Shown here: positions 1 to 52,548 of the stretch, piece after piece
Layout: each line of letters opens with the position of its first letter
Position numbering within the stretch: the stretch's first letter is position 1
Virus record (IMG/VR): IMGVR_UViG_3300000557_000001
DNA length: 52,548 nt
Direction: 5' to 3' (one strand)
Source of the DNA: a virus
Notes under the pieces: model-generated
What the model was told of the DNA's origin: nothing
Database searches by the model: none
What the model saw: only the letters and a program-made list of their open reading frames with translations
Position numbers and translations under genes: made by a program

Positions 1-101
1 AACCGCAATTATATCCTAATCGAGAAGTATAAAAAATATGTAGATATGATCAACGAGCGAATATCCGAGCACGAACAGCAGGCATCATTATTTGGAGGCG
101 A
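1..101. repeat. Terminal overlap, identical to 52448-52548 (circular closure or terminal redundancy)
   Basis: Both window ends read AACCGCAATTATATCC...TTTGGAGGCGA; the overlap lies inside one ORF and preserves its frame. Confidence 0.95.
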
Positions 102-111
102 TCATGTATGA
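1..111 (+). CDS. C-terminal end of the DNA methyltransferase that starts at 51800 (ORF crosses the circular junction)
   Basis: Frame continues from 52548 into nt 1 (..NRNYILIEKYKKYVDMINERISEHEQQASLFGGDHV*); stop TGA 109-111 overlaps the next ATG (ATGA). Confidence 0.85.
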   Translation, partial: NRNYILIEKYKKYVDMINERISEHEQQASLFGGDHV

Positions 112-629
112 GCATAATTTCGCAGGCAGTGGAACAGGCAGCAAAAAACGAAAGGTTGCACTTGGGTGCAGGAAACCGGATCAAAAAGGGCTGGGTGAAC
201 CACGACTTAAAAAAGCACAGGCCGGAGATCGACGTGGCTTGGGATTTGAACGTTTTGCCGTGGCCGTGGGAGGACGAAACTGCCGATCAGATTTGTTCAA
301 TGACTGTTTTTGAGCATCTGGACATTGATCTGGTTGCAGCGCTGGACGAATGCTGGCGTATTTTACGGCCGGGCGGCATTTTATACGTTAAGCTGCCGAA
401 CGCTTATGACGCGGAGCAGTGGGCAGACCCGACGCATCGGCGCGTGTTTACGTTGAACACTTTTAAGTTCTTTGATATAACGAAACAGCGCAAAACGACG
501 GACTTTTATACCGACCGGCTTTGGTATATATTGGACGAAGGCTTTACCGGCTGGACTAACAAGATAACCGGCATAAGGAGCAGCGTGTTTGCTGAACTGC
601 AGAAGCCAGAAAGGACTGATAGCGAATGA
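108..629 (+). CDS. Class I SAM-dependent methyltransferase (Methyltransf_11-like)
   Basis: 173 aa; LHLGAGNRIKKGWVNHD (GxG motif I-like) and ILRPGGILYVKLP; overlaps both neighbours by 4 nt. Confidence 0.7.
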   Translation: MSIISQAVEQAAKNERLHLGAGNRIKKGWVNHDLKKHRPEIDVAWDLNVLPWPWEDETADQICSMTVFEHLDIDLVAALDECWRILRPGGILYVKLPNAYDAEQWADPTHRRVFTLNTFKFFDITKQRKTTDFYTDRLWYILDEGFTGWTNKITGIRSSVFAELQKPERTDSE

Positions 630-2377
630 AGGTGCATATAATAAGGGATCGGCCGAACGGCACGATGATTTTAAGCCGCAAGGCGCAAGTTTTACGGGAT
701 GAACTGGGCTGGGGCTTATCTGCTACGGCGGATCCGGCAGCCGATCTGCAGTATGCGTTCTGTTACCTTGATTATAAGGATCGCAGCTTACCGTTCGCGG
801 CATATTTCACCCATCGGGAGGATATGCGCGCGGATAAAGTGTTGGAGTGGGAGCAGGCAGCGAAAAAAGCAGTGCTGCGCGTTACCAGTGCGCAGCAGTA
901 TTATAACGACCTGCAGGAATACGGGCCGACGGTTAAAATATTGCCGCCGTTGGATCGTGAAAAGTTTAGTATCCCGGCAGCAGGTGTTAAGCCGGCAGGC
1001 AAGCGGCCGGTCGTTGGCGTTTCCGGTTATGTTTACAGCGGTGGCCGGAAGGGTGAATGGTTGCTGGATGAAGTTATGGCAACGGACGCCGGCAAGGCTT
1101 TTGAATGGCGTGCTTGCGGCAAGGGTTGGCCGATACCGACAAAACAATATAAGTTTGATCAACTGCAAGACTTTTACCGTTACAATATAGACATTCTGCT
1201 TTGCACTGCTTTAATTGAAGGCGTGCCTTATCCGCCGCTGGAAGCGTTGGCTTGCGGCCGGCCGGTTGTGATCCCTTATGGCGTGGGTTTAATGGATGAA
1301 TTGCCGGAAATGCCGGGGATCGAACGTTACAAGGCCGGCGATGTTGAAGATATGCTGGCAGCTTTGGATCGTGCGGCAGCCGCGCAAGTTAAGCCGGAAG
1401 AATTAAGGGCTGCAACTGAACCATTCGATCAGCTTGCATGGGCTAAATCGCACGCTGACGCCTTTGCAGAAGTGGAGCAGGTGTTATTACATACGAAGCG
1501 GAGCGAAAAGCCGACACAGGCGGACAGGTTAGATGACAGCAGCATTAACAGGCGCAAAGACCGGGGAATTTACGTTGTGGCTTATGGCGCGGCCGCAAGG
1601 AACCGCGCGCGCGTGCTGGTTAACAGCGTGCGCCGTTATATGCCGGATATACCGGTGGCCGTTGCAAGCGAAGAACCGCTTACCGAACCAGAAGCGGATC
1701 ACTGGATACAGTATGACGGGGATCCGGGCGTGGGCGCGCGACTGGTTAAGCTTAACGCTTACAATTTAGCGCCGGCAAGCTGGCAGCAGGTGCTTTATTT
1801 AGACGCCGACACGGAGTTAACGGAAAGCGTTGATTACCTGTTTTATTGCTTGGATCAAGGCTGGGAGGCAGTGCTGGTTAAAGAGGTTAACAAAAATCAT
1901 CGGCATATTGCGCCGGGCAGCGATTATGAATATACGCTGGAAACTATAGGCAGGCCAGAAGGGAACGATGCTTGGTTGGCTCCTTGCGGTGGCGTTATAG
2001 CTTTTAAGCGTTGTGCTGCAGCAAAACGGTTCTTTGATACGTGGCTGCAGGAATACGGCGAAGGGCAAGCGCGCGATCAGCCGAGCTTATTGCGTGCGTG
2101 GTTTAAAACAAAGCTGCGCGCTTGGTTTGTAGGCAATGAGTGGAACAGCTTTACAAAGCACGCGCACGAAAACCGTTACCGGATCATTAAACATTACAGC
2201 GGCACGGCCAGATCAGGGCGCAGCGGTGAAACAGTTAAGGTGATAAATACCGGCAGCAAGGCCGTTGAACGTGCCGGGCATACGTTTTATCCGGGCGCGA
2301 CCGTGCTGGTTAATAAGCAGCGCAAAGGCTTTAATGAGATATTGGCTTGTAATTCGCTGCAGATTGTGAGAAAATAA
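626..2377 (+). CDS. Two-domain glycosyltransferase (N-terminal GT-B/GT4-like, C-terminal GT-A/GT8-like)
   Basis: 583 aa; EGVPYPPLEALACGRPVV (EX7E-type GT-B motif) and VLYLDADTEL (DxD GT-A motif). Confidence 0.8.
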   Translation: MKVHIIRDRPNGTMILSRKAQVLRDELGWGLSATADPAADLQYAFCYLDYKDRSLPFAAYFTHREDMRADKVLEWEQAAKKAVLRVTSAQQYYNDLQEYGPTVKILPPLDREKFSIPAAGVKPAGKRPVVGVSGYVYSGGRKGEWLLDEVMATDAGKAFEWRACGKGWPIPTKQYKFDQLQDFYRYNIDILLCTALIEGVPYPPLEALACGRPVVIPYGVGLMDELPEMPGIERYKAGDVEDMLAALDRAAAAQVKPEELRAATEPFDQLAWAKSHADAFAEVEQVLLHTKRSEKPTQADRLDDSSINRRKDRGIYVVAYGAAARNRARVLVNSVRRYMPDIPVAVASEEPLTEPEADHWIQYDGDPGVGARLVKLNAYNLAPASWQQVLYLDADTELTESVDYLFYCLDQGWEAVLVKEVNKNHRHIAPGSDYEYTLETIGRPEGNDAWLAPCGGVIAFKRCAAAKRFFDTWLQEYGEGQARDQPSLLRAWFKTKLRAWFVGNEWNSFTKHAHENRYRIIKHYSGTARSGRSGETVKVINTGSKAVERAGHTFYPGATVLVNKQRKGFNEILACNSLQIVRK

Positions 2378-2397
2378 GGTATAGGAGGGCAATTAAA

Positions 2398-2715
2398 ATG
2401 AAAAGCAGATACAAGCAGGAGCTTTTATCGCGCAAAAGGCAAGAAATGGTTGTGGTTAACTTAACGGAACGAACCTTTTACCGGGCAGGCTATGAATTTC
2501 CGCCGAAGCAGGAAACAACGGTGTCGGTGCTTCCCAGTGAGGTCGCGGAAATAAAGGCTTGCAGGGCGTTAAATATTTTCCACAAAGGTATCCCTTGCGA
2601 CTTTCCGGGTTGCGACTTTGTGGCTAAAAGTGATCGGGCGCTATATGCGCATAAACGGAAACATAAGAAAAAAGGTGGTGCAAAGTGGGATGACGCAGAA
2701 CCAGAAGAAGTATAG
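2398..2715 (+). CDS. Small basic protein with one classical C2H2 zinc finger
   Basis: 105 aa; SD GGAGGG upstream; IPCDFPGCDFVAKSDRALYAHKRKH = C-x4-C-x12-H-x3-H followed by a KKK tail. Confidence 0.6.
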   Translation: MKSRYKQELLSRKRQEMVVVNLTERTFYRAGYEFPPKQETTVSVLPSEVAEIKACRALNIFHKGIPCDFPGCDFVAKSDRALYAHKRKHKKKGGAKWDDAEPEEV

Positions 2716-3112
2716 CAGCGCGGATGAAGTTGTGCGCGCGACAGGCGTGCAGGCGGAAGATCTCGGCTTTGCGAACAATTATGAGCTTAAGCAGTGGCTT
2801 AACGATCGGCTGGTTGAAATAAAAAGCTTAATTGATGCCGACCGAAACCGGGATTATCACGCAGAAGTTAAGAGGGGCGAACGCGATCAGGTGCCGCCGG
2901 GCATAGAAGGGATCGCGTTGCGCATGGCTGGGAACTTGGTTGCGCATATAATAGCAAGGCAGCAAACGCCTGTTATACGTGTTGACGATTGGCAGGTTAG
3001 GGTCGCAGAGGATCAGGTGTTTACGAACGCGATTAAAAAGGATCTGCAGCGGTTCCCTGCCGGCCGGCGCTTCCGTTTTCACGTATTAGGCAGCAGCAGG
3101 GAGGATAATTAA
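2690..3112 (+). CDS. Head-tail adaptor/connector (gp6-like), assigned from position and weak sequence resemblance
   Basis: ATG 2690 behind SD AAAGGTGGTG (preferred over track start 2618); first gene of the connector set upstream of the HK97 gp10-like gene. Confidence 0.5.
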   Translation: MTQNQKKYSSADEVVRATGVQAEDLGFANNYELKQWLNDRLVEIKSLIDADRNRDYHAEVKRGERDQVPPGIEGIALRMAGNLVAHIIARQQTPVIRVDDWQVRVAEDQVFTNAIKKDLQRFPAGRRFRFHVLGSSREDN

Positions 3113-3113
3113 G

Positions 3114-3548
3114 TTGGGTGATTGGCAGGTAGATTTTAACGAAGAAGAAATGCGCGAATGGTTGGGTCTGGTTGAAAAAGCTTATGACCGCGCGCTGGAA
3201 TATATGGCTGCAGATGTTTGGGGCAATATTAAGCGTGAAACGCCGACCGATCATGGTAAACTTGCAGGCAGCTTCGCGCTGGAAAAAATATCGCGGCTAA
3301 AATGGCGGATTTATACGATGGTATATTATGCCATGTATGTTCACGAAGGAACCGGTATTTACGGGCCGGTCGGTCATCCAATAGTGCCGCGCAGAGCGCG
3401 CTTCTTAGTGTTTGAATGGCACGGCCAGACATGGTTCTTGCGCAGCGTCCGGGGCCAGAAGCCGAACCCGTTTGCTGACCGGGCAATGGATACCACGGCC
3501 GGCCGGGTGCAGGAATTTACAGAGCGCGCGGTGGCTGAAACTGCTTAA
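3114..3548 (+). CDS. HK97 gp10-family head-tail joining protein
   Basis: 144 aa, TTG start; HGKLAGSF..YYAMYVHEGTG..VPRRARFL..PNPFADRA pattern typical of the gp10 family. Confidence 0.7.
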   Translation: MGDWQVDFNEEEMREWLGLVEKAYDRALEYMAADVWGNIKRETPTDHGKLAGSFALEKISRLKWRIYTMVYYAMYVHEGTGIYGPVGHPIVPRRARFLVFEWHGQTWFLRSVRGQKPNPFADRAMDTTAGRVQEFTERAVAETA

Positions 3549-3559
3549 GGAGGGCTATT

Positions 3560-4033
3560 ATGCCGAAGTTAATACAGCTTGATGAAGCTTTGGAAGGTAT
3601 ATTGGACAGCGTTAACGCCACGCTGGAAGCGGCTGCAGGTGAAACAAAGCCGCTGGGCAAGGTTACTGCAATAATACGCGGCGATCGCAAACGCACGCAG
3701 CCGAAAACTCCGGCAATATGGACGCGGATCCTAAACGCGGAGCCGGATTATACAAGGCGCAGCATGGCGGAAGTATGGCGCGCGGACGTGATCCTGCTGG
3801 GCATAGTTAAAAACCAGAACCCGGATCAAGGATCCCGGGAAGCGACCCGGCTGGCAGCAAGGGCGCGCAGTGAAGTTTTAAAGGATCGGAGTTTGGGTTT
3901 ACGTGAATACGTGCAGGACGTGCGAAGTGGTATGTTTGAACCGAGTGGGCCGGAGCTACAAAGCAATGAAAACTTGTTTACGGCCACGGCGCTCCTGCAG
4001 GTTCACTTTACCATATTAGAAACAAATCCTTAA
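3560..4033 (+). CDS. Virion protein in the tail-terminator/tail-completion position; family not recognised
   Basis: 157 aa, SD AAGGAGGG; lies between the gp10-like gene and the tail tube gene. Confidence 0.45.
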   Translation: MPKLIQLDEALEGILDSVNATLEAAAGETKPLGKVTAIIRGDRKRTQPKTPAIWTRILNAEPDYTRRSMAEVWRADVILLGIVKNQNPDQGSREATRLAARARSEVLKDRSLGLREYVQDVRSGMFEPSGPELQSNENLFTATALLQVHFTILETNP

Positions 4034-4053
4034 GCAAAGGAGGGCGATAAAAA

Positions 4054-5052
4054 ATGACTGGTAAAATTAGGCGTTATTGCGGCATAGTTGAAGAATTGGA
4101 GTTTGGCGAACAGCCGGCGCCGGATCCGGTTGTCCATCTGGACATAACAAGCGCAGGGCTGGACGTGCCTTCGGATACGAATATTATCTATGAAGGCGGC
4201 GCGCGGCGATCTGCGCGGTTATACAGGCCGGGCTTTTATGCGCCGGAAGGCGATATTGTTTACGGCTTGGACATAAGGACGATCGGCTGGTTCTTGAAGT
4301 GGGCGCTGGGCAATTACAAGTTCAATGCTCAAGGCGGATCTAAAAACCTTCACGAATTTTACGGCACGCATAACGTCAGGCTTCCCAGCTTTTGCGCGCG
4401 CGTGGGCAAGGATCTGTTTGAACATATTTTCAGCGGTTGTATTATAAACAGCTTGGAAATTAACGTTGGCGACGCTTTGTGCGTTGCAACGGCGAACGTG
4501 ATTGCCAAAAAAGACGCAAAAGGCGCGATCGAAAGCGGCGAGTTAAGCTTCCCGGAAGAATATCCGTTGGCGTTCCATGAGGTTACTGCTTACCTTAACA
4601 GCGGCGAAATTAGCGCAAAGGTTAAGGAGTTAACTTTAACGATCAATAATAACGCAACGGCTGCAGACGGGCGGCATATAGGCTCGCGCCATCCCGGACA
4701 GGTGCCGGTGGGTGATCGGGAAACGACCTTAAGCTTGGAGCTATTCTATGAAGATACGGATATGCTTGAAAAGTTTTGGGGCGGTTCTACCGGGCCAGCA
4801 AAAAGCGGCTCCGATGAATTTAGCATGAAGCTTGAATTGGACGCCGGCGATTATGGCAAGCTGGAAATTGACCTGCCGAAGCTGGTTAACGTTACAGCAG
4901 AACAGCAGCCGAGCAATCGGGATGAAATCGTGCAAAGTGTTGAAGCGCGTGCGTTTATTGATACCGTGGAGCTTGACGGCGGCGAAGAAGTGGAAACGGA
5001 AATACTTTGTTCGCTTGAAAACGAGCAGGCCGAAATGGAACCTGCAAGTTAA
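4054..5052 (+). CDS. Major tail (tube) protein candidate
   Basis: 332 aa, SD AAAGGAGGG; sits immediately upstream of the chaperone pair and tape measure; acidic C-terminal extension. Confidence 0.6.
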   Translation: MTGKIRRYCGIVEELEFGEQPAPDPVVHLDITSAGLDVPSDTNIIYEGGARRSARLYRPGFYAPEGDIVYGLDIRTIGWFLKWALGNYKFNAQGGSKNLHEFYGTHNVRLPSFCARVGKDLFEHIFSGCIINSLEINVGDALCVATANVIAKKDAKGAIESGELSFPEEYPLAFHEVTAYLNSGEISAKVKELTLTINNNATAADGRHIGSRHPGQVPVGDRETTLSLELFYEDTDMLEKFWGGSTGPAKSGSDEFSMKLELDAGDYGKLEIDLPKLVNVTAEQQPSNRDEIVQSVEARAFIDTVELDGGEEVETEILCSLENEQAEMEPAS

Positions 5053-5080
5053 TATATAATGCGGAAAGGAGCTTGTTAAG

Positions 5081-5596
5081 ATGGGTGAACAAGTAAACAG
5101 GTTAAACAAAGCGGCGTTATTACAGGGCCGGGATCAGGTGTTTTATGAATACTTTGAAGAACTGGACGGCGAAATAGCACTTGCGCCGCTTACCGACGGC
5201 CAATATTCACAGGCGGAAGCGGTCAGGGCAACGGGCGCTTCCATGAGTGGCCGGCCGGTTATGGATAAGGACGGCAACGTGGATCGGGCCGCGACAAGTG
5301 GGCAGCTTGAATTTAAAATTGATATGCAAGCTGCAGCAAACGCGGACTTTGAAGCTGATTGTTTGGCCGTGGCTTACAGCTTAAGCAATGGCAGCGGCGA
5401 GCAATGGACTGATCGGGAGGTTAAGGCGTTGCAGCCGCCGGGCATTGTCCACAAGATAGCTGCTAAAGTTTACGAAATAAGCGGTGCAAACCAGCAGCAG
5501 ATTGAGCAGGTGCGTTCCTTTCGCGGAAAGCGCGGAGGGGCAGAACATGATAAACCTTCATCTGGCAAGCGTTCCGCTGGTAAAAAGTCAAGCTGA
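5081..5596 (+). CDS. Tail assembly chaperone (gpG position)
   Basis: 171 aa, acidic; directly upstream of the tape measure gene; overlaps the next ORF. Confidence 0.6.
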   Translation: MGEQVNRLNKAALLQGRDQVFYEYFEELDGEIALAPLTDGQYSQAEAVRATGASMSGRPVMDKDGNVDRAATSGQLEFKIDMQAAANADFEADCLAVAYSLSNGSGEQWTDREVKALQPPGIVHKIAAKVYEISGANQQQIEQVRSFRGKRGGAEHDKPSSGKRSAGKKSS

Positions 5597-5774
5597 TATG
5601 ACGCCGCTGCAGCGCGCGTTCTTGGAAGCCGGCATTTCCTACGCTTACACAAAGCAACGGGAAGCCGTGTTTGGCAAGGGCGGCGCTGCAGGCGGCATGA
5701 GCAGCGGCGGATCGCATAAGGATAAACGGGAAGAAATGAAAAAGCGCACAGCGCAACGGAAAAGAGGTGGTTAA
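5547..5774 (+). CDS. Second tail-assembly protein (gpT position): independently initiated, or the distal part of a +1/-2 frameshift fusion with 5081-5596
   Basis: Internal SD GGAGGGG 7 nt before ATG 5547; its frame is +1 relative to 5081-5596; ends 2 nt before the tape measure start. Confidence 0.45.
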   Translation: MINLHLASVPLVKSQADMTPLQRAFLEAGISYAYTKQREAVFGKGGAAGGMSSGGSHKDKREEMKKRTAQRKRGG

Positions 5775-5776
5775 CG

Positions 5777-7891
5777 TTGGCAACTATGGAAATTATACTG
5801 CGCGCGGTGGATCAAGCTTCCGATGTTGTGGAAGGGATCGGGCAAACAACCGAAAAGGCGGCCGGCTGGATTGATCAAAACTGGACAAAGATCGCAGCCG
5901 GGGCCGCTGCAGCCGGCGGCGCGATGGAAATGGCCGCGCGCAAACAGGCGCCGTTAACTGAACAAACGCAGCGCCTTTCTAATGCTTTGGACATGGCAGA
6001 AGATGAAGTGCGCGATCTTGCGCTGGGCATGTCTGACGTTACCTTCCCGATCGATGAAGTTTTGGGCTTAATGGAAAAAGGCCGGCAGCAGGGCATTGAA
6101 AGCGCGGAAGCGTTGGAAGAATATGCGTTGTTTTGGGATCAGGTTGGCGATGCGACCGGCTTAAGTGCTGAACGGTTGGCCGAAAGTTCGTCTGCACTGC
6201 GCGCGGTTGGCATTGCCGCCGGTGAAGAAGCGCAAGCGCTGGACGCCTTTGGTTATATAACGCAGGAAACAAGCGGCAGCGTGGATGATTTTATGCACTT
6301 TATTGATCGCACGGGGCCAGAACTGCGCGAAATGGGTGCAGATGTGGACGATGCTGCAGCCGTGCTGGGTGCTTTAGAGCATGAACTTGGTATGAGTGGC
6401 CGCACGGCGCGAACAGAGTTTAGGCAGGCGATCAATGAAGCGAATGGCGATATGGGCAAGGCGCTTGAAACGCTGGGCTTAAGCGAAGAACAGTTTAAGG
6501 AATACCGGGGCGCCGTTGCAGATAGCAGCGATGTTATAGAAAAAAATGCGGAAGCGCACGAAGAAAGTTATACCACGATGCAACGTTTGCAGGCGCGCGC
6601 GGAGGATCTTATGTATCAATACGGCGATTTGATCGGCGTTGTGGGTGATTTTGCGCCGCTTATGATGGGATTAGGGCCAATATTAAAAGGCGTTACCACG
6701 GCCAAAAAGGCGCTGGGTGCAGTGTCTATGAAGGCAATGGTGCCGGCTATTGTAGGCGCAACGAAGGCAGCTTGGGGCTTTACGGCTGCACTGCTGGCGA
6801 ACCCGATAACGTGGATCGTGCTGCTGATAGTTGGCTTAATAGCGGCGATCGTGGCTTTATGGAAAAACTGGGATACAGTTAGCGAAAACTTGGTTAAGGC
6901 TTGGGATTGGATCCGGGAACGTGCGACCGCTATATGGGAAGGAATTAAAAACTTTTTTAAACAGGTCTGGCAGGTGATAAGCGGCATATTTGAAGCCGCG
7001 CTGCAATTTATAATCGACCTGTTTATGAAATATCATCCGCTGGGGCTTATTATAAGCAACTGGGAAGAAATATTAGACTTTTTCCGGGATATATGGAGCC
7101 GGATCATTGGAACCACGGATACCAGCTTGGATGATATTGTAAACTTTTTTGCTGAATTGCCGGGCCGGATTTGGGAATGGCTGGTCAACTTGGTTGCGCG
7201 GATCTTTAACTGGGATAACGATATGCGACAAGCGGCCATTGATGCCGGCCATAACTTTATTGAAAACTATATTAATTTTATACGGCAGCTTCCGGGCCGC
7301 GTTTGGACTTGGCTGGTTAACGTTATTAACCGGTTTATTAACTGGCGGAACACAGTGGTCAGCAGGGCGGCCGAAGCTGGGCGCAGTTTATTAAGAGGAT
7401 TTATGGACGTTGTGCGCAACTTACCGGGGCAGCTTTGGGATACGCTGCAACGAGCCGTCCGCAACTTAATGAACATAGGCGGTGCGCTTTGGAACGCTGC
7501 AAGGAACGCAGGGCAGCGGATCTGGAACGGGATCAGCAGCGCGCTGGGCATAAGCTCGCCTTCCCACGTGGAACGGGCGATCGATGCAATGGCGGATCGG
7601 GCTGCTGAATTGCCGGGTGAAATGCAACGGCATTTCGGCCAGATTGAAGGGCTGCAGCCGGAGCTTGACGCTAATGTTAACACGGCAACTTCCGGCCTGC
7701 GCGAAGGCGGCGTTACGCGCAGCGAGTTAACTATAAAGCACGACCTTGAAAACGTGCCGGATCACATAGACGAAAACAAGCTTGCGAATATGTTAGCGCA
7801 GACCTTAAAGCGGCCAGAAATGCGCCGTGAGCTTGATAAGGCCGGGCATAAAACAAAGCAGCGCTTTAAGGCTCAAGGGAGGGAAATCTAA
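5777..7891 (+). CDS. Tail tape measure protein
   Basis: 704 aa; central hydrophobic helices; long run of W/F-periodic helical repeats (IWEWLVNLVARIFNW.., VWTWLVNVINRFINW..); position before Dit. Confidence 0.85.
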   Translation: MATMEIILRAVDQASDVVEGIGQTTEKAAGWIDQNWTKIAAGAAAAGGAMEMAARKQAPLTEQTQRLSNALDMAEDEVRDLALGMSDVTFPIDEVLGLMEKGRQQGIESAEALEEYALFWDQVGDATGLSAERLAESSSALRAVGIAAGEEAQALDAFGYITQETSGSVDDFMHFIDRTGPELREMGADVDDAAAVLGALEHELGMSGRTARTEFRQAINEANGDMGKALETLGLSEEQFKEYRGAVADSSDVIEKNAEAHEESYTTMQRLQARAEDLMYQYGDLIGVVGDFAPLMMGLGPILKGVTTAKKALGAVSMKAMVPAIVGATKAAWGFTAALLANPITWIVLLIVGLIAAIVALWKNWDTVSENLVKAWDWIRERATAIWEGIKNFFKQVWQVISGIFEAALQFIIDLFMKYHPLGLIISNWEEILDFFRDIWSRIIGTTDTSLDDIVNFFAELPGRIWEWLVNLVARIFNWDNDMRQAAIDAGHNFIENYINFIRQLPGRVWTWLVNVINRFINWRNTVVSRAAEAGRSLLRGFMDVVRNLPGQLWDTLQRAVRNLMNIGGALWNAARNAGQRIWNGISSALGISSPSHVERAIDAMADRAAELPGEMQRHFGQIEGLQPELDANVNTATSGLREGGVTRSELTIKHDLENVPDHIDENKLANMLAQTLKRPEMRRELDKAGHKTKQRFKAQGREI

Positions 7892-8652
7892 TGAAGTTTG
7901 ATGTTTTAAAGTTTAACGGCAAACAAAGCGATGACCCGGAACTTGGGATCGAATTATGGCAGGCGTGGCGCCGGCCGATCGCAGCCGGAACACGTGATCG
8001 GCTGGTTGTTATAGACGGGCGAAACGGTGTTATTGATCACGGCGGCGATCTGCAGGAGTTGGAGATCGAATGCGAGTTTGTTGTGGCTGCTGATAGCATG
8101 GAAGATCTGCGCAGCAAGGCGCGCGCGATCGCAGCTTGGTTGCATACGTGGGAGCCTGCTGAACTGCTTTTTGGCGATGAGCAAGACAAATATTATAACG
8201 CGCGCAGGGTCGGCAGCATTGATCAGGAGCAGATCATTAACACGGGTGAAGGCAGCGTTACCTTTATGATACCGGAAGGCTGCGCGCTTGCTAAAGACCT
8301 GAAAGAAAAGGCTTACAGTTGGCCGCAAACAAACGAAGGAACGCTGCAGTGTCCGGCCGTTGTTACTTTTGAAGCGCCGTACGAAATGGACAAGGTTGTT
8401 TTGCGGCTGGCAGGCACGGACAAGGCGATTATATTAGACAAGACCGTGGCCGCCGGCGCGGAGGTTGTTATTGATACCGGGCTTTGGACTGTTACCGTGG
8501 CCGGCGAAGATGAACGGAAGAATATAGCTTTTCATTCTTATTGGTTTTGGCTGCCGGTGGGTGATTTTACGTTGGAACTGGCAGATCAGGAAGAAGGCGG
8601 CGAAATTAGTCCGGTTTATTTTAACCTGCAATACAGGGAGCGTTATATATAA
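7891..8652 (+). CDS. Distal tail protein (Dit, siphovirus tail component)
   Basis: 253 aa; start overlaps the tape measure stop (TAATG); sits between tape measure and Tal. Confidence 0.7.
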   Translation: MKFDVLKFNGKQSDDPELGIELWQAWRRPIAAGTRDRLVVIDGRNGVIDHGGDLQELEIECEFVVAADSMEDLRSKARAIAAWLHTWEPAELLFGDEQDKYYNARRVGSIDQEQIINTGEGSVTFMIPEGCALAKDLKEKAYSWPQTNEGTLQCPAVVTFEAPYEMDKVVLRLAGTDKAIILDKTVAAGAEVVIDTGLWTVTVAGEDERKNIAFHSYWFWLPVGDFTLELADQEEGGEISPVYFNLQYRERYI

Positions 8653-11600
8653 TGAACAGTATAATTATTTTAAATAGCGATCTGCAGCGCATAGCGGATC
8701 TTGACTGGGCAAAGGCTTTGAACCCTGTTTTGGAGCAGGACTATCGCGACGGGGAGCAGGTTTTTAGCTTTGATTATCCGGTTATAGATGAAGAAGCTTT
8801 TAAGCTGGGTGAAAACAGTGATCAGGACGCGGCTGTTTTGGTTATAGCTGACCCGGATACTGGCGACCTGCTGCCTTTTACCATTACTGAAATTGAACAT
8901 TATAAAGATAATAACCGGGATCATATAGCAGTATCGGCCGAAGGGCTTTATTATGAACTGGCAGACGGGCCGGTGCGCGATTATGACTTGATCAGCGCAA
9001 CGGCTGCCACGGCGATCGATCATGCTTTAGAAGGAACCCGGTGGCAGCTTGGAGAGGTTGCTGCAGGCTTTAACACGGCCAATATATACCGGCAGGAAGC
9101 GAACCCGTTGGAAATGCTGCGCCGGATCGCGGCGGAGTTTGACGGGATCTTAAGGTTCCGCATGGAATACAGCGGCGCGCAGGTTACGGCTTTTAAGGTT
9201 GATCTGCAGCAGCCGGACGATCAGTTTAAAGGCTTGCGCTTTGAGTTTGGCCGCAATTTAAAAGGCGTTGAAATTGTTACCGATTATTCGCAACTTAAGA
9301 CGGCGCTATACGGTTTCGCGCAGGGCGATGAATTGGATCTGGACGCTGAACTTGAAGAACCTAAAAAAATGACCTTTGCAGACGTGCAATGGCTGGCAAA
9401 GGTGCTGCACTTTAACGGAAGTTCGACCTTTGTGGACGTTGGGTCACGGGAGGACTTTGATCATACGGACATTGAACTTACTTTTAGGACGGACAGCAGC
9501 AGCGGAACGCAAGTTTTGGCCGCTGGGCTTTATGAAAACATCTGCTTGTTCTTGGTTGATGGCAATATATGGCTTACCGGCTGGCAAGTTTTAAACGGGC
9601 CGACGGTTACTGACGGCGAATGGCATACGATCAGGGCTTATAAGCACGCGGTTCTCAATCTTTGGTTTATACAGGTTGACGGTGAATACGTGGAGCGCGA
9701 AATGTCCAGCGATCAAGATAGCGTTTTAAGTCATTGGTTTGGCTTTGGGGCGCGGATCTATCCGGCGCCGGGCGACACAGAAGATCACTTTGAAGGTGAG
9801 ATCCGCAACGTTAAAGCACGCGAAAATGAAACCGTGATTAATCATTGGCCTTGCGGCGATGGTGAAGGCACGGACATTGAAGATATAGTTGGCACGGACG
9901 ACGGCACGGCAACGGATCCGGGCTGGCAAGACGAAGATCGCTATAATAAGCCGCTGGGCCAAAAGTGGGTCGGTTGTGATGAAGCGCGCGAAAAATACGG
10001 GCTTTATGACCCTGATACCGGGCAGCGGTTACACAGATACGGGCAGCATGAAAGCGAAGCAACTACAAAAGGCGCTTTGTTGGAAGCAACGGCGGAAGTG
10101 CTTGATCGGCGCAAAAAGCCGCGCGTTACCATTACAGCGGATCCGGCCGATCTGGCGAAGGCAAAGGTTACAGATACCGTTACCGGGCAGCCGGTGCAGC
10201 TTGATCACGAAAGCTTTAAGCTGGGTGATTTATGCCATGTTATAGCACGGCATAAGGACATTATTGCAGCGCTGGAAGTGCGTATTGTTAGGCTGCGCCG
10301 GAACCTGAATAATCCAGTGGAAGCCGAAGTTGTTATGGGTGATCCGGTGCCGCTGGACAGTGATTATATAGACAGGCTTGATCGTAAAATGGCAGAGCAG
10401 GCGCGGCAGCAGCGCCGGCTTGATCGTGGCCGTGGGCAAACAACTATAACGATCGCGAGTGAAGATACAAGCCGTCAGCCGTGGTATGCTGATATTATAG
10501 TGCCTGCAGGCGCAGATAATTTTCAAGTTTATCTTGAAAAGGCCATGAACATGCTGCGCGATAAAGACAGCGGCGGCCGCGTGGTTATACTGGAAGGCAA
10601 GTATATTTATAATTCGGAAATGCTGGTTGGCTTCTGGCGCGAAGGCGCGCCGCCGGGCATTATCCCGAACGTTACCGTGGCCGGGCAGGGCGCCGGCACG
10701 GAGCTTCACTTAAAACAAGGGCTTGATTATGGCGTGCGCGGTTTGGTATGTTACGGGGCCGGCGGTGTAAACGTGCAGGACTTGGCAATATACGGCCATA
10801 AGGAAACGCATGATGAGGAAGAAGCCGGGCATCAGAACGGGATCCATTTTATAGGCGGATCCGGGGCCGAGTTTAGGAACTTAACAATTAAAGGCTTTGC
10901 AAGCAGTGGAATTTTAACGTGGCAGGTTAAGCGCAGCAAGATCATTGATTGCGTTATTAGCGATTGCGATCTGCAGGGCATTAACTGCACGGTTACTGAT
11001 GATGATCAGATTGTTGATGAGTTTGGCACGGAAACTTCTGATATTATTATTTCGCGAAATAGCTGCTTTGATAACGAAAGCAATGGGATCCGGGCAAGCA
11101 CTGCAACGGGCTTTTTAATTGCAAACAATAGCTGCAACGAAAATTATCAGGGCATACGGATCAACGATTTGGATGACGGCGGCATAACCGGGAACACTTG
11201 TAAAAAGAACGAAGCAAACGGTATCGTTATAACAGACGGTTGCAGCAATAATGAAATATCCGATAATCTTTGTGTTGAAAATGATATGAACGGGATTTCA
11301 ATGGGTGATAAATCGGTGCAAAACAATATTAACGCTAATATCTGCGAAAATAACGGTTGGAGTGGGATCAACTTATGGGCCGATAACGATACTGACAAGC
11401 CGAATAGGTGCAATATTATAGGCAATGAGTGCAACGATAACGACTGGGATGGAATACATATTTGGAGCGATGAAAATAATATACAGGCTAATAAATGCAC
11501 TGGCAACGATTACGGGGTCTGGATCGGTTATGATGAAGATGCTGGCATACAGGCCGCGGATAACCTTGTTACGAACAACGACTTGATCGGTAACACGGAC

Positions 11601-11657
11601 GGCGCTATAGCGGACGCCGGGGATGGCACGATTACAGATGCCGGGAACCGCGAATAA
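8652..11657 (+). CDS. Tail tip / receptor-binding protein (Tal-like N-terminus, central LamG-like lectin domain, C-terminal right-handed beta-helix)
   Basis: 1001 aa; LamG-like FNGSSTFVDVG..DGEWHTIRAY; PbH1-type repeats NNSCNENYQGIRIN / GNTCKKNEANGIVIT / DNLCVENDMNGISM / GNECNDNDWDGIHIW. Confidence 0.75.
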   Translation: MNSIIILNSDLQRIADLDWAKALNPVLEQDYRDGEQVFSFDYPVIDEEAFKLGENSDQDAAVLVIADPDTGDLLPFTITEIEHYKDNNRDHIAVSAEGLYYELADGPVRDYDLISATAATAIDHALEGTRWQLGEVAAGFNTANIYRQEANPLEMLRRIAAEFDGILRFRMEYSGAQVTAFKVDLQQPDDQFKGLRFEFGRNLKGVEIVTDYSQLKTALYGFAQGDELDLDAELEEPKKMTFADVQWLAKVLHFNGSSTFVDVGSREDFDHTDIELTFRTDSSSGTQVLAAGLYENICLFLVDGNIWLTGWQVLNGPTVTDGEWHTIRAYKHAVLNLWFIQVDGEYVEREMSSDQDSVLSHWFGFGARIYPAPGDTEDHFEGEIRNVKARENETVINHWPCGDGEGTDIEDIVGTDDGTATDPGWQDEDRYNKPLGQKWVGCDEAREKYGLYDPDTGQRLHRYGQHESEATTKGALLEATAEVLDRRKKPRVTITADPADLAKAKVTDTVTGQPVQLDHESFKLGDLCHVIARHKDIIAALEVRIVRLRRNLNNPVEAEVVMGDPVPLDSDYIDRLDRKMAEQARQQRRLDRGRGQTTITIASEDTSRQPWYADIIVPAGADNFQVYLEKAMNMLRDKDSGGRVVILEGKYIYNSEMLVGFWREGAPPGIIPNVTVAGQGAGTELHLKQGLDYGVRGLVCYGAGGVNVQDLAIYGHKETHDEEEAGHQNGIHFIGGSGAEFRNLTIKGFASSGILTWQVKRSKIIDCVISDCDLQGINCTVTDDDQIVDEFGTETSDIIISRNSCFDNESNGIRASTATGFLIANNSCNENYQGIRINDLDDGGITGNTCKKNEANGIVITDGCSNNEISDNLCVENDMNGISMGDKSVQNNINANICENNGWSGINLWADNDTDKPNRCNIIGNECNDNDWDGIHIWSDENNIQANKCTGNDYGVWIGYDEDAGIQAADNLVTNNDLIGNTDGAIADAGDGTITDAGNRE

Positions 11658-11669
11658 GGAGGGCTTTTT

Positions 11670-12110
11670 ATGATTATTGTAATAGGCAAAGAAGCAAGGT
11701 TTGCGCGCTGGTTGTTTAAGGTGAATATAACACAGCAGCAGAAGCGCGATCTTGGTTGCGCGCGCGCGTGCGGACAGGGCGGCATATACTGTTTCAGCGA
11801 TCATGATTACAGGCGCACAGAAGAAGAATTGGCTGCTTGGGGAATACCTTTTACCGTGCAGCAGTTGGAGGAACCTGCCGGCTTTAAACATACGCAGGGC
11901 AAACGTTACAGTTCGCGCACAGAAGCGCTTAATCATATAGAAAAAGGGATCACGCCTGCAAGCGAAGAAATTAACAACTTAAGGGAGCGCCTTAATGAAG
12001 CGGAAAAGTGGGCAGCGGCGGCAGCTTACCGCGTGCAGGCGCTTGATGAACAGCTAAAGAAGCAGCGCTCGGAAAGGAGTGATCAGGATGATGGAGCCGG
12101 AAAAGCTTGA
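11670..12110 (+). CDS. Hypothetical protein with C-terminal coiled coil
   Basis: 146 aa; SD AAGGAGGG 6 nt before the ATG; no family recognised. Confidence 0.5.
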   Translation: MIIVIGKEARFARWLFKVNITQQQKRDLGCARACGQGGIYCFSDHDYRRTEEELAAWGIPFTVQQLEEPAGFKHTQGKRYSSRTEALNHIEKGITPASEEINNLRERLNEAEKWAAAAAYRVQALDEQLKKQRSERSDQDDGAGKA

Positions 12111-12390
12111 CAACGATCGCGATAAAGGCGACAGCGAGCATTATTTAACGCGTGCTGAATTTTATCAGTATATGGGCCGTTTTACAACTAAACTTGAAAA
12201 CCGCTTGACGCTTATGGAAAGCAGACTGGAAAACAAGCTTAACGGCGGCAACGGTAAAAAAAGCGGAGCCGGCTTTAGCTTATTAGGCGGCGATTGTATT
12301 AAGGAAAAAATAATACTAATTCTGATTGGAGCGCTTTTAAGTTTGGCCGGTGCTGCAGCCGGTATTCAGTTTTTATCTGAACTGATTTAA
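12088..12390 (+). CDS. XhlA-like lysis-associated membrane protein (coiled coil plus C-terminal TM helix)
   Basis: ATG 12088, 8 nt after GGAAAGGAG; C-terminal IILILIGALLSLAGAAAGIQFL; sits directly before the endolysin. Confidence 0.55.
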   Translation: MMEPEKLDNDRDKGDSEHYLTRAEFYQYMGRFTTKLENRLTLMESRLENKLNGGNGKKSGAGFSLLGGDCIKEKIILILIGALLSLAGAAAGIQFLSELI

Positions 12391-12404
12391 GGAGGTGAGC
12401 GTGG

Positions 12405-13463
12405 ATGAAAAATTTAGTGCCGATTGAAAAGTGGATCCTTGATTATGGCAAACGTAACAGGCCGTCAACGTTTGAACAGAGTGGGATCTATGGCTTTAAA
12501 CGGGAGCCGGACGAGATTTGCGTGCATAATACCGGCAACCAATCCCCGACCGCAAACGCGCGCAATCACGCAGCGTGGCTGGCGAACACGGCGGATCTGG
12601 TTGTGGGATACCATTACACGATCGACGATGAAGAAATATGGCAGCATATACCGATCAACGAAGCGGCGTGGCACGCAGGCGACGGGCTTAACGGGCATGG
12701 AAACCGGTATTCGATCGGGTTGGAAATATGCGAAAACAAGCTGGGTGCAAACAGTTACAGCGCATATCTGGAAGCGGAGGAAAATGGCGCGTGGCTTTGT
12801 GCAAAGCTAATTAAAACGGTGCCGAGCTTAAAGCCGTTTCCTGATTGCGTTAAACAGCATTATGACTATAACGGCAAGGATTGTCCGCAAGTTATACGGA
12901 ACCGGAGCAACGGCTGGCAGGAATTTCTTGATAAGGTTAAATATTTCCTTGATCACTGGGAAGAACCGGAAGAAGATAACATTGTTTGGCAGGTTGCGAC
13001 CGGCAGTTATGGCGATCTTAATAACGCAAAGGCCGCGCTTTATAGGCTGCTGCACGCAGGCTTTTCGCCGAAGGCTTATGGCATAGAGCGCAACGGGCAG
13101 GAGCTTTACAGGGTCGTTGCAGCCGAAAAGAAAACAAGGCAGCAGGCCATTGATACCGTTGATCTGGTTGAACGTTACGCGGATATGAGCGCTTGGGTGG
13201 TAAAATATGATCTTAACAAGGGCGAACCGTTGGACTTGGAACCGCGGCCATTGCCGCCGGCAGATGAACCGGAAGATCCAGAGCCGGATCCAGAGCCGGA
13301 TCCTGACCCGGATCCTGACCCGGATCCTGACCCGGATAACGGCAACGGCGATCAAGGCGATAATAATGGAAGTGAAGATGGCGAAAAGACCGAGTTTTTG
13401 CAATGGCTGGTTAAACAGCTTAAAGCGCTTATTGCTGCAATAATCAAGCGCCTTAATGGTTGA
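12405..13463 (+). CDS. Endolysin: N-acetylmuramoyl-L-alanine amidase (Amidase_2/PGRP) with SPOR-like domain, Pro/Asp/Glu linker and amphipathic tail
   Basis: 352 aa; HNTGN..HAAW..VGYHYTIDD..AWHAGDG..SIGLEICEN; SPOR-like WQVATGSYGDLNNAKAALYRL. Confidence 0.9.
   Translation: MKNLVPIEKWILDYGKRNRPSTFEQSGIYGFKREPDEICVHNTGNQSPTANARNHAAWLANTADLVVGYHYTIDDEEIWQHIPINEAAWHAGDGLNGHGNRYSIGLEICENKLGANSYSAYLEAEENGAWLCAKLIKTVPSLKPFPDCVKQHYDYNGKDCPQVIRNRSNGWQEFLDKVKYFLDHWEEPEEDNIVWQVATGSYGDLNNAKAALYRLLHAGFSPKAYGIERNGQELYRVVAAEKKTRQQAIDTVDLVERYADMSAWVVKYDLNKGEPLDLEPRPLPPADEPEDPEPDPEPDPDPDPDPDPDPDNGNGDQGDNNGSEDGEKTEFLQWLVKQLKALIAAIIKRLNG
13281..13340 (+). repeat. Tandem 12-nt coding repeat (GA[GC]CCGGATCC[AT]) x5, encoding (EP/DP)n
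   Basis: Units at 13281, 13293, 13305, 13317 and 13329 (last one degenerate); each carries GGATCC. Confidence 0.85.
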
Positions 13464-13517
13464 TTAAACCGGCTGCGCGCGATATAATAAGATTAAACAG
13501 ACGGGAGGTGGTTTAAA

Positions 13518-13937
13518 GTGGCTAATATTAGTGAACACTGGGAACAAAAAATACTTGACGCCGTTTTGCGCGGTGAAACGGTTAGTATGCCGGACAATGT
13601 TTACTGCGGATTAGTTAGCGACAGCGGCACGGATAACGAGTTGGAGCAGAATGACTTAACAAACGAAATCACAGGCTATACAGGCAATCGCAAGCAGATC
13701 AATTTCAGCGCAGTTAGCTGGGAAGATGAGGACAAGACGAACCCTGCAGAAGTGGAAAATGAAAACCTGCTGGAATTTGAAGATATGCCTTCTGGAGCGG
13801 TTAAATACGCTATAGTCTGCGATGCCGACGATGGCGGAAATATCATTTATTGGTGTCCGCTTAAGGATCAAAAAACGGTTAACGCAGGCGATACCTTCCA
13901 GCTTCCGATCAGCGACCTTGTTTGCGATCTGGATTAA
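13518..13937 (+). CDS. Hypothetical protein
   Basis: 139 aa; GTG start 6 nt after GGGAGGTGG; no family recognised. Confidence 0.55.
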   Translation: MANISEHWEQKILDAVLRGETVSMPDNVYCGLVSDSGTDNELEQNDLTNEITGYTGNRKQINFSAVSWEDEDKTNPAEVENENLLEFEDMPSGAVKYAIVCDADDGGNIIYWCPLKDQKTVNAGDTFQLPISDLVCDLD

Positions 13938-13955
13938 GGCAGTGCAGCATAAACC

Positions 13956-13982
13956 GGGAGGGCAGTTAAACGCTGCCCTCCC
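13956..13982 (+). terminator. GC-rich hairpin (weak terminator candidate, no clear U-run)
   Basis: GGGAGGGCAG-ttaaacg-CTGCCCTCCC, 10-bp stem. Confidence 0.4.
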
Positions 13983-14007
13983 TTGCTAAAGGTGGCAATG
14001 AAAAGCA

Positions 14008-16839
14008 ATGCTTACAATTTTTAACATAACGGATACTCACATAGACAACGAAGATCGCGCCGGTTATGTTAATACTTCTTTTAATTGGATCAAGGATAAC
14101 TGGGGATCCGCGGATAAAAACGGGCTGGTTGTGCTGCACGCTGGGGATGTTGTAAATCGTGGTTACAACTTGGACGAGTTTCAGTTGGCCGAACCGGAAA
14201 TGGATATTTTATTTGATAACGACATACCGCTTTTAATAGCGCCGGGGAACCATGATTACGACGATGATAACGAAACGGACTGGGAAGCTGAAACGCGCGG
14301 CTTAACGCGCTTTAACGATCATTTCGGGCTGGATAAATACAGCGACAAAGACTGGTTCGGCGGCAGCCACGGGGAAGGCGCTGAAAATGTTTATTTTTTA
14401 CTTTCAGGCGGCGGCAAGGACTGGTTGTTTATGGCGCTCGAATACCGGCCACGCAGTTCGACCCTTGACTGGGCGAACGGCATTGCAGCGGATCATCCTA
14501 ACAGGGAGATCGTTGTGGTTACACATGAATATTTAGATGGCGCGGAAGAAGCGCTTTTAAGGGATAGCGGAAAAAATATATGGCAAAACTTTGTCTGTAA
14601 ACACGGCAATATTTCGATCGTGCTTTGTGGGCATTGCTTGGGATCTATAGAGGGCGGCACGCATACGGACGGGGCGCGCAGGTTTGATTATAATAATGCC
14701 GGCCGGCGCGTTGGACAATTTTATCATAACTGGCAGGCGTATGAGCATCAGAATAACTATGAAGATTACATGGGTGATCGCGGCGAAGGGCGTTTTAGGA
14801 AGCATAAGTGGGATCAGGATAGCAGCGTGCAGGTGGAAAGTTTTGCGCCGGAACACAGCGGCGAAGAAGAAGATTATATGAAGGAATACCTAACAAGCGG
14901 CCGGCATCAGTTTGATTATACTTTTCCAATGGAGGCGAAAACAGTGCGTGAATATGATTATGAAGTTGAAGCGGATACTTACGATGCCACGGAGCAGGCG
15001 AACCCGGAAAACTGGTTAGTAGAGGGCCGCGCGCGCATAGTGCCGCCGCCGTTTCCTTCTCCCGGTCAGCCGGGCTTAAAGTTTAACAGCACGAAGCGGA
15101 CTTATGCCGGCTTTTCTTCTGGCACGTATGCGCAGGCAGATAGCTCCGTTTTCGGAACCGCGGCGCTATCCGCGATCATGCTGGTTAAGTTTGGATCGGA
15201 GCCGTCGGACGCTAATACGGAAGTCCTTGCAACGGCGTTCGCCACGGCAAACAGTGGGATCCGGCTTTGGGTGAATACCAGTGGCGAAATGAACTTCCGG
15301 GGCGTTTACTCATCAAGCGGCAACTGGAATTTTAACGCGGACGCTGATTTTCCTTGCGACGGCCGCTGGCACGTGGTATATATTGACTGGACTGGAACCA
15401 CGGATAGCGATGGCGCGCGGTTGTTTATTGATGACATGGACAGTCCGGCTGCCACGGACACGGCGGAAATTTGGATCACTTCCCACGCGGACGATCTTAC
15501 CGTGGGCAGGGCAAGCGACCGGAGCGAACGCTGGTTTCCTTCTGGCAGTGGCATTGCCGGGCTGGCGATCTTTGATGTGCGCATTGCAAGCGCAGCGGAT
15601 CGCCGGCGTTTGGCCGACCTGCTGCTTAACGGCGAAGAATTTGATTGCGAAGCTTATTACAGGATGGATGAAGGCAGCGGCAGCAGCATTGATAACGCTG
15701 CAGACGCAGCGGATGACGGGCTGACTTATCATAGCGATGACTGGGGCGAAGAAATAGTGCCTTCCAGTTGGGTGCAATTTTCCGATCGTGTTTTGCCGGC
15801 GCAAGTGGGCGGCCATCCAATAAGCGTTATATTTGAACTGGCAGCGCATGAGCAGCCGACGGAAGAAAATATGGGGCTTTGGTCAACTGTTTTTTCCACG
15901 GCGGATCACGGGATCCGCTGCTGGTTAAGCACGGCCGGGAATTTAACGGTGGCCGGCTGCCACGGATCAAGCGGCGACTGGACATTTATACTTTCGCACG
16001 GCTTTAACTTTGATGGGAACCGGCACGTTTGCTGTTTTACGTGGATTGACGGCTCTGATGGCGGCGAAGTGCGCCTGTTTGTTGATGATTATGAAGGCGC
16101 AGTTGATAGTCAAAACGCGGACGCGGATCTAAACTGGCATAGCTACGATCTTGTCTTTGGCCGGGCAAACGATCGGAACGAACGTTATGCCGGGATAGAG
16201 CTTGCAAACTTTGCAGTGTTTGATAAAGAGCTTGCATGGTGGGAGCGCGAAATTTACTTTGACGACCTAAAAAATGGCGATCTTATCCCGGAAGATAGCG
16301 ACGGGCTTATACATTATTATCCGATGCGCAAGGGCGGCGGCGATGAAGTTAAAGATACCGTGGGCAGTGCAAACGGTAAAATTTACGGCGGCGCCGGCTG
16401 GATGAAAGATGACGTTTTGCTATTCAACCTGATGCCGTTTATTGAACCTTATTGGACGGAAGGTTATACAAGCGGCACGCGCAGCGTTGATTATAAAGAT
16501 GATCATATAGAGCTTGAAGTTAGCGGCAGCGACAGCCAGATAAATTTACGGGTTGACAATGCAATCGATCTGGGTGATTTTAGCGAAATTATGTTTGAAT
16601 TTGAAGTGGAGGACGGCAGCGGCGCGATTGTGCAACTTGGAGTTTTTACCAGCACAGGGCAGCAATACATGGACGCTTCGCGATCTATCCGTTATCTGCC
16701 GGACGCGCAAGGCCACGGGCGGCGCGTGCATATACTAAAAACCGGCGTATCTGGAACGAATTATCCGGGCTTTGGTATCAGGCGCACGGCAGCCGGCAGC
16801 AGCAAGTTAAAGGTTTATAATGTTACCTTGTTAAAATAA
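14008..16839 (+). CDS. Calcineurin-like metallophosphoesterase fused to two LamG/concanavalin-like domains and a C-terminal beta-rich domain
   Basis: 943 aa; DTHIDNED, HAGDVVNRG, APGNHDYD, VVTHEYL, LCGHCLG; two copies of GIR(L/C)W..G...(F/V)..SSG(N/D)W.F......DG.(W/R)H(V/C). Confidence 0.75.
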   Translation: MLTIFNITDTHIDNEDRAGYVNTSFNWIKDNWGSADKNGLVVLHAGDVVNRGYNLDEFQLAEPEMDILFDNDIPLLIAPGNHDYDDDNETDWEAETRGLTRFNDHFGLDKYSDKDWFGGSHGEGAENVYFLLSGGGKDWLFMALEYRPRSSTLDWANGIAADHPNREIVVVTHEYLDGAEEALLRDSGKNIWQNFVCKHGNISIVLCGHCLGSIEGGTHTDGARRFDYNNAGRRVGQFYHNWQAYEHQNNYEDYMGDRGEGRFRKHKWDQDSSVQVESFAPEHSGEEEDYMKEYLTSGRHQFDYTFPMEAKTVREYDYEVEADTYDATEQANPENWLVEGRARIVPPPFPSPGQPGLKFNSTKRTYAGFSSGTYAQADSSVFGTAALSAIMLVKFGSEPSDANTEVLATAFATANSGIRLWVNTSGEMNFRGVYSSSGNWNFNADADFPCDGRWHVVYIDWTGTTDSDGARLFIDDMDSPAATDTAEIWITSHADDLTVGRASDRSERWFPSGSGIAGLAIFDVRIASAADRRRLADLLLNGEEFDCEAYYRMDEGSGSSIDNAADAADDGLTYHSDDWGEEIVPSSWVQFSDRVLPAQVGGHPISVIFELAAHEQPTEENMGLWSTVFSTADHGIRCWLSTAGNLTVAGCHGSSGDWTFILSHGFNFDGNRHVCCFTWIDGSDGGEVRLFVDDYEGAVDSQNADADLNWHSYDLVFGRANDRNERYAGIELANFAVFDKELAWWEREIYFDDLKNGDLIPEDSDGLIHYYPMRKGGGDEVKDTVGSANGKIYGGAGWMKDDVLLFNLMPFIEPYWTEGYTSGTRSVDYKDDHIELEVSGSDSQINLRVDNAIDLGDFSEIMFEFEVEDGSGAIVQLGVFTSTGQQYMDASRSIRYLPDAQGHGRRVHILKTGVSGTNYPGFGIRRTAAGSSKLKVYNVTLLK

Positions 16840-16857
16840 GCGCAGGAGGTGATCAGC

Positions 16858-18633
16858 GTGCCTGAAATTGGCTTTCATGTTTGGCTTTATTATCGCAAAA
16901 AAGGCGAAGAAGAATGGAACAGCGTTGAAGTTGACGATCACATGGTTGGCGACACGTGGGAGTATTTCGATCACCTTCTGGAAGGCTTGGATCTTGGTTA
17001 TGAATATGAATATGAGTGGGCTTTCCTTGATCTTAATAAATACGATTGGCATTATGGCGGCGTGCAAACGTTTGAAACGCAAGAAATTATTGTAGAAGGT
17101 GCAGCGGATGGATCCGGCGTTGGATCGGCCACGGCAGAAGGCCGGCGCGTTGTGCATGGCGAAGCAGACGGATCCGGTGCAGGGCAGGCGGCAGCAGAAG
17201 CGAATGTTATAGGTATTCACAAAGGCGCCGCAAGTGGATCCGGGGCCGGGCAGGCCACGGCTGACAGTCGGGCGGTTGTTAGTGCTGCAGCAAGCGGCAG
17301 CGGTGCTGGGGCTGCAACTTCTAAAGGAACCGTGATTGCGATTATACTTGCGCAGGCGGACGGCTCCGGTGCAGGTGCCGGGCAGGCGCAGGGCAAGAGC
17401 TTAATTCTGGCCGCCGCTTCCGGTTCTGCGCAGGCAGGCGCGCACGCGGACGGGCAGGCGCGCATATACGCAAGCGCGCGCGGCTCCGCGCAGGCAGGCG
17501 CGCACGCGGACGCGCTGCTTAAAATATACGCGGAAGCTTCCGGCTTCGGGCTTGGTTCCGGGTTAGCTTCCGGGAATGTTATAGGCTTTTATCGGGGCGC
17601 AGCAAGTGGATCCGGTGCAGGCGCCGGGCAGGCCGACGGGCTGGTTAACGTGCAGGCGTTTGCGCTGGGCGTTGCAAAAGGAACCGCTGCAGCGGACAGC
17701 AAGGTTACTGTTAAGGCAGCAGCAAGCGGATCCGGGCGTGGAACCGGCGTTGGCCGCGGATCGTTTATAGGCTTTAAACAGGGCCGCGGCAAGGGCCACG
17801 GGATCGGCAGTGCTGCAGCAGACGGCAAGGTTACTGTTAAGGCGCAGGCCGCCGGCAGCGGCACGGCTGAAAGTTTGGCCGTTGGCCGCTTACAGGTGCC
17901 GGCGCAGGCCACGGGATCGGCCGCCGGGCAGGCAGCAGCAAAAGGCTTGCGCGTTGTGCTGGGCAGCGCTAAAGGTGCCGGCGTTGCAGCCGGGCAGGCA
18001 GAAGGCCGGGCGGTTACGACAGCCGCCGCGACAGGAGCAGGACGTGGGCTGGGAACCGCTGACAGCTTAATGCTAATCCCGGCAAGCGCGGCAGGATCGG
18101 GCTTTGCGGCCGGATCTGCAGCCGGCAAGGTTTACCAGCAGGCAGCCGCGACAGGTGCCGCGACAGGAGCCGGACGTGCTGACGCTTACCTTGAAATATA
18201 TGCAAAGGCGCACGGTCAAGGGATCGGGATCGGTTTGGCCGACGGCGCGATCTTTGGGATACATGAAGCGGAAGGTTACGGCGCCGGCCGTGGTAAAATG
18301 CGCGCACAGGGCAAGCAGATCGCGACAGGTGCCGCTTCTGGCTCCGGCGTGGGTGTTTGCATAGGCCGTTCCTTATTATTGATTTACGGCCACGCTGGCG
18401 GCGTTGGTGTTGGAAATATGCAAGCTGCTCCGTTGCTGCGCGTTAACGGCAAGGCAGCAGGTGCCGGCGTGGGCAAGGGCTTTGTCTTTGTTGTTCCGCT
18501 GCCGGTTGTGGAGCTATATGGCAAGCTTTATCCAGAAGTGGACTTAACGGCTGCGCTGGTTGAACAGGCGCCGCTTTACGGACTTATACAGGCAGAAATT
18601 AAACTGGTTGCAAAGTTTGCGAAAACCGGTTAA
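16858..18633 (+). CDS. Ala/Gly-rich repeat protein (about 23 x 20 aa), predicted fibre or beta-solenoid
   Basis: GTG 16858, 8 nt after AGGAGG (track start 16849 overlaps the SD); N-terminal ~85-aa globular part, then periodic units such as AASGSGAGxGQAxGxhxh. Confidence 0.7.
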   Translation: MPEIGFHVWLYYRKKGEEEWNSVEVDDHMVGDTWEYFDHLLEGLDLGYEYEYEWAFLDLNKYDWHYGGVQTFETQEIIVEGAADGSGVGSATAEGRRVVHGEADGSGAGQAAAEANVIGIHKGAASGSGAGQATADSRAVVSAAASGSGAGAATSKGTVIAIILAQADGSGAGAGQAQGKSLILAAASGSAQAGAHADGQARIYASARGSAQAGAHADALLKIYAEASGFGLGSGLASGNVIGFYRGAASGSGAGAGQADGLVNVQAFALGVAKGTAAADSKVTVKAAASGSGRGTGVGRGSFIGFKQGRGKGHGIGSAAADGKVTVKAQAAGSGTAESLAVGRLQVPAQATGSAAGQAAAKGLRVVLGSAKGAGVAAGQAEGRAVTTAAATGAGRGLGTADSLMLIPASAAGSGFAAGSAAGKVYQQAAATGAATGAGRADAYLEIYAKAHGQGIGIGLADGAIFGIHEAEGYGAGRGKMRAQGKQIATGAASGSGVGVCIGRSLLLIYGHAGGVGVGNMQAAPLLRVNGKAAGAGVGKGFVFVVPLPVVELYGKLYPEVDLTAALVEQAPLYGLIQAEIKLVAKFAKTG

Positions 18634-18661
18634 AATTGCACAAAGGGAGGGATTTTATAAA

Positions 18662-18976
18662 ATGAGCGTTGTTAGGAACCAGAACTTTGAGCTTTATGCC
18701 GGCGATGATAAGCGGCTGCGCTTTAAGGTGCAGGACGCCGAAACGTTGGATCATGGCTCGGCCGTTTGGGCTTTATCGGAGCGCTTAAGCAGCGAACCTT
18801 TTTTGGAAAAGGATAACGTTTCGCTGCAGGGGAACCTTGCGCTGGTTGATTTAGTGCCGGCGGACACAAACGAACTGCAGGGCAGTTATTATCACGAATT
18901 AAAGGTTACGATTGAAGGGAAGCAGCATACAGTCGCTTCCGGAACAATGGTTGTTCACCCAGTTATAATCAATTAA
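18662..18976 (+). CDS. Hypothetical small beta-rich protein
   Basis: 104 aa from ATG 18662 behind SD AAAGGGAGGG (track start 18560 lies inside the previous gene). Confidence 0.6.
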   Translation: MSVVRNQNFELYAGDDKRLRFKVQDAETLDHGSAVWALSERLSSEPFLEKDNVSLQGNLALVDLVPADTNELQGSYYHELKVTIEGKQHTVASGTMVVHPVIIN

Positions 18977-18991
18977 AGGGAGGGCTTGTTT

Positions 18992-19540
18992 ATGCAAGCG
19001 ATTTATCTTGCAGGTGCAATCAGTGAAGTTTCGCCTGAATACGCGGTTGGATGGCGCAGGGCGGCAGGGAGTTATTTAGAAAGGGCAGGCTTTAAGGTGT
19101 TTGACCCGACAAGCGGAAAGGATTTAACGCTGCCGGGCATTAACACGGATTATTATACTCCGGAGGGCATTGTAGAAGCAGACCTTGACGCTATATGGCA
19201 AAGTGATATAATACTTGCGGAAATAGCTTTAAAGGGCGTTGCTTACCACGGAACCAGCATGGAGCTTGCGTATGCTTACAACTGGAACAAGCTGGTTTTC
19301 GTTTGGGGCGGCGCGACCTCTTACTGGGTGCGATACCATGCCACGGAAATTTTCGATGAATTGACGGAAGCACTGGAAAGGATTGCAGCATTAAAGGTGC
19401 TTTGTGCGCCGGTTAACACAAAGGAGGAATTAAAGTTTGGACAACGAAACACGCAGAAAAAAGGTTTGGGATCTTTACTTACAGGGAGAAAGCTACAATG
19501 CGATCGGTTCAGAACTGGGCTTGAGCTTCCATCAAGTTAA
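18992..19540 (+). CDS. Nucleoside 2-deoxyribosyltransferase-like / dNMP N-glycosidase-like protein
   Basis: IYLAGAIS at the N-terminus and HGTSMELAYAYNWNKLVFVW (catalytic Glu context); the 3' ~100 nt overlap the next gene. Confidence 0.65.
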   Translation: MQAIYLAGAISEVSPEYAVGWRRAAGSYLERAGFKVFDPTSGKDLTLPGINTDYYTPEGIVEADLDAIWQSDIILAEIALKGVAYHGTSMELAYAYNWNKLVFVWGGATSYWVRYHATEIFDELTEALERIAALKVLCAPVNTKEELKFGQRNTQKKGLGSLLTGRKLQCDRFRTGLELPSS

Positions 19541-20597
19541 AGGGATCATTGGCAGGGCAAAGGAGCAGGCCAAAAAACACGGGCAAGCGTTCCGGCCAAA
19601 AAGAACCGTTGAACAGGAGCAGCAGGAAGAACCGTTTACCATGCAAGAACTTAACGAGCAGCTTTATAGCTTTTTAGCAAAGCCACGGGCTGCGGAGGAC
19701 ATAAAGCAGCGTTTCGGGATCAGCGACCGCGTGCTGGAAGCCGCCGTTGCGGATCTGCAGGAAGAAGGAAAGCTGGTTGAATATAATGACGGCGTTTACA
19801 GGCTGCAGAAGGATCTTGCGCCGGTAGATATACCGGTGCATGACGCAGGCTGGCAGGGCGACCGGATTATACGGTTCGGCGTTGCAAGCGATAAGCACTT
19901 TAACAGCAAATTTGCACAGATTACGAACATGAACCGGCTTTATGATGTATTTGAACAGGAAGGGATCGAAAACGTTTATGATCCGGGCGATCTGGATGAA
20001 GGCGAAAAAATGCGCAAGGGCCACGAATACGAATGCTATAATCAAGGCGCGGATGATCACGTTGAAGAAGTGGTTAAAAACCACCCACGGCGCACAGTTA
20101 ACGGCCGGCCGATGAAAACTTACTTTATAACAGGGAACCATGACTTGAGCTTTGTTAAGCGCAGCGGCTTGGATATTGGCAGCATGATCGCAAACAAGCG
20201 CGATGACATGGTTTATTTAGGGCAAAGCTGGGCGCTGATTAACTTGACCCCGACCTGCACTATGGAACTTCGCCATCCGGCCGATGCCACGGCATACGCG
20301 ATCAGCTACAAAACGCAGAAGATGATCGATGCCATGTTCGGCGGCGAAAAGCCGAATATATTGGTTGTGGGTCATTATCACAAAGCAGAATATTTATTTT
20401 ACCGCAACGTTCACGCTATACAGGCCGGCTGCCTGCAGGGCCAGACGCCTTTTATGCGGAACAAAGGGCTGGCGGCCATGATGGGCGGATGGATTGTAGA
20501 AATCCGCGTGGATGATGAAGGCGGCGTTGATCGCATAAAGCTTGAGTTTGTTCCGTTTTACTATACGCAGAAGGACGATTATTTAAACTTTAGGTAA
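19437..20597 (+). CDS. HTH domain fused to a calcineurin-like metallophosphoesterase
   Basis: 386 aa, TTG start 9 nt after AAGGAGG; HTH YLQGESYNAIGSELGLSFHQVKGII; SDKHFNS, DPGDLDEG, ITGNHD, VVGHYHK. Confidence 0.7.
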   Translation: MDNETRRKKVWDLYLQGESYNAIGSELGLSFHQVKGIIGRAKEQAKKHGQAFRPKRTVEQEQQEEPFTMQELNEQLYSFLAKPRAAEDIKQRFGISDRVLEAAVADLQEEGKLVEYNDGVYRLQKDLAPVDIPVHDAGWQGDRIIRFGVASDKHFNSKFAQITNMNRLYDVFEQEGIENVYDPGDLDEGEKMRKGHEYECYNQGADDHVEEVVKNHPRRTVNGRPMKTYFITGNHDLSFVKRSGLDIGSMIANKRDDMVYLGQSWALINLTPTCTMELRHPADATAYAISYKTQKMIDAMFGGEKPNILVVGHYHKAEYLFYRNVHAIQAGCLQGQTPFMRNKGLAAMMGGWIVEIRVDDEGGVDRIKLEFVPFYYTQKDDYLNFR

Positions 20598-20614
20598 AAG
20601 GAGGTGAAAAAGCA

Positions 20615-20935
20615 ATGGCTGAATTTTTTGATTTTGTTTTAAGTTACTGGGGATTGATTGGTTTAGCGTTGATCTTTGTGCTAAAGGCGATCTTTGACTG
20701 GGAAGCTACAAAAAAGCGGATTCGGGATTTGATCTTTTTAGCTGAAGAATTAGCGCAAAAGAAGATCCTTGAAACTGGGAAGGAAAAGTTTGAATGGGTG
20801 AAAAATAACGGATACGCTTACCTTCCGAAGTGGCTTAAACTGGTTATTAGCGAAGAACTGTTTGAAAAAATAGTGCAAAACATTTTCGATCGGATCAAAG
20901 AGTGGGCAAAAGGCGAAGATTTGATCGAAGAATAA
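20615..20935 (+). CDS. Holin candidate (LL-H-family-like: one N-terminal TM helix plus helical tail)
   Basis: 106 aa; SYWGLIGLALIFVLKAIF TM; layout resembles LL-H holins as I remember them; last gene before the strong terminator. Confidence 0.45.
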   Translation: MAEFFDFVLSYWGLIGLALIFVLKAIFDWEATKKRIRDLIFLAEELAQKKILETGKEKFEWVKNNGYAYLPKWLKLVISEELFEKIVQNIFDRIKEWAKGEDLIEE

Positions 20936-20966
20936 GGCTCCCTTCCCTTTAGGGTTCCCTTATATG

Positions 20967-20997
20967 CCGCCGTGCTGCAAGGCGCGGCGGTTTTTTT
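20967..20997 (+). terminator. Rho-independent terminator ending the late transcription unit
   Basis: 9-bp stem CCGCCGTGC/GCGCGGCGG (one G:U), 6-nt loop, followed by T7. Confidence 0.85.
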
Positions 20998-21039
20998 ATG
21001 TTTTTCTTGGACTTTACAGGCCGCCGGGCAACGTTTACA

Positions 21040-21102
21040 ATAAAAAAAGCAGAAAAAATCAAAAAAAATCATAAAAAAAATAAAAAAAAATCCAGTTTTT
21101 TT
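21040..21102. other. Phased A-tracts (A7, A6, A8, A8, A9) followed by T7; intrinsically bent DNA / UP-element-like region
   Basis: CAATAAAAAAAGCAGAAAAAATCAAAAAAAATCATAAAAAAAATAAAAAAAAATCCAGTTTTTTT between the late terminator and the early promoter. Confidence 0.6.
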
Positions 21103-21200
21103 GCTTGCAAGAATAAGAAATGCCTTAACCACGGGCTTTTCGGGGAACAAGAAGATGTCCGGGGAAGTTAAAAAAAACACGAAAAAAGTGGGTGAAACCC

Positions 21201-21229
21201 TTTACAAGGTGCAAAGGGCATGTTATTAT
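21201..21229 (+). promoter_or_regulatory. Sigma70-type early promoter candidate
   Basis: TTTACA - 17 nt - TATTAT. Confidence 0.55.
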
Positions 21230-21236
21230 ATAATTA

Positions 21237-21564
21237 GAGCAAGGGCAAAACAGAAAGACAAGCAAGACCGAACCTTGAAAACAGAATAGCCGCCGCAAGC
21301 CGGGAAGACCCTAAGAGCCGGCCACAGCCAAAAGGCTGACGGGAGCAGGAACCGCGAAAGACCGGTAGGGCAAACAGAAGGGCGGAGGCAAAACTGGCAG
21401 AAAGAAGCCACGGGTGGCGCCGATAAGGAGCTGGGGAGCCGAGAGGTTTTAAAAGGAAAACACGGCGCAAGAGCCGCAAGCAAGAGCAGGCGAAAATGGC
21501 GTTGGACAGGTAAACGACACCCCGAACGGAGCAGCCGGGTTGCAACGGTTGTTAAACATAGTGA
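21237..21564 (+). ncRNA. T-depleted purine-rich untranslated leader / candidate non-coding RNA
   Basis: No + strand ORF >=60 aa; 19 T in 21241-21540 (hand count); bounded by the promoter at 21201 and hammerhead A. Confidence 0.3.
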
Positions 21565-21640
21565 GCCGAAAACGGGCGGCAGTTAAGCTGCCGCCGTTAC
21601 ATTGCCGATTAGCCGCGGCAGTGCTGATGATGGCAGGCTA
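21565..21640 (+). ncRNA. Type II hammerhead ribozyme candidate A (predicted cleavage after 21599)
   Basis: GCC-GAA-[AACGGGCGGCAG..CTGCCGCCGTT]-A-[CATTGCCG..CGGCAGTG]-CTGATGA-t-GGC; stem I loop TAGCC can pair with GGCTA at 21636-21640. Confidence 0.75.
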
Positions 21641-21667
21641 AACAAAACTTTTAAAGGGGTGCTGAAA

Positions 21668-22513
21668 ATGAAAAAGATCGTTAACAGCTTTAATGAAGAA
21701 AGAACTTTTGGAGTAGAGATTGAGTTTGTGCATAACAACGCGGAGCAGGTTGCAGCTAAAGTGAGGGAATACGGGTTGGATTGCAGGGTTGAACATTATA
21801 ACCACGAAGATCGAACATGGTGGAAGATTGTTACCGACGCAAGCGTGCAGGCGCGGAACGGCCAGATTGGCCGCGGACTTGAAATTGTTAGCCCGATTTT
21901 AAAAGGCCGCGAAGGGCTTGCAGAAATTGAAACTGTTTGCGCCGCGCTGGAACAAGCTGGCGCCGACGTTAACGTTACAGCCGGCTTGCACGTGCATCAC
22001 GACGCAAGCGATTTTAACGTAAACAGCTTTAAAAACATAACCTTACTTTATACCCGTTACGAAAAAACAATAGACAGTTTAATGCCGCGCAGCCGCCGGG
22101 CAAACGGGAACCAATATTGCAAGAGCTTGTTTGATGCCCGGATGGGCAGCTTTAGCAGCGACGAAGCGTTTATGAATTGGATTTACAATGCCAGCAGCAC
22201 TGACCAACTGTTAAACTTTTTTACAGACCGGTTTTTAAAGCTTAACTTAAGGGCTTACCGGGCGCACAGCACGGTTGAATTTAGGCAGCACAGCGGAACG
22301 GTTGAAGCGCCGAAAATTATAAACTGGATTAAGTTAACGCAAGCAATGGTTAACAAGGCGACTGACCGCAACGTTTTGAACCCCAAAAACGTTGACGATA
22401 GCTGGAAAAGCTTTAAGAAAGCCGTTGCACTGACCGGATACCGCGGCGCTGACGAAGAACTGCAGCAAGTGCAGAAATTTTACGGCAAGCGCCAGAAGCA
22501 GTTAGCAAGCTAA
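21668..22513 (+). CDS. Amidoligase (glutamine synthetase-fold, Amidoligase_2-type)
   Basis: ATG 21668 behind AAAGGGGTG; RTFGVEIEF, GLEIVSPIL, AGLHVHHD. Confidence 0.75.
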   Translation: MKKIVNSFNEERTFGVEIEFVHNNAEQVAAKVREYGLDCRVEHYNHEDRTWWKIVTDASVQARNGQIGRGLEIVSPILKGREGLAEIETVCAALEQAGADVNVTAGLHVHHDASDFNVNSFKNITLLYTRYEKTIDSLMPRSRRANGNQYCKSLFDARMGSFSSDEAFMNWIYNASSTDQLLNFFTDRFLKLNLRAYRAHSTVEFRQHSGTVEAPKIINWIKLTQAMVNKATDRNVLNPKNVDDSWKSFKKAVALTGYRGADEELQQVQKFYGKRQKQLAS

Positions 22514-22516
22514 CAA

Positions 22517-22584
22517 GGCGAAAGCAGCGCGCACGACCGGCGCTGCTCTGCAGCGGTGGCGCCGCTGCACTGATGAGCCAGCCA
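22517..22584 (+). ncRNA. Type II hammerhead ribozyme candidate B (predicted cleavage after 22548)
   Basis: GGC-GAA-[AGCAGCGC..GCGCTGCT]-C-[TGCAGCGG..CCGCTGCA]-CTGATGA-GCC; stem I loop TGGC can pair with GCCA at 22581-22584. Confidence 0.8.
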
Positions 22585-22613
22585 GATAAAAAAAGGGGAA
22601 GGGAGTTGTTAAC

Positions 22614-23099
22614 ATGGAACGGACGGGCGTTAAGTTGGAGGGCATTGAACGGCAGTGGGAATTTATGTTAGCAGGGAACGCGCTGCTTACCATTGAAAAC
22701 GAACAGACCGGCAGCCGTTACACTTACCGGATTAAAGGCCGCAAGACTGGCAACGGCAAGATCCTTTACTTTGTTAACGTTTTAAGCGGCAGCAATAATG
22801 AAACGGATTATAGATACGTTGGAACCATATTTTTTGAAAAGGGCGCTGCAGAGGGTGAGTTTAGGCTTACCAGTAAAAGCAGGGTGAGCGCACAGTGCAA
22901 GAGCTTTAAGGCGTTTTACTGGTTGTTTAATATGCTGCAGCAAGGAAACGCGCTGCCGGAACATATTAACTTTTACCATGCCGGATCTTGCGGCAAGTGC
23001 GGCCGGACTTTAACAGTGCCGGAAAGCATTGAAACCGGACTGGGGCCGCATTGCCGGCAGAACATTGGAACAAGCGGATTGCGGACACTGGCAAGCTAA
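22614..23099 (+). CDS. Hypothetical protein with C-terminal CxxC..GxGPxC zinc-ribbon-like motif
   Basis: 161 aa; SD GGGAAGGGAG; SCGKCGRTLTVPESIETGLGPHCR. Confidence 0.6.
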   Translation: MERTGVKLEGIERQWEFMLAGNALLTIENEQTGSRYTYRIKGRKTGNGKILYFVNVLSGSNNETDYRYVGTIFFEKGAAEGEFRLTSKSRVSAQCKSFKAFYWLFNMLQQGNALPEHINFYHAGSCGKCGRTLTVPESIETGLGPHCRQNIGTSGLRTLAS

Positions 23100-23116
23100 A
23101 AAAGGAGGGATTGTTA

Positions 23117-23371
23117 ATGATTTACATTTTATTGGAAACAGGAAAATGGTATAAGGGCGAAACTTGTTTGGACTTGGTTAAAGCACTGCGCGACGCGACT
23201 TGGATGGTTGAAAACAATATACGTTATATGGAAGGCGTTGCGCAGCGCTGCCGGATCTGGAACGGTGATGTGCTGCAGTTTAACAATGAAGATGAATTTG
23301 TTGCAGAACTGCTGCGCGCTGGCGTTATTAAAGAAATGGTTGTTAAGGAGGAAGATACGGTTAATGGATAG
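23117..23371 (+). CDS. Hypothetical protein
   Basis: 84 aa from ATG 23117, 7 nt after AAAGGAGGG. Confidence 0.55.
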   Translation: MIYILLETGKWYKGETCLDLVKALRDATWMVENNIRYMEGVAQRCRIWNGDVLQFNNEDEFVAELLRAGVIKEMVVKEEDTVNG

Positions 23372-23481
23372 GGCGCAGCGGTTGACAGGCGGCCGCTGCC
23401 GCCTTATAAGTGCAGCCGGGGCCGGTTGCATTTATAAGGCGCTTAAAACGCCTTAAAATCAATTTTAAAGGGGTGCTGACA

Positions 23482-23808
23482 ATGACTGAAAGGGAATTGC
23501 AAGTATTGGAGATCAGGGAACGGATTGCAAGGGAAAAGCTGGTTGAAAGTATTAAAGACGCAGTTGATACGATTAATAGGTTTGCCGGTGAAGGCAGCCG
23601 TTACGTTGAACGCTTGGAAGAACAGGACGATCGCGTTGCAATATGGGAGCGCGCAAGCTGGTTTATTAACCACGTAAATAATATGAGCTTTAATATACCG
23701 CTTGACCGGATCGCGCGCGATGCTGCAGAACTGGCAAAAATACAGGGCATGAAGCAGCAGCTTGATAACGAAATAAACCGTAAAAGTGAAGAAGAAGGGC
23801 TTATTTAA
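23482..23808 (+). CDS. Hypothetical coiled-coil protein
   Basis: 108 aa from ATG 23482; its upstream TTTTAAAGGGGTGCTGAcAATG nearly repeats the sequence before 21668. Confidence 0.6.
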   Translation: MTERELQVLEIRERIAREKLVESIKDAVDTINRFAGEGSRYVERLEEQDDRVAIWERASWFINHVNNMSFNIPLDRIARDAAELAKIQGMKQQLDNEINRKSEEEGLI

Positions 23809-23834
23809 CCTAAAATTTTAAGGAGGGCTTTATA

Positions 23835-24212
23835 ATGGCAAGGGCATTGACTGGCGTTAAGGCGCTGCAAAACGAAATTGAACGGAAGGGCAGTTTGGTT
23901 ATAAGCGACGGAACCATGCGGAACAGCGATTTGCTGGAAGCAATGGTTGATTTAGTGCAGGCTTACGATCTGCGGCCAGAATGGCGCAAGGAAGCGGAAC
24001 GGCTGGTTTACGGCGATAATGAAGTGCCGGCGCCGCCGGAAGAAGCGCTTAATGACTGGGATGGTGAATGTTTTGATCAGGCGATAATATTGATCCACGA
24101 AGAAGCGTGGCCTTACTTGGACGAGATTGCCGCCGGCATTGATGCCGACTTTGGGTGCCATCCCGGCGACGGCGCGCTGGTTGGCTTCTTTTATGAAGGA
24201 GTTTTAAAATAG
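23835..24212 (+). CDS. Hypothetical acidic protein
   Basis: 125 aa; SD AAGGAGGG. Confidence 0.6.
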   Translation: MARALTGVKALQNEIERKGSLVISDGTMRNSDLLEAMVDLVQAYDLRPEWRKEAERLVYGDNEVPAPPEEALNDWDGECFDQAIILIHEEAWPYLDEIAAGIDADFGCHPGDGALVGFFYEGVLK

Positions 24213-24289
24213 CCGAAAGGCCGCGGTTATGGCTGACGCCGCGGCCTCTGCAGCAGGTTTGCCACTGCTGCACTGATGAAGGCAGGCTG
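24212..24289 (+). ncRNA. Type II hammerhead ribozyme candidate C (predicted cleavage after 24248)
   Basis: GCC-GAA-[AGGCCGCGG..CCGCGGCCT]-C-[TGCAGCAG..CTGCTGCA]-CTGATGA-a-GGC; stem I loop TGCC can pair with GGCA at 24281-24284. Confidence 0.75.
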
Positions 24290-24316
24290 CAAAACAAAAA
24301 AAGGGAGTTGATTGCC

Positions 24317-24631
24317 ATGCGTTTTGAAGAAATTTTAGCGGACAAGGTTTTAATGAACCCTAACAGGTTAATCAGGCAGCAGGTTAAATATTGCCTGCCG
24401 AACGGCGCTGTTTTGGCCGTGCTTGATAAGCCAGAAGCGCAAGAGCTTGTTTTAAGCAAAAAGGCAAGCGTTGCAGGGGATGACAAGATCGTTGAGTTAG
24501 TTTGCCCGGATTGCGAAAATATGGGCATGGTATTTAAGGATGACGGAACGGAAGAATATTGCAGTTTATGCCGCTGGGGTGCAGAGCTTAAGGCGGAAGC
24601 TGCTGAATATGGAGGTGGCTGCAATGCGTAA
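24317..24631 (+). CDS. Hypothetical zinc-ribbon protein
   Basis: ATG 24317, 10 nt after GGGAG; CPDC...CSLC. Confidence 0.55.
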   Translation: MRFEEILADKVLMNPNRLIRQQVKYCLPNGAVLAVLDKPEAQELVLSKKASVAGDDKIVELVCPDCENMGMVFKDDGTEEYCSLCRWGAELKAEAAEYGGGCNA

Positions 24632-24821
24632 AACGAAAACAAAAGGCGCGCTTAACTGCGCCGATTGCGGCGTGGAAATGATCGGGGAAGCGGCAGCGCT
24701 GCTGCACGATCTGCAGCGCGAGCCGATCTTTACGGTTTACAATGCAAAGGGAACGATCTGGCGCTTGATCTGCAAGCGCTGCTTTTGGGAACTTACTAAC
24801 AAAACAGAAGGAGGATCTTAA
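24624..24821 (+). CDS. Hypothetical zinc-ribbon protein
   Basis: 65 aa from ATG 24624, 5 nt after GGAGGTGG; CADC...CKRC. Confidence 0.5.
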   Translation: MRKTKTKGALNCADCGVEMIGEAAALLHDLQREPIFTVYNAKGTIWRLICKRCFWELTNKTEGGS

Positions 24822-24822
24822 A

Positions 24823-25083
24823 ATGAGTGAAGTTTACGGTGCAGTTGTAGGAAACCGCGGCAAGGCAACGCGGCAGGGATCAAAAGAAAGCGGCATAAGG
24901 GCCGCCGCGCAAAGCTGGGAAGGCAGCGTTATAACGGAACTTTACCAGTGGCAAGGCGAAAAATGCGTGCGGATCACGATTAACGAAGGCAGCACAGATG
25001 AACATTATAGCGGAAATACGCTGTTTAATGGCACGTTGGCCGAACTGAAAGAGTTGGCCGCCGAAAAGGAACGGGAGGGTTAA
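24823..25083 (+). CDS. Hypothetical protein
   Basis: 86 aa; SD GAAGGAGGA. Confidence 0.6.
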   Translation: MSEVYGAVVGNRGKATRQGSKESGIRAAAQSWEGSVITELYQWQGEKCVRITINEGSTDEHYSGNTLFNGTLAELKELAAEKEREG

Positions 25084-25088
25084 GCGTT

Positions 25089-25334
25089 ATGACAGAGTTT
25101 ATTGCAGGGATGGATCAAGTTTTGCTGACGCGGTTGGCTGCACTGGCAGCCGCCGCGTTGGCCGGAGCATTGCTTGTTAAGTTTGTTGACAGTATAATGG
25201 GATCGGTATATGCGCGCAGGCGCGCAAGGCTGCGCCTTGTTGCAGCGTTACGGGCGCGCGGCATTATGCGACCCCGGCTGCAGCAGAATTATAAAAGACA
25301 TAAACGCCAAAAAGAAGGGTTTTGGCGGTTGTAA
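25089..25334 (+). CDS. Hypothetical membrane-associated protein with basic tail
   Basis: 81 aa; LAALAAAALAGALLV hydrophobic segment. Confidence 0.5.
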   Translation: MTEFIAGMDQVLLTRLAALAAAALAGALLVKFVDSIMGSVYARRRARLRLVAALRARGIMRPRLQQNYKRHKRQKEGFWRL

Positions 25335-25355
25335 AAGACAAAGGAGTTGGGTGGT

Positions 25356-25463
25356 ATGAACGAAGCAGCTTTTGATTTTTTTGTTAACTTTTGGTTGTTT
25401 GGCTTTATGTTATGGGTGCAAGGTGTTTGCATATATATTTTAAAAGTAAGAAGGGGTGAATAA
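25356..25463 (+). CDS. 35-aa hydrophobic micro-protein candidate (not in ORF track)
   Basis: ATG 9 nt after AAAGGAG; MNEAAFDFFVNFWLFGFMLWVQGVCIYILKVRRGE. Confidence 0.35.
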   Translation: MNEAAFDFFVNFWLFGFMLWVQGVCIYILKVRRGE

Positions 25464-25464
25464 C

Positions 25465-25953
25465 ATGGGCAAAAAAATGATATATTTCGCTTATGGCAGC
25501 AACTTAAACTTAAGGCAGATGAAGCAGCGCTGCCCGGACGCACGGCCGATCGGAGTGGCAAAGCTGCCCGGACACAGGCTGGTTTTCCGCGGCGTTGCTG
25601 ACGTGATACCTAACAGGCAGGGCGGATCGGTTATGGGTGTTATATGGGAAATAACGCCGCGCTGCTTAAAGGAGCTTGATCGTTATGAAGGTTATCCGCA
25701 TTTATACGGCCGGCGATACTGCACGGTGATCGGCGAAGATGACGGCATATTGCGCGAAGCGATCGTTTACTATATGAAGAAGGGCGATCTTGCGCCGCCG
25801 AGCCGCGGATACTGGAAGGTGATCATGGAAGGATATAATGACTTTTGCATGGTGCCACGGCGCGATCTGCTGGAACCGAATTATGGTTACGGGAACGCGC
25901 GGCTGGACTATGATTGCGAAAAGTATTATCAGAGCGTTTTGCATTGGTATTAA
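25465..25953 (+). CDS. Gamma-glutamylcyclotransferase-like (AIG2/GGCT fold) protein
   Basis: ATG 25465, 7 nt after GAAGGGGTG; FAYGSNLNLRQMKQRCP, LDRYEGYPHLY. Confidence 0.75.
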   Translation: MGKKMIYFAYGSNLNLRQMKQRCPDARPIGVAKLPGHRLVFRGVADVIPNRQGGSVMGVIWEITPRCLKELDRYEGYPHLYGRRYCTVIGEDDGILREAIVYYMKKGDLAPPSRGYWKVIMEGYNDFCMVPRRDLLEPNYGYGNARLDYDCEKYYQSVLHWY

Positions 25954-26043
25954 AGGGCTTTACAGGCAGCGCAAGCGGCCGCCGTTTGTGCTGCTAATAA
26001 AGCCGCTTTAAGTGGCTTTTAATAACTTTTGGGAGGTGGTTAT

Positions 26044-26301
26044 ATGGATAAACGGCCGGAAGTGCCGCTGCCGGATATGCTGGATACGCTTAAGGCGTTA
26101 AGGCTTTACCGGAAGCGATCACTGCGGCAGGCTGCAGAAGTGCTGGGCTTGAGCAGCAGTGGTTTGAGTTTGATCGAAAGTGGAGATCGGAGTTTATCGC
26201 TGCAACGTGCAGCGGACATGGCGGCGCTCTATGAAGTGGATCTGGATACCATATATAAGCTTTACAGGGCGACACGCAAACAAAAAAAGGAGGATGATTA
26301 A
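26044..26301 (+). CDS. XRE-family helix-turn-helix transcriptional regulator
   Basis: RSLRQAAEVLGLSSSGLSLIESGDRSLSL; ATG 26044 after GGGAGGTGG. Confidence 0.7.
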   Translation: MDKRPEVPLPDMLDTLKALRLYRKRSLRQAAEVLGLSSSGLSLIESGDRSLSLQRAADMAALYEVDLDTIYKLYRATRKQKKEDD

Positions 26302-26302
26302 A

Positions 26303-27388
26303 GTGGGTAAAAAGACATTGTTGCAAGTGGCGAATGAAGTGGAGCATGATCAGCGCGGAAAGATCGACTATGTTTTGCCGTTTAGGAACCTTTACATGGA
26401 TGATAACGGTGGATTTGCTTTTAAGCGCGTTAACGAAGTTCAGATACCTTATGCGCACGAAAGCACGGCGCGACAGGCAGATGTTAGGCTTGAGCCGAAC
26501 GACTGGGCCACGAGCCAGCTTTTAGGGCGGCTTAATATGCCGGCTGAATACTTTAAGCGCCTGTTAACACAAAGGGAAGCGGCGCCGTGGCTGTTTGCGA
26601 GCCATTTCAATTACTGGGCAAGCCGGACGAATAAGCATATAAGGTTAAGGGCAAAACTCTATAACGGCAACGGAACGGGCGTTGTGCGCGGCGCAGTTAG
26701 CGACAAATATAGCATATTGGATAATGATACCGTGATCAGCACTTTAGCCGGCATAATGCAAGGCAGGGAAGATGACTTTGAAATAGTTGACTTCCATTTA
26801 GACGATCGCAGGATGAACCTGCGCGTGGCTTATAACGATTTAGCCGTGCAGCTTGGGAACCTGCCGGGCGGCGAAGCTGACTGGAACAAGCTGGGCAGCG
26901 ACTTTGTGAATAGCGAAGTGGGTGCAAGTGCTTTTAACCTGCAGGCGTTGATCTGGCGCTTGATCTGCAGCAACGGCTTGCGTGGCTGGGATCAGCAGGG
27001 CGAAGCATTTACACAGCGGCATATTCACTTAAGGCCGATCGAGTTTCAAGGCCGGATTGCTGATGCTATAGTTAACAGCTTGCAGACCGGGCAGGACTTT
27101 TTGAACGCCTTTAAAAACACGCAGGAAAAGCAGATTAATGACCCGTTTGCTGTTATTAAAAAACTGGCAAACGATGGCAACTTTAGCCGGCAGTTTACGG
27201 ATCAGGCCGTTTCAGAGTGGGAAGGCCACGATACCGCTTATGGCGTTGTGAACGCCTTTACACGTGCAGCGCGCACGTTACCGAACGAGCGCCGGCTGGA
27301 AGCGGAAAGCTATGCTGGGCGGCTGACACGTTTGCCGGCCGAACAGTGGGATAAAATAAGCGAAGAAGCAATATTGGAAACAGCTTAA
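26303..27388 (+). CDS. DUF932/DUF945-like phage/plasmid protein
   Basis: GTG 26303, 9 nt after AAGGAGG; GAVSDKYSILDN.., LIWRLICSNGL. Confidence 0.7.
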   Translation: MGKKTLLQVANEVEHDQRGKIDYVLPFRNLYMDDNGGFAFKRVNEVQIPYAHESTARQADVRLEPNDWATSQLLGRLNMPAEYFKRLLTQREAAPWLFASHFNYWASRTNKHIRLRAKLYNGNGTGVVRGAVSDKYSILDNDTVISTLAGIMQGREDDFEIVDFHLDDRRMNLRVAYNDLAVQLGNLPGGEADWNKLGSDFVNSEVGASAFNLQALIWRLICSNGLRGWDQQGEAFTQRHIHLRPIEFQGRIADAIVNSLQTGQDFLNAFKNTQEKQINDPFAVIKKLANDGNFSRQFTDQAVSEWEGHDTAYGVVNAFTRAARTLPNERRLEAESYAGRLTRLPAEQWDKISEEAILETA

Positions 27389-27403
27389 AAAGGAGCGATC
27401 AGT

Positions 27404-29140
27404 ATGTATATATTAACAGCGGCGGAAGGTGGCGGCCTCGTTTACCGGGGCCGCTATAACCGCAACTTGATCAGCATAATAAAACAACTGCCGGGCCGAT
27501 CATATAATCCGGAAACTAAAGAATGGTTCCTGCCGGCAGAGCCGGAGGTTGTGGAAGCGCTGGAAAACAACGGCGTTGAAATAACGGCCGAAGCGCGCGA
27601 GCTTGTTAGGCAAAAAGTGGAAGCGCAGGAAATGATCGCGCAGGCGAAGGATCAGGCCCGGCCAGAACCAGCAAAGCCGATGCCGCTTAAGGGCCATATT
27701 GAACCTTTTGCGCATCAGATCAAGGGCTATAATATCAGCTTAATGCACAGCGCAGCCGGTTTATTGCATGAACAGGGCTGCGGCAAAACTATAACCGCGA
27801 TCGCAACGGCCGGGCGCCGTTACCTTGACGGTGAAGTTAAAAAGCTGTTAATCGTTGCGCCGTTAAGCGTGATCCCGGTTTGGAAAGCAGAGTTTGAAGA
27901 AGCCGCTGACTTTAACTTTGTGGCCGTTACGCTGCAGGGTGATAAAGCAAAACGGCAGCAAGCACTTGTTGATCTGCAGGAAGTGAATGGCGCACTGCAG
28001 GTTGCGCTTGTTAATTATGAAGGATACTGGCGGCCGGGGATCTTTGAAATGCTGCTTGGGTGGAACCCGGACATGGTTATAGCCGACGAAAGCCAGAGGA
28101 TCAAAAATCATACCGCAAAGCAGAGCAAGGGCTTGCATAAGATCAGCGACAAGGCCGGCTTTAGGATGATCCTGACTGGAACGCCGGTTACGGCGACGCC
28201 GCTGGACTTCTTTAGCCAATATAAGTTTCTTGATCCGGAAGTGTTTGGCAAAAGTTATTACTCCTTCCGGAACAGATATGCGATCATGGGTGGTTACGAA
28301 AATCGCGAAGTTGTGGGATACCGTAACAAGGATGAACTGGTTAGGAAGGCGCACAGTATAGCGCACAGAGTAACAAAAGAGGAAGCGCTTGATCTGCCGG
28401 AGTGGATCGATCAGGATCTTTATTGCGATCTTGAACCGAAGGCGCGCCGTTATTATAACGATATGTTAAAAACTAACATGGCAGAAATTGAAAACGAAAA
28501 ACAGCAGCGCGGCCGGCTGGTTGCGAGCAACGTATTAACAAGGCTGCTGCGCTTGCAGCAGATGGTCGGTGGTTTTGTGCCACGCGATCAGGATGAAGAT
28601 CAGGAATTTAACGCGGAAAGCGCTGAAATGATGCAAGTTAGCAGCGCAAAGCTTGATCTTTTAAAGGAAACGCTGGGCGATCTGCTGCACGCAGGACACA
28701 AAGTTGTTATATTCGCGCGCTTTGTGCCGGAAATTAAGGCCATTATGAAGCTGCTTGATGAAACAAAGTTTAACGGGCTGGGCCGGGCCGGATACCGTTA
28801 TATTTACGGCGCTGTTAAGCAAGAGGATCGCGGCGCTATGGTTGATCAGTTTCAGAACGACCCGGAGATCCGCGTATTTATTGCGCAGGTGCAGACAGCC
28901 GGGCTGGGGATCACGCTGCACGCGGCAGACACGGCCATATTTTACAGCGCTGACTTTAATTATGGCAATTATGATCAATGCAAGGCGCGCGTTCACAGGA
29001 TCGGGCAGCGCCGGCCGGTTAATTACTTGCATTTAATCGCGAAGGATACCGTGGACGAAAAAATATACCGGGCCATTAAACAGAAGCGCAGTTTGGCCGA
29101 CGACGTGGTTAATAATTGGAAACAATACTTTGCGAAATAA
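27404..29140 (+). CDS. SNF2-family DNA helicase/translocase
   Basis: 578 aa; HEQGCGKT (motif I), ADESQRIKN (DExx), LTGTP, QTAGLGITL, ARVHRIGQ. Confidence 0.9.
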   Translation: MYILTAAEGGGLVYRGRYNRNLISIIKQLPGRSYNPETKEWFLPAEPEVVEALENNGVEITAEARELVRQKVEAQEMIAQAKDQARPEPAKPMPLKGHIEPFAHQIKGYNISLMHSAAGLLHEQGCGKTITAIATAGRRYLDGEVKKLLIVAPLSVIPVWKAEFEEAADFNFVAVTLQGDKAKRQQALVDLQEVNGALQVALVNYEGYWRPGIFEMLLGWNPDMVIADESQRIKNHTAKQSKGLHKISDKAGFRMILTGTPVTATPLDFFSQYKFLDPEVFGKSYYSFRNRYAIMGGYENREVVGYRNKDELVRKAHSIAHRVTKEEALDLPEWIDQDLYCDLEPKARRYYNDMLKTNMAEIENEKQQRGRLVASNVLTRLLRLQQMVGGFVPRDQDEDQEFNAESAEMMQVSSAKLDLLKETLGDLLHAGHKVVIFARFVPEIKAIMKLLDETKFNGLGRAGYRYIYGAVKQEDRGAMVDQFQNDPEIRVFIAQVQTAGLGITLHAADTAIFYSADFNYGNYDQCKARVHRIGQRRPVNYLHLIAKDTVDEKIYRAIKQKRSLADDVVNNWKQYFAK

Positions 29141-29200
29141 TAGCTGCAAAGATGGAGGCCGGGTCTAACAGGGTATAATAAAGGACAACGTTGACCCGGC

Positions 29201-29229
29201 TTGCACTGTTTGCAGTTAGGTTGTATAAT
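29201..29229 (+). promoter_or_regulatory. Sigma70-type promoter candidate in the 270-nt gap after the helicase gene
   Basis: TTGCAC - 17 nt - TATAAT. Confidence 0.45.
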
Positions 29230-29410
29230 AACAAAACAGCGAGCAATAATTCGGGAGGTGATGTTAAAGCTGGATAAAGCTAAAAAATGGCGCCGTAAAG
29301 GCCGCCAGAACCGCTGACAGGTATAAACGCCTTTTAATAGACTTAAAACTTGACAGCGGCGCGATAAATAGCCTTTACAACTATTTTAAAGGAAGGAGGA
29401 ACGTGGTATA

Positions 29411-29821
29411 ATGGCAATGGACAGGATTTTTGAATTGGCTGACCGTTATAAGGAGCTAAAGGAAGAAAAGGACGCGTTGCAGGGCAAGCTTAAAGAGCTT
29501 AACAAGCAGCTTGAAAAAACGAACGATGAACTTACTGCTGAAATGGTTGATAATGAACTGCAAAACTTTCAGCGCGGCGATCGCACGTTTTACCTGCAAA
29601 CAAAACTCCACGCGCACGACCTTAAAGACAAGCGAGATCAGCTTTATGAAGTTTTAAGGAAGGAGGGATACGGCGATCTAATTAAGGAAACCGTGAACCC
29701 TAAGACCCTTGAAAGCTTTGTTAGGGAGCAGATCGAAGAAAACGAAGGCGACCTGCCAGAGTGGATCAGGGAGTATGTTAGTGTTTACGAAAAAGACGTT
29801 GTGGGCATGAGGAAAGCTTAA
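29411..29821 (+). CDS. Hypothetical coiled-coil protein of the replication/recombination module (weakly Gp157-like)
   Basis: 136 aa; N-terminal heptad-rich KELKEEKDALQGKLKELNKQLEK. Confidence 0.55.
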   Translation: MAMDRIFELADRYKELKEEKDALQGKLKELNKQLEKTNDELTAEMVDNELQNFQRGDRTFYLQTKLHAHDLKDKRDQLYEVLRKEGYGDLIKETVNPKTLESFVREQIEENEGDLPEWIREYVSVYEKDVVGMRKA

Positions 29822-29854
29822 AAAAACTAACATTATTAAGGAGGATTTTAAAGT

Positions 29855-30607
29855 ATGCCAGAACAGAAAAATGCGTTGGCAGTTGTAGAGGGTTTTGACG
29901 CGCCTGCACTGCTTGACAGTGCGGACGTTATGGAAGAAATGGATGGTTTACAATTTAGGTTTACGAATGTTAAGGTGCCGAGTGGCGGCGGCTTAACGTT
30001 TGAATTGCCGGGCGATGATGACGACGAACCAGAAATTGAAAAAGAACTGGAAGGCGTTATAGTGCATCATCACCCAGTTAACGTTTATTTTAAAGACAGC
30101 TATGACGGCACGAACGCGCCGCCTGATTGCGTTTCCTATGATGGAAAGTTTGGCGTTGGCGAGCCGGGCGGCCATTGCAAGACCTGCGAACTGAACGAAT
30201 GGGGAACCGGGCGCGATGGCGAAGGCAAGGCTTGCAGCAATAGGCGCCGTGTTTACCTGCTGCGGCAGGGCGAGATGTTTCCGCTGCTGGTTAGTTTGCC
30301 GCCGACTTCTTTAGGCAACTTTAGCGACCTGATTAGCAGGAAGATCCTGCAAAAAGGCAAAAGGAGCCATGAAGTTGTAGTTAAGGCAAAGCTTAAGAAG
30401 GTTACTTCTAACAGTGGCATTGAATACAGCCGGATAAGCTGGGCCGTTACCGGGCAGCTTGATCAAGAAGCCGCGCAAGCGATGAAACAATACGGCGAGA
30501 GCATTAAAGCTCTGGCCGGTGGCTTAACGGTTGATCAGGTTGAAGGTGAAGCCGATCATAGCAGCGAACCGAAATGGGAAACCGGCGACTTTCCAGAAGA
30601 TCTATAG
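29855..30607 (+). CDS. Hypothetical Cys-cluster protein of the replication module
   Basis: 250 aa; PPDCVSYDG..GGHCKTCELNEWG..GKACSNRRRVYLL. Confidence 0.6.
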   Translation: MPEQKNALAVVEGFDAPALLDSADVMEEMDGLQFRFTNVKVPSGGGLTFELPGDDDDEPEIEKELEGVIVHHHPVNVYFKDSYDGTNAPPDCVSYDGKFGVGEPGGHCKTCELNEWGTGRDGEGKACSNRRRVYLLRQGEMFPLLVSLPPTSLGNFSDLISRKILQKGKRSHEVVVKAKLKKVTSNSGIEYSRISWAVTGQLDQEAAQAMKQYGESIKALAGGLTVDQVEGEADHSSEPKWETGDFPEDL

Positions 30608-30657
30608 GTTGAACCAGCAGGGCGGCAGGCTGCAGCAAGTGGGCGGCCTGCCGCCTT

Positions 30658-30695
30658 ATTGAAGGAGGCTTAATATATTGAAGGAGGCTTAATAT
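30658..30695 (+). repeat. Perfect tandem duplication (2 x 19 nt) that duplicates the Shine-Dalgarno site of the primase gene
   Basis: ATTGAAGGAGGCTTAATAT at 30658-30676 and 30677-30695, then ATG 30696. Confidence 0.9.
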
Positions 30696-33311
30696 ATGGC
30701 GGACTATGACAGGCTTGTAAACTGGGAACAGTTTTACAAGGATCGCCTGCAAAACTGGGAAATGAACAACGGTGAAATAAAGGCGTTATGTCCGTTTCAC
30801 AGCGAAAAAGAGGGCAGCTTTACGGCAAAGCTGGACAATGGGCTTTGGAAGTGTTTTGGCTGCGACTTGGGTGGCAACGGGATAACCTTTTTACAAAAAA
30901 CGGAAGGCTTAAGCAAAGATGACGCCTTTAAGGTGCTGAATAAGTATGCTTCCGAAAATATACTTAAAAAACAGGAAGAACGGCGGAAATATACCGTTGA
31001 AGATTATGCGAACGCAAAAAAGCTTCCGACGCAGTTCTTGCAGGAGCTTGGTTTAAAGAATACAAAGCTGGGGATCACTATACCTTATATGGACGAAGCC
31101 GGATCCGTGTTAAGCACGCGGCGCAGGTTTGGCGATGCCGGCAGTGGGCCGAAGTTTACATGGAGCCGGGGAAGCAAGGTGATCCTTTATGGTTTATGGC
31201 GCCTGCCGGAAATACGCAAGCAGAAGCGCGTTTTTTTGGTTGAAGGCGAAAGTGATGCGCATACGCTCTGGCATCACGGCGAGCCGGCTTTAGGCGTGCC
31301 GGGTGCAAGCGTGTTTAAAAAGGAATGGATCAGTCAATGGCTGCAGGATCTTGAGCAGATTTACGTTGTGCAGGAACCGGATCAGGGCGGCAGCACTTTT
31401 ATTCAAAAAGTGGCCGAAGCTTGTTACCATGCCGATTATAGAGGCAAGGTGTTTGCGGTTGATCTGTTTGATGAACATAAAGATCCGAGCGAATTACACT
31501 GCGCAGACCCGGACAAGTTTGCTGAACGCTGGCAATCGGCCGTTACGAATGCGCGCGAGTTAAACGTTGCGGAGATCACTAATAAGAGCAGCGATACGCT
31601 TACAGACGCGCCGGTGCAGTTAAGGCAGCCGTCAGGCTGGCGCTTTACAGAAGATGGGATCGTTACCATTGACGATAATACCGGGCTGCAGGTTACTATC
31701 TGCAGGACGCCGATCTTAATACAGCGCCGGATCCGATCGTTGGAGGACGGGCAAGAAAAGGTTGAAATATGTTATCAGCGCGACGGTGAATGGCATAGCG
31801 AAATCGTGCCGCGATCAACGTTGTTTCAGGCCCGATCGCTGCCAATTCTTGCGGATTTAGGTATGACCATAACAAGCGAAAACGCGAAACCGCTTGTTAA
31901 GTTTTTTCAAGCGCTGGAACAGGAAAATTATGATCTGCTTGAAACTGCAAAAAGTATATCGCAGCTTGGGTGGCATGGCAACTTATTTTATCCCGGCAAT
32001 GCCGGCGATCTGCTGGTTGATGTTGAACCGGCCACGCGGCAATGGGTGGAAGCTTACTGCGAAGAAGGCACGTTGGATCAGTGGAAAGAGGTTGTGGGCG
32101 CAGAACGCGAAAAAAGCGATATATTGCGCCTTATGATCGCGGCCAGCTTTGCGGCGCCGCTGCTTGCAATAATTAGACATAGGAATATTATATTGCACAA
32201 CTGGGGAACCACGCGGATCGGCAAAACAGCCGCCTTAAAAGCGGCTTTAAGCGCTTGGGGCGACCCGGAGCAGTTAATGACTTCCTTTTATGCGACTAAA
32301 GTGGGCATGGAACGGATCGCAGGCTTTTTCCGGGATCTGCCGCTGGGCATTGACGAAAAACAGGTTGCAGGCAATGACGATTTTTTAAACAGGCTGCCTT
32401 ATATGCTGGGATCAGGGCAAGGCAAGGTTCGCGGCAGCAAGGGCGGCGGTTTACAGCAGACGCAGCACTGGCGCACGGTTGCAATTACAACGGGCGAAGA
32501 ACCGCTGGTTGTAGATAATGCGCAGGGCGGCCAATATACAAGGGTTGTGGAGGTTAAAGGCGCGCCGTTTGCAAGCGAAAAAGACGCGCAGCGTATGCAC
32601 GAACTTAACAGTTTCGGCCACGCCGGGCCGCTGTTTGTGCGCAAGGTTACAGAAGCAGGCACGGAAGCACTGCAGGATCGTTATACTTTTATGAAGGATC
32701 ATTTAGCAGATACACTGACACAGGCGCACGATTTAGTTCCCAGCCACGCGGCCGCGCTGGTTGTGTTTGCGTTTGCTGATATGCTGGTTAGCGAATACGT
32801 GTTTCAAGAAGATCCAGAAGTGGCCGAAGCGGAAGCGGTGAACTTTGCACTGCGCAGCGCTGAAATGATGGTTAAGCAATCGGAAGCAAGTTTGGCCGAG
32901 CGTGCTTACCATAGGATCGAGAGTTGGATTAATGCGAACGCCTTGCGGTTTGAAGATGAAGAAATTACTCCGCGTTATGGATGGCGTGAAGGCAATATTT
33001 ATTATATACTGCCGCACGAACTCCGCAACTTCCTCAAGCGCGAAGAAATGCCGCTGGAAAGCACAGTTATCGCAGCATTGGCAGAAGCCGGTTATTTAAT
33101 TACAGGGCAAAAGGAAGCAAACAGCCGGGGCCGCAAGCAGATCGTTAAACGGATTGACGGCGGAACGAAGCGTGTTTACGCGTTGCGTCTTAAGCGCGTT
33201 GATGAAGATAAAATAGACGCTGAAACCGATTATTATCCGCCGCCTGCAGCAAGGGATCCAGAACCGGCGCCGGAGCCAGAACAGCAGGAACGCTGGTATG
33301 ATCAGGATTAG
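30696..33311 (+). CDS. DNA primase-helicase (CHC2 zinc finger, TOPRIM, DUF927/D5-like P-loop helicase)
   Basis: 871 aa; CPFHSEKEGSF..CFGC; VFLVEGESDAHTLW; NWGTTRIGKTAALKA. Confidence 0.85.
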   Translation: MADYDRLVNWEQFYKDRLQNWEMNNGEIKALCPFHSEKEGSFTAKLDNGLWKCFGCDLGGNGITFLQKTEGLSKDDAFKVLNKYASENILKKQEERRKYTVEDYANAKKLPTQFLQELGLKNTKLGITIPYMDEAGSVLSTRRRFGDAGSGPKFTWSRGSKVILYGLWRLPEIRKQKRVFLVEGESDAHTLWHHGEPALGVPGASVFKKEWISQWLQDLEQIYVVQEPDQGGSTFIQKVAEACYHADYRGKVFAVDLFDEHKDPSELHCADPDKFAERWQSAVTNARELNVAEITNKSSDTLTDAPVQLRQPSGWRFTEDGIVTIDDNTGLQVTICRTPILIQRRIRSLEDGQEKVEICYQRDGEWHSEIVPRSTLFQARSLPILADLGMTITSENAKPLVKFFQALEQENYDLLETAKSISQLGWHGNLFYPGNAGDLLVDVEPATRQWVEAYCEEGTLDQWKEVVGAEREKSDILRLMIAASFAAPLLAIIRHRNIILHNWGTTRIGKTAALKAALSAWGDPEQLMTSFYATKVGMERIAGFFRDLPLGIDEKQVAGNDDFLNRLPYMLGSGQGKVRGSKGGGLQQTQHWRTVAITTGEEPLVVDNAQGGQYTRVVEVKGAPFASEKDAQRMHELNSFGHAGPLFVRKVTEAGTEALQDRYTFMKDHLADTLTQAHDLVPSHAAALVVFAFADMLVSEYVFQEDPEVAEAEAVNFALRSAEMMVKQSEASLAERAYHRIESWINANALRFEDEEITPRYGWREGNIYYILPHELRNFLKREEMPLESTVIAALAEAGYLITGQKEANSRGRKQIVKRIDGGTKRVYALRLKRVDEDKIDAETDYYPPPAARDPEPAPEPEQQERWYDQD

Positions 33312-33318
33312 CGGCGCA

Positions 33319-33598
33319 AGTGGTAATAATGGGCTTAAGTGGTAACGCGAGTGGTAATGGAAAAATGCCTTAATGGCGGGCTTTATAGATCACTATTACC
33401 ACTATTACCACTATTACCACCCATTATTGGTTTAAAGCAAAACAAAACTTTATAAAATATTATGATCATAGTTTTGTAAAAAATACACGGTGTATATTGG
33501 CGAAAATAGTGGTAATGTGGTAACGTGGCCGATTTTGCCCGTGGTTAAGGGCTTTTTCCGTTACCACTCGGCCGAAATAACTGGTAACGCATTACCAC
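33319..33598. repeat. Iteron-type origin of replication candidate: at least 11 GTGGTAA(T/C) motifs in both orientations around an AT-rich core
   Basis: AGTGGTAA(T/C) at 33319, 33338, 33350, 33508, 33517; inverted ATTACCAC x3 in tandem 9-nt register at 33395-33420, plus 33560 and 33591; AT-rich 33421-33490. Confidence 0.65.
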
Positions 33599-33693
33599 AA
33601 AAAGCGATTTTCACCCTTGATTTTTGCCACGGTGTAACAATACTGTTAATAGATGGCAGCGCTGGTAGAATGTAATGGGTGGCTTGAAGGGAG

Positions 33694-34005
33694 GTGTTTG
33701 GGCTGGCAGAGTGGAATGAGCCGAACGAAAAAAATATAACCGACAACGTTATGAAACTGCTTAAAAAGCAGCCGGGCGGATTTGCAGTTAAGCTGCACGG
33801 TGGCCGGTATCAAAAATCGGGCCTGCCGGACGTGCTTTTTATACAGGATGGAACGGTTTACTTTTTTGAAGTTAAGCGGCCGGGCAATAAACTGACAAAA
33901 CTTCAAGCCGATACCATGAAAAGACTTTGCAAAGCCGGCGCGTTCTGTTACACTGTTTTCAGCGCAGCGGACGTTAAAGCAGCGCTTAAGGAGGGCGATC
34001 AATAA
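33694..34005 (+). CDS. VRR-NUC domain nuclease
   Basis: GLPDVLFIQDGTVYFFEVKRPGNKLTKLQ (D..ExK core); start uncertain (GTG 33694 abuts the SD). Confidence 0.75.
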   Translation: MFGLAEWNEPNEKNITDNVMKLLKKQPGGFAVKLHGGRYQKSGLPDVLFIQDGTVYFFEVKRPGNKLTKLQADTMKRLCKAGAFCYTVFSAADVKAALKEGDQ

Positions 34006-34175
34006 TGGATCCGTTAACAGAAAAGCAACGAGAAACGCTATACAAGTTGATTGATATTGTTGAAGAAAAGGGCGGCATTGCGCCGCTGGATAAAACGGAA
34101 GTTGACGATTTAAGTGTGGGCGAAGCCGGCAGTTTTATTGCAGAAATACTGCGCGATCTTGGCTGGGAAGAATAG
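34005..34175 (+). CDS. 56-aa hypothetical acidic protein (not in ORF track)
   Basis: ATG overlaps the upstream stop (TAATG); MDPLTEKQRETLYKLIDIVEEKGG... Confidence 0.45.
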   Translation: MDPLTEKQRETLYKLIDIVEEKGGIAPLDKTEVDDLSVGEAGSFIAEILRDLGWEE

Positions 34176-34189
34176 CCGATGGAAGGCAG

Positions 34190-34405
34190 GTGTTGGCCGT
34201 GGGTGATCTGTTTATTTTAATTTATAACCGCGCAAGCGGCGCCTGCAATGTTTACGTGAATGGCATGGAGATCGCTGTTAAGGGCGACCTTAAGGCGTGG
34301 CGCGTTTTGCAGCTTATGCAATTATATGAGCATAACAGCGAAGCGCTGCCGGTGCCGGAAAAACCTTATGAAACACGGGAGGAAAACACTGATGCAAACG
34401 AATGA
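34190..34405 (+). CDS. Hypothetical protein
   Basis: 71 aa, GTG start after GGAAGGCAGG. Confidence 0.45.
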   Translation: MLAVGDLFILIYNRASGACNVYVNGMEIAVKGDLKAWRVLQLMQLYEHNSEALPVPEKPYETREENTDANE

Positions 34406-34997
34406 TATTATTGTTTGCCTTATGGGCAAAAGTGGCAGCGGCAAGACCGCGCTTGCGGACGTTTTGCGCAGGTATCACGGTTTTAACGTTATAAAATCCT
34501 TTACCACGCGCACGCCGCGGCCGGGTGAAAGCGGCGATGAATATTACTTTGTAGATCAGCCGCCGGCGCAGCCGGACGCTGACCCGGAAATAATAACTTA
34601 TGCCGAACATAACGGCGCGCATTACTGGACGGAGCGCAGCCAATATAAAGGCAAGGGCTGCAGCGCGTTTGTGGTTGAACCGATCGGCGCGCAGTTGTTA
34701 AAGCAAGAGGTTAACGACGCGCTGGTTGTTATTATTTATTTAGAGGTTGAAGAAGAAGAACGTTACCGGCGCATGAGGAAGCAGGGCCGGCGCATGGGTG
34801 ATTATAGAATATACGCGGACGGGAAAAAGTTTAATTATTCGCTGCTCCCGTGCGATTATATTATTAACGGCACGTTTCAAGACCCGGACGATCTGGCGTT
34901 TAGCATAGCTTCTGAAATGGAAAATATACAGCAAAACAAGGAAGGGGTGATTAGCAGATGGAAAAAAGCCGTGCAGAGCGTTTGTCGAAAATTTTAA
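34392..34997 (+). CDS. Guanylate kinase-like P-loop nucleotide kinase
   Basis: ATG 34392, 8 nt after GGGAGGA; GKSGSGKT and TTRTPRPGESGDEYYFV (GMP-kinase signature). Confidence 0.75.
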   Translation: MQTNDIIVCLMGKSGSGKTALADVLRRYHGFNVIKSFTTRTPRPGESGDEYYFVDQPPAQPDADPEIITYAEHNGAHYWTERSQYKGKGCSAFVVEPIGAQLLKQEVNDALVVIIYLEVEEEERYRRMRKQGRRMGDYRIYADGKKFNYSLLPCDYIINGTFQDPDDLAFSIASEMENIQQNKEGVISRWKKAVQSVCRKF

Positions 34998-35242
34998 GGC
35001 AGCAGGCCGCGGCCGTTAAATCCCGGAACAAGAACCTTTTAGACCGGCCACGGGAGGAAACGGATCCGGGCCAGTATTTAGTGAAGGCGCAGGTGCAGGC
35101 TTACTGCGACGCGCTGGAACACGCTGCACAGCAGGCGGAGGAAGCTGTTTGGCTTGATCGCATGGAACCGAGTTTGGATCAGCAGCAGCAGGCCGAGCTT
35201 GAGAGGAAAGTGTTTTGGCCGGATTATTTTTATTTTAGTTAA
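34958..35242 (+). CDS. Hypothetical protein
   Basis: 94 aa; overlaps the upstream gene by 40 nt. Confidence 0.5.
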   Translation: MEKSRAERLSKILRQQAAAVKSRNKNLLDRPREETDPGQYLVKAQVQAYCDALEHAAQQAEEAVWLDRMEPSLDQQQQAELERKVFWPDYFYFS

Positions 35243-35255
35243 GGAGGGCTTTTTT

Positions 35256-35363
35256 ATGACAATGACGGCAGCAGTTGTGATGGGTGCTTGTTGTTTTATT
35301 GCTGGGAACGTTGTGGCTTGGTTAATGTTTAGGGAACAATATTTTAAGAAAGGAGGGAAATAA
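35256..35363 (+). CDS. 35-aa single-TM micro-protein candidate
   Basis: ATG 35256 after AAGGAGGG; MTMTAAVVMGACCFIAGNVVAWLMF.. Confidence 0.4.
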   Translation: MTMTAAVVMGACCFIAGNVVAWLMFREQYFKKGGK

Positions 35364-35364
35364 T

Positions 35365-36105
35365 ATGATGGGCTTAATTAGATTGATCTTTTGGATCACG
35401 GTGATCGTGCTGGTTATGGGCTGGGCTGCTAATAACGCGCCGGCAAACAGCGGCGACGGTGAAACTTATATTAGCGAACCGGTTAGCGCTGGGGAAGCTG
35501 TTTACTGCAGCGACGCGCTTGATCTTGGGTGCGAAATATGGTTGGATACGGACGCGGCCAGACATTACACTTTACAAGGCACGCAGCCGCTTTGTTTTAA
35601 CTGTTTTTCGCAGTTGTATCCTTGCGTTGAGTGCGGTGAACGGCGCAACGATCGGGAGCCGGGGCTTACCTGCCCGATCTGCAAGGCAGAAGAACCAGCA
35701 GAACCGGAAGATCCGGAGTGCTGCGAACCGGAAGTAATTACTGAAACCGAAACGGAAGTTGTTACCGTTACTGAAACCGAATACGTGGAAAAAGAAGTGG
35801 AAGTGCCATGTTCGGATCAGGCCGACCGGATCGATGAACTGGAAGATGAATTGGCCGAAAAAGGCGATCTGCTGCAGGAATACCGCGAAGCAGAGCAGTT
35901 TGAAGATCTGGAAGAATACCTTAAAGAAAACGTGCCGGGCTTTATGGAAGAAGAAGAACCGGAGTTTGCTTACAGGCTGCCTTTGTGGCAGGTGTTAACA
36001 ATTTACTTTTTAGGCGTGGCCGTTGTGGCCGCTATTGGCTTTTACCTTTACAGCAGGGCTAAAAGCAAGCCGCGCGGCAAAGACGACGATTATGGCAAGC
36101 TGTAA
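35365..36105 (+). CDS. Bitopic membrane protein: TM helices at both ends, Cys-rich zinc-ribbon region and long acidic coiled coil
   Basis: 246 aa; LIFWITVIVLVMGW; CFNC..CVEC..CPIC; E/T-rich repeats; C-terminal IYFLGVAVVAAIGFYLY. Confidence 0.6.
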   Translation: MMGLIRLIFWITVIVLVMGWAANNAPANSGDGETYISEPVSAGEAVYCSDALDLGCEIWLDTDAARHYTLQGTQPLCFNCFSQLYPCVECGERRNDREPGLTCPICKAEEPAEPEDPECCEPEVITETETEVVTVTETEYVEKEVEVPCSDQADRIDELEDELAEKGDLLQEYREAEQFEDLEEYLKENVPGFMEEEEPEFAYRLPLWQVLTIYFLGVAVVAAIGFYLYSRAKSKPRGKDDDYGKL

Positions 36106-36119
36106 ACTATAATAAGCGG

Positions 36120-36152
36120 CCGGGCAGGTTTGGAGTTTACTCCCCTGCCCGG
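36120..36152 (+). terminator. Imperfect GC hairpin (terminator candidate) overlapping a TGgTATAAT extended -10
   Basis: CCGGGCAGG...CCTGCCCGG with inner GGAG/CTCC; TTTACT - 17 nt - TATAAT (36136-36164). Confidence 0.4.
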
Positions 36153-36193
36153 TTATGGTATAATATGGAAACAAGGAGGGCAGAATAGATATT

Positions 36194-36349
36194 ATGATAA
36201 CAGTTGTTCAGGTGTTTTTTATTATTATAATGGCGATTAGTGCGCTTGGTTTTTTTGGCGAAGAAGAAGCTGCAAAAAAACCTCACTTGTTAGCAGGTGC
36301 GGTTATTGCAGCTTTAATCATTGTTAGTTTGGAGGTGCTTGTTAAATAA
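36194..36349 (+). CDS. 51-aa two-TM micro-protein candidate (not in ORF track)
   Basis: MITVVQVFFIIIMAISALGFFGEEEAAKKPHLLAGAVIAALIIVSLEVLVK; stop overlaps the next ATG (TAATG). Confidence 0.4.
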   Translation: MITVVQVFFIIIMAISALGFFGEEEAAKKPHLLAGAVIAALIIVSLEVLVK

Positions 36350-36561
36350 TGACTAAAAAGCGCAAGCGCACGGGGCCGGAAATAGTGCCGGAAACTTTTG
36401 AACCGGCGCGTGATGGCGAAGAAGTGGAAGAACTGGCGAAGGATCTGCTGGGCAAGGCGATCAAGGGCGAACTGGAAGCAAAGGATCGGGAAGTTTGGCT
36501 GGATAACGGCCATAAAATACTCCATTGGCTACGCGCGCAGTTTGCAGGGCTGGCGGAGTAA
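36349..36561 (+). CDS. Hypothetical protein
   Basis: 70 aa, basic N-terminus, acidic middle. Confidence 0.5.
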   Translation: MTKKRKRTGPEIVPETFEPARDGEEVEELAKDLLGKAIKGELEAKDREVWLDNGHKILHWLRAQFAGLAE

Positions 36562-36592
36562 AAAACAACTATTAAAAGGAGGATTTTGTATT

Positions 36593-37177
36593 ATGGACGC
36601 AAGTTTAAAGTTAAAGGAAGTTTTTAAAAAGGTTTACAAGGACATTGACGGGTTGCAGGACATGATTTTAGCACGGGCCAGTGAAGAAGGCTGGTTGGAT
36701 GAACTGGTTGAATTGCACGATGATCAAGAGGAAGCGGTTACGGACGATTTCGATCTGGGCAGCGTTGCTGGCGTTGCTGGCATGGGCTTGCACGATGCCG
36801 CGAGTGCGCTGGGCGAATTGCGTATGCGCTGCGCAGCAGAAGCCGAAGATGAAGCTGAAGCTATAGAAGAACAGATCCGGGCCGATGGCAGCGAAGCGCT
36901 GGACGCAAAAGTGCGCTGGTTGGTTAACGTTTTAAAGCGCCTGCGCGGCATTGAAGAACTGGACATAGATATATGGGTGCATAATTTATCGAACACTATA
37001 GGCGCAGACACAGCAGCGCTGCAGATTGTTAAAAGCTTACTGGTTAAGCAAGAAGATGACTGCAAGGTGGGCGTTTACGAAGATGATAAGAGCCTTAAGG
37101 TTAATTACAGGCTTGAAAGTGGCGATACTGCAGAAGTTGTGATCATTAAAGGCGAGCGGCCGAACTGGGCAAGGTAA
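36593..37177 (+). CDS. Hypothetical acidic protein
   Basis: 194 aa from ATG 36593 behind AAAGGAGGA (track start 36398 lies inside the previous gene). Confidence 0.6.
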   Translation: MDASLKLKEVFKKVYKDIDGLQDMILARASEEGWLDELVELHDDQEEAVTDDFDLGSVAGVAGMGLHDAASALGELRMRCAAEAEDEAEAIEEQIRADGSEALDAKVRWLVNVLKRLRGIEELDIDIWVHNLSNTIGADTAALQIVKSLLVKQEDDCKVGVYEDDKSLKVNYRLESGDTAEVVIIKGERPNWAR

Positions 37178-37194
37178 AAGGAGGGCGCGCGGTT

Positions 37195-37728
37195 ATGGAC
37201 TTACCGGACAAAACGTATGAAATAATATACGCAGATCCGCCGTGGCAATATAAAGATCGCGCGCTGGCAGGCGAACGCGGCGCCGGGTGCAAGTATAAAA
37301 TTATGGATATTAAGGATATACAGGCGCTTCCGGTGCCGCGGATCGCGGCAGAAAACAGCGTGCTTTTTCTTTGGGCCACGTTTCCGCTTATTGATGAAGC
37401 CTTGACCACGCTGGCAGGCTGGGGCTTTATGTATAAGACCGCGGCGTTTGTTTGGGTTAAGCTTAACAAGCGGCAGCCGACGCCGTTTTGGGGAATGGGC
37501 AACTGGACACGGGCGAACGCAGAGGTTTGCCTGCTGGGCATTAAAGGCAATCCAAAAAGAGTTAATGCCGGTGTGCATCAGGTTATTATGACGCCGCGCG
37601 AAGAACACAGTAAAAAACCGGACGAAGCAAGGCGGCGGATCGTGCAGCTTTTAGGCGATCGGCCGCGGATCGAATTGTTTGCACGGCAAACGGCCGCCGG
37701 CTGGGATAGCTGGGGCGACGAATTATAA
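37195..37728 (+). CDS. MT-A70-family N6-adenine DNA methyltransferase
   Basis: 177 aa; IIYADPPWQY, FLWATFP, EEHSKKP, ELFARQTAAGWDSWGDE. Confidence 0.9.
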   Translation: MDLPDKTYEIIYADPPWQYKDRALAGERGAGCKYKIMDIKDIQALPVPRIAAENSVLFLWATFPLIDEALTTLAGWGFMYKTAAFVWVKLNKRQPTPFWGMGNWTRANAEVCLLGIKGNPKRVNAGVHQVIMTPREEHSKKPDEARRRIVQLLGDRPRIELFARQTAAGWDSWGDEL

Positions 37729-37795
37729 CAATAGCGCTGCAGGGCGATTTTTAGCGTTTATCGCCTTGCAGGGCGATTTTTTGGGAGGTGTTTTT

Positions 37796-38149
37796 ATGGA
37801 AGGCAGGTTAGGGATCAAGATTAGCTCGCAGGAAGAATTATTAAGTTATGCTGCGCTTAACAGGGATCAGATCCGGCAGGTTAGGGCGATCGCGTTGGAA
37901 GAAGGGCTTGAAGAATGGCGGCTGGCGCAGTTAAGCGATAGTGAAGTTATTGGCTGGTTAATGGAACGATACTGGTTTATGGTTGCTTATGACGACCCGG
38001 AAGCGCAGACCATTTACTTAATTGATCCGGGCCATATACTTGAAAATTCACCCACGATCGATAAGGATTACTATGCAAGCGATGATATATGGGAACCGGA
38101 TCAGCGCGCACGGGTTAGAGTGGCAGGTGATCAGTTTGACCGGAAATAA
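37796..38149 (+). CDS. Hypothetical protein
   Basis: 117 aa from ATG 37796 behind GGGAGGTG; preceded by direct repeat TGCAGGGCGATTTTT x2. Confidence 0.55.
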   Translation: MEGRLGIKISSQEELLSYAALNRDQIRQVRAIALEEGLEEWRLAQLSDSEVIGWLMERYWFMVAYDDPEAQTIYLIDPGHILENSPTIDKDYYASDDIWEPDQRARVRVAGDQFDRK

Positions 38150-38660
38150 ATACTGCAAGCAGTGCGATCAATGGCTGCCGGCCAATACGGATTATTTCTA
38201 CCGGAACCGAAAAATGGAGGATAACCTTTATTATATCTGCAAAAAATGCTTGTCAGCACAGCAAAAATCGCGCCGGGGCAGCAGCGATCGGCGCTTTGGT
38301 ATAAAGATAACAGAAGAAGATCGGGCCCGGCGGATCTGGTTGGTTGAACACGGTTACAACGATCAGCAAGCGGCCGAACAGGTGGGGATAACGTGGCACG
38401 CTTTCGCTAATTGGCGTCGAAAAAACGGTTACTTAAGGCCGGGTCGCAAAAAGCGCAAAGTTGAACATAATACGCCGAAGGAGCTTGAACTTACCACGAC
38501 GCAAAAGGTGATCGCGGTTGCTTTTTTAAAGGATCTTGACTGGTTAAAGAAAAAAGCTGCAGCGGCCGGCGCACAGATCAGCGAAGATCAGATCCGGGCT
38601 ATTATTGACGCATGGCGCGAAGGCCGGGGCGCGCAGCTTGATAAAATACTTGTTCAATAG
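38073..38660 (+). CDS. Zinc-ribbon plus HTH DNA-binding protein
   Basis: CKQC...CKKC, then HTH-like GYNDQQAAEQVGITWHAFANWRRKNG; start uncertain (ATG 38073 overlaps the upstream gene by 77 nt). Confidence 0.5.
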   Translation: MQAMIYGNRISAHGLEWQVISLTGNKYCKQCDQWLPANTDYFYRNRKMEDNLYYICKKCLSAQQKSRRGSSDRRFGIKITEEDRARRIWLVEHGYNDQQAAEQVGITWHAFANWRRKNGYLRPGRKKRKVEHNTPKELELTTTQKVIAVAFLKDLDWLKKKAAAAGAQISEDQIRAIIDAWREGRGAQLDKILVQ

Positions 38661-38662
38661 GC

Positions 38663-38691
38663 TTGACATTGGGTGGCAGGGGTGGTAAAAT
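38663..38691 (+). promoter_or_regulatory. Sigma70-type promoter
   Basis: TTGACA - 17 nt - TAAAAT. Confidence 0.6.
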
Positions 38692-38713
38692 TGGATCAAG
38701 GTGGTTAAAAACA

Positions 38714-38842
38714 ATGTTATCCCTTGCAACTGCAATGTCTATACACTACCCTTCTCCTTTTACGGCAGCAGCAGCGCGTTTCACCCCTTGCGCGCTGCTG
38801 GTTTTTTTTGTCCTTAAAACAATTATTAACGGAGGTGGATAA
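38714..38842 (+). CDS. 42-codon leader ORF candidate reading through the terminator hairpin
   Basis: ATG 38714 after AAGGTGG; MLSLATAMSIHYPSPFTAAAARFTPCALLVFFVLKTIINGGG; stops 2 nt before TTG 38845. Confidence 0.25.
   Translation: MLSLATAMSIHYPSPFTAAAARFTPCALLVFFVLKTIINGGG
38769..38809 (+). terminator. Rho-independent terminator / attenuator upstream of the modification-enzyme fusion gene
   Basis: 10-bp stem CAGCAGCGCG/CGCGCTGCTG, 12-nt loop, then G + T8. Confidence 0.85.
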
Positions 38843-38844
38843 AA

Positions 38845-41289
38845 TTGGAATTAAAACGGATGAAGCTTGAAGAAATAACGCCTGCGGAGTATAATCCGCG
38901 CGTGGATTTGCAGCCGGGCGACCCTGAATATGAACGGCTGCGCAAAAGTTTGCAGGAGTTTGGGCTGGTTGATCCGCTGGTATTTAACAAGCGCACGGGG
39001 CGCCTTGTAGGCGGACATCAGCGCGTTAAGGTGCTGCAGGATCTTGGTTACACAGAAGCGGACGTCAGTTTGGTTGACCTGCCGGCGGAAAAGGAGCAGG
39101 CCTTGAACCTTGCGCTTAACAAGATCGAAGGGCGCTGGGATGAAGATGCGCTGCGCGATGTTTTGGATAATATTAATAAGTGGATCGATGAAGAAATGCC
39201 GGACTTTGATATTGAAGCAACTGGTTTTTCGGAGCAGGAAATAGACGATCTTATAGGCGATACGGAAGGGCTTATGGACGGCGCTGATTACATGGACGGC
39301 GACGGGCAAAGTTTGGCAGAGCGCTTTGTCGTGCCGCCATTTACGGTATTAGACGCGCGGCAGGGTTACTGGCGGCAGCGAAAAGAGGAATGGTATGCAA
39401 AGGGCATTATAACGGAGGCCGGCAGGGAGGATCTTGACGATACCACGGCTTCCGGTTGGGTGAGCCGCGGCAGGGATCAGGGCGGCAGCGCGTTTGATCC
39501 GGTGCTGGCAGAAATAGCGTTTAAATGGTTCTGCCCGGAAGGCGGCGCAGTGCTTGATCCGTTTGCCGGCGAAAGCACGAAGGGCATCGTGGCCGGGCTG
39601 CTGGGCTTTAGTTATACAGGCGTTGAAGTTAGGAAGGATCAGGTGGACGCCAATTACAGGCAGCTTGAAGCAATGCCGGAAAAACCGGGCGGCGAAGTGC
39701 GTTGGATCACTGGCGACGCTGCAAAGCTGGAAAGCGTTTTGCCGCAAGGGCAGGAGTATGATTTTATTTTTACCAGTCCGCCTTATTATGACTTGGAGGT
39801 TTACAGCAGTGAAGAAGCCGACGGCAGCACGTTTGGCAGTTATGCTGAATTTATGGCGTGGTATGAGCATATCTTTAAGCAGGCCGTTGCGCAGTTAAAG
39901 GAAAACGCCTTTGTTGTGGTAAAAGTGGGCGAAATACGCGATAAAAAGACCGGCGCTTACCGGAACTTCGTGGGTGATAACATAAGCTGCTTTAAAGGGC
40001 TGGGCTTGCATTACTACAACGAAGCGATCTTGGTTACTCCGGTCGGCAGCTTACCGCTGCGCGCCGGGCGGCAGTTTGAAGCAAGCCGCAAGCTGGGCAA
40101 GGCGCATCAGAATATCCTTGTATTTTACAAGGGCGACCTTAATAAAATTAAGGATCTGCAGTTTGTGGAAGTTGAACTGGACGAAGATGGCAGCGTTACG
40201 CTGGAAAGCGAAGCGGAAACTGCTGCAGGCGATGGCGCGCAGGTGCAGGCTGCAGACGGCGGCGGCGGCAACGTAAAGATGAAGCTGGGCAAAGTGGCCG
40301 ACAATGCGCTGCCGCGCGAAGCTATGGAGTTATATAACGCAACGGGATCGGTGCCTTTTGCAAAAAAGTTTAACGCCTGCCCGGAACTGGGCGAATATTT
40401 AAAGCTGGTTTACGGTGCAGGCGATCAAGAGCTTACACTGCAAGAAGTTGATTGCCCGAAGCCGATACCGTTACAGGATAACGGAACCTGCTGGGTGAGT
40501 TTTACCGGTGGGAAGGACAGCGTGGCTGCAGCGATCAGGGCGCAGGAGCGCGGTTACAAGGTGATCCCTTATTACTTGCAGGGCATTAACCGGGGCGTCG
40601 CCGATGAACTGCACTATGCGCAGAAGATCTGCGACCGCATGGGTTGGCCGCTGGTTGTAGATAAGATCAGTATTAGCGGCAAAAAAAGCGGCGTTGTAGA
40701 AATGCCGACCAAAAATCAAGTCATTGTTTTGTGTATGCTGGGGCGCATGGCAGAACAGGGCGGCGCAGCTTGGACGGCCGGTTATCACGAAGATACGGCG
40801 CAGGCGGAACGCGGCTGGGGCTTTGACTTTAGCGACGGCGACAAAGCGGTTGCGCTGTTTAACGCTTACCTTGAAAAGCGCGTGCCGGGTGTTAAGTTCT
40901 TAATGCTGCTGCAAGATACGCTTGAATGCTGGGCTTTGTGCGCGGACTATGGACTAATCAACTATATTAAAGGCTGCGCTTGTCAGCCACGGTTTAAGGA
41001 AATGCGCCGGAAGAAGAATGTTGAAAAGTTCGGCGCTGCTAATATACTGCACGGCCGCTGCGGAAGCTGTATAAAGTGCGCGTGGGAACAGGTTGCACTT
41101 CAACGGCTGGGCATAGTGCCGGAAAGCCGCGCGGTTAGACAGCACGGCTTGAAGTTCTTGGAGCAGTTTAAAAGTGTTTGGAATACCGGCGGCCGGGATA
41201 TGGAAAATTATTTAGTGCCGCAAAGCAGGGCCGAACAGGAAAAACAGGCAAGGCGTGGCCGGTGGCCGAAGCAGCCGATGCCTGATTAA
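38845..41289 (+). CDS. Triple fusion: ParB-like N-terminal domain, SPPY-type DNA methyltransferase, PP-loop ATP pyrophosphatase (PAPS-reductase/QueC-like)
   Basis: 814 aa, TTG 6 nt after GGAGGTGG; EYNPR..GGHQR; DPFAGESTKG and FTSPPYYD; SFTGGKDS; C-terminal CGSCIKC. Confidence 0.85.
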   Translation: MELKRMKLEEITPAEYNPRVDLQPGDPEYERLRKSLQEFGLVDPLVFNKRTGRLVGGHQRVKVLQDLGYTEADVSLVDLPAEKEQALNLALNKIEGRWDEDALRDVLDNINKWIDEEMPDFDIEATGFSEQEIDDLIGDTEGLMDGADYMDGDGQSLAERFVVPPFTVLDARQGYWRQRKEEWYAKGIITEAGREDLDDTTASGWVSRGRDQGGSAFDPVLAEIAFKWFCPEGGAVLDPFAGESTKGIVAGLLGFSYTGVEVRKDQVDANYRQLEAMPEKPGGEVRWITGDAAKLESVLPQGQEYDFIFTSPPYYDLEVYSSEEADGSTFGSYAEFMAWYEHIFKQAVAQLKENAFVVVKVGEIRDKKTGAYRNFVGDNISCFKGLGLHYYNEAILVTPVGSLPLRAGRQFEASRKLGKAHQNILVFYKGDLNKIKDLQFVEVELDEDGSVTLESEAETAAGDGAQVQAADGGGGNVKMKLGKVADNALPREAMELYNATGSVPFAKKFNACPELGEYLKLVYGAGDQELTLQEVDCPKPIPLQDNGTCWVSFTGGKDSVAAAIRAQERGYKVIPYYLQGINRGVADELHYAQKICDRMGWPLVVDKISISGKKSGVVEMPTKNQVIVLCMLGRMAEQGGAAWTAGYHEDTAQAERGWGFDFSDGDKAVALFNAYLEKRVPGVKFLMLLQDTLECWALCADYGLINYIKGCACQPRFKEMRRKKNVEKFGAANILHGRCGSCIKCAWEQVALQRLGIVPESRAVRQHGLKFLEQFKSVWNTGGRDMENYLVPQSRAEQEKQARRGRWPKQPMPD

Positions 41290-41309
41290 TTAAAAAGGTG
41301 GGTGCTTTT

Positions 41310-41897
41310 ATGGCGTTGATCGATTTAAGGTTAGGCGATCGCAAGTGGATCCGGGCTAAAGAGATCGCGCGGTGGATGGAAGAAGCCGGTTACGATCAGG
41401 CGATCTGCTTTAGTTGTGGCAATGCAAGCAAAGAGTTAAAAAATGCCGGCATTAAGACCCTTGAGATTGCGCCGGGGCGCGACCTGCAGGCGCAGCGGTG
41501 GTTCAAGCAAAGCGAGATCCGCCGCTTTTGGCCGCACTGCTTTGACGCGACCAGTGGGAACCTGCCGGCGGAGCTTATGGAACGGATCGGCTGGCGGCTG
41601 GCAACGCTGGCAAAGTTTGAACTTAAGGAACGTGGCTTTATTGACCGGGATCGCGATGTTTTGATCCGGGAGGATACTTACCGGATCACTTGCGGCAGCG
41701 GCGAAACACTGGTTGCGCTGGCAATGGCAAAGCCGGGCTTTAAGTTTGAAGCGGTTTACGACAATGAGAACCCGGCGACGCGGTTTGAAAAAGAAGCGCC
41801 GTTGACGCCGCTGGTTTTTAACATAGCGGAGCGCGTTTGGCTGGGTGATAAACTTTTAAAGGCTTGCGACGCTTCCTTTTACTGGGTGGAAGGTTAA
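41310..41897 (+). CDS. Hypothetical protein with Rossmann-like glycine loops
   Basis: 195 aa from ATG 41310 after AAAGGTGGG; ICFSCGNAS and ITCGSGETLVAL; family not recognised. Confidence 0.6.
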   Translation: MALIDLRLGDRKWIRAKEIARWMEEAGYDQAICFSCGNASKELKNAGIKTLEIAPGRDLQAQRWFKQSEIRRFWPHCFDATSGNLPAELMERIGWRLATLAKFELKERGFIDRDRDVLIREDTYRITCGSGETLVALAMAKPGFKFEAVYDNENPATRFEKEAPLTPLVFNIAERVWLGDKLLKACDASFYWVEG

Positions 41898-42626
41898 ATG
41901 GGAACCTGCTGGCAGTATATACAACGGCAAAAGTTCGCTGCCGAAGGGCTGCCGGCAGGGCTGCAGCCGGATCAGTTAAAGCCACGCCTTGCGCACGTTG
42001 CACGGATCAGCAAGGATCAGGCGCGCGCGGTTATCCTGAAATATGAATGGCTGGGAACAATGGCGCAAACGGGCCTTCATTATGGCATATTTTACGGCGA
42101 TCACTTGGCAGGCGTTACTTGCGTCAACGTGGGCGGCGCCGGGGCGGCCGGTGTTAACAGTCATAAGGAGTTTAACCTGCAGCGCGATCAGGTGGCTTAT
42201 TTAGCGCGCGGCGCTTGCGTTCACTGGGCGCCGACCGGAACTAACAGCCGCCTTGTTAGCATAACGGCGCGCATGGTTGCAAAGGACAGCGCTGCAAAGG
42301 TGCTGCTTGCATACGCTGACCCGGCTGCCGGGGAGATCGGAACAATATATCAGGCTTGCAACTGGTATTATATAGGCAGAACGTGGCCGGGCCGGCGCTG
42401 GGTGTCGCCTGATGGGCAAAAGGATCGCGATTGGAAATATCCTTATGATCTTAAAAAACAGCGCGGAAAAACTCGTAAACACTGGGCGGACTGGTTAAAG
42501 GCGCAGGGCTGGACTGTTAAGGTGCTGCAGCCGAAATATAAATACGTGGCAATCTTGGACAAGGGCGACCCGGATCTGTTAAAATTGATTAAGGGAAAAG
42601 CGCAGGATTATCCTAAAAAAGTTTGA
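41898..42626 (+). CDS. GNAT-fold, Mom/DUF4338-like candidate DNA base-modification enzyme
   Basis: 242 aa; KYEWLGTMAQTGLHYGIF.., LLAYADPAAGEIGTIYQACNWYYIGRT; family assignment from memory of the motif only. Confidence 0.4.
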   Translation: MGTCWQYIQRQKFAAEGLPAGLQPDQLKPRLAHVARISKDQARAVILKYEWLGTMAQTGLHYGIFYGDHLAGVTCVNVGGAGAAGVNSHKEFNLQRDQVAYLARGACVHWAPTGTNSRLVSITARMVAKDSAAKVLLAYADPAAGEIGTIYQACNWYYIGRTWPGRRWVSPDGQKDRDWKYPYDLKKQRGKTRKHWADWLKAQGWTVKVLQPKYKYVAILDKGDPDLLKLIKGKAQDYPKKV

Positions 42627-42694
42627 GCGTCCGAAGTGGGCTTAAGCTGCAGCCAGCAGCGAAGCGGCGGTTCAACTCCGACCCGGACGCTCCA
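42627..42694 (+). ncRNA. tRNA-like structured element (acceptor-like stem, T-arm-like GGTTCAACTCC, 3' CCA), non-canonical; may double as a terminator
   Basis: GCGTCCG...CGGACGC-T-CCA (extendable to a 9-bp stem GAGCGTCCG/CGGACGCTC), then CATATTTTT; only 65 nt before the CCA and no anticodon arm found by eye. Confidence 0.35.
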
Positions 42695-42714
42695 TATTTT
42701 TGGAGGTGATATTT

Positions 42715-42867
42715 TTGGAAAATTATACGCAGCAAACGCAGCAAGCGCAGCAGCAAGAACAGCAAGCGCAGCAGCAAGGCGGCTGCCCGGATTGCGGAAG
42801 TTTTAATTACATACCGCAAGGCGGCTGCCCGGTTTGCATGGATTGCGGATACTCGAAGTGCGGTTAA
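42715..42867 (+). CDS. 50-aa Gln-rich / Cys-rich zinc-ribbon peptide (not in ORF track)
   Basis: TTG 6 nt after GGAGGTG; MENYTQQTQQAQQQEQQAQQQGGCPDCGSFNYIPQGGCPVCMDCGYSKCG. Confidence 0.5.
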   Translation: MENYTQQTQQAQQQEQQAQQQGGCPDCGSFNYIPQGGCPVCMDCGYSKCG

Positions 42868-42910
42868 GGTGGCCGCGACAACGGATGAAACGGCTGGGAG
42901 GTGGAGATTT

Positions 42911-43819
42911 TTGCTTAACGAGAACAGGTTATATGCGGAAAAGCAGGGTATCGACAAGTATCACGACGCAGGCTTTAAAGGTGCAGGCGTGCGGATCGGA
43001 ATGCTGGATACCGGCTTTGTGATCCCTGACGGATGGCTGGGTGGAAAAATAAAATATGGCGGCGAACCGGAAACGTTTAACGGGCAGCAGTGGGAACACG
43101 GTGCAATGACCGCGCACGTTTTGCATCAGGTTGCGCCGGAAGCTACAATTTACACTTTTAACGCGAACCGGTTAATGCCTTATGACGTGATCGAACTTTG
43201 CATAAAGCAGAACATTGATATATTAACTGCAAGTCTTGGTTATCCAGATCCGGGCAGTTGGTTCATGCGCGAATTGGCAAAGTGGAGTGAAAAGCTCCTT
43301 AACAAAGGCGGCCTGCTTTGTGCTGCAGCCGGGAACAGCGATTATGACGGTGTTAGCGTGCCGGCGAAAAAGGATACGTGGCTGGCAGTGGGCGCAGCCG
43401 TTCTTGACAGCGGTGCTATAGTTAGGAAGTATTATAGCGCGGTTGGCAGTGCGCTTGAAGTCATGGGCTTTACGAACTGGCGTATAAACATTAAGCCGGT
43501 GGGTGATACGATCGTGGATATTTATACCGGAACAAGCGCTGCTTGTCCGAACGTGGCCGGGCTGCTTGCGTTATATATAACGGCACGCGGCAAGCCGCGC
43601 AGCAAGGAGCAGATCCGGGCCATGATCGAAGCAAACACGCTCCCAGTCGTGCAGGCGCACAGCCGCGATAAATATACCGGCTTTGGGCTGCTTGTTTTGC
43701 CGGCGTTGGACGAACTGGGCGATTATGATAATGGCGGCAACGGCAACGGTGCGCCGGGCTTTTGGGAGCAGTTGTTCCTTTTTATGCGCAAGCTTGTCAA
43801 AAAGCTATTTTCGCGATAA
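42911..43819 (+). CDS. Subtilisin-like serine protease (peptidase S8)
   Basis: TTG 42911 after GGGAGGTGGAG (track start GTG 42869 also possible); catalytic D (MLDTGF), H (HGAMTAHV), S (GTSAACPNVAG). Confidence 0.85.
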   Translation: MLNENRLYAEKQGIDKYHDAGFKGAGVRIGMLDTGFVIPDGWLGGKIKYGGEPETFNGQQWEHGAMTAHVLHQVAPEATIYTFNANRLMPYDVIELCIKQNIDILTASLGYPDPGSWFMRELAKWSEKLLNKGGLLCAAAGNSDYDGVSVPAKKDTWLAVGAAVLDSGAIVRKYYSAVGSALEVMGFTNWRINIKPVGDTIVDIYTGTSAACPNVAGLLALYITARGKPRSKEQIRAMIEANTLPVVQAHSRDKYTGFGLLVLPALDELGDYDNGGNGNGAPGFWEQLFLFMRKLVKKLFSR

Positions 43820-43842
43820 AATAAGGGCAGGAGGTTTTTAAC

Positions 43843-44403
43843 ATGGGCAAGCGGCATGACTGGGAACCGGTAAAAAGTGAATATATAGAAGGCTATACGG
43901 ACAGCGACGGGAACCATGTTTGGCCGACGTTGCAGCAGTTAAGCGAACGGCATGGTATAAGCGAAAGCACTATGCGCAAGCGCGCGTCGCAGGAGGACTG
44001 GGCCAATGAACGGAACATTTTCCGGCAAAGAGTGGAACACAAACGGCAAGAAAAGCGCGCTGAACATTTAGCCGGCAAGGCGAGCGAGTTTGACGCAACG
44101 ATCTTCCGGGCGTCGGAAACGGCGACAAAACATATACAGGCGCATCTTGCGCAGGCAAGCGAACGCTTTCGGCAAAGCGGCGGCCGGGATCCGATGCCGC
44201 TGGCACAGTTGGAACAACTTGCAAAAAGTTTGGAACGTTACCAGAAGATCGGGCGCCTTGCACTGGGCGAAGCGACCGATATAACGGAGGGCGACGAAGA
44301 TGGCACAGACCAGATCATTATCAAGGAACTCGTCGGCGACCCCGACGTTGCAGCAAAAGTTAAAGAACTATTCCGATCAAGAACTGCTGAAAGAACTCGC
44401 TAA
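43843..44403 (+). CDS. terS: Terminase small subunit candidate
   Basis: 186 aa; HTH-like TLQQLSERHGISESTMRKRAS; directly upstream of, and overlapping, the large terminase gene. Confidence 0.6.
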   Translation: MGKRHDWEPVKSEYIEGYTDSDGNHVWPTLQQLSERHGISESTMRKRASQEDWANERNIFRQRVEHKRQEKRAEHLAGKASEFDATIFRASETATKHIQAHLAQASERFRQSGGRDPMPLAQLEQLAKSLERYQKIGRLALGEATDITEGDEDGTDQIIIKELVGDPDVAAKVKELFRSRTAERTR

Positions 44404-45865
44404 ACAGGATTATTCGTTTTATTGCGAATACACGCATAAGGGCTTATATAAGCCGGCGCGGCATTTACAATTAATTGCAGATCGGCTGACGGAGGTTGCG
44501 TTGGGTGATCTGCAGAAAATAATGTTTTTATTGCCGCCGCGGCACGGCAAGAGCATGACCGTTACTGAAACGTTTCCTTCTTACTTTATAGGCAAGGATC
44601 CGGAGCGCCGCGTTATGGCGATCAGCTATGGCAGCTTCCTTGCACAGAAATTCGGCCGGGCCAATAGGCAAAAAGTGATTGACTTTGGCCCGGCTTTGTT
44701 TGATATACAGGTTAACAGGGATCATTCCAGTTCAACGAACTGGGGAATTAAAGGGCATCGGGGCGGCATGATCAGCGCAGGGCTGGGCAGTGGGATCACT
44801 GGCGAAGGTGCCGACCTGCTAATAATAGATGACCCGATTAAGAACCGCAAGGAAGCGGACAGCGTTACTTACCGCGAAAACTTATGGCACGAATGGCAGA
44901 ACACGCTTGTTCCGCGGTTGCAGCCGGGCGGCGCAGTTATACTTATATTGACCCGGTGGCATGAGGACGATCTGGCAGGGCGCCTGCTGGAACATGAGCC
45001 TGACGAATGGGAGGTTTTTAGTTTGCCGGCGCAGTGCGAAGAACCGGAAGCGGATCTGCTGGGCAGGCAGCAAGGCGAATATCTTTGGCCGGGCGTTGGC
45101 TTTGACCATGACTGGGGCGAAAAGCGGAAGAAGGAAGTTGGAACGCGCGCTTGGAACGCGCTTTACCAGCAGCGGCCGGCGCCGAACACGGGTGCAATAT
45201 TGAAGCGGCATTGGTGGAGGTTTTGGTGTTATAAAGGGCAGGCCGATGATTTAAAGCCGGTTACGCTGCCAATACCAGAAGCGGAAGGCGGCGGCTTTAT
45301 TGAACGGGCTGCAGAGGAATTGCCTGAAAGTTTTGATAGCATGGCGCAGAGTTGGGATATGGCATTTAAGGATCACAGCGACAGCAGTTATGTTGTCGGG
45401 CAGGTTTGGGCTGCAAAGGGATCGCAGTATTATGTCAAGGATCAGATCCGCCGGCAGCTTAACTTCCCGGCCACGGTTAAGGCGCTTGAGCAGTTATCGC
45501 TTAAGTGGCCGGAAACGCGTGCAAAGTGGATCGAAGATAAGGCAAACGGGCCGGCAGTTATACAGCAGCTTCAAGGCAAGGTTAGCGGCATGATTGCAGT
45601 TAGGCCGGACGGCAGCAAGGAAGCGCGCGGCCACGCAGTTTCACCCATTGTAGAAGCTGGCAACGTTTACCTTCCTCATCCATCCCTTGCGCCGTGGGTC
45701 TGGGATCTGATTGAAGAATGCGCCGTTGCGCCTTATGGCGCGACTGATGATATGTTTGACGCCTTAACGCAGGCGTTAACACGGTTAACACAGCAAAGCA
45801 GCACGCGGCACGCGCGCGCGGCAAGCAGTGCAGGCAGCGCAAAGCGTGGCCGGCGGCGCAAATAA
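44300..45865 (+). CDS. terL: Terminase large subunit
   Basis: 521 aa; Walker A LPPRHGKS, LLIIDDP (Walker B), C-terminal nuclease-type acidic residues; ATG 8 nt after GGAGGG. Confidence 0.85.
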   Translation: MAQTRSLSRNSSATPTLQQKLKNYSDQELLKELAKQDYSFYCEYTHKGLYKPARHLQLIADRLTEVALGDLQKIMFLLPPRHGKSMTVTETFPSYFIGKDPERRVMAISYGSFLAQKFGRANRQKVIDFGPALFDIQVNRDHSSSTNWGIKGHRGGMISAGLGSGITGEGADLLIIDDPIKNRKEADSVTYRENLWHEWQNTLVPRLQPGGAVILILTRWHEDDLAGRLLEHEPDEWEVFSLPAQCEEPEADLLGRQQGEYLWPGVGFDHDWGEKRKKEVGTRAWNALYQQRPAPNTGAILKRHWWRFWCYKGQADDLKPVTLPIPEAEGGGFIERAAEELPESFDSMAQSWDMAFKDHSDSSYVVGQVWAAKGSQYYVKDQIRRQLNFPATVKALEQLSLKWPETRAKWIEDKANGPAVIQQLQGKVSGMIAVRPDGSKEARGHAVSPIVEAGNVYLPHPSLAPWVWDLIEECAVAPYGATDDMFDALTQALTRLTQQSSTRHARAASSAGSAKRGRRRK

Positions 45866-45883
45866 TGAAAGGAGGCGATTGTA

Positions 45884-47530
45884 GTGCCTTATAAAGACCC
45901 GGAGAAGAAACGGGAACACGCAAGAACTTATAACAAGCAGAAGCGCGAACAGCAAAAGGCTGCAAGCAATGCTCCGCGGCGGCCGTTTTGTTATGTAACA
46001 AAGGAAGGGCGCACAGTGCGCGAAGATGTTTTGGATCAATACGCAGTTAAATCGGAGGAAGGCTCCCGGCAGATGGCGGCGGATCGTTTTGCGGATCACT
46101 ATGGGCCAGAAAACGTTATTAAGCCGCTTTACAATCCCGAAGCAATGGCTGGCATATTGGAGATCAATACATTCCACGCGCGCTGCACAGCGGTCAAAGC
46201 GCGCGACGCTGCTGGGCTTGGGTGGGAATTGGAGCCAGTTGTGGAGGATCCTTCCCCGACGCAAAAGGAGCAGCTTAAGGAGTTCTTTGATCAGCAGGGC
46301 TTAACAGCGACCTTTTACCGGCATCAATACGATATTGAAGCCGTGGGATACGGGGCGTTGGAAGTTGTGCGCGCAGATCACAGCGCGGACGGCTTACCGA
46401 TTAAGTTTTACCATATCCCGTCGCATACGCTGCGAATGCACAGCGGCGGCGAAAAGGTTGTGCAGCGCCGGGCTGGTAAAAAGCGATACTTTAAACTTTA
46501 CGGCGTGGAAAAGGATATTGATTACAAGACTGGGCTGGAGCATGAACTGGGCAGCTTACCGGCGGATCGCAGGGCCACGGAAGTCCTTTGGAACAGCTTG
46601 TATTCGCAGCGGTCGGACTTTTACGGGATCCCTGACATAGTGCCGGCGCTGGGCGCTGTTCATGGCGACCTTGCACGGCGCGATTATAACCTTAATTTCT
46701 TTGATAATTTCGGCGTGCCGGCTTATGCTGTATTTATCACGGGCGATTATGATCCGGGGCCGGTGGATCCTGATACTGGGAAAACGGAACTGGAAGAAGA
46801 AATTGAAAATCACCTGCGCAAGCTGGCGGACGAACCGCACAGCACGCTCATTTTAACGGTGCCGACGCGCGAAGGTGCAAACAATGATGTCAAGATTGAG
46901 TTTCAGCCGTTGGCAGTGGAAACAAAGGACGCAAGCTTTAGGCTTTACCGCAAGGACAACCGGGATGAAATTGTCGTTGCGCACGGCGTTCCGCCTTATA
47001 GGATCGGGCTTGCGGAAACCGGATCTTTGGGTGGCAGCACTGCAGCGGAAAGCACGCAGATTTATAAAGACAGCGTTATTAAGCCGCGGCAGGAAATACT
47101 TGAAGAAATGGTTAACATGGTTGTCCGTGAAGGCTTTGAAATAACGGACTGGCGCTTTAAGTTTGCGGAAATAGACACGGAAGATGAACAGCACGATGTT
47201 CAGATGGTTATGCACTTGTTCAGTATGGGCGCGATGCGGATCCGTGATGTTATACAGCGCTATGCGGATAAATACGGGCTGGAAGATGACCCGGATGATC
47301 CGCTGCTTGATACGCGCTTTGTGGGTGGACAGCCGCTTACACAAGAGCGCATTGAACCACGGCAAGCGCAGCAGATGCAGGCGGCGATGCAAAGCTTGCA
47401 AGATAAACTCTTAAAGGTGGCGATCAAAGATGGACACAGCTACGGCCTTGAAAATGGCGTTGATCTCGGAGATCGAAATGCGCCGGGCAGCGCTAAAGGT
47501 GGAACGGATGGAATGGACGGCGTGGGCTGA
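45884..47530 (+). CDS. Portal protein
   Basis: 548 aa, GTG 8 nt after AAAGGAGG; YGIPDIVPALGAVHGDLARRDYNLNFFDNFGVPAY; position after the large terminase. Confidence 0.85.
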   Translation: MPYKDPEKKREHARTYNKQKREQQKAASNAPRRPFCYVTKEGRTVREDVLDQYAVKSEEGSRQMAADRFADHYGPENVIKPLYNPEAMAGILEINTFHARCTAVKARDAAGLGWELEPVVEDPSPTQKEQLKEFFDQQGLTATFYRHQYDIEAVGYGALEVVRADHSADGLPIKFYHIPSHTLRMHSGGEKVVQRRAGKKRYFKLYGVEKDIDYKTGLEHELGSLPADRRATEVLWNSLYSQRSDFYGIPDIVPALGAVHGDLARRDYNLNFFDNFGVPAYAVFITGDYDPGPVDPDTGKTELEEEIENHLRKLADEPHSTLILTVPTREGANNDVKIEFQPLAVETKDASFRLYRKDNRDEIVVAHGVPPYRIGLAETGSLGGSTAAESTQIYKDSVIKPRQEILEEMVNMVVREGFEITDWRFKFAEIDTEDEQHDVQMVMHLFSMGAMRIRDVIQRYADKYGLEDDPDDPLLDTRFVGGQPLTQERIEPRQAQQMQAAMQSLQDKLLKVAIKDGHSYGLENGVDLGDRNAPGSAKGGTDGMDGVG

Positions 47531-48332
47531 AAATAGGCTTGCGGCGCGGTTGCGCCGTTTGCTGGGCAGCGCCTTTGATGAAGTCCTAACAAAACTGCAG
47601 CAGCGCGGCCGGGTGCCTTCCGACAGTGCAGCGCAGCAGGCTTTACTTGCAGCACTGCGCAAAAAGGAGCCGGAGTTTATTAGTATAATCCAGAACGCGG
47701 CGCTGGATAGCGCAGGGCGTGGCCGTCAGCAGGTTTACGACTACGCGAAAACAGTGCCACACGCTCCGGATTTTACCGCGCGCGAGTTTAGCGAACGGGT
47801 TAAAAAGCTTATCAAGGATCACGCCTTTGAAGCAAGCGAGCGCACGATGGCACGTATGCGCGGCGACGTTATGGGCAATTTAGCGCGCAGCTATGAAGAA
47901 GGGCTGGGGATCCGTGATGCTGCAGACCGGCTGCGCGATCAGTTTGATAGTATGGAGGAATACGAATTAAAGCGCGTTGCGCGCACGGAAACAAACAGTT
48001 TTCAAAACATGGGCGCGCATGAAACCTGCCGGGAGCTTACCAATTATGAGCAGTGGTGGGGTGCAGACGATGATCGCAGCCGTGGCACGGAGCCGCAAGA
48101 CTTGGCCGATCATACGCTGGCAGGTATGCACGGCCAGATCGTGGCCGTGGATGATCCGTTTAGCAATGGGCTGCAGTATCCGGGCGATCGCAGCGGCGGC
48201 GAAGCTACAATCCATGAGTGGATCAACTGCCGCTGCCGCGTGGTTCCGTTCTTTATTCCGCAAGGTTACAAGGCGCCGCCGGGCGCAACTTACTTTTATG
48301 AATATGACCTTGTTTACGTGGGTGATGATTAA
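47430..48332 (+). CDS. Head morphogenesis protein (SPP1 gp7 / Mu F-like)
   Basis: 300 aa; ELKRVARTETNSFQNMGAHE and WINCRCRVVP. Confidence 0.8.
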   Translation: MDTATALKMALISEIEMRRAALKVERMEWTAWAENRLAARLRRLLGSAFDEVLTKLQQRGRVPSDSAAQQALLAALRKKEPEFISIIQNAALDSAGRGRQQVYDYAKTVPHAPDFTAREFSERVKKLIKDHAFEASERTMARMRGDVMGNLARSYEEGLGIRDAADRLRDQFDSMEEYELKRVARTETNSFQNMGAHETCRELTNYEQWWGADDDRSRGTEPQDLADHTLAGMHGQIVAVDDPFSNGLQYPGDRSGGEATIHEWINCRCRVVPFFIPQGYKAPPGATYFYEYDLVYVGDD

Positions 48333-48416
48333 GCGGCGCGGATATTAACATAGAAGCGACCATTATGGCAAGCAGTTAATGAGCTTTGAAAAATGCAAAG
48401 CTAAAATAATCCATGC

Positions 48417-48445
48417 TTGACAGGAGGTGTTCGGCGATGTAAACT
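48417..48445 (+). promoter_or_regulatory. Sigma70-type promoter candidate for the tRNA-like RNA
   Basis: TTGACA - 17 nt - TAAACT, 21 nt upstream of the RNA 5' end. Confidence 0.5.
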
Positions 48446-48466
48446 ATAACCAGAAGCTTTATAGCT

Positions 48467-48543
48467 GGGGCCGGTTTGGGATCGGCAAGTGTTAACGCCT
48501 GCAAGGCAGCGCTTGTATCCGGGTTCAACTCCCGGCGGCTCCA
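48467..48543 (+). ncRNA. 77-nt tRNA-Ala-like RNA resembling the tRNA-like domain of tmRNA
   Basis: Acceptor GGGGCCG/CGGCTCC with G3:U70, T arm CCGGG-TTCAACT-CCCGG, discriminator A; no canonical anticodon arm found by eye; T7 run 18 nt downstream. Confidence 0.55.
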
Positions 48544-48599
48544 TCAGCAACGGAACTGCAGTTTTTTTATAAGCTTGGAAAAAGGAGGTGTTCTATTTA

Positions 48600-50249
48600 A
48601 TGCCATTAGACAAACATTCCATTGAAGAAAAACTACGCAAGATCAGCAATGCGCTTGAAATGAACTCTGGTTTAGCAGACCCTCTGCCGGTTGCAACTTA
48701 TGGCGATAATGTTATTGTTAAGGACTACGGCAACGATGGGGAGCTTTACCAGCTTCAATATTCGGAAGTGAACGGCGAAATAGTGTTTGGGCAGCCGGCG
48801 CCGGTGGACGTTGCATACGTGCAGAAGCAGCTTTTAGAGCAGAACCCGAACGCTGCAGCTAAAGACGTTCAAAGCTTAATTGATACTTGGAGCGAGTGGG
48901 CCGGCGGCTTTAGTGAATGCGTGGCAGCACTGGCGGACAAGCCGGGGATCGATAATCCCGAAGCTTTGTGCGCTTGGTTGCATTATCAGGCGGAAGGCAA
49001 GTGGCCGGCGGAAGCTGCTGCAAACGCGGCAAAGGACAAGGACGCGGAGCTTACCGGGCCAATTGTATATAAGAATGATGCAAAGCGGATCGCATACGCG
49101 GCCGTCTTAGTGCCGGGCGAACCGGATCATGATGGCGAAACGGTTAGCGCGGAGCAGGTTGAAAAGGCTGCGCATGAATGGATGGAGCTTTATAGGAACG
49201 TTGACCTGCAGCACAGCTTGAACAACGTGGGCGTTCCGGTTGAAAGTTATCTGCTGCCGCAAGCAATGACCGTTAAATCGCTTGACGGGCAGGATCTTGA
49301 ATTGCCTGCCGGAGCTTGGATCTTGGGCAGCAAGGCCACGGATGACGAAACTTGGGGCCGCGTAACAAGCGGCGAACTTACTGGATATTCTGTTATGGGA
49401 ATTAAGCGCACGGCTGGCAAGTCTATTGATAAGGACGCGGCATTTAAACGAACCCTGCTCGGTGATTTGGGTGAAGATTGGGTGGCCGCGTTTGTTAGTT
49501 TTGTCGATCAGCCGGCCGTTCCGAAGGCAAAGTTTTTCGCGCTTAAAAGTAAAGCGCCGGAGCCGGGCAACGGTGGACAGAAAAAAGGAATACTGCAAAG
49601 GTTTGTCGAAAGCTTAAAAGGCGGCGATCAGGCTGGCAAAGCCGGCCGGCAGTTTAGCGATGATAATTATACAAAGCTGCAGCAACTTAAAAATCAGGTT
49701 GCGGACGCCTTGCAAGAACTTAACGGGTTGATTAAAGTGGCCGAACAGGAAAGGGCTGGCGGCAATGCGTATGACGCGAACTTTAATTCCGGGAAAGGAG
49801 GCGATGCTGACATGACTAAAGAAGAACTGTTAAAGGCAATTAAAGAGGATCCTGAAACAAAGGAAGCTTTAAAGGCTGCGCTTGCAGAGGAAGATCAGGG
49901 CGCCGGGGATCAGGGCGATCAAAACGATCAGAATGATCAAGGCAGCAATGATCAAAACGCTGCAGGCAAAGATCAGGATCAGGGCGATGCTGGCGATCAG
50001 GATCAGGGCGATCAGGATCAAGGCAGCGGCGGTGATACCGAAACGGTGTCTAAAGAAGATTATGATCAGCTTAAGGCTGATTATGACGCTTTAGCGGAAA
50101 AGGTTGAAAAGGCGCTGGGAACCGGCAGCCGTTCTATTAAAGGGCAAGACGGCAGCGACGACGATACCAGCACAAACGCGAAGAAGCGCGCTGAACTTTG
50201 GGGCCGGGATGGTTTTGGCCGGCGCAGGCGCGATCTTGAAGATAAATAA
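48600..50249 (+). CDS. XkdF-like prohead protease/scaffold fusion with a D/Q/G-rich low-complexity linker
   Basis: ATG 48600 after AAAGGAGGTG; RIAYAAVLVPGEPDHDGETVSAEQVEKAAHEWM; DQGDQNDQNDQGSNDQ..; coiled-coil C-terminus. Confidence 0.7.
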   Translation: MPLDKHSIEEKLRKISNALEMNSGLADPLPVATYGDNVIVKDYGNDGELYQLQYSEVNGEIVFGQPAPVDVAYVQKQLLEQNPNAAAKDVQSLIDTWSEWAGGFSECVAALADKPGIDNPEALCAWLHYQAEGKWPAEAAANAAKDKDAELTGPIVYKNDAKRIAYAAVLVPGEPDHDGETVSAEQVEKAAHEWMELYRNVDLQHSLNNVGVPVESYLLPQAMTVKSLDGQDLELPAGAWILGSKATDDETWGRVTSGELTGYSVMGIKRTAGKSIDKDAAFKRTLLGDLGEDWVAAFVSFVDQPAVPKAKFFALKSKAPEPGNGGQKKGILQRFVESLKGGDQAGKAGRQFSDDNYTKLQQLKNQVADALQELNGLIKVAEQERAGGNAYDANFNSGKGGDADMTKEELLKAIKEDPETKEALKAALAEEDQGAGDQGDQNDQNDQGSNDQNAAGKDQDQGDAGDQDQGDQDQGSGGDTETVSKEDYDQLKADYDALAEKVEKALGTGSRSIKGQDGSDDDTSTNAKKRAELWGRDGFGRRRRDLEDK

Positions 50250-50294
50250 GCGCCTTTTCAGGTGCAGACCTTATGGAAAGGAGGTTGATATTAC

Positions 50295-51299
50295 ATGGGT
50301 AAAGGACAATACACAAACGCTGAACTTTTGGCACGTGTTGACGGTGCGTTTAAGGCGATCACAGTTGGCGACTTGGACGAAGGTATTTTAACTCCGGACA
50401 AGTTTGATCAGTTTGTGCGCGTTATTCAGCGGAGGACGCGGATCTTGGATGAAGCTCGGTTTATACCTATGGACAGTCAGCAGGTGGAAATCGACCGTGT
50501 TGGCTTTGTTGGCCGGGTGCTGCGCGCAGGGCTTGAAAGCGATAAAACTTCTCACAAAACGTTGGAGGAAGGCGATCACGTTAAGCCGGAGTTTTGGAAC
50601 AATAAACTTATCGCGCAGGAATTGCAGGCCATTACTGGTATAAAGGATCAGGCTTTAAGGCGGAACATTGAACGCGGCAACTTTGAAGATACGTTGCTGG
50701 ACTTGTTCGGTGAAGCTGCAGGCCGCGACCTTGAGGAATTTAACGTTCGGGCAGATACCGATACTGCTTATGGCACGGACGCCGTTTTAAGCTTGACTGA
50801 CGGCTGGGCAAAGCTTGCGGAGAACCATATTTACGGGCAGAACGGCGACTTTGATCCTTCTGATAGCGATGCTTATCCCGAAAATATGTTTGAAGCGCTG
50901 CTTAGTGCCATTCCTAAAAAGTATCTGCAGAACCGTTCTGAATGGCGTTTTTATGTTGACTGGGACGTGGAAAACGCTTACCGGAACCTCTTGCGTGAGC
51001 GTCAGACCAGCTTGGGTGATGCCGCAACTTTACAGCATCAGGATTTAACTTACAAGGGTATCCCTGTTCGTTATGTTCCTATGCTGGAACGCGATAACGC
51101 TTCTCAAGGCGATATTGCAATGCTGCAGCATCCCGATAACATGGTTTGGGGCTTGTTCCATGAGGTTACGATTGAACGGGATCGGATACCTAAAGAACGG
51201 CGCACGGATTTCGTGTTAACGCTGGAAGGCGACGCTCACTATGAAGATGAAAACGCCGCGGTTGTGGCGCACATCGATAAAAGCTCGCCTGAAAGTTAA
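50295..51299 (+). CDS. Major capsid protein
   Basis: 334 aa; SD GAAAGGAGG; position after the protease/scaffold gene; size and composition typical of HK97-fold capsid proteins. Confidence 0.75.
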   Translation: MGKGQYTNAELLARVDGAFKAITVGDLDEGILTPDKFDQFVRVIQRRTRILDEARFIPMDSQQVEIDRVGFVGRVLRAGLESDKTSHKTLEEGDHVKPEFWNNKLIAQELQAITGIKDQALRRNIERGNFEDTLLDLFGEAAGRDLEEFNVRADTDTAYGTDAVLSLTDGWAKLAENHIYGQNGDFDPSDSDAYPENMFEALLSAIPKKYLQNRSEWRFYVDWDVENAYRNLLRERQTSLGDAATLQHQDLTYKGIPVRYVPMLERDNASQGDIAMLQHPDNMVWGLFHEVTIERDRIPKERRTDFVLTLEGDAHYEDENAAVVAHIDKSSPES

Positions 51300-51318
51300 T
51301 CCATAAAGGAGGGCAACG

Positions 51319-51343
51319 GGGCGGCAGTTAATAGCTGCCGCCC
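51319..51343 (+). terminator. GC hairpin after the capsid gene (attenuator candidate), same palindrome family as 21575-21595
   Basis: GGGCGGCAG-ttaatag-CTGCCGCCC; no U-run. Confidence 0.45.
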
Positions 51344-51353
51344 TTAGCTTAAA

Positions 51354-51803
51354 ATGACAAAAAAACAGTTAAGCAGGGCGGCTTTACCGCTTAAGGACTA
51401 TGAACAAGAGGATTTTGCCGGGCTGCCGCTGGTTAAGGGCATATCTGGCGCGAAAAAAGTTGTTTGTTTTGACCCCGAAGCTGAATTTAATACCAGTTTG
51501 ATTAGAATAGGGCTGCAGCAGTTGGATCGTTGGGAAGTTTTGGTTCCCTTTAGGCGATACAACGAGCTTGCAGTTGATTTTTTTGGGGAAAAAGATCCGG
51601 CCATGAAGCAGGCGTTGGGTGATTTGCGGATACCAGTTTATGATCCGCGGCTGGTTATGCTGCGCGTTAACAATACGACGCGCGCGTTGTGGAAACGTTA
51701 TAATGAGTTAAGCGCAGAATATGACTGGCGGATCGCGTTTCAATTGGCGTTGTGGGAAACAAAGCCGCATTATTATCCGCTTCCGGCAGGTGTTTGGATA
51801 TGA
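51354..51803 (+). CDS. Hypothetical protein
   Basis: 149 aa; no SD adjacent to its ATG (nearest SD is 51305-51313, upstream of the hairpin). Confidence 0.55.
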   Translation: MTKKQLSRAALPLKDYEQEDFAGLPLVKGISGAKKVVCFDPEAEFNTSLIRIGLQQLDRWEVLVPFRRYNELAVDFFGEKDPAMKQALGDLRIPVYDPRLVMLRVNNTTRALWKRYNELSAEYDWRIAFQLALWETKPHYYPLPAGVWI

Positions 51804-52548
51804 GCATAAATCAAGTTATACACGGTGATTGCTTAGAAGTCATGCCATCACTGCCCGATAAAAGTATAGACATGATTTTATGCGATTTACCTTACGGCAC
51901 AACTGCTTGTAAATGGGATAGCATAATACCGTTTGAACCGTTATGGGCAGAATATAAACGGTTGATAAAAGATAATGGTGCGATAGTGTTGACGGCAGAC
52001 CAACCATTTACAAGTGTATTGATAACAAGTAATTTATCTGATTATAAATACCGTTGGGTTTGGGATAAAATGCGGGGCGTTGGACATTTAAACGCAAGGC
52101 ATAGACCAATGATGAGCGCAGAAGACATTTGCGTTTTTTGTGACGGTGTGACAAAATACAACCCACAAATGCGGGAAAGGGAAAACCCCCGTAAAAGTAA
52201 AAACTATGGAACACAAGAATGTTATGGTAAGACAAGAGATATCTTTGACGGTGAGGTTTTAATGGAAAAGCACCCTATCAATATTTTAAGGTTTAGTAAA
52301 TCAGAACAATCAGATATGTTATTACACCCTACACAAAAACCCGTTGCCCTGTTTGAATATCTAATTAAAACCTACACCAATGAAGGTGAAACGGTATTAG
52401 ATAATTGCGCAGGTTCAGGAACAACAGCAATAGCCTGCATAAACACTAACCGCAATTATATCCTAATCGAGAAGTATAAAAAATATGTAGATATGATCAA
52501 CGAGCGAATATCCGAGCACGAACAGCAGGCATCATTATTTGGAGGCGA
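51800..52548 (+). CDS. DNA methyltransferase, beta-class N6-adenine/N4-cytosine type; the ORF runs off the window end and finishes at nt 111 (252 aa in total)
   Basis: ATG 51800 (ATGA overlap); DLPYG (DPPY-type motif IV) early, HPTQKP, DNCAGSGTT (motif I) late; absent from the ORF track because there is no stop before the window end; much lower G+C than neighbours. Confidence 0.9.
   Translation, partial: MSINQVIHGDCLEVMPSLPDKSIDMILCDLPYGTTACKWDSIIPFEPLWAEYKRLIKDNGAIVLTADQPFTSVLITSNLSDYKYRWVWDKMRGVGHLNARHRPMMSAEDICVFCDGVTKYNPQMRERENPRKSKNYGTQECYGKTRDIFDGEVLMEKHPINILRFSKSEQSDMLLHPTQKPVALFEYLIKTYTNEGETVLDNCAGSGTTAIACINTNRNYILIEKYKKYVDMINERISEHEQQASLFGG
52448..52548. repeat. Second copy of the 101-nt terminal overlap
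   Basis: Identical string to nt 1-101. Confidence 0.95.

Follow-up and report, generated by a model that had tools for sequence, protein, structure and literature searches.

The GATC excess of a phage genome belongs to a far wider pattern of purged short words

The tetramer GATC is over-represented throughout a viral DNA stretch of 52,548 nt (IMG/VR record IMGVR_UViG_3300000557_000001; the whole stretch analysed is called the window here), and this excess stands within a far broader pattern in which short words have been purged. The excess is tentatively read as a compositional signature of the phage lineage rather than as a set of discrete functional sites, GATC having been exempted from the purge through adenine methylation, a reading to which we give somewhat less than an even chance.

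A full count finds 512 GATC in the window, approximately one per 103 nt. The genome is circular or permuted and measures 52,447 bp; its assembly overlaps itself, nt 1-101 repeating nt 52448-52548 exactly, so that the site at 48 is the same as that at 52495 and 511 unique GATC are left. The hand counts of the initial annotation were all exact, with 12 in nt 1-1200, 8 in 17101-17820, 10 in 31201-31800, 12 in 49893-50020 and 1 in 51800-52548, and its claim of genome-wide over-representation holds under every null, although the fold excess varies with the null chosen. Base composition predicts 196 GATC (a 2.6x excess), and a maximal-order Markov model predicts 257, giving an observed/expected ratio of 2.0 rather than one near 1. 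In 300 synonymous-codon shuffles, the expected number is 294±10.7 (1.74x, z=+20.3), so these controls fail to reproduce the density, and this z is the highest among all 256 tetramers. When 116 purged words are also forbidden in the shuffle, the expectation rises to 357±9 (1.43x, z about 17); side effects of forbidding these words thus account for about 29% of the excess, and 155 sites are left over. GATC remains the top tetramer under each null, the constrained one included, and the other unpurged palindromes GCGC, TTAA and TGCA are likewise about 1.3x enriched after constraint. In absolute terms, there are 9.7 GATC per kb, no more than about 1.4-1.6x the 6-7/kb of relatives that are neutral for GATC.

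The enrichment is a property of the genome as a whole. Nearly every gene carries 1.3-3.8x the GATC of its own codon shuffle, evenly across early, middle and late genes, and the sites are dispersed, with pair distances showing a 3-nt (codon) periodicity only and no helical spacing genome-wide. In 5/59 genes, a GATC lies in the 20 nt ahead of the start. The sole cluster (Table 1) encodes the C-terminal acidic tail of an XkdF-type protease/scaffold protein (48588-50249), and being a coding Asp-Gln repeat, it differs from the Dam-regulated clusters of oriC, P1 pac or the mom promoter, none of which type was found. In the largest GATC-poor island, GATC-compatible dipeptides are seldom written as GATC (1/4 and 1/8), and 10 surviving purged words fall in the 20.9-23 kb stretch. 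It had been suggested that GATC, or a motif containing it, serves as a recognition site. The dispersal, the codon periodicity and the nature of site sharing with the sister phage speak against a discrete site, and no extended consensus is seen, the bare tetramer being enriched with a weak flank preference. GGATCC and CGATCG, which had been singled out as conspicuous, are indeed enriched (38 vs 19.8 and 37 vs 16.6), but to roughly the same degree as GATC itself and no more.

Table 1. Coordinates of the features discussed (positions in the window)
Feature	Position	Strand	Remarks
Sole GTAC	8379..8382		82 expected from codon shuffles
Sole GANTC (GATTC)	20719..20723		About 82-196 expected
Largest GATC-poor island	about 20923-22760	+	2 sites in 1.8 kb; T-poor leader and amidoligase gene (21602-22513)
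MT-A70 family N6-adenine methylase	37195..37728	+	62% identity in sister lineage; candidate GATC methylase
814-aa protein with noc/ParB-like N-terminus and N6_N4 methylase domain	38845..41289	+	70% identity in sister lineage; candidate GATC methylase
Mom-family protein (PF25680, E 7e-24)	41898..42626	+	Adenine-modifying enzyme family; 69% identity in sister lineage
GATC cluster	49893..50020	+	12 sites in 128 nt; Asp-Gln repeat, all GAT-CAR
Beta-class N6/N4 DNA methylase cassette	51798..52548	+	Low GC (0.32-0.43); 1 GATC

The background against which GATC stands out is one of severe depletion. From the genome, 658 hexamers and 41 pentamers are absent, compared with 105 and 0.3 in shuffles, and 118 non-redundant words occur at no more than 15% of codon-aware expectation, with 89 purged words surviving genome-wide. 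Many of the purged words are strand-asymmetric, and many are targets of classical restriction enzymes, among them GANTC, GTAC, CTAG, CCWGG, GGWCC, CAGCTG and GAATTC. CTAG is missing altogether (0 vs 34 expected, codon-aware), as is CCWGG (CCTGG/CCAGG 0 vs 49/47 expected), and GCGGG occurs 3 times vs 107 expected. Moreover, the GA/TC step is depleted everywhere on both strands, about 2-4 fold at each free position, except inside GATC. TC outside GATC has a rho of 0.27, 44% of TC dinucleotides sit in GATC, and the spaced form GA-N1-TC is found once. The neighbours of GATC are all alike depleted (AATC/GATT 64/204, CATC/GATG 41/225, TATC/GATA 94/250). Noncoding DNA has the same pattern, with TC at 77 vs 210 expected and GATC making up 22/39 of NATC, so that the excess is not a translational codon-pair effect, codon-pair bias being the alternative raised in the initial annotation. 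The purge is long-term selection against more than 100 short words and the GA/TC dinucleotide step, the latter not being accounted for by the 116 longer purged words.

Codon choice reflects both sides of this pattern. Ile is written ATC in 65% of cases after G vs 3-11% otherwise, and Phe is TTT in 8% of cases when CG follows vs 82-93% when the next codon starts with A, G or T. NNY codons other than Asp shun a T ending before C; Asp does the opposite, being GAT in 80% of cases before C. At codon junctions (marked by a dot), G·ATC is observed 194 times vs 80 in the shuffle and 98 in the constrained model, and xGA·TCx 43 times vs 7 in each, while other T·C junctions (231 vs 562 in the shuffle) and other G·A junctions (656 vs 1101) are reduced; the 116 forbidden words leave all four shifts unexplained. 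Only the GAT·C frame is mostly accounted for by them (251 observed vs 228 constrained). In addition, rare codons, GGA/CGA followed by TCN, are brought together to make GATC, and the dipeptides Asp-Gln (77 vs 47 expected) and Gly-Ser (110 vs 62) are in excess. GATC goes against the avoidance of T·C and G·A seen in general and is not a product of it, and as the sole tolerated context of the GA/TC step, it is where synonymous choices pile up.

A sister lineage (L001/L091; TerL 73% identical) has the same GATC excess, GA/TC depletion and purged words, and the strand-asymmetric words are common to both, although their proteins are only about 68% identical. In the same soda-lake sediments, other members of the family have zero GATC, and one relative (L092) is strikingly rich in CCWGG, with 156 in 15.4 kb. 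Sharing of individual GATC positions with the sister phage calls for no site-specific conservation, since dipeptide class, a 55% background codon identity and shared ancestry suffice. Recruitment of GATC-compatible dipeptides at the protein level was likewise rejected, for capsid and terminase are no richer in them than those of relatives lacking the signature. The phage recurs in samples taken from 2012 to 2022. Among 37 population SNPs, a small sample of low power, none makes or breaks a GATC. The phage is of bacterial type, with strong Shine-Dalgarno sites and a peptidoglycan amidase. A candidate host genome (G001), reached through contig L009, was rejected, having a GC of 0.65-0.70 and normal GA/TC, so that L009 is a mis-binned contig. 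Searches of IMG/VR with lysin, tail fibre and primase gave no match to unrelated phages of the same host, and no near-identical record exists among GenBank phages.

Three DNA methylase domains and one Mom-family protein are encoded in the window. The low-GC cassette, whose methylase ORF runs over 51752..52548 and then 102..113 across the terminal overlap, is a recent, variable insertion: neither the sister lineage nor the 2019-2022 populations of the phage have its methylase, and the cassette carries 16/89 of the surviving purged words. Being foreign, free of the signature and still holding purged words, it marks the signature as one gained slowly; and because the equally enriched sister lineage and the later populations do without it, its methylase is not the cause of the enrichment. 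It had been described as nearly devoid of GATC, and the single site is confirmed, but its own codon content predicts just 2.1, so there is no avoidance. The MT-A70 protein, present in both lineages, fares poorly as a GATC methylase, as its homologues show no association with GATC enrichment: in 59 other phage contigs that carry them, the median Markov observed/expected ratio of GATC is 0.63, down to zero. Solved structures, NCBIfam and annotated phages yielded nothing informative on methylase target specificity. The earlier proposal that GATC is kept as a modification site alongside three methylase domains thus survives in part; a link to methylation fits the data, but the tie to the three domains is not supported, the cassette being dispensable.

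That link comes from overlapping sites. Dam-type methylation blocks TCGA and ATCGAT where they overlap GATC, and in this genome 38/53 TCGA and 11/12 ATCGAT do so, surviving almost only there. AGATCT, the site of BglII, is not protected by Dam methylation, and it is depleted (5 vs 10.6 expected). Long-term selection has removed the short words and the GA/TC step from the phage genome, and on the reading we tentatively favour, GATC would be spared if its adenines are methylated during infection, possibly by a host Dam-type orphan enzyme or by the conserved MT-A70 protein or ParB-methylase fusion of the phage, rather than by the cassette enzyme. Methylation would then hide GATC and overlapping sites from the nucleases behind the purge, and the same nucleases may push sister phages of the same sediment to zero GATC. 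To account for a general dinucleotide purge by nucleases, however, an implausibly large enzyme set would be needed. Shielding alone, moreover, predicts neutrality and not excess, so that the residual 1.4x would rest on funnelling from soft constraints. A model of such constraints built from moderately depleted words was rejected as circular, for the GATC neighbours would be among them.

Part of the evidence can also be accommodated by a host-type signature, in which the host chromosome, through its own mutation and repair spectrum, would be GATC-rich, GA/TC-poor and GC-step-rich and a phage replicating with host machinery would have drifted there, phage-specific selection for GATC being unneeded. 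The phage has a primase/helicase and an SNF2 helicase, but a search for a DNA polymerase of its own gave none; the bias is even over all gene classes and extends to noncoding DNA; two lineages match in detail, strand-asymmetric words included; and the recently inserted gene lacks the bias, as slow amelioration predicts. We nevertheless regard this explanation as unlikely, as mutation bias cannot yield a near-total loss of words such as GANTC (1), CCWGG (0) and CTAG (0), and the one-transition neighbours AATC/GATT show no stronger depletion than the others, which gives no indication of a bias of the short-patch-repair type.

Less probable still is a host factor that reads a short TC/GA motif and is blind to methylated GATC, so that the phage would write TC masked as methylated GATC. 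On this view the purge of a dinucleotide step, seen in two phage lineages, would be the real anomaly, and it could indicate a defence reading very short motifs. Such a factor might be a CRISPR system whose PAM is of the TCN type, its recognition blocked by an m6A:T pair, or alternatively a defence that modifies bases, a TC-specific DNA deaminase among them.

Positive selection acting directly on GATC, methylated or not, would place the sites in mismatch-repair strand discrimination, in control of packaging or replication, as exemplified by the P1 pac site and oriC, or in binding by phage proteins. The rank of GATC as top tetramer, the dipeptide excesses and the recruitment of rare codons are what it would lead one to expect. 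We consider it improbable all the same, given that the only cluster is a low-complexity repeat, that the periodicity is that of codons and not of the helix, that capsid, terminase, the shared positions and the SNPs (at low power) provide no sign of it, and that the density exceeds that of neutral relatives so modestly. The least probable reading, that GATC is not special and its excess is the remainder once many words are forbidden, is largely refuted by the constrained shuffle and the junction counts: the forbidden words do lift GATC from 294 to 357, explain most of the GAT·C frame and leave other palindromes enriched as well, but the surplus of 155 sites, the G·ATC and xGA·TCx junctions and the opposition to T·C and G·A avoidance are not reproduced.

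These patterns bring both extremes together in one lineage, which has among the most heavily purged word sets measured here and yet keeps and favours one palindrome, while relatives in the same sediment delete GATC completely. If GATC is methylated, the family would show in nature how one host weapon can be met in two contrary ways, by avoiding or by masking, and the purged words, taken as a list, would amount to a fingerprint of the host's defences.

Among known systems, phage genomes are reported to avoid restriction sites, short palindromes in particular. The present genome resembles them in that specific short words lie far below codon-aware expectation, with near-total loss of 4-6 bp Type II targets, and in that the loss is lineage-specific and missing from a recently acquired gene. 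It differs in the unusual scale of the loss (118 words, 658 hexamers and 41 pentamers), in the many strand-asymmetric words and the depletion of a whole dinucleotide step, and in that the GATC feature is an enrichment. In E. coli, very-short-patch repair involving Dcm and Vsr is said to bias the genome for CCWGG. There too a palindrome is enriched by a genome-wide process, methylated in that case and putatively so in ours; however, neither a C5-methylase nor a Vsr-type endonuclease was found in the scanned phage ORFs of roughly at least 80 aa, and enrichment by this route is not indicated, the deamination products GATT/AATC showing no specific depletion when set against the other neighbours.

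For the cyanobacterial palindrome HIP1, a link to a cognate methylase has reportedly been proposed. HIP1 (GCGATCGC) is hyper-abundant in cyanobacteria (PMC5861425). Both cases involve a GATC-containing palindrome enriched genome-wide at synonymous positions, but here it is the tetramer alone that is enriched, its flanks being only weakly preferred, and an origin of the HIP1 type is rejected as GCGATCGC occurs only 7 times among 512 GATC, with no extended consensus. Haloarchaeal genomes over-represent GATC where a cognate orphan Dam-type methylase is present (Fullmer et al. 2019, PMC6471742), and Helicobacter over-represents CCGG (Rusinov et al. 2015, PMC4687349); viruses of saline habitats often have zero GATC (PMC7230728). 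As in those cellular genomes, the palindrome exceeds both Markov and codon-aware nulls here (observed/expected 2.0, 1.74 and, constrained, 1.43) while other palindromes such as CTAG are depleted, and the habitat is saline too. Unlike them, where the cognate methylase is identified, this is a bacterial-type phage with candidate methylases, and the GA/TC purge that goes with its excess is not described there.

GATC is over-represented across the whole genome, as the initial annotation had claimed. The window contains 512 copies (511 unique sites), against 196 expected from base composition and 257 from a maximal-order Markov model. Shuffles that leave every protein sequence and the codon usage of every gene intact (n=300) give 294±10.7, with a z of +20.3, the highest among the 256 tetramers; this check, named beforehand as able to refute the claim, fails to reproduce the density. 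In almost every gene the count exceeds that of its own shuffle 1.3-3.8-fold, and early, middle and late regions are alike in enrichment. The enrichment is therefore real and no artefact of codon usage. Non-coding DNA likewise holds 22 copies, with 10 expected (Markov). The regional hand counts behind the claim were exact on recount (5/5), and the excess itself stands, but its proposed size of 2.5-4-fold shrinks to 1.4-2.0-fold under proper nulls.

Many other short words have been purged. There is no CTAG, a single GTAC (82 in shuffles), a single GANTC and no CCWGG (96 expected); GCGGG/CCCGC occur 3+0 times (128 expected), while GGWCC, CTSAG, GAGAC/GTCTC, CAGCTG, TGGCCA, GAATTC, CATATG, CCATGG, GATATC and GCATGC are at or near zero. 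Altogether, 118 non-redundant words stand at ≤15% of expectation, and 658 of the 4096 hexamers and 41 pentamers are missing, compared with 105±9 and 0.3 in codon shuffles. Strand asymmetry is common among purged words (CACCG 0, CGGTG 78; CGATCC 0, GGATCG 59; GCACC 1, GGTGC 86; CCAAG 0, CTTGG 68; GCCCA 0, TGGGC 114), and because all genes lie on one strand it could stem from selection on RNA or on single strands, or from enzymes needing paired inverted sites. GATC-containing hexamers are uneven, as in the CGATCC/GGATCG pair and in CTGATC (1) and its complement GATCAG (81). The strand-biased G-rich words TGGGTG (59 on the + strand with 20 expected, 7 on the other) and GCTGGG (74 vs 2 between strands) could be Chi-like recombination signals. 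Between 51339 and 51348, three surviving purged words (CGCCC, GCCCT and CTTAGC) overlap. All four other runs compared have T instead of C at 51343, which abolishes CGCCC and GCCCT, so the window allele is the odd one.

No dinucleotide is rarer than TC (rho 0.49; ~0.27 outside GATC), and 44% of all TC lies inside GATC. Codon junctions of the T|C type other than GAT|C number 231 vs 562 in shuffles, and G|A junctions other than G|ATC 656 vs 1101. A final T is avoided before C-starting codons in every NNY box except Asp: Phe is TTT in 8% of cases before CG and in 82-93% before A-, G- or T-starting codons, whereas Asp is reversed, with GAT in 80% before C (Asp-Gln 75/77, Asp-His 27/28). Moreover, ATC makes up 65% of Ile codons after G vs 3-11% elsewhere, and the rare xGA and TCN codons adjoin 43 times, with 7 expected. 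As non-coding DNA has the same pattern (TC 77 vs 210 expected), the effect is on DNA and not on translation.

A lineage-wide rule holds at the DNA level: GA/TC steps and many words are purged, while GATC is spared and favoured. The one known sister lineage, comprising L001 (IMG/VR) and L091 (a Kulunda-type soda-lake sediment contig), is 73% identical to the window in terminase, 78% in capsid and ~68% overall. It has 11-12 GATC per kb, 0-1 GANTC and no GTAC, CTAG or CCWGG; GA/TC outside GATC is 0.62-0.64 and the GC-step rho 1.54-1.57. Most purged words, the strand-asymmetric ones included, are common to both, with a few differences (CGAGG and CTGTG are purged in the window only). The GA/TC depletion is missing from all other family members (0.87-1.13), and their GATC ranges from zero (phage contigs L100, L104-L106 and L108-L110, 7-20 kb, several from the same samples as the GATC-rich lineage) to neutral (4-7 per kb, Markov O/E 0.7-1.4), the absolute density of the window being ~1.4-1.6 times that of the neutral relatives. 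Because relatives span this whole range, GATC is a contested word, met with opposite strategies inside one phage family and habitat. The capsid family members L098, L100, L104, L105, L106, L108, L109 and L110 (47-61% identity) have 0-1 GATC in 7-20 kb. In another relative, L092 (1-15405, 70% identity in capsid), CCWGG is several-fold more frequent than expected, with 156 copies in 15.4 kb (window 0); its CTAG count is 0 and its GTAC count 4. The phage contig L009 (PWIZ01000010.1, 6.7 kb) is assigned to a Halomonas MAG but, with a GC of 0.50 vs 0.65-0.70 for the bin's other contigs (G001), is probably mis-binned.

The window represents an entire phage genome that closes as a circle. Since nt 1-101 are an exact copy of nt 52448-52548, its unique length is 52,447 bp; features in this overlap are counted twice in raw statistics. 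Every gene lies on the + strand, with strong ribosome-binding sites (AGGAGG), and the predicted genes fit a siphovirus-type phage with a Gram-positive-like host. Among the phage ORFs scanned, none encoded a DNA polymerase, integrase, C5-methylase or Vsr, and no phage in GenBank is close; the best terminase matches (~48% identical) are from Bacillus, Faecalibacterium, Listeria and Staphylococcus phages. Salt- and soda-lake metagenomes of three studies, spanning 2012 to 2022, contain near-identical DNA. The deoxyribosyltransferase, kinase, amidoligase, cyclotransferase and glycosyltransferase-like proteins form a set reminiscent of base hypermodification pathways.

Predicted gene products of the phage and their positions
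Feature	Position (nt)	Strand	Remark
Terminase, portal, XkdF-type protease/scaffold, major capsid protein		+	siphovirus-type gene set
Tail tube, tape measure, Dit-like, Tal-like proteins		+	siphovirus-type gene set
Amidase_2+SPOR lysin		+	lysis
DUF927/Cch primase-helicase; SNF2 helicase		+	replication-type genes
Class-I SAM methyltransferase	108-629	+	probably no DNA enzyme
Glycosyltransferase-like protein	626-2377	+	side observation
Nucleoside 2-deoxyribosyltransferase-like protein	18986-19540	+	side observation
Amidoligase	21602-22513	+	side observation
GGACT/AIG2-like cyclotransferase	25456-25953	+	side observation
Guanylate/dNMP-kinase-like protein	34260-34997	+	side observation
MT-A70 enzyme	37195-37728	+	target motif not inferable
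814-aa protein, noc/ParB-like N-terminus and N6_N4 methylase domain	38845-41289	+	target motif not inferable
Mom-family protein	41898-42626	+	PF25680, E 7e-24
Beta-class N6/N4 methylase	low-GC cassette	+	target motif not inferable

Target inference gave no result for the MT-A70, ParB-like fusion, Mom-family, cassette and class-I SAM enzymes. The Mom-family gene adjoins the MT-A70 and ParB-methylase genes and keeps 69% identity in the sister lineage; judged by its family, its product points to a putative adenine modification beyond methylation. In 59 other phage contigs with MT-A70 homologues, the GATC Markov O/E runs from 0 to 1.55 (median 0.63).

The near-absence of GATC from the low-GC methylase cassette was borne out (1 site; its own codons predict 2.1). 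The cassette has a GC of 0.32-0.43, and of the 89 purged words that survive in the genome it holds 16 within 550 nt. In L091, L092 and L094 the two genes that flank it stand side by side, no homologue of the cassette was found anywhere, and contigs from two later soda-lake studies match the window exactly up to nt 51797 and then diverge into other sequence. It is therefore a recent insertion, unrelated to the enrichment; its methylase, lacking from the GATC-rich sister lineage and from the later contigs, is not the basis of the excess. The foreign composition of the cassette implies a slow build-up of the signature. Another GATC desert, larger than this one, covers the region of the amidoligase gene (20.9-22.8 kb), where 10 purged words survive.

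A link between the excess and modification, as first proposed, is plausible, although neither the cassette as its cause nor discrete recognition sites held up. The exemption of GATC from the purge is inferred to come from methylation of its adenines. TaqI (TCGA) and ClaI (ATCGAT) sites overlapping GATC are protected by Dam-type methylation, and these words survive almost only in such overlaps (TCGA 38/53 vs 17/80 in shuffles; ATCGAT 11/12), which indirectly supports the exemption. BglII (AGATCT) is not blocked by Dam methylation, and the depletion of AGATCT (5 vs 10.6 expected) is likewise in line with it. One rival to methylation-based exemption would be a host-wide mutation or repair signature behind the bias.

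Direct selection for a function of GATC is poorly supported, and nothing indicates that the sites are functional units. Their spacing has 3-nt periodicity only, an Asp-Gln repeat in the scaffold tail makes up the one dense cluster (49893-50020), there are 7 copies of HIP1, and GATC flanks are only mildly biased. Of 119 sites aligned with the sister phage, 53 coincide, as follows from conserved dipeptides and 55% background codon identity; Asp-Gln, Asp-His and Arg-Ile are always encoded as GATC in this comparison. Capsid and terminase have no surplus of GATC-compatible dipeptides relative to signature-free relatives.

The excess is partly a by-product of the purge. A synonymous-swap Markov chain, in which the total of 116 purged words (none with GATC) never rises, settles at 357±9 GATC from a real or shuffled start, so hard avoidance accounts for ~29% of the surplus relative to the plain shuffle. 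Forbidden words mostly explain the GAT|C frame (251 observed vs 228 constrained) and leave G|ATC (194 vs 98) and xGA|TCx (43 vs 7) unexplained, and a pure by-product is thus largely refuted. Nor do the 116 words account for the avoidance of T|C and G|A in general, and a new mechanism could lie behind the removal of the GA/TC step. GCGC, TTAA and TGCA are still ~1.3-fold enriched under constraint. Softer constraints would need to take in words one mismatch away from GATC, which would make the model circular.

As further indirect support for a methylation-based exemption, over-representation of a short motif has precedents in haloarchaea with an orphan Dam-type enzyme, for GATC (PMC6471742), and in Helicobacter, for CCGG (PMC4687349). 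Both are cellular genomes, whereas the window is a phage, and its GATC feature is a variant of known motif-bias phenomena within an unusually strong, partly unexplained word purge.

Follow-up and report, generated by a model that had tools for sequence, protein, structure and literature searches.

Three intergenic sites on the + strand of the window, by which we mean the whole 52,548-nt stretch of phage DNA analysed, are genuine type II hammerheads, as judged from their sequence, from covariance models and from covariation in relatives. These sites, copies A, B and C (Table 1), are very probably active and would cut one long + strand transcript that begins near 21237. Among the products encoded in the window are domains of terminase, portal, tail tube, primase and helicase, and the three copies bracket first one gene, between A and B, and then four genes, between B and C.

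Reading the sequence directly, we found all conserved hammerhead core nucleotides, arranged in the type II layout, in each copy. The core strand C3 U4 G5 A6 N7 G8 A9 is present in all three, GAA-A lies at 21568-71, 22520-23 and 24215-18, and the partner U of the A15.1:U16.1 pair is found at 21598, 22547 and 24247. H17 is a nucleotide other than G in every copy, and stem I, whose first base is at 21600, 22549 or 24249, reaches up to the base next to C3. The type II permutation, with stems I and III looped and stem II open, was matched by both the descriptor and the model alignments. The original prediction had placed three sites with this shared layout and a complete invariant core here, and our parse agrees with it in its coordinates and in every core nucleotide of each copy; the positions it gave for cleavage (after 21599, 22548 and 24248) are likewise the correct ones for H17 by the motif parse, cleavage itself being predicted. 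All three copies have the G10.1:C11.1 pair, and one nucleotide intervenes between A9 and G10.1 in A (U21631) and C (A24280). An extra nucleotide at this point is common in the phage family, with T in 17 of the 28 seed sequences, a frequency that is biased because the pattern used to gather the seed itself permitted 0 or 1 nucleotide after A9.

Table 1. Positions of the three hammerheads, their parts and neighboring features in the window.
Feature	Position	Strand	Remarks
Terminator-like hairpin and T-run	20966..20991	+	11-bp stem, 8 GC pairs, then TTTTTTT
Promoter-like site	21201..21229	+	TTTACA, 17-nt spacer, TATTAT, upstream TG; 10/12 consensus matches
Purine-rich leader	21238..21564	+	about 325 nt; no ORF
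Hammerhead A	21565-21641	+	intergenic; type II
A, stem II	GCC 21565-67 / GGC 21632-34	+	
A, GAA	21568-70	+	
A, stem III	21571-21598	+	A15.1:U16.1 closing pair, 5 bp, bulged G, 6 bp
A, H17 / cleavage site	after A21599	+	predicted
A, stem I	21600-07 / 21616-23	+	8 bp
A, pseudoknot	TTAGCC 21609-14 / GGCTAA 21636-41	+	6 bp
A, core CTGATGA (CUGAUGA)	21624-30	+	then extra T (U) 21631
Amidoligase gene	21668..22513	+	281 aa; PF12224 E 8e-47; phrog_2443 E 4.5e-48
Hammerhead B	22517-22584	+	intergenic; type II
B, stem II	GGC 22517-19 / GCC 22577-79	+	
B, GAA	22520-22	+	
B, stem III	22523-47	+	
B, H17 / cleavage site	after C22548	+	predicted
B, stem I	22549-56 / 22562-69	+	
B, pseudoknot	TGGC 22557-60 / GCCA 22581-84	+	4 bp
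B, core CTGATGA	22570-76	+	without extra nucleotide before GCC
DUF6011 protein gene	22614-23099	+	PF19474, E 1.3e-11
84 aa gene	23117-23371	+	ORF list
108 aa gene	23482-23808	+	ORF list
125 aa gene	23835-24212	+	ORF list
Hammerhead C	24212-24293 (24212-24287 without shifted pseudoknot)	+	intergenic; type II
C, stem II	GCC 24212-14 / GGC 24281-83	+	
C, GAA	24215-17	+	
C, stem III	24218-47	+	
C, H17 / cleavage site	after C24248	+	predicted
C, stem I	24249-56 / 24265-72	+	
C, pseudoknot, family register	GCC 24261-63 / GGC 24285-87	+	3 bp, weak
C, pseudoknot, alternative	TTTGC 24258-62 / GCAAA 24289-93	+	5 bp, shifted by 4 nt
C, core CTGATGA	24273-79	+	then extra A 24280
104 aa gene	24317..24631	+	first downstream of cut C; ORF list

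The Rfam Hammerhead_II model (RF02276, gathering threshold 37 bits) matches all three copies. This search had been proposed with the original prediction, and it bore out B at 42.4 bits, above gathering, while C (30.1 bits, E 0.002 locally) and A (20.7 bits, E 0.62) fell below. An independent covariance model, R1, whose seed comprised 28 further type II hammerheads of phages, scored C at 51.3 bits (E 5.8e-11), A at 45.6 (E 1.5e-9) and B at 41.2, with E values for the three of 6e-11 to 2e-8, and its next-best match in the window reached only 13.7 bits. A strict type II descriptor found 3 sites in the window versus 0 in 300 dinucleotide-preserving shuffles. CTGATGA occurs five times in the whole window; three of these are hammerheads A, B and C, and the remaining pair fall inside genes and have no hammerhead context.

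Covariation supports stems I, II and III as well as the pseudoknot between loop I and the 3′ tail. In alignment A3 (17 sequences, window copies included), 94.5% of cells are paired and 18 of 22 pairs show double-sided changes; none of 500 shuffles scored as high, and slid registers were only 30-44% paired. The pseudoknot helix has double changes in four of its five pairs, and values for alignment A2 are similar. GAAA, CUGAUGA, A15.1:U16.1 and a non-G H17 are invariant over dozens of relatives in which the stems vary freely, which fits a catalytic core rather than a generic hairpin. Family covariation also settles the register, with stem II formed by the first GGC, followed by one A and then the pseudoknot. 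The loop I/tail pseudoknots originally proposed stand for A, where the pairing extends to 6 bp, and for B, whereas the one proposed for C (TGCC/GGCA, 24281-84) shares nucleotides with stem II and lies outside the family register. A pairing of at least 4 bp in that register is present in A and B, and C has 3 bp there. This pseudoknot is needed for fast cleavage, and shortening or shifting it lowers the rate by 20-fold to >100-fold (Perreault et al. 2011, PMC3088659).

The predicted folds differ among the copies. For B, the hammerhead is the minimum-energy fold. For A, the hammerhead fold without its pseudoknot comes to -33.5 kcal/mol versus -36.5 for an alternative minimum-energy fold, and in prefix folding stems III and I form first. 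The minimum-energy fold of C reproduces the predicted stems I and III, though it takes the second GGCU for stem II, a register that family covariation does not support.

The arrangement recurs in related phages. In L003, whose amidoligase is 77% identical, hammerheads lie before and directly after the amidoligase gene, with a third further on. The ortholog of copy A in L003 (3898-3963) has compensated stems and a compensated pseudoknot, the latter through a change from G:C to A:U, which argues for selection on the fold. In L006, with a 44% identical amidoligase, one hammerhead abuts the amidoligase stop codon and a second lies 1.5 kb downstream. The hammerheads right after the amidoligase gene in L003 and L006 show compensated stem changes, and the copy B position is occupied by a hammerhead also in L211, L212, L215, L218 and L293, so that a hammerhead directly following the amidoligase gene recurs in at least eight lineages. 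In the window phage, L003 and L006 alike, the amidoligase gene is the first after a long non-coding stretch. In a set of 52 type II hammerheads from phages, stem II follows the preceding stop codon by a median of 0.5 nt (10 nt or less in 44 of 50), and the median distance from the core to the next start codon is 34 nt, with exactly 37 nt for A, B and C. In our window, copy B begins 3 nt past the amidoligase stop codon (TAA 22511-13), and the stop codon TAG at 24210-12 overlaps stem II of copy C. A stop codon abutting stem II is near-universal in the family and may couple ribozyme folding to termination of upstream translation.

The surrounding features are compatible with one transcript through all three sites. 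A terminator-like hairpin putatively ends the preceding tail/structural gene block; it is the sole + strand terminator-like site that we found within 20500-26500, and no T-runs were found after the ribozyme hairpins. Downstream of it, a promoter-like site is the putative start, near 21237, of the transcript carrying A, B and C, and both of its hexamers are conserved in L003. Copies A and B flank the amidoligase gene (21668-22513; PF12224, E 8e-47), as had been proposed. The 84 aa, 108 aa and 125 aa genes between B and C gave no family match in profile searches. By eye, a second promoter-like sequence (TTGACA, 17 nt, TATAAG) is seen between B and C at ~23384-23412. The spacer 23372-23481 of the same operon contains stable hairpins without the hammerhead core.

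We propose that each site would fold while RNA polymerase moves through it, first into the stem III hairpin and next into the stem I hairpin. The CUGAUGA strand would then emerge, and after it the second strand of stem II (3 nt) and the tail complementary to loop I, whereupon the core would close and the RNA would cut itself 3′ of H17, after 21599, 22548 and 24248. The predicted products are a leader RNA of ~362 nt (to 21599) that includes stem III of A, a 949-nt monocistronic amidoligase mRNA (21600-22548), a 1700-nt four-gene mRNA (22549-24248) and the remainder downstream of 24248. Given the type II layout, upstream products would have the stem III hairpin at their 3′ end, followed by a single nucleotide with a 2′,3′-cyclic phosphate, and downstream products would start with a 5′-OH immediately at the stem I hairpin and pseudoknot, ~20-25 nt before the next ribosome-binding site. 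Every segment would thus gain its own context-independent 5′ and 3′ ends, which could uncouple its stability and translation from its neighbors and from the long leader. The papers that we consulted contain no demonstration of such a stability or insulation benefit downstream for a natural phage hammerhead.

In the leader that cleavage at A would detach, + strand ORFs of at least 40 aa are absent. Its identity to that of L003 is 85.8%, versus 76-81% for the flanking coding sequences, and the two leaders differ by indels of 1, 4 and 6 nt. GNRA-type loop sequences are abundant in it. A consensus fold of the two sequences has 66 pairs, 0 broken and 4 compensated, a count that gives the fold weak support, since these two sequences were also the source of the structure. 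Hammerhead A might mature the 3′ end of a structured RNA of ~360 nt (21238-21599) that acts independently early in infection, although we regard this as rather doubtful; antitermination and protein-sponging are examples of roles that such a released leader may have.

Another reading accepts the three copies as true hammerheads by descent but holds that at least one, likeliest C and then A, is a slow or inactive relic, in which case B alone, or B together with A, would cut the transcript. This reading draws on the scores of A and C below Rfam gathering, the nucleotide inserted after A9 in both, the 3-bp in-register pseudoknot of C and the competing fold of A, which is favored by ~3 kcal/mol over the hammerhead fold without its pseudoknot. 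Some clustered hammerheads may indeed not function, and pseudoknot defects cut the rate by orders of magnitude (PMC3088659). However, the core is intact in A, B and C, the phage-family model ranks C and A above B, covarying members of the family often have the insertion after A9, and the L003 ortholog of A keeps its fold via compensatory changes, one of them in the pseudoknot. Relic status for one or more copies is unlikely, and we favor three active ribozymes.

It is very improbable that the paired ribozymes instead excise and ligate, so that the amidoligase segment would be circularised or spliced out in the manner of viroids or retrozymes. Cuts at A and B would put a 5′-OH and a 2′,3′-cyclic phosphate on one 949-nt fragment, the chemistry required for hammerhead or RtcB ligation, and this possibility was raised for clustered prophage hammerheads; spliced or circular products were sought in that study, but none were found (Perreault et al. 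2011, PMC3088659). The chimera at a circular junction would also need the 5′ stem II strand of B (GGC 22517-19) to pair with the 3′ strand of A (GGC 21632-34), strands that are not complementary, and the fragment carries an ordinary gene that has a ribosome-binding site and a stop codon of its own. We give hardly any credence to the sites being non-catalytic structured RNA or DNA elements with an incidental core (stabilising hairpins, protein-binding sites, attenuators or recombination sites), for although each has two stable GC-rich hairpins and the 23372-23481 spacer has such hairpins without the core, the core is fixed across dozens of relatives while the stems vary, no T-runs follow the hairpins, and the descriptor never matches shuffled sequence.

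With three active hammerheads as the preferred reading, this phage from soda-lake sediment metagenomes offers a natural, well-supported example of operon segmentation by ribozymes, in which cleavage is predicted. Three by-products of the analysis could make the unsettled role of bacterial and phage hammerheads testable. First, in this phage family the ribozyme takes up the spacer, starting a median of 0.5 nt after the preceding stop codon and reaching to ~34 nt before the next start, and through the type II layout both cleavage products would be hairpin-capped. Second, the position directly after the amidoligase gene is recurrent, and third, one ribozyme would free a conserved non-coding leader. 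These leave the class unchanged, and for now the locus adds an entry to the catalogue and offers a convenient model for experiments.

The early polycistronic mRNA of phage T7 is cut by RNase III in its intergenic spacers, yielding discrete mRNAs with hairpin 3′ ends. There, a host protein enzyme acts on double-stranded sites, whereas here self-cutting is predicted to be independent of the host and to leave 5′-OH and cyclic-phosphate ends. RiboJ, a synthetic ribozyme insulator engineered from a satellite RNA hammerhead, is placed before the ribosome-binding site and strips variable upstream RNA, making expression independent of the 5′ context. Its likeness to the phage hammerheads is one of function only, since RiboJ is engineered and the phage elements are natural. 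For the extra nucleotide of copies A and C there is a parallel in the CChMVd (+) hammerhead, which De la Pena and Flores (J Biol Chem 276:34586, cited in PMC3705267) reportedly described in 2001 as natural and functional with one extra core residue, said to lie between A9 and G10.1. The single extra core residue is alike, but the CChMVd element is a viroid ribozyme of different topology.

The closest relatives of the three copies are the type II hammerheads themselves (RF02276; PMC3088659), with which they share the core, the capped stems I and III, the open 3-bp stem II, the loop I/tail pseudoknot (weak in C) and an intergenic location in phage or prophage DNA. Copy B alone fits the Rfam consensus form (GCC-A-GCCA), whereas A and C belong to a sub-family, AGCC...(U/A)GGC-A-GGCNN, to which the Rfam model gives low scores (20.7 and 30.1 bits). 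Earlier work had published and tested type II hammerheads, their pseudoknot and their clusters, two or three to a cluster, beside prophage genes; in prophages, multiple hammerheads flank one gene or a short block of genes, and three clustered ('tandem') arrangements cleaved when tested in vitro (Perreault et al. 2011, PMC3088659). The Agrobacterium tumefaciens triple around ardA, cloned in E. coli, cleaved also in vivo, and processing into gene- or operon-length mRNAs was proposed as the role of clustered hammerheads (PMC3088659). Like that triple, the copies described here are several hammerheads bracketing a gene or short block on a polycistronic transcript, here probably a single one; unlike it, they flank an amidoligase gene, a conserved leader of ~325 nt precedes the first ribozyme, and cleavage is predicted. 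A three-hammerhead operon, which the original prediction singled out for testing, had thus already been reported from prophages (Perreault et al. 2011, PMC3088659), and the locus is a further example of a class known since 2011, not a new class. The published survey described the flanked genes as 'not constant' (Perreault et al. 2011), whereas here the position after the amidoligase gene is held by a hammerhead in at least eight lineages.

The sequence of 21400-24500 bears out the three-site layout of the original prediction, with all three motifs intergenic and on the + strand. In each, a 3-nt strand and GAA lead into a hairpin with an A:U closing pair (stem III), which is followed by an unpaired A or C at H17 (the nucleotide 5′ of the cut), an 8-bp hairpin (stem I), the core strand CTGATGA and the 3-nt complement that completes the open stem II. 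Copies A and C carry one extra nucleotide between CTGATGA and the second 3-nt strand. Direct reading likewise places the scissile positions where they had been proposed, after A21599, C22548 and C24248. CTGATGA occurs five times in the 52.5-kb window, and the two sites other than copies A, B and C fall within coding sequence and are without hammerhead context. We also applied a strict type II descriptor, which asked for GAA, for a stem III with an A..U closing pair and 5 bp or more, for any nucleotide but G at H17, for a stem I of 5 bp or more that runs directly into CTGANGA, and for a stem II of three base pairs with at most one inserted nucleotide; it matched the window three times, as compared with no match in 300 dinucleotide-preserving shuffles.

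The Rfam Hammerhead_II model (RF02276) matched all three copies. Copy B exceeded the gathering score (42.4 against 37 bits), with copy C (30.1 bits, E 0.002, local scan) and copy A (20.7 bits, E 0.62, local scan) below it. The low scores of A and C arise because their sub-family is poorly represented in the Rfam seed. By Rfam E-value scan, there were no further ribozymes in the window. To gather the sub-family of A and C, we searched IMG/VR with the pattern CTGATGA-N(0,1)-GGCAGGC, and about half of the loci returned held complete type II hammerheads. An alignment of 28 hammerheads from these loci, none of them from the window, was used to build a covariance model, R1. With filters off, R1 scored 51.3 bits for C, 45.6 for A and 41.2 for B (E 6e-11 to 2e-8), and nothing else in the whole window rose above 13.7 bits, indicating that the window has exactly three copies. 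We are nearly certain that all three motifs are true type II hammerheads.

In the 28-sequence seed, 94.5% of cells were paired; shuffled sequences gave 73% and slid registers 32-46%. A 17-sequence model-guided alignment took in the three window copies, three from contig L003, two from contig L006 and the second copies of other loci, which lie outside selection by the search pattern. Both-sided changes were present in 18 of its 22 pairs, and none of 500 shuffles reached the observed values. Within the seed, the search pattern biases stem II as well as pairs one to three of the pseudoknot; unbiased changes there came from the independent second copies and from the L003 and L006 copies (GCU/AGC, GUC/GAC, GGC/GCC). 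In the covarying pseudoknot helix, loop I pairs with the 5 nt that lie 3′ of stem II plus one A, and one pair of this helix is GC in 15 seed sequences, CG in 6, UA in 2 and AU in 1. This covariation resolves the register, which had been ambiguous by eye: on the sequence evidence, the first GGC, or GCC in copy B, belongs to stem II, and a single A separates it from the pseudoknot. The alternative, in which the second GGCU pairs with AGCC as stem II, is the minimum-energy fold of copy C but goes against the family covariation, because loop I, and not the A upstream of stem II, is the covariation partner of the nucleotide that follows the second GGC; this A is nearly invariant in the family alignments. 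The co-varying loop I/tail pseudoknot proposed for all copies was recovered in A (6 bp) and B (4 bp), whereas in C the family register allows just 3 bp, and a 5-bp alternative is shifted by 4 nt. The idea that the alternating polarity of stem II (GCC/GGC, GGC/GCC, GCC/GGC) is a designed block against chimeric ribozymes is unsupported, since the first two L003 copies are both GCC/GGC.

The gene between copies A and B encodes an amidoligase (PF12224, E 8e-47). A blastn search with 20900-25000 gave no match among phage GenBank records, and single-protein searches found no close relatives in IMG/VR. A 98% identical amidoligase is present on contigs L001 and L002, together with the same three ribozymes, and a 77% identical one on the soda-lake contigs L003, L004 and L206. 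The closest relatives of the window (L206, L207 and L293 listed) are from soda-lake sediment metagenomes (SL_8KL_010_SED, Ga0207421), and the nearest match in genome collections, 2.5 kb long, is a contig that was binned to a Spirochaetaceae MAG from the same type of sample. The L003 ribozymes differ from those of the window in stem sequence, yet the changes are compensated; in the pseudoknot of the ortholog of copy A, for example, G:C is replaced by A:U. The gene that precedes the third L003 ribozyme is homologous to the 84-aa gene of the window, where a hairpin-rich spacer without a ribozyme occupies the corresponding position; ribozymes therefore change position with the exchange of gene cassettes. 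The spacer itself is intergenic and folds very stably (-57.8 kcal/mol, z -5.2), with a near-perfect hairpin of ~19 bp at roughly 23400-23441. It overlaps a TTGACA-17-TATAAG promoter-like sequence, and 3′ of the spacer is the same ribosome-binding block (TTTTAAAGGGGTGCTGA) that the amidoligase gene has. An RNase III-type processing site is one possible role for this spacer, an internal promoter or operator another.

Positions of the hammerheads and neighboring features in the window and in related loci
Sequence	Feature	Position (nt)	Remarks
Window	Nucleoside 2-deoxyribosyltransferase-like gene	18986-19540	upstream of amidoligase operon
Window	Terminator-like site	20966-20991	only one on the nearby + strand
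Window	Promoter-like site	21201-21229
Window	Leader	21238-21564	purine-rich, ORF-free
Window	Copy A	21565-21641	+ strand
Window	Amidoligase gene	21668-22513
Window	Copy B	22517-22584	+ strand
Window	Spacer	23372-23481	position of third hammerhead in L003
Window	Copy C	24212-24293	+ strand
Window	GGACT/AIG2-like gamma-glutamyl cyclotransferase gene	25456-25953	downstream of amidoligase operon
Window	tRNA-like minihelix	48467-48546
L003	Hammerhead 1	3898-3963	before amidoligase gene; ortholog of copy A
L003	Hammerhead 2	4837-4899	directly 3′ of amidoligase gene
L003	Hammerhead 3	5965-6018	3′ of 77-aa gene
L006	Hammerhead	4322-4395	abuts amidoligase stop codon; amidoligase 44% identical
L211	Hammerhead	2228-2299	directly after amidoligase stop codon
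L212	Hammerhead	1253-1321	directly after amidoligase stop codon
L215	Hammerhead	1266-1337	directly after amidoligase stop codon
L218	Hammerhead	1293-1364	directly after amidoligase stop codon
L293	Hammerhead	1628-1691	directly after amidoligase stop codon

The amidoligases of the last six loci in the table are 42-53% identical to that of the window, and these loci usually have a second hammerhead 0.7-1.8 kb beyond the first (1.5 kb downstream in L006). Among 80 IMG/VR amidoligase loci, type II hammerheads were found only in L006/L007, and 20 of the IMG/VR loci were without Rfam ribozymes of any class. Across metagenome and genome amidoligase loci the ribozyme is present in a minority only. A general amidoligase-ribozyme link was rejected, as most amidoligase loci are without a ribozyme, and the link is therefore lineage-restricted: the association is recurrent inside a clade, not general.

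All large ORFs lie on the + strand. In gene content the window resembles the complete genome of a tailed phage: it has genes for terminase, portal and tail, and its replication block includes an SNF2 helicase, a primase/DUF927 protein and a methylase. The terminator-like and promoter-like sites lie 5′ of the ribozyme region and the replication genes downstream of it, an arrangement that would fit an early operon, short of proof. Most likely, co-transcriptional self-cleavage at A, B and C would split one transcript into a ~362-nt leader, the amidoligase mRNA (949 nt), an mRNA of four genes (1700 nt) and the remainder, and we consider it highly probable that the three hammerheads cleave and segment this transcript as predicted. 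Copy B is the safest candidate for fast cleavage. Copy A, with its extra U, bulged stem III and competing fold, and copy C, with its extra A and weak pseudoknot, may be slower. In prefix folding of copy A, stems III and I form before the competing full-length fold becomes available. A viroid hammerhead with an extra core nucleotide, reportedly described by De la Pena and Flores in 2001, is a precedent for the insertion. Owing to the type II permutation, the stem III hairpin would close off the 3′ end of the upstream product, and the 5′ end of the downstream product would carry the hairpin of stem I together with the pseudoknot; we infer that these terminal hairpins shield the RNA ends from exonucleases and 5′-end-dependent decay.

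For gene geometry we used 52 distinct phage type II hammerheads, from the window and from loci L003-L204. The upstream ORF ends in a stop codon that directly adjoins the 5′ strand of stem II or overlaps it (median gap 0.5 nt; 10 nt or less in 44 of 50), which probably explains the conserved A or TAA/TGA/TAG that the family consensus shows immediately 5′ of stem II. The distance from the core to the next start codon has a median of 34 nt and is 37 nt at each of copies A, B and C. A DUF6011 gene lies directly 3′ of hammerhead B. This gene, the deoxyribosyltransferase-like gene (a weak Pfam match, recorded for relatives) and the cyclotransferase gene may form a peptide- or nucleotide-modification module with the amidoligase operon.

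The leader is 85.8% identical to that of L003, as compared with 76-81% for the flanking coding sequences; its indels of 1, 4 and 6 nt are non-coding, and motifs resembling GCAA/GAAA loops are numerous in it. Of the 66 pairs in the consensus fold of the two sequences, none is broken and 4 are compensated. The leader had no match in Rfam, and homologues beyond the window and L003 lineages were found neither by exact 25-mer in IMG/VR, nor by nhmmer over 372 loci, nor among relatives traced through the neighboring 386-aa protein. At 21271-80, CCUUGAAAAC may resemble a Firmicute rrn boxA; a literature search gave no confirmation of this likeness. A possible anti-Shine-Dalgarno pairing in the leader (CACCCC with GGGGUG) shows no covariation in L003 and was discarded for that reason. 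The identity, the indels and the compensated pairs would speak for a conserved, structured RNA with its own function, matured by copy A from the transcript. This evidence is weak, because it comes from two lineages and the fold was derived from those same lineages; we regard the reading as unlikely.

Elsewhere in the window, the tRNA-like minihelix combines a T-arm (GGGUUCAACUCCC) with an acceptor stem of 7 bp that includes a G3:U70 pair. It scored 50.1 bits with the Rfam tmRNA model (gathering 47), a match to the tRNA-like ends only, with 14 nt replacing 308, and ARAGORN called nothing there. The minihelix is preceded by a promoter-like sequence of the TTGACA type and followed by a T-run.

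Natural type II hammerheads were described by Perreault et al. 2011 (PMC3088659), together with the loop I/tail pseudoknot needed for fast cleavage and an association of hammerheads with prophages. The authors sought spliced or circular products and found none. In the same work, three clustered ('tandem') arrangements cleaved in vitro, and the A. tumefaciens triple, around ardA, cleaved also in E. coli (PMC3088659).

Follow-up and report, generated by a model that had tools for sequence, protein, structure and literature searches.

A phage DNA-modification island in which a ParB-methylase fusion is coupled to a small PALP-like protein, and a possible two-component hypermodification

The window analysed here is a viral DNA of 52,548 nucleotides, whose 101-nt direct repeat at the termini shows it to be a circular contig. 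Five open reading frames (g1 to g5), all on the + strand, are found at positions 37195-42626 (Table 1). All of them were recovered at the coordinates proposed by the first-pass annotation, and the gene families to which they belong uphold its reading of this stretch as a DNA-modification island. The last three genes are tightly arranged: the g3-g4 gap is 20 nt, the g4-g5 gap is 0 nt, and each of the three has its own RBS-like site. The promoter-like site ahead of this block is, as a consensus match only, the top one within 33000-45000, with 11/12 positions. A relative, L001, has the same gene order as the island, with a protein identity of ~53-67%, indicating that the clustering is not due to chance.

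Table 1. Features of the island and the third methylase of the window (positions in the 52,548-nt stretch).
Feature	Position	Strand	Basis or detail
g1, MT-A70 family N6-adenine DNA methyltransferase	37195..37728	+	PF05063 4.9e-33; phrog_359 3e-84
g2, zinc-ribbon + HTH_23 DNA-binding protein	38022..38660	+	HTH_23 8.6e-7; PHROG zinc-ribbon/endonuclease VII-like matches
Promoter-like site, ahead of the g3-g4-g5 block	38663..38691	+	TTGACA, 17-nt spacer, TAAAAT, with TG
g3, 814-aa fusion (whole gene)	38845-41289	+	ParB_N-like / N6_N4_Mtase / PP-loop
g3, ParB N-terminal-like domain (~aa 1-145)	38845..39279	+	phrog_620 7e-40
g3, N6/N4 amino-methyltransferase-fold domain, clade A	39293..40212	+	PF01555 2.2e-14; phrog_498 4e-114
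g3, motif I DPFAGESTKG	39556-39585	+	Glu243 codon 39571-39573
g3, motif IV SPPY	39775-39786	+	translated directly
g3, QueC-like PP-loop ATPase module	40345..41289	+	AF2 model, Foldseek, motifs
g3, PP-loop SFTGGKDS	40498-40521	+	translated directly
g3, four conserved Cys of the module, C..CxxCxxC	40975-41079	+	kept in 11/11 sequences
g4 (X), 195 aa, PALP-like predicted fold	41310..41897	+	AF2, Foldseek, hhalign
g5, divergent Mom-family GNAT	41898..42626	+	PF25680 6.9e-24; phrog_1384 2e-27; PDB 8bv8 1.4e-4
Third DNA methylase, beta-class N6/N4, DLPY	51752..52548	+	PF01555 1.6e-27

The MT-A70 assignment first made for g1 from its DPPW motif is borne out by the Pfam match (114.9 bits against PF05063, cut-off 23.9), the catalytic DPPW being found within YADPPWQY. 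A terminator-like hairpin lies 3' of the gene, at 37760-37777, and g1 is probably a transcription unit of its own. For g2, the HTH_23 and PHROG matches agree with its earlier description as a zinc-ribbon/HTH protein; its real start is probably near 38073, and a weak homologue is present in L001 at the equivalent position. The third methylase is not part of the island: its ORF runs to the window end, where the circular genome is joined. The count of three methylase domains (g1, g3 and this one) therefore holds, all being profile-supported. Elsewhere in the genome, the gene at 34260-34997 encodes a P-loop kinase, with 29.8 bits for Guanylate_kin, in agreement with the GMP-kinase-like protein that had been reported, and the nucleoside deoxyribosyltransferase-like protein reported along with it was found nowhere among all the ORFs scanned.

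Pfam, PHROG and PDB matches, the last to Mu Mom itself (8bv8), confirm the kinship of g5 with Mom that the first-pass annotation had suggested. Mu Mom is a methylcarbamoylase, which uses Gly-tRNA(Gly) to form N6-carbamoylmethyl-adenine. g5 scores 85.1 bits against PF25680 (cut-off 27.1) over profile positions 3-202 of 202, and so spans the whole profile, with the stretch of the Mom-specific insertion included. Essential residues of Mu Mom are R111, S124 and D149, together with Y159 and W181, and also R151, whose change to Ala abolishes activity in vivo (PMC13219725). Mu Mom R111, S124, D149, Y159 and W181 correspond to R104, S117, D141, Y151 and W179 of g5 and are also found in L001. g5 is however only ~25% identical to Mu Mom: the essential R151 is replaced by Ala143, in an ungapped and well-anchored stretch of the alignment, and H58/Y59 by E50/W51. 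Furthermore, unlike the Mu gene, g5 is located within an operon-like block with other modifiers. g5 would transfer an aminoacyl group from a charged tRNA to adenine N6, yielding carbamoylmethyl-adenine or a variant of it; as there are no tRNA genes in the phage genome, the donor would have to be a host tRNA.

Of the domains previously attributed to g3, as a ParB-N / SPPY methylase / PP-loop ATPase fusion, the methylase and PP-loop ATPase domains are real, and the N-terminal domain is ParB-like, with a Pfam ParB_N match that is weak: the N-terminus reaches 16.6 bits against PF02195, under the cut-off of 26.3, and 7e-40 against ParB-like PHROG families. The methylase-fold domain scores 54.4 bits against PF01555 (cut-off 26.7). 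All the motifs of g3 (motif I, SPPY, PP-loop and Cys cluster) were read by direct translation. The canonical motif I of the beta class is DPFxGSGTT; in g3 the canonical SAM-binding motif I (FxGxG) is absent, and DPFAGESTKG is found instead. We found no characterised member of this phage methylase subfamily, which is nearly missing from plasmids, and g3-type methylases of cultured phages are mostly annotated as hypothetical or ParB-like.

The C-terminal module of g3 is predicted to fold like QueC (AF2 model, pLDDT 80). Its best Foldseek matches are QueC (2pg3/3bl5) and Cap9 (9nto_B), with a target-based TM of 0.63-0.73; TtuA, LarE and QatC come next. Besides this predicted fold, the module shares with QueC, Cap9 and QatC a PP-loop of the SGGxDS type and a C-terminal Cys cluster, whose C..CxxCxxC pattern we take to correspond to the QueC zinc site. 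It differs from them by an extra N-terminal segment of ~90 aa, by its fusion to, or adjacency with, a DNA methylase homologue, and by the lack of deazaguanine genes in the phage. QueC profiles match it below their curated cut-offs (PF06508, 13.6 bits for a cut-off of 22; TIGR00364, 13.1 for 150.3). A stand-alone form exists elsewhere, as phage proteins of ~375 aa (P0017-P0026, 40-46% identity). Methylase-QueC-like fusions are unmentioned in the 2026 survey of the QueC family.

g4, hereafter X, does carry the SCGNAS and CGSGET motifs from which it was first singled out. It has no match in Pfam, PHROGs or NCBIfam, and ten further members of its family have none in Pfam either. The family comprises 239 clusters in 1.84 billion representatives, with members of 160-200 aa. 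Foldseek matches the AF2 model of X (pLDDT 89) with TrpB, CBS, CysK/M and threonine deaminase, at a probability of 0.96-1.0 but with a TM of only 0.41-0.54. No signal is obtained with hhalign against CysK, X being without detectable sequence similarity to canonical PALP enzymes; against X2, a Pfam-positive PALP partner described below, 141 columns are aligned, with a probability of only 62% and an E-value of 7e-5, and the register is the expected one, the Lys, the Asn loop and the Gly loop being matched. Among 151 diverse members, G37-N38 and G129-S-G-E-T133 are invariant and Lys12 is kept in 141, the remainder including six gaps and two Ala. X may resemble the fold-type II PLP enzymes (PALP, PF00291), above all the short X2 proteins, in its predicted fold, and has a conserved Lys at a helix N-terminus as well as Gly-Asn and Gly-Ser-Gly-x-Thr loops spaced as in PALP enzymes. 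It differs from them by its small size, by the absence of Pfam match and of CysK profile similarity, and by a DATxGH motif for which no counterpart was identified in PALP enzymes.

The ParB-methylase family of g3 is composed of three clades, split by residue 243 in the SAM-binding glycine loop (Glu in 39/39, Gly in 45/45 and Asp in 47/47 of their non-redundant members). This residue predicts which gene overlaps the methylase stop codon. In a methylase-side sample of 80 loci, X is found with 19/19 Glu243 enzymes and with 0/61 Gly243 enzymes, and the Glu243-X match has zero exceptions over 172 pooled loci. X lies directly 3' of the methylase, mostly overlapping its stop, in about 34 of 36 non-redundant lineages. 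In these 36 lineages, X is the obligate, translationally coupled partner of the clade-A (Glu243) methylase. A link of g4 with Mom is not supported; Mom is beside X only in the present phage and one relative. About three quarters of the X lineages are without any PP-loop gene, and the QueC-like module also accompanies some Gly243 enzymes that have no X. In four lineages, the methylase-X pair has complete SAM synthetase genes beside it.

The two other clades have other partners. Gly243 enzymes mostly have none, but some are followed by a Pfam-positive PALP protein: the X2 proteins beside them are short and ACC-deaminase-like (PALP match 5e-12 to 2e-5), and in phages Pam4 and R6L, which belong to this clade, the methylase itself is interrupted by a PALP domain, placed after motif I and before motif IV. 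The partner of the Asp243 clade is a SAM decarboxylase (PF02675, 2e-19). The methylase is just upstream of the decarboxylase gene in 73/80 loci, and in most of those 73 the latter overlaps the methylase stop by 10-40 nt; this clade was sampled from the decarboxylase side only, so that methylases devoid of a decarboxylase could be missed there. For Croceibacter phage P2559S, experiments have confirmed that the decarboxylase is an AdoMetDC (PMC9992855). Compared with the AdoMetDC-linked clade, clade A has invariant lysines K246 and K360, and SPPY instead of CPPY, so that its cofactor may differ from decarboxylated SAM. Since the three clades double as phylogenetic groups (nearest-neighbour label agreement 87/90), the residue differences are confounded with descent. 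The gene families are defined, the gene coupling is strict, and the type of partner co-varies with the cofactor loop. No description of this methylase-partner coupling was found in the literature searched. Cultured phages with such a coupling exist.

A methylase clade tied to partners acting on SAM hints at a mark beyond a simple methyl group. We tentatively propose, at somewhat below even chances, that g3 and g4 form a two-component hypermodification system, of a kind without prior description, acting beside an independent Mom and an MT-A70 enzyme and making three anti-restriction modifiers in all. X would be a minimised PALP-type enzyme, probably PLP-dependent, that remodels the amino-acid end of SAM. 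Carboxylate removal would be the simplest analogy, by reference to the SAM decarboxylase of the sister clade, though no decarboxylase of PALP fold is known to us. The methylase-fold domain of g3, with a Glu in its glycine-rich cofactor loop, could be specialised for the altered cofactor. A flipped adenine or cytosine would receive from it, on the exocyclic amine, a non-methyl, presumably aminopropyl-like group, the ParB-like domain loading the enzyme onto DNA. The fused QueC-like module might then use ATP to form an amide on the group so installed; QueC-family enzymes make amides from adenylated carboxylates, as in the conjugation by Cap9 to a protein amine. g1 would act independently of g3-g4, making N6-methyladenine. 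That the virion DNA bears a complex, possibly undescribed modification, as first suggested, remains an inference, to which the co-variation gives firmer grounds than it had earlier.

The product of g3 could be a methyl group after all. The g3 domain would then make N4-methylcytosine or N6-methyladenine from SAM, and its partners would be metabolic helpers: X, PALP, AdoMetDC and SAM synthetase would serve, for instance, polyamine supply in packaging or SAM/SAH housekeeping, adjoining the methylase before packaging genes by chance, with the QueC-like module doing something else. This explanation, which we regard as possible but rather doubtful, fits with the score of g3 above the Pfam N6_N4_Mtase threshold, with the kept SPPY, and with the position of the methylase-X pair, mostly just upstream of terminase genes. 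It also fits with the P2559S decarboxylase, whose expression brings back spermidine synthesis in E. coli and whose gene was interpreted as one for polyamines (PMC9992855), and with the majority of Gly243 relatives working partnerless, which counts against the two-component system, as does the presence of the QueC-like module beside Gly243 enzymes devoid of X. However, an independent helper leaves unexplained the perfect three-way match between partner and loop residue, the stop/start overlaps, the PALP insertion inside the methylase fold and the PP-loop fusion of g3.

Alternatively, methylation could be ordinary and X a subunit of the clade-A methylase without catalytic function, or a regulatory one, involved in specificity, activation, stability or SAM sensing. 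The obligate, translationally coupled pairing would be expected of a subunit, and X is far smaller than functional PALP enzymes and is without the canonical PALP sequence signal. This nevertheless appears unlikely, as Lys12, Gly37-Asn38 and the GSGET of 129-133, conserved over the 151 members, are the residues expected of a cofactor-binding active site, and as the equivalent slot of the sister clades holds real enzymes, AdoMetDC and a Pfam-positive PALP.

The trio of ParB, PLP enzyme and PP-loop ATPase parallels DndB, DndA and DndC, and could point to a sulfur insertion of the Dnd/Ssp type. X, CysK- or desulfhydrase-like, would mobilise sulfur, the ParB-methylase would target DNA, and the PP-loop module, its four Cys forming an Fe-S site, would introduce sulfur into DNA that it has adenylated, as a phosphorothioate or a thio-base. 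The sulfur transferases TtuA and LarE are indeed among the Foldseek matches of the module, and CysK, CysM, CBS and an H2S-producing enzyme among those of X. We consider it very unlikely: the module is closest to QueC/Cap9, its Cys pattern is QueC-zinc-like and unlike that of DndC/TtuA, profile searches give no PAPS-reductase signal of the DndC/SspD type in g3, no DndD/E or SspB/C homologue was found in the scanned genome, and most X lineages do without a PP-loop gene. A true QueC making preQ0 or ADG for phage DNA, as QueC topping the Foldseek matches and the weak Pfam, TIGR00364 and phrog_1550 matches might suggest, is highly improbable, since every sequence match is under its family threshold, DpdA/TGT, FolE, QueD and QueE are absent among the scanned ORFs of the complete genome, and the module is fused to a methylase and recurs beside g3's methylase family, not beside deazaguanine genes.

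Coming back to the two-component system, a broader possibility, about which we are more doubtful than confident, is that the Glu243 and Asp243 clades are both DNA aminoalkyl transferases and not methyltransferases, installing a cationic side chain of the aminopropyl type. The carboxylate end of SAM would be stripped or altered by the pyruvoyl AdoMetDC (Asp243) or by X (Glu243), the side chain would be added post-replicatively at N6 of adenine or N4 of cytosine, and the QueC-like module of g3 would acylate the installed amine. If true, aminoalkyl transfer would add a class to the known DNA hypermodifications, and many phage 'speD polyamine genes' would be DNA-modification genes.

Two known systems are close to this proposal. 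In the pair formed by AdoMetDC and spermidine synthase, as in the Asp243 clade, a decarboxylase is coupled to a transferase of class-I methyltransferase fold. In spermidine synthase, an invariant Asp midway along the glycine loop of motif I excludes the SAM carboxylate and selects decarboxylated SAM (PMC1282579); this residue, Asp101, would be equivalent, by motif and not by structure superposition, to Asp243 of the AdoMetDC-linked clade and to Glu243 of g3. In contrast, the g3 transferase is a DNA amino-methylase homologue, with (S/C)PPY and a ParB domain, which would make a DNA base the acceptor, in place of putrescine, and the clade-A partner is PALP-like and not a pyruvoyl AdoMetDC. With CmoA, CmoX and CmoY, phages combine a cofactor maker, a transferase of methylase fold and an amide ligase that depends on ATP (PMC12783734); in Synechococcus phage S-B43, this system makes 5-carboxymethylcytosine and its glycine amide (PMC12783734). 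The components differ, CmoA being a Cx-SAM synthase of SAM-MTase fold where X is PALP-like, CmoX a C5-cytosine methylase homologue where g3 is an N6/N4 amino-methylase homologue, and CmoY asparagine-synthetase-like where the g3 module is QueC-like. The logic would nevertheless be the same as that proposed for g3-g4, namely an altered SAM, a non-methyl transfer and an ATP-dependent, AMP-forming extension, and ParB-domain proteins, reminiscent of g3, are often found near the Cmo genes.

The 101 nt at the start of the window (nt 1-101) are identical to those at its end (52448-52548), forming a direct terminal repeat, so the contig closes into a circle and the window holds the whole phage genome, about 52.4 kb in size. 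Its GC skew is positive over the entire length and all the genes examined lie on the + strand. The five ORFs of the modification island were all found where the first-pass annotation had placed them (see table), with gaps of 20 nt between g3 and g4 and 0 nt between g4 and g5, a strong promoter-like site 5' of g3 and a terminator-like hairpin 3' of g1. The Mom relationship of g5, which that annotation had suggested, is borne out by the matches listed. No DNA-level match to the island was found in GenBank phages. A protein identical to that of g4, hereafter X, and flanked by the same g3 and Mom genes, is present in at least three other public samples (L182-L184, L002); one of the samples with an identical X, SRR490134, also holds a relative phage of the L001 type, which has the same island gene order.

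Genes of the modification island and their assignments
Gene	Coordinates	Strand	Length	Assignment
g1	37195-37728	+		MT-A70 adenine methylase with DPPW; Pfam 4.9e-33
g2	38022-38660	+		Zinc-ribbon and HTH protein
g3	38845-41289	+	814 aa	ParB-like N-terminus (PHROG 7e-40); N6/N4 methylase with SPPY (Pfam 2.2e-14); C-terminal PP-loop SFTGGKDS
g4 (X)	41310-41897	+	195 aa	No match in Pfam, PHROGs or NCBIfam
g5	41898-42626	+		Full-length Pfam Mom match (6.9e-24); PHROG 'Mom-like'; match to the Mu Mom crystal-structure sequence

Outside the island, a third DNA methylase (51752-52548) is real, as claimed, and a P-loop kinase is present (34260-34997) where a GMP-kinase-like protein had been proposed; the nucleoside deoxyribosyltransferase-like protein claimed together with it was not found in the ORFs scanned. 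Across the circular junction, the third methylase gene is followed by a gene for a class-I SAM methyltransferase (Methyltransf_11; 108-629) and, downstream, by one for a 583-aa protein with weak glycosyltransferase-1 matches (626-2377), and these three genes may form a second modification-related block. Two further proteins are encoded in the early region, an Amidoligase_2 member at 21602-22513 (1e-46) and, at 25456-25953, a GGACT protein resembling gamma-glutamyl cyclotransferases (3e-15); a small Gln-rich, Cys-rich ORF (CPDCG...CPVCMDCG; 42700-42867) and an S8 subtilase-like protease gene (42869-43819) lie between the Mom and terminase genes.

The first-pass description of the island stands and its reading as a site of complex modification stands in part, but the role given to g4 has to be corrected, as X pairs with the methylase and not with Mom. 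In the 96 loci that make up the X context set, corresponding to 36 non-redundant lineages, a homologue of the g3 methylase lies directly upstream of X in about 34 lineages, mostly with a stop/start overlap, and Mom is found beside X in two, those of the window phage and of one relative. These neighbour counts show that X belongs with the methylase, and X as a partner of Mom is ruled out. A SAM synthetase flanks the methylase-X pair in four lineages: MetK-like genes lie upstream of the methylase in L066, L068 and L071, the one tested among these (L068) having all three MetK domains, and a fourth, at L010 (1716-2516), matches the N-terminal domain only. Radical-SAM genes lie beside the pair in two lineages (L007, L083) and a TET-associated glycosyltransferase gene adjoins it in L004.

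The association was also followed from the methylase side. The g3 methylase family comprises at least 591 loci in IMG/VR, the closest 80 of which were examined for X. X is present in 19 of them, which are exactly the 19 whose SAM-binding glycine loop (motif I, DPF-G/A-G-E-x-T-K-G) has Glu at position 243 and whose motif IV is SPPY. The remaining 61 methylases have Gly243 (GGSVRG) and CPPY, and none has X. Over 172 loci, the correspondence between Glu243 and X has no exception in either direction. The same scan ruled out the GE motif as a hallmark of the entire methylase family. At one locus of an uncultured bacterium MAG (L100, 6227-8552), a Glu243 methylase has both types of partner together, a PALP gene resembling the X2 genes described below upstream and X downstream.

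When cultured phages were searched with the methylase domain, two more partner types were obtained. The first is a PALP protein (fold-type II PLP enzymes), linked to Gly243 methylases. In Pseudanabaena phage Pam4 (gp70; L185, 4035-6524) and Erythrobacter phage vB_EliS_R6L (gp1; L187, 4059-6479), the methylase is interrupted between motifs I and IV by a PALP domain that Pfam recognises, giving proteins of about 810-830 aa, and in eight other Gly243 loci a PALP protein of 230-290 aa (X2) is encoded directly downstream; Gly243 enzymes are mostly without a partner. In R6L, a PAPS-reductase-like PP-loop gene (gp7) lies near gp1. Microcystis phage Mae-JY30 XAI96327 (L188, 4244-4954), annotated as 'DNA modification methylase', is probably such a PALP partner and not a methylase, because it has the C-terminal motif of these partners, PPFPSDPHY.

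The second partner is a SAM decarboxylase (AdoMetDC), whose gene overlaps the methylase stop in Croceibacter phage P2559S (gp66/gp67; L186, 4518-6159; PF02675, 2e-19). This decarboxylase is an experimentally confirmed AdoMetDC, in a report that makes no mention of the adjoining methylase (PMC9992855). A g3-family methylase lies just upstream in 73 of 80 IMG/VR relatives of the decarboxylase (L193-L272), in most cases with an overlap of 10-40 nt. These methylases form a third clade which, sampled from the decarboxylase side only, has Asp243 in 47 of 47 members. As the clades are lineages as well, the differences at residue 243 are confounded with descent.

Plain methylation, with the neighbouring genes acting as metabolic helpers, would suit both the Pfam assignment of the methylase and the published polyamine reading, and is the main alternative, possible in our judgement rather than probable, but it leaves unaccounted for the perfect co-variation of partner and residue, the overlapping genes, the PALP domain lodged inside the methylase and the fusion in g3. 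The polyamine-gene reading of such speD genes may itself be incomplete.

In a set of 1.84 billion representative proteins, the X family makes up 239 clusters, nearly all its members being of 150-200 aa; no tested member has a Pfam match and longer homologues have no extra domains. X is found in 3 of 50,697 GenBank phage records, two of which are those of Clostridium phage phiCTP1 (gp52, 'hypothetical'). Conserved positions in 151 members are Lys12, Arg15, Gly37-Asn38, Trp64, Asp79-Ala-Thr-x-Gly-His and Gly129-Ser-Gly-Glu-Thr. The structure search that had been proposed for g4 returned PALP-like matches, the X model (pLDDT 89) resembling the fold-type II PLP enzymes TrpB, CBS, CysK/CysM and threonine deaminase with a Foldseek probability of 0.96-1.0 but a TM score of 0.41-0.54. 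Against viral structures, Foldseek found no family member and the best matches were again PALP-like proteins. By sequence, g4 gave spurious matches only against the PDB, singly and as a profile, and hhalign of the X family with E. coli CysK gave no signal, either as a single sequence or as a shallow alignment of homologues all above 88% identity. As the CysK comparison gave nothing, the modelled fold and the motif spacing were, before the comparison with X2, the whole basis for a putative PLP relationship.

The X profile found nothing in PALP-fused methylases (hmmsearch), and hhalign with the five PALP inserts only was weak (4%). The comparison became informative once 14 X2 sequences were used: X and X2 align over 141 columns (62% probability, E 7e-5), in a register where Lys falls on Lys, CGNA on the Asn loop and GSGET on the GSG loop. 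The alignment supports the view that X is a minimised relative of the PALP partner. A regulatory, non-catalytic X, which would agree with the methylase-X coupling, is unlikely, being at odds with the active-site-like invariant residues and with the real enzymes that hold the same slot in the sister clades.

Other phages encode the PP-loop module of g3 by itself, in a protein of about 375 aa; its homologues all share the PP-loop motif and the four cysteines (C..CxxCxxC). The AlphaFold model of the module (pLDDT 80) is nearest to QueC and to Cap9, a CBASS QueC relative in which a deazaguanine carboxylate is joined to a protein amine, and then to TtuA, LarE and QatC; its QueC sequence scores are below threshold. 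Such a module occurs near X in about a quarter of the 36 lineages, either fused, between methylase and X, or 3' of X. A Dnd-like sulfur route is very improbable, and a deazaguanine route, no other gene of which was found in the scanned ORFs of the phage genome, is hardly credible.

We class the island among the phage DNA hypermodification clusters, here with a methylase-fold transferase as the base and a cofactor-related partner. Because the acidic loop residue is confined to the partner-locked clades and one of the partners is a proven SAM decarboxylase, the data argue that Glu243 and Asp243 enzymes use a partner-remodelled cofactor. In the simplest case, an aminopropyl-type group would be placed on the exocyclic amine that the (S/C)PPY pocket normally methylates; the fused QueC-like, amide-forming module could acylate this amine in a next step, or amidate the carboxylate where that has been retained. 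We infer all three elements, the altered cofactor, the aminopropyl-type transfer and the QueC-like elaboration. Several points weigh against this reading. In the X-linked clade, a model based on decarboxylated SAM alone leaves unexplained the extra invariant lysines K246 and K360 and the SPPY in place of CPPY; we know of no PALP decarboxylase; and the mostly partnerless Gly243 enzymes, the one-sided sampling of the Asp243 clade and the confounding of residue 243 with descent, all noted above, count against it too. A new class of DNA modification in this island is a realistic prospect, though less likely than not.

The restriction and CRISPR systems that a phage can evade depend on its DNA hypermodifications, which are also a source of DNA-labelling enzymes. 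The Mom-like and MT-A70 genes are new members of known families. In the literature searched, we found no description of the coupling of the methylase family to PALP-like, PALP or AdoMetDC partners, of the residue-243 rule or of the QueC-like fusion, and nothing relevant on phiCTP1 DNA, on ParB/PP-loop/methylase fusions or on aminopropyl or aminocarboxypropyl DNA. Residue 243 predicts the partner gene, and ties together the X family, a widespread phage-specific methylase-like family, the QueC-like module and phage SAM decarboxylases, so far taken as polyamine genes. With a non-methyl adduct, both the DNA base modification and this use of decarboxylated SAM would be new; with methyl groups only, the strict partner coupling would still call for an explanation. 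Each type has cultured carriers: phiCTP1 (X), P2559S (AdoMetDC), and Pam4 and R6L (fused PALP).

A further contribution of the window phage is a divergent Mom enzyme, which lacks an arginine essential in Mu Mom. Mu Mom takes glycine from Gly-tRNA(Gly) and attaches it to adenine N6, the adduct then rearranging to carbamoylmethyl-adenine; it depends wholly or almost wholly on R111, S124, D149 and R151 (PMC13219725). Like Mu Mom, g5 retains equivalents of R111, S124, D149, Y159 and W181; unlike it, g5 and its closest relative have Ala for R151 and E/W for H58/Y59. These replacements set g5 apart as divergent within a large, already known family, and its donor and product may differ from those of Mu Mom; no tRNA gene able to feed Mom was found in the phage genome. 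As for the methylase, phages do build pathways of the kind proposed, as exemplified by CmoA-CmoX-CmoY (PMC12783734). In spermidine synthase, the central position of the motif-I glycine loop is an invariant Asp, which keeps out the SAM carboxylate and selects decarboxylated SAM (PMC1282579); an acidic residue lies at what the motif suggests to be the corresponding place of the loop in exactly the two partner-locked clades.

Follow-up and report, generated by a model that had tools for sequence, protein, structure and literature searches.

A putative 77-nt tag-less tmRNA in the head-operon leader of a phage, and the mostly unannotated phage family around it

Introduction

Bacteria rescue stalled ribosomes mainly by trans-translation, which is also a candidate target for antibiotics. 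To our knowledge, the dealings of phages with this pathway are almost unexplored, and a tag-less phage tmRNA was previously known from a single mycobacteriophage. The tmRNA of bacteria (SsrA, RF00023) possesses an alanine acceptor, a stemless D loop, a tandem non-canonical junction at the base of helix P2 and a T arm, together with pseudoknots, a resume codon, a tag frame and a stop codon. Other phage-borne translation genes are tRNAs and full-length tmRNAs, as in Bxz1-type mycobacteriophages and in Kumao, the tmRNA of which is 407 nt long.

The tag-less form was reported from phage DS6A (tmRNA Website Phage__Mycobacterium.9) by Mao et al. 2009, according to PMC4131195 and PMC11915505. In the latter, the DS6A form expressed in E. 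coli is stated to inhibit endogenous tmRNA. PMC4131195 describes the same experiment as inhibition by “a similar molecule”, perhaps via titration of SmpB, and adds that a non-chargeable tRNA-like domain (TLD) inhibited tmRNA too. In vitro, a TLD-only RNA can accept the peptidyl group (Shimizu and Ueda 2006, cited in PMC3895274). Natural TLD-only tmRNAs without a tag frame, similar to the phage form, are also found in jakobid mitochondria and, at ~65 bp, in Mallomonadaceae plastids (PMC11915505). These organellar RNAs are vertically inherited and presumed helpful to an organelle with imported SmpB (PMC11915505), whereas the phage form is horizontally mobile, carries a conserved bulge/hairpin module of its own and presumably counters or bypasses the host system.

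Organization of the locus

The window, that is, the whole stretch of DNA analysed, comprises the 52,548 nucleotides of the IMG/VR virus record IMGVR_UViG_3300000557_000001. The RNA under study, referred to as the mini-tmRNA, is situated in the head module, between the head-operon promoter and the protease gene. The features of the region are listed below with the evidence for each.

48417..48445 (+): sigma-70-type promoter TTGACA-17-TAAACT; promoter scan, 10 of 12 consensus positions
48446..48466 (+): short 5′ leader with AAGCTT at 48454-48459; sequence reading, small local hairpin in the transcript fold
48467..48543 (+): mini-tmRNA, 77 nt, GGGGCCG...CGGCUCC-A; RF00023 and family models R1 and R2, no ARAGORN call
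48467..48473 (+): 5′ strand of the acceptor stem, GGGGCCG, including G3; fold, pairs with 48536-48542 (7 bp)
48474..48483 (+): D-loop analogue GUUUGGGAUC, stemless, with conserved GG and UC; column for column with the Rfam consensus AucuGGaUUC
48484..48493 (+): 5′ strand of the P2-like helix, GGCAAGUGUU; fold, pairs with 48508-48517
48494..48496 (+): A-rich bulge AAC (family consensus (U)AAA); fold, family statistics
48497..48507 (+): apical mini-hairpin GCC-UGCAA-GGC; fold, family statistics
48508..48518 (+): 3′ strand of P2, AGCGCUUGUA, then junction nucleotide U52; fold, Rfam alignment (family junction ...GGAC)
48519..48535 (+): T arm CCGGG-UUCAACU-CCCGG; fold
48536..48543 (+): 3′ strand of the acceptor stem, CGGCUCC (with U70), and discriminator A73; sequence reading
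48544..48599 (+): 3′ trailer up to the protease ribosome-binding site, with a U run at 48562-48568 that has no G+C-rich hairpin, AAGCTT at 48571-48576 and AAAGGAGGT at 48581-48589; sequence reading, fold (weak U/A pairing only)
48600..50249 (+): prohead protease/scaffold-like gene of XkdF type, first of the operon; PF14550 at 1.7e-25, PHROG head maturation protease at 4e-42

An initial annotation, made from the letters of the window, had described a promoter-driven 77-nt RNA behind TTGACA-17-TAAACT. The promoter is indeed found at 48417-48445, but it is not private to the RNA. In the relative L008/L002, the identical TTGACA-17-TAAACT stands directly before the protease ribosome-binding site, and similar promoters occupy the same place in L003 and L004. 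By this comparison the promoter is the conserved one of the prohead protease/capsid operon. Since it belongs to the late head operon, the mini-tmRNA is a passenger in the operon 5′ leader. Neither the terminator scan nor the fold revealed an intrinsic terminator 3′ of the mini-tmRNA, and transcription would read through into the protease gene. By analogy with tRNA and tmRNA biology, the leader at 48446..48466 would be removed by RNase P.

The fold reproduces the architecture drawn in the initial annotation, i.e. the 7-bp acceptor with G3·U70, the perfect T arm, the discriminator A, and a helix CAAGUG/CGCUUG capped by GCC-UGCAA-GGC in the place of P2. This helix can be extended to 8-10 pairs, and G18•A51, G19·U50 and C20-G49 form its base. 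As had also been observed, there is no 5-7-5 anticodon arm, tag ORF or pseudoknot region, and CCA is not encoded; UCA follows directly after A73.

The relatives L002-L008, which share the protease or a MuF-like protein, contain no detectable tmRNA-like RNA even at permissive thresholds, and the mini-tmRNA is therefore not a trait of the phage lineage of the window. The locus has no DNA match among GenBank phages, and the host search found no prophage relatives in GTDB genomes. TerL identity of 45-49% and the ribosome-binding site suggest a Bacillota species as the host. Among the 37 ORFs of the window that were scanned, none encodes SmpB, RtcB, Pth, ArfB or an integrase.

Identity of the mini-tmRNA

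Sequence comparison identifies the RNA at 48467-48543 (+) as a 77-nt TLD-only, tag-less tmRNA, in other words as the alanine-accepting tRNA-like end alone of the bacterial ribosome-rescue RNA. RF00023 matches it with 50.1 bits (E = 7e-17) against a gathering threshold of 47. The alignment runs end to end over model positions 1-374, of which 308 are deleted; 14 nt stand in their place. RF00023 is the best family in the Rfam tRNA-clan competition, where cmscan reports the best family per clan only and the score of the mt-tmRNA model is thus unseen beside it. DS6A-type TLD-only tmRNAs have no curated family, and models R1 and R2 were built in this analysis. R1 gives 70.2 bits for the mini-tmRNA and R2 gives 56.7 bits (E ~1e-11, positions 1-79 of 79). 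R2 derives from alignment A4, which does not contain the window sequence, and the pattern from which it originates does not match the window; ordinary phage tRNAs attain at most 24 bits under it. The matches are far above chance, and the window copy has the lowest Rfam score among the members seen. The last 27 nt at the 3′ end are 88.9% identical to enterobacterial ssrA 3′ ends. The single-sequence folding z-score is only -2.05, and the support hence comes from homology and covariation rather than from folding energy.

The features of the tRNA-like domain are all observed: acceptor stem with G3·U70 and A73, T arm, stemless D loop and non-canonical junction at the P2 base. Those of the DS6A type are present as well, namely the alanine identity set, a P2 of 7-10 pairs closed by an A-rich bulge and a 3-4-bp mini-hairpin, and a full-length match to a model built without the query. 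In contrast to bacterial tmRNA, ~300 nt are absent. The RF00023 alignment and ARAGORN show no resume codon, tag frame or stop codon, and pseudoknots PK1-PK4 are lacking in 77 nt that are too short for them and fold into a single closed P2 hairpin. The mini-tmRNA cannot complete trans-translation by itself. ARAGORN called 0 tRNA and 0 tmRNA genes anywhere in the window and no tag peptide. The initial annotation had read the RNA as a stand-alone tRNA-like domain of tmRNA and had proposed ARAGORN and Infernal runs as checks. The reading holds: ARAGORN calls neither a tRNA nor a tmRNA, the RNA is not an ordinary tRNA, the Infernal match to RF00023 exceeds the threshold and wins the clan, and the covarying family to which the RNA belongs also includes that of DS6A.

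Element by element, the window RNA matches the DS6A RNA (Mao et al. 2009, through PMC4131195 and PMC11915505), and the tag-less kind is not unprecedented, since that RNA was reported in 2009. Both have the 7-bp acceptor with G3·U70 and A73, the D-loop analogue and the T arm, and neither encodes CCA. The interior of DS6A consists of a D-loop analogue ending in UCGAC, a P2 of 7-8 bp, an A-rich bulge and the mini-hairpin CCG-CACG-CGG. Under R1 and R2, DS6A scores 62.5 and 63.2 bits at full length, compared with 70.2 and 56.7 bits for the window. The two differ at the junction, which has G19·U50 and U52 in the window and A19•G and C in DS6A. They also differ in location, DS6A carrying the RNA between gp33 and the DNA polymerase III gene and the window in the head-operon leader, and in lineage and host phylum: DS6A is an integrase-carrying actinophage, whereas the window is apparently integrase-free and of Bacillota type.

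Alanine identity and the SmpB-side junction

The search pattern of set A2 fixed G3·U70, A73 and the T loop, and invariance at these places in A2 is not counted as evidence. The counts for the identity set are based on a second pattern that left the acceptor end free. With the 3′ end free, U70 is present in 108 of 109 members and A73 in all 109, while CCA is encoded in just 33 of the 109. In 72 distinct sequences, G1-C72 and G2-C71 occur without exception (72/72) and G3·U70 in 71, and pairs 4-7 covary. An alanine identity set that stays invariant amid varying pairs 4-7 indicates selection for alanine charging.

At the junction, G12, G13, U16 and C17 are invariant in A2, U16 being free in the pattern and the other three fixed by it. 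U16, G49 and A51, which the pattern did not constrain, are invariant or nearly so and correspond to upper-case letters in the tmRNA consensus of Rfam; the pattern itself prescribed C17, G18 and C20. Position 19 covaries with a non-canonical partner (A-G, U-C, C-U), the combination in the window and in locus L321 being G-U. The window junction UCGGC...GUAU is rare, with L321 as the one other case among the matches listed from the viral and metagenome collections, and it is a compensated change common to the two. A scan for junction variants returned 48 IMG/VR matches, most of which are due to chance; the sole family member with a UCGGC junction among them, L286, is divergent and has G3-C70.

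A family of phage mini-tmRNAs

Two pattern scans show that at least 220 IMG/VR loci share the architecture. For 190 of these it was confirmed by covariance model, R2 recovering 99 of the 99 tested in the first set and R1 91 of 100 in the second. All 14 members that were sampled are classed as tmRNA by Rfam, with 57-80 bits. In the family alignment, 98.1% of paired cells are complementary versus 68.7% in shuffles, and the covariation score is 0.714 as compared with 0.129 in shuffles and 0.06-0.10 in slid controls. All seven pairs of P2 covary, as do the two outer T-stem pairs, for which 100% of cells are paired in 72 distinct sequences.

The interior is conserved in form. The apical hairpin is present in 136 of 154 unique members, mostly as 3 bp with a CNNG tetraloop, and its mean MFE is -2.28 kcal/mol against -0.83 ± 0.10 in shuffles; the loops themselves vary (CACG, CAUG, GCAA and others). 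At the first three positions of the bulge, adenine is found in 68-78% of the 154. Where helix and bulge meet, stop triplets are more frequent than in shuffles (97/154 versus 49 ± 5). As 37% of members have no stop triplet, however, a stop-codon mimic in the bulge is speculation only. The A-rich bulge and the mini-hairpin probably make up a module that provides a further contact or adds stability.

Both halves and the interior module are kept across hundreds of unrelated phage contigs. Any one protein family adjoins the RNA in 8 of 120 loci at most, and the neighbouring genes are mostly co-oriented and ~100 nt away. The family model also detects unannotated copies inside tRNA arrays of cultured Streptomyces phages, including LuckySocke and Shaeky; DS6A and LuckySocke carry RNA ligase genes in addition. 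Taken as a whole, the sequence data describe a large, mostly unannotated, phage-borne family that includes the DS6A RNA. The window extends the tag-less tmRNA to an unrelated, Bacillota-type phage, and the form is common in uncultivated phages, while standard phage annotation with ARAGORN misses it.

We also note that the only IMG/VR match to the exact 3′ 23-mer of the window copy, L001, is an odd tRNA-Ala-like gene and not a homologue. It sits in a tRNA array, has the loop UUCGCAU and obtains 31-34 bits with the family models.

Possible function

We lean, by a little more than even belief, to the view that the mini-tmRNA is an alanine-charged, SmpB-binding competitor of host tmRNA in late infection. 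An AlaRS/SmpB/EF-Tu decoy was among the roles listed in the initial annotation and is the best supported of them. The RNA would be transcribed from the head-operon promoter as the 5′ leader of the protease/capsid mRNA, a position that is observed, and would be produced in large amounts when the structural genes are expressed. RNase P would trim the 5′ end, and an RNase Z-type cut after A73 followed by the CCA-adding enzyme would generate the 3′ end. The host alanyl-tRNA synthetase could then charge the RNA by recognizing G3·U70, A73, G1-C72 and G2-C71. The D-loop analogue may bind host SmpB together with the T loop and the junction, UCG(A/G)C...G(G/U)A, and EF-Tu may be bound by the charged acceptor/T arm. 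Such a complex would rival host tmRNA-SmpB for SmpB and stalled ribosomes. Because the mini-tmRNA has no resume codon or tag frame, the host proteolysis tag would not be added, and trans-translation would be blocked or short-circuited late in infection.

The inhibition reported for the DS6A form or a similar molecule agrees with a competitor, and the sole experiment reported on such an RNA thus speaks for inhibition and not for rescue. Nevertheless, since a non-chargeable TLD inhibited tmRNA as well in that experiment (PMC4131195), simple titration of SmpB leaves the strict conservation of the alanine set unexplained, and this set points to a ribosome step beyond what the decoy model specifies. 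The mini-tmRNA may instead enter stalled ribosomes with SmpB and accept the nascent chain, in a tag-free rescue or alanine tailing that we consider doubtful but worth serious attention. Either a single alanine would be added, with release by ArfB/BrfA-type factors, drop-off and Pth, or host tmRNA, or several alanines would be added through repeated rounds; the phage would gain recycled ribosomes without the host degradation tag, or a minimal Ala tag of its own. The strict AlaRS identity set amid variable neighbouring pairs suggests that charging is needed, a need that titration of SmpB alone would not create (PMC4131195), and peptidyl transfer to TLD-only RNA in vitro (PMC3895274), jakobid mitochondria that retain CDS-less tmRNAs and SmpB, and natural two-residue Ala-Ala tags (both PMC11915505) are in line with it, as are the enriched stop triplets (97/154). 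Yet no release mechanism is encoded, and neither a Pth-like nor an ArfB-like gene is among the scanned ORFs of the window; the stop triplet is missing from 37% of members; the bulge, with 3-4 nt held between two helices, would probably fall short of the decoding centre; and the UAAA motif may be merely structural. A still more tentative idea, to which we give little credence at present, is that mini-tmRNAs constitute a widespread, overlooked phage system acting on the ribosome and not merely by sequestering SmpB. Carrying alanine and delivered by SmpB and EF-Tu of the host, they would seize stalled ribosomes and add template-free alanine once or repeatedly, with the bulge/hairpin replacing the messenger part. 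If so, truncated phage proteins and ribosomes would escape host ssrA tagging or receive a minimal, phage-controlled Ala tag.

Targets outside the ribosome are unlikely. The tmRNA/tRNA shape could absorb or mislead defence or RNA-decay proteins such as the SmpB-like sensor domains of CoCoNuT systems, RNase R or tRNA-targeting nucleases: defence systems with SmpB-like domains are predicted (PMC11090510), RNase R is bound by tRNA/tmRNA fragments, which also act within an anti-CRISPR complex (PMC11662646), the gene is a stand-alone mobile cargo without fixed neighbours, as is typical of counter-defence genes, and RNA ligase genes are present in DS6A and LuckySocke. However, no link between mini-tmRNAs and defence systems was observed, the RNA offers no anticodon loop as a nuclease target, and a passive decoy again fails to account for the alanine set. 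The location between operon promoter and ribosome-binding site, with no terminator, and family neighbours that are mostly co-oriented at ~100 nt would suit a role in mRNA punctuation, in which the tRNA-like fold serves as an RNase P/RNase Z signal that defines and stabilizes the 5′ end of the protease/capsid mRNA. That role is improbable to a high degree, given that close relatives lacking the RNA express this operon from this very promoter, that G3·U70, A73, the SmpB-type junction and the apical module are not demanded by it, and that many members lie in tRNA arrays and not in leaders. Hardly any weight is given to a degenerate tRNA-Ala or a functionless relic of host ssrA ends left by attP or imprecise excision, although the window copy has UGC in its apical loop and the lowest score against Rfam, and phages often use ssrA 3′ ends as attachment sites (annotations as tmRNA pseudogene or attP occur among the database matches). 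The unusual phage tRNA-Ala with TGC at the apex that the initial annotation had entertained is not borne out: the apical loop has 3-5 nt and is a variable, CNNG-type loop in which UGC is not conserved, ARAGORN finds 0 genes, there is no D arm or D stem and no 5-bp anticodon stem with a 7-nt NGC loop, and Rfam prefers tmRNA. The concern raised there that the segment might be a mere copy of ssrA ends or an attP is contradicted solely by structure and by the family: both the 5′ half and the 3′ half are present and they pair with each other, halves and interior covary and are kept across hundreds of loci, the RNA lies inside the head module, the 37 ORFs scanned include no integrase, and the rare junction, also found in L321, is a compensated change.

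For the competitor of host tmRNA, strict conservation of the alanine set turns a vague “SmpB sponge” into a testable question, namely whether charging and ribosome entry are required. The same question applies to the CDS-less organellar tmRNAs. Cultured Streptomyces and Mycobacterium phages are ready experimental systems; the Streptomyces phage copies, within tRNA arrays, point to a link with translation.

Identity and fold of the window RNA

The sequence features claimed for 48417-48568 in the initial annotation were all found as stated on reading the sequence, and its sigma-70-type promoter was recovered in a promoter scan with 10 of 12 consensus positions. The RNA behind this promoter, a mini-tmRNA located by its MFE fold and by Rfam model RF00023, lies within the head module, between the genes for the MuF-like head protein and the protease:

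43843-44403, small terminase
44300-45865, large terminase
45884-47530, portal
47430-48332, MuF-like head protein (before the RNA)
48417-48445 (+), promoter TTGACA-17-TAAACT
48467-48543 (+), mini-tmRNA, 77 nt
48600-50249, XkdF-type prohead protease (after the RNA)
50295-51299, capsid-like protein

In the MFE fold, a 7-bp acceptor stem that includes the G3·U70 wobble is followed by 11 unpaired nt at the D-arm position, a long helix that carries a 3-nt bulge and, at its tip, a small hairpin, and the T arm CCGGG-UUCAACU-CCCGG. The 3' A is unpaired and followed by UCA, and CCA is not encoded. ARAGORN returned no tRNA or tmRNA anywhere in the window. RF00023, the Rfam tmRNA model, matches 48467-48546 end to end with 50.1 bits (E = 7e-17; gathering threshold 47 bits), and 14 nt of the RNA stand in for 308 internal model positions. 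It amounts exactly to a tmRNA-derived tRNA-like domain (TLD) that has no messenger part. The single-sequence folding z-score is modest (-2.05), so the case rests on homology and covariation rather than on folding energy.

The mini-tmRNA family and its covariation

The first pattern applied to IMG/VR consisted of the 5' end of the TLD and, after a gap of 15-45 nt, the T arm with the acceptor 3' end; it matched at least 119 loci. These sequences of 57-87 nt, mostly 77-80 nt, share one architecture, in which an acceptor stem, a D-loop analogue ..GG..UCGAC, a 7-8-bp helix, an A-rich bulge and a small hairpin are followed by the helix 3' strand, a GGAC junction, the T arm and the acceptor 3' strand plus A. 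A shorter class of 59-68 nt is without the apical hairpin. RNAalifold on 82 unique sequences recovered the acceptor helix, P2 (the helix at the position of tmRNA P2) and the T helix; 11 of the 19 pairs show compensatory changes.

No weight can be given to the invariance of G1-G4, U70-A73, the T loop and parts of the D loop in this set, since the first pattern itself prescribed them. The second pattern was anchored only on TCGAC...GGAC and the T arm, with the acceptor end unconstrained, and matched at least 120 loci (109 unique sequences, 84 of them unmatched by the first pattern). At the acceptor end thus left free, U70 and C71 are each present in 108 of the 109, and C72 and A73 in all. Aligning the second set to the model gave 91 matches, 72 of them distinct, with 98.1% of cells paired versus 68.7% in shuffles, and a covariation score of 0.714 versus 0.129 in shuffles and 0.06-0.10 in slid controls.

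Covariation is free at pairs 4-7 of the acceptor, at six pairs of P2 and at the two outer pairs of the T stem, while G1-C72 and G2-C71 occur in 72/72 and G3·U70 in 71/72. The identity set of tRNA-Ala and tmRNA includes G3·U70, A73 and G2-C71. Since G3·U70 is never "repaired" while neighbouring pairs vary, we read it as a signature of selection for alanyl-tRNA synthetase recognition. The window RNA carries this conserved alanine identity set together with a conserved SmpB-side motif. We also note that 12 sequences of the first-pattern alignment (L012, L014, L026, L029, L044 and others) have the acceptor GGGGUGG / CACCUCC, conserved across diverse members; the standard register contains U5•C68 and G6•A67 mismatches, and the alternative register, moved by one position, contains G2·U.

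Membership was assessed with R2, a covariance model built from the second set, which did not include the window and whose source pattern does not match it.

R2 scores of the window RNA and comparison RNAs
Window RNA: 56.7 bits (positions 1-79 of 79, E about 1e-11)
RNA of mycobacteriophage DS6A: 63.2 bits
Odd tRNA-Ala-like gene of contig L001: 31 bits
Ordinary phage tRNAs: at most 24 bits

R2 confirmed 99 of 99 first-set loci tested (48.9-89.6 bits), and the Rfam tmRNA model called 14 of 14 sampled members (57-80 bits). With the Rfam match, the absent messenger part and the R2 match, the original reading of a stand-alone tmRNA tRNA-like domain is correct; the finding is real and was properly interpreted. 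The family is unannotated in phage genomes because ARAGORN overlaps only 4 of the 119 listed loci, which it miscalls as tRNA-Glu or tRNA-Arg. The L001 gene, at 7143-7211 (-) in a phage array of 23 tRNA genes, has an aberrant D region, the acceptor GGGGUCG/CGGCUCC, the loop UUCGCAU and a 3' 23 nt identical to the window RNA; at its gathering threshold, the Rfam tRNA model leaves this gene uncalled.

Interior module and P2 junction

Across 154 unique family sequences, A is the base at the first three positions beyond the helix in 68-78%, and 136 sequences carry the mini-hairpin, mostly of 3 bp with a CNNG-type tetraloop (e.g. CACG, CAUG). The mean MFE of the bulge/hairpin core is -2.28 kcal/mol versus -0.83 ± 0.10 in shuffles. 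The window module consists of AAC and then GCC-UGCAA-GGC. Stop triplets are enriched where helix and bulge meet (97/154 versus 49 ± 5 in shuffles), and 37% of members have none.

The Rfam tmRNA consensus at the P2 base is G•A, A•G, C-G. Family members show covariation between position 19 and its partner, in the combinations A/G, U/C and C/U. The window junction is G19·U50, with U52 replacing an unpaired C, which accounts for its having the lowest Rfam score seen. Such a junction is rare: the IMG/VR scan yielded one divergent member (L286), and a single metagenome scan one clear member (L321, 52.2 bits), which has the UCGGC...GUAA junction and UUAAC bulge of the window and differs in acceptor, P2 and hairpin. 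As these two loci share it, the window peculiarity reads as a compensated, recurring variant, not decay.

Occurrence and precedent

The first pattern gave only 37 matches in the GTDB representative genomes (596 Gb), of which about 20, at 57 bits or more, are true members; these lie on MAG contigs from a wide range of phyla, one of the MAGs belonging to Clostridia. Set against at least 119 loci in a much smaller viral collection, the 37 matches make the mini-tmRNA form strongly virus-enriched. No neighbouring protein family recurs beside the RNA in more than 8 of the 120 listed loci; the contexts include head protease/scaffold genes, DnaB, HNH endonucleases, endolysins and tRNA arrays, and the mini-tmRNA behaves as a stand-alone, mobile cargo. 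At locus L219, two weak matches to YrlA, a bacterial Y RNA-like tRNA mimic, lie at 2042-2169 (+) between tRNA genes, about 140 nt upstream of the mini-tmRNA (38-40 bits; gathering threshold 69).

A separate RNA class of ~68 nt resembles the TLD at its ends (GGGG..G....GG...CG[GC]C ... T arm ... UCCA), contains GUCAA, UUGACA or similar in an interior loop, and scores only 32-53 bits with the mini-tmRNA model. It is found on Eremiobacterota, Dehalococcoidia and CPR chromosomal contigs (genome contigs L131-L135, L138, L139, L147, L151, L159, L163, L165) and may represent unusual D-arm-less tRNAs.

Hudson et al. 2014 (PMC4131195) listed DS6A as "TLD only". A 2025 tmRNA database paper that searched RefSeq viruses (PMC11915505) names no phage but DS6A, beside the CDS-less forms of jakobid mitochondria and two plastids. 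The family models located the DS6A RNA, unannotated in its record, at JN698994 28478-28557; like window-family members it has the same bulge, and a CCG-CACG-CGG hairpin. BLAST with family members found full-length copies in cultured Streptomyces phages, those of LuckySocke (82.4 bits) and Shaeky (79.8 bits) sitting in unannotated gaps within tRNA gene arrays. In contrast, mycobacteriophage Kumao has an ordinary 407-nt tmRNA. The window RNA adds a member from a new phage lineage to a kind that was known from a single phage, and this kind appears far more widespread than the searchable literature records. Anecdotally, two cultured mini-tmRNA phages carry RNA ligase genes, the RtcB-like gp76 of DS6A (L128/L129, 49300-50502) and gp61 of LuckySocke (L270, 4179-5078), annotated 'RNA ligase' and adjoining the tRNA array; the window has none.

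Leader, expression and possible function

Relatives of the window phage (37-62% protein identity) are without the mini-tmRNA. An identical TTGACA-17-TAAACT lies immediately upstream of the protease ribosome-binding site in relative L008/L002, and L003 and L004 have similar promoters at the same place before the protease gene. Because these RNA-less relatives keep the promoter directly before that site, the simplest view is that the window RNA, positioned in a late operon, was inserted into the leader of a head operon that already existed. No terminator was found downstream of the RNA. RNase P and an RNase Z-type activity would probably release it from the operon transcript, and the CCA-adding enzyme would probably finish its 3' end; just 33 of 109 family members encode CCA. 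The inserted RNA has the hexamer AAGCTT with adjacent TATA on both sides (48454-48459 and 48571-48576), which may reflect an insertion scar or allow short pairing of leader with trailer, and at 6 nt is not beyond chance. In L008, the closest relative, the MuF-like protein (3989-5950 (+)) has 653 aa versus 300 aa in the window; its ~350-aa C-terminal extension, absent from the window protein, may by analogy with other MuF fusions be a cargo or toxin domain.

AlaRS would charge the window RNA, host SmpB and EF-Tu would bind it, and it would compete with host tmRNA. Support comes from peptidyl transfer to TLD-only RNA in vitro (Shimizu and Ueda 2006, as cited in PMC3895274) and from inhibition of tmRNA in E. 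coli by a DS6A-type molecule, as mentioned in PMC11915505. In the account of Mao et al. 2009 given in PMC4131195, a molecule similar to that of DS6A, chargeable or not, strongly inhibits tmRNA, perhaps via SmpB titration. That the charging determinants are so strictly conserved points to an alanine-requiring step, which would be action on the ribosome and not SmpB titration alone; on the same grounds the charged mini-tmRNA may carry out tag-free rescue or template-free alanine tailing. Less likely, the RNA would serve as a decoy for defence or decay factors or as an mRNA punctuation element, or would be an attP relic or a degenerate tRNA-Ala; the earlier idea of an unusual phage tRNA-Ala with UGC in its apical loop was not borne out, UGC being unconserved in the 154 unique sequences.

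Genome setting

The window (GC content 0.506) has nearly all genes on the + strand. Its first ~101 nt (1-101) recur at its end (52448-52548), which makes it a complete phage genome of ~52.4 kb, assembled as a circle. No DNA-level similarity to GenBank phages was found. The best TerL matches, to phages of Bacillus, Faecalibacterium, Listeria and Staphylococcus (45-49% identity), together with the ribosome-binding site AAAGGAGGT, suggest a Bacillota host. Pfam scans of 37 ORFs detected replication and DNA-modification genes, and none for integrase, SmpB, RtcB, Pth or ArfB. A set of genes (18986-19540, 21602-22513, 25456-25953, 37195-37728, 38845-41289 and 41898-42626), with nucleoside 2-deoxyribosyltransferase, amidoligase, gamma-glutamyl cyclotransferase-like, MT-A70 methylase, 814-aa N6/N4 methylase-domain and Mom-family proteins, suggests DNA hypermodification. 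Directly 3' of the amidoligase gene (21602-22513), and upstream of ORF 22614-23099, a type II hammerhead ribozyme match lies at 22516-22587 (+), with 42.4 bits versus an Rfam gathering threshold of 37.
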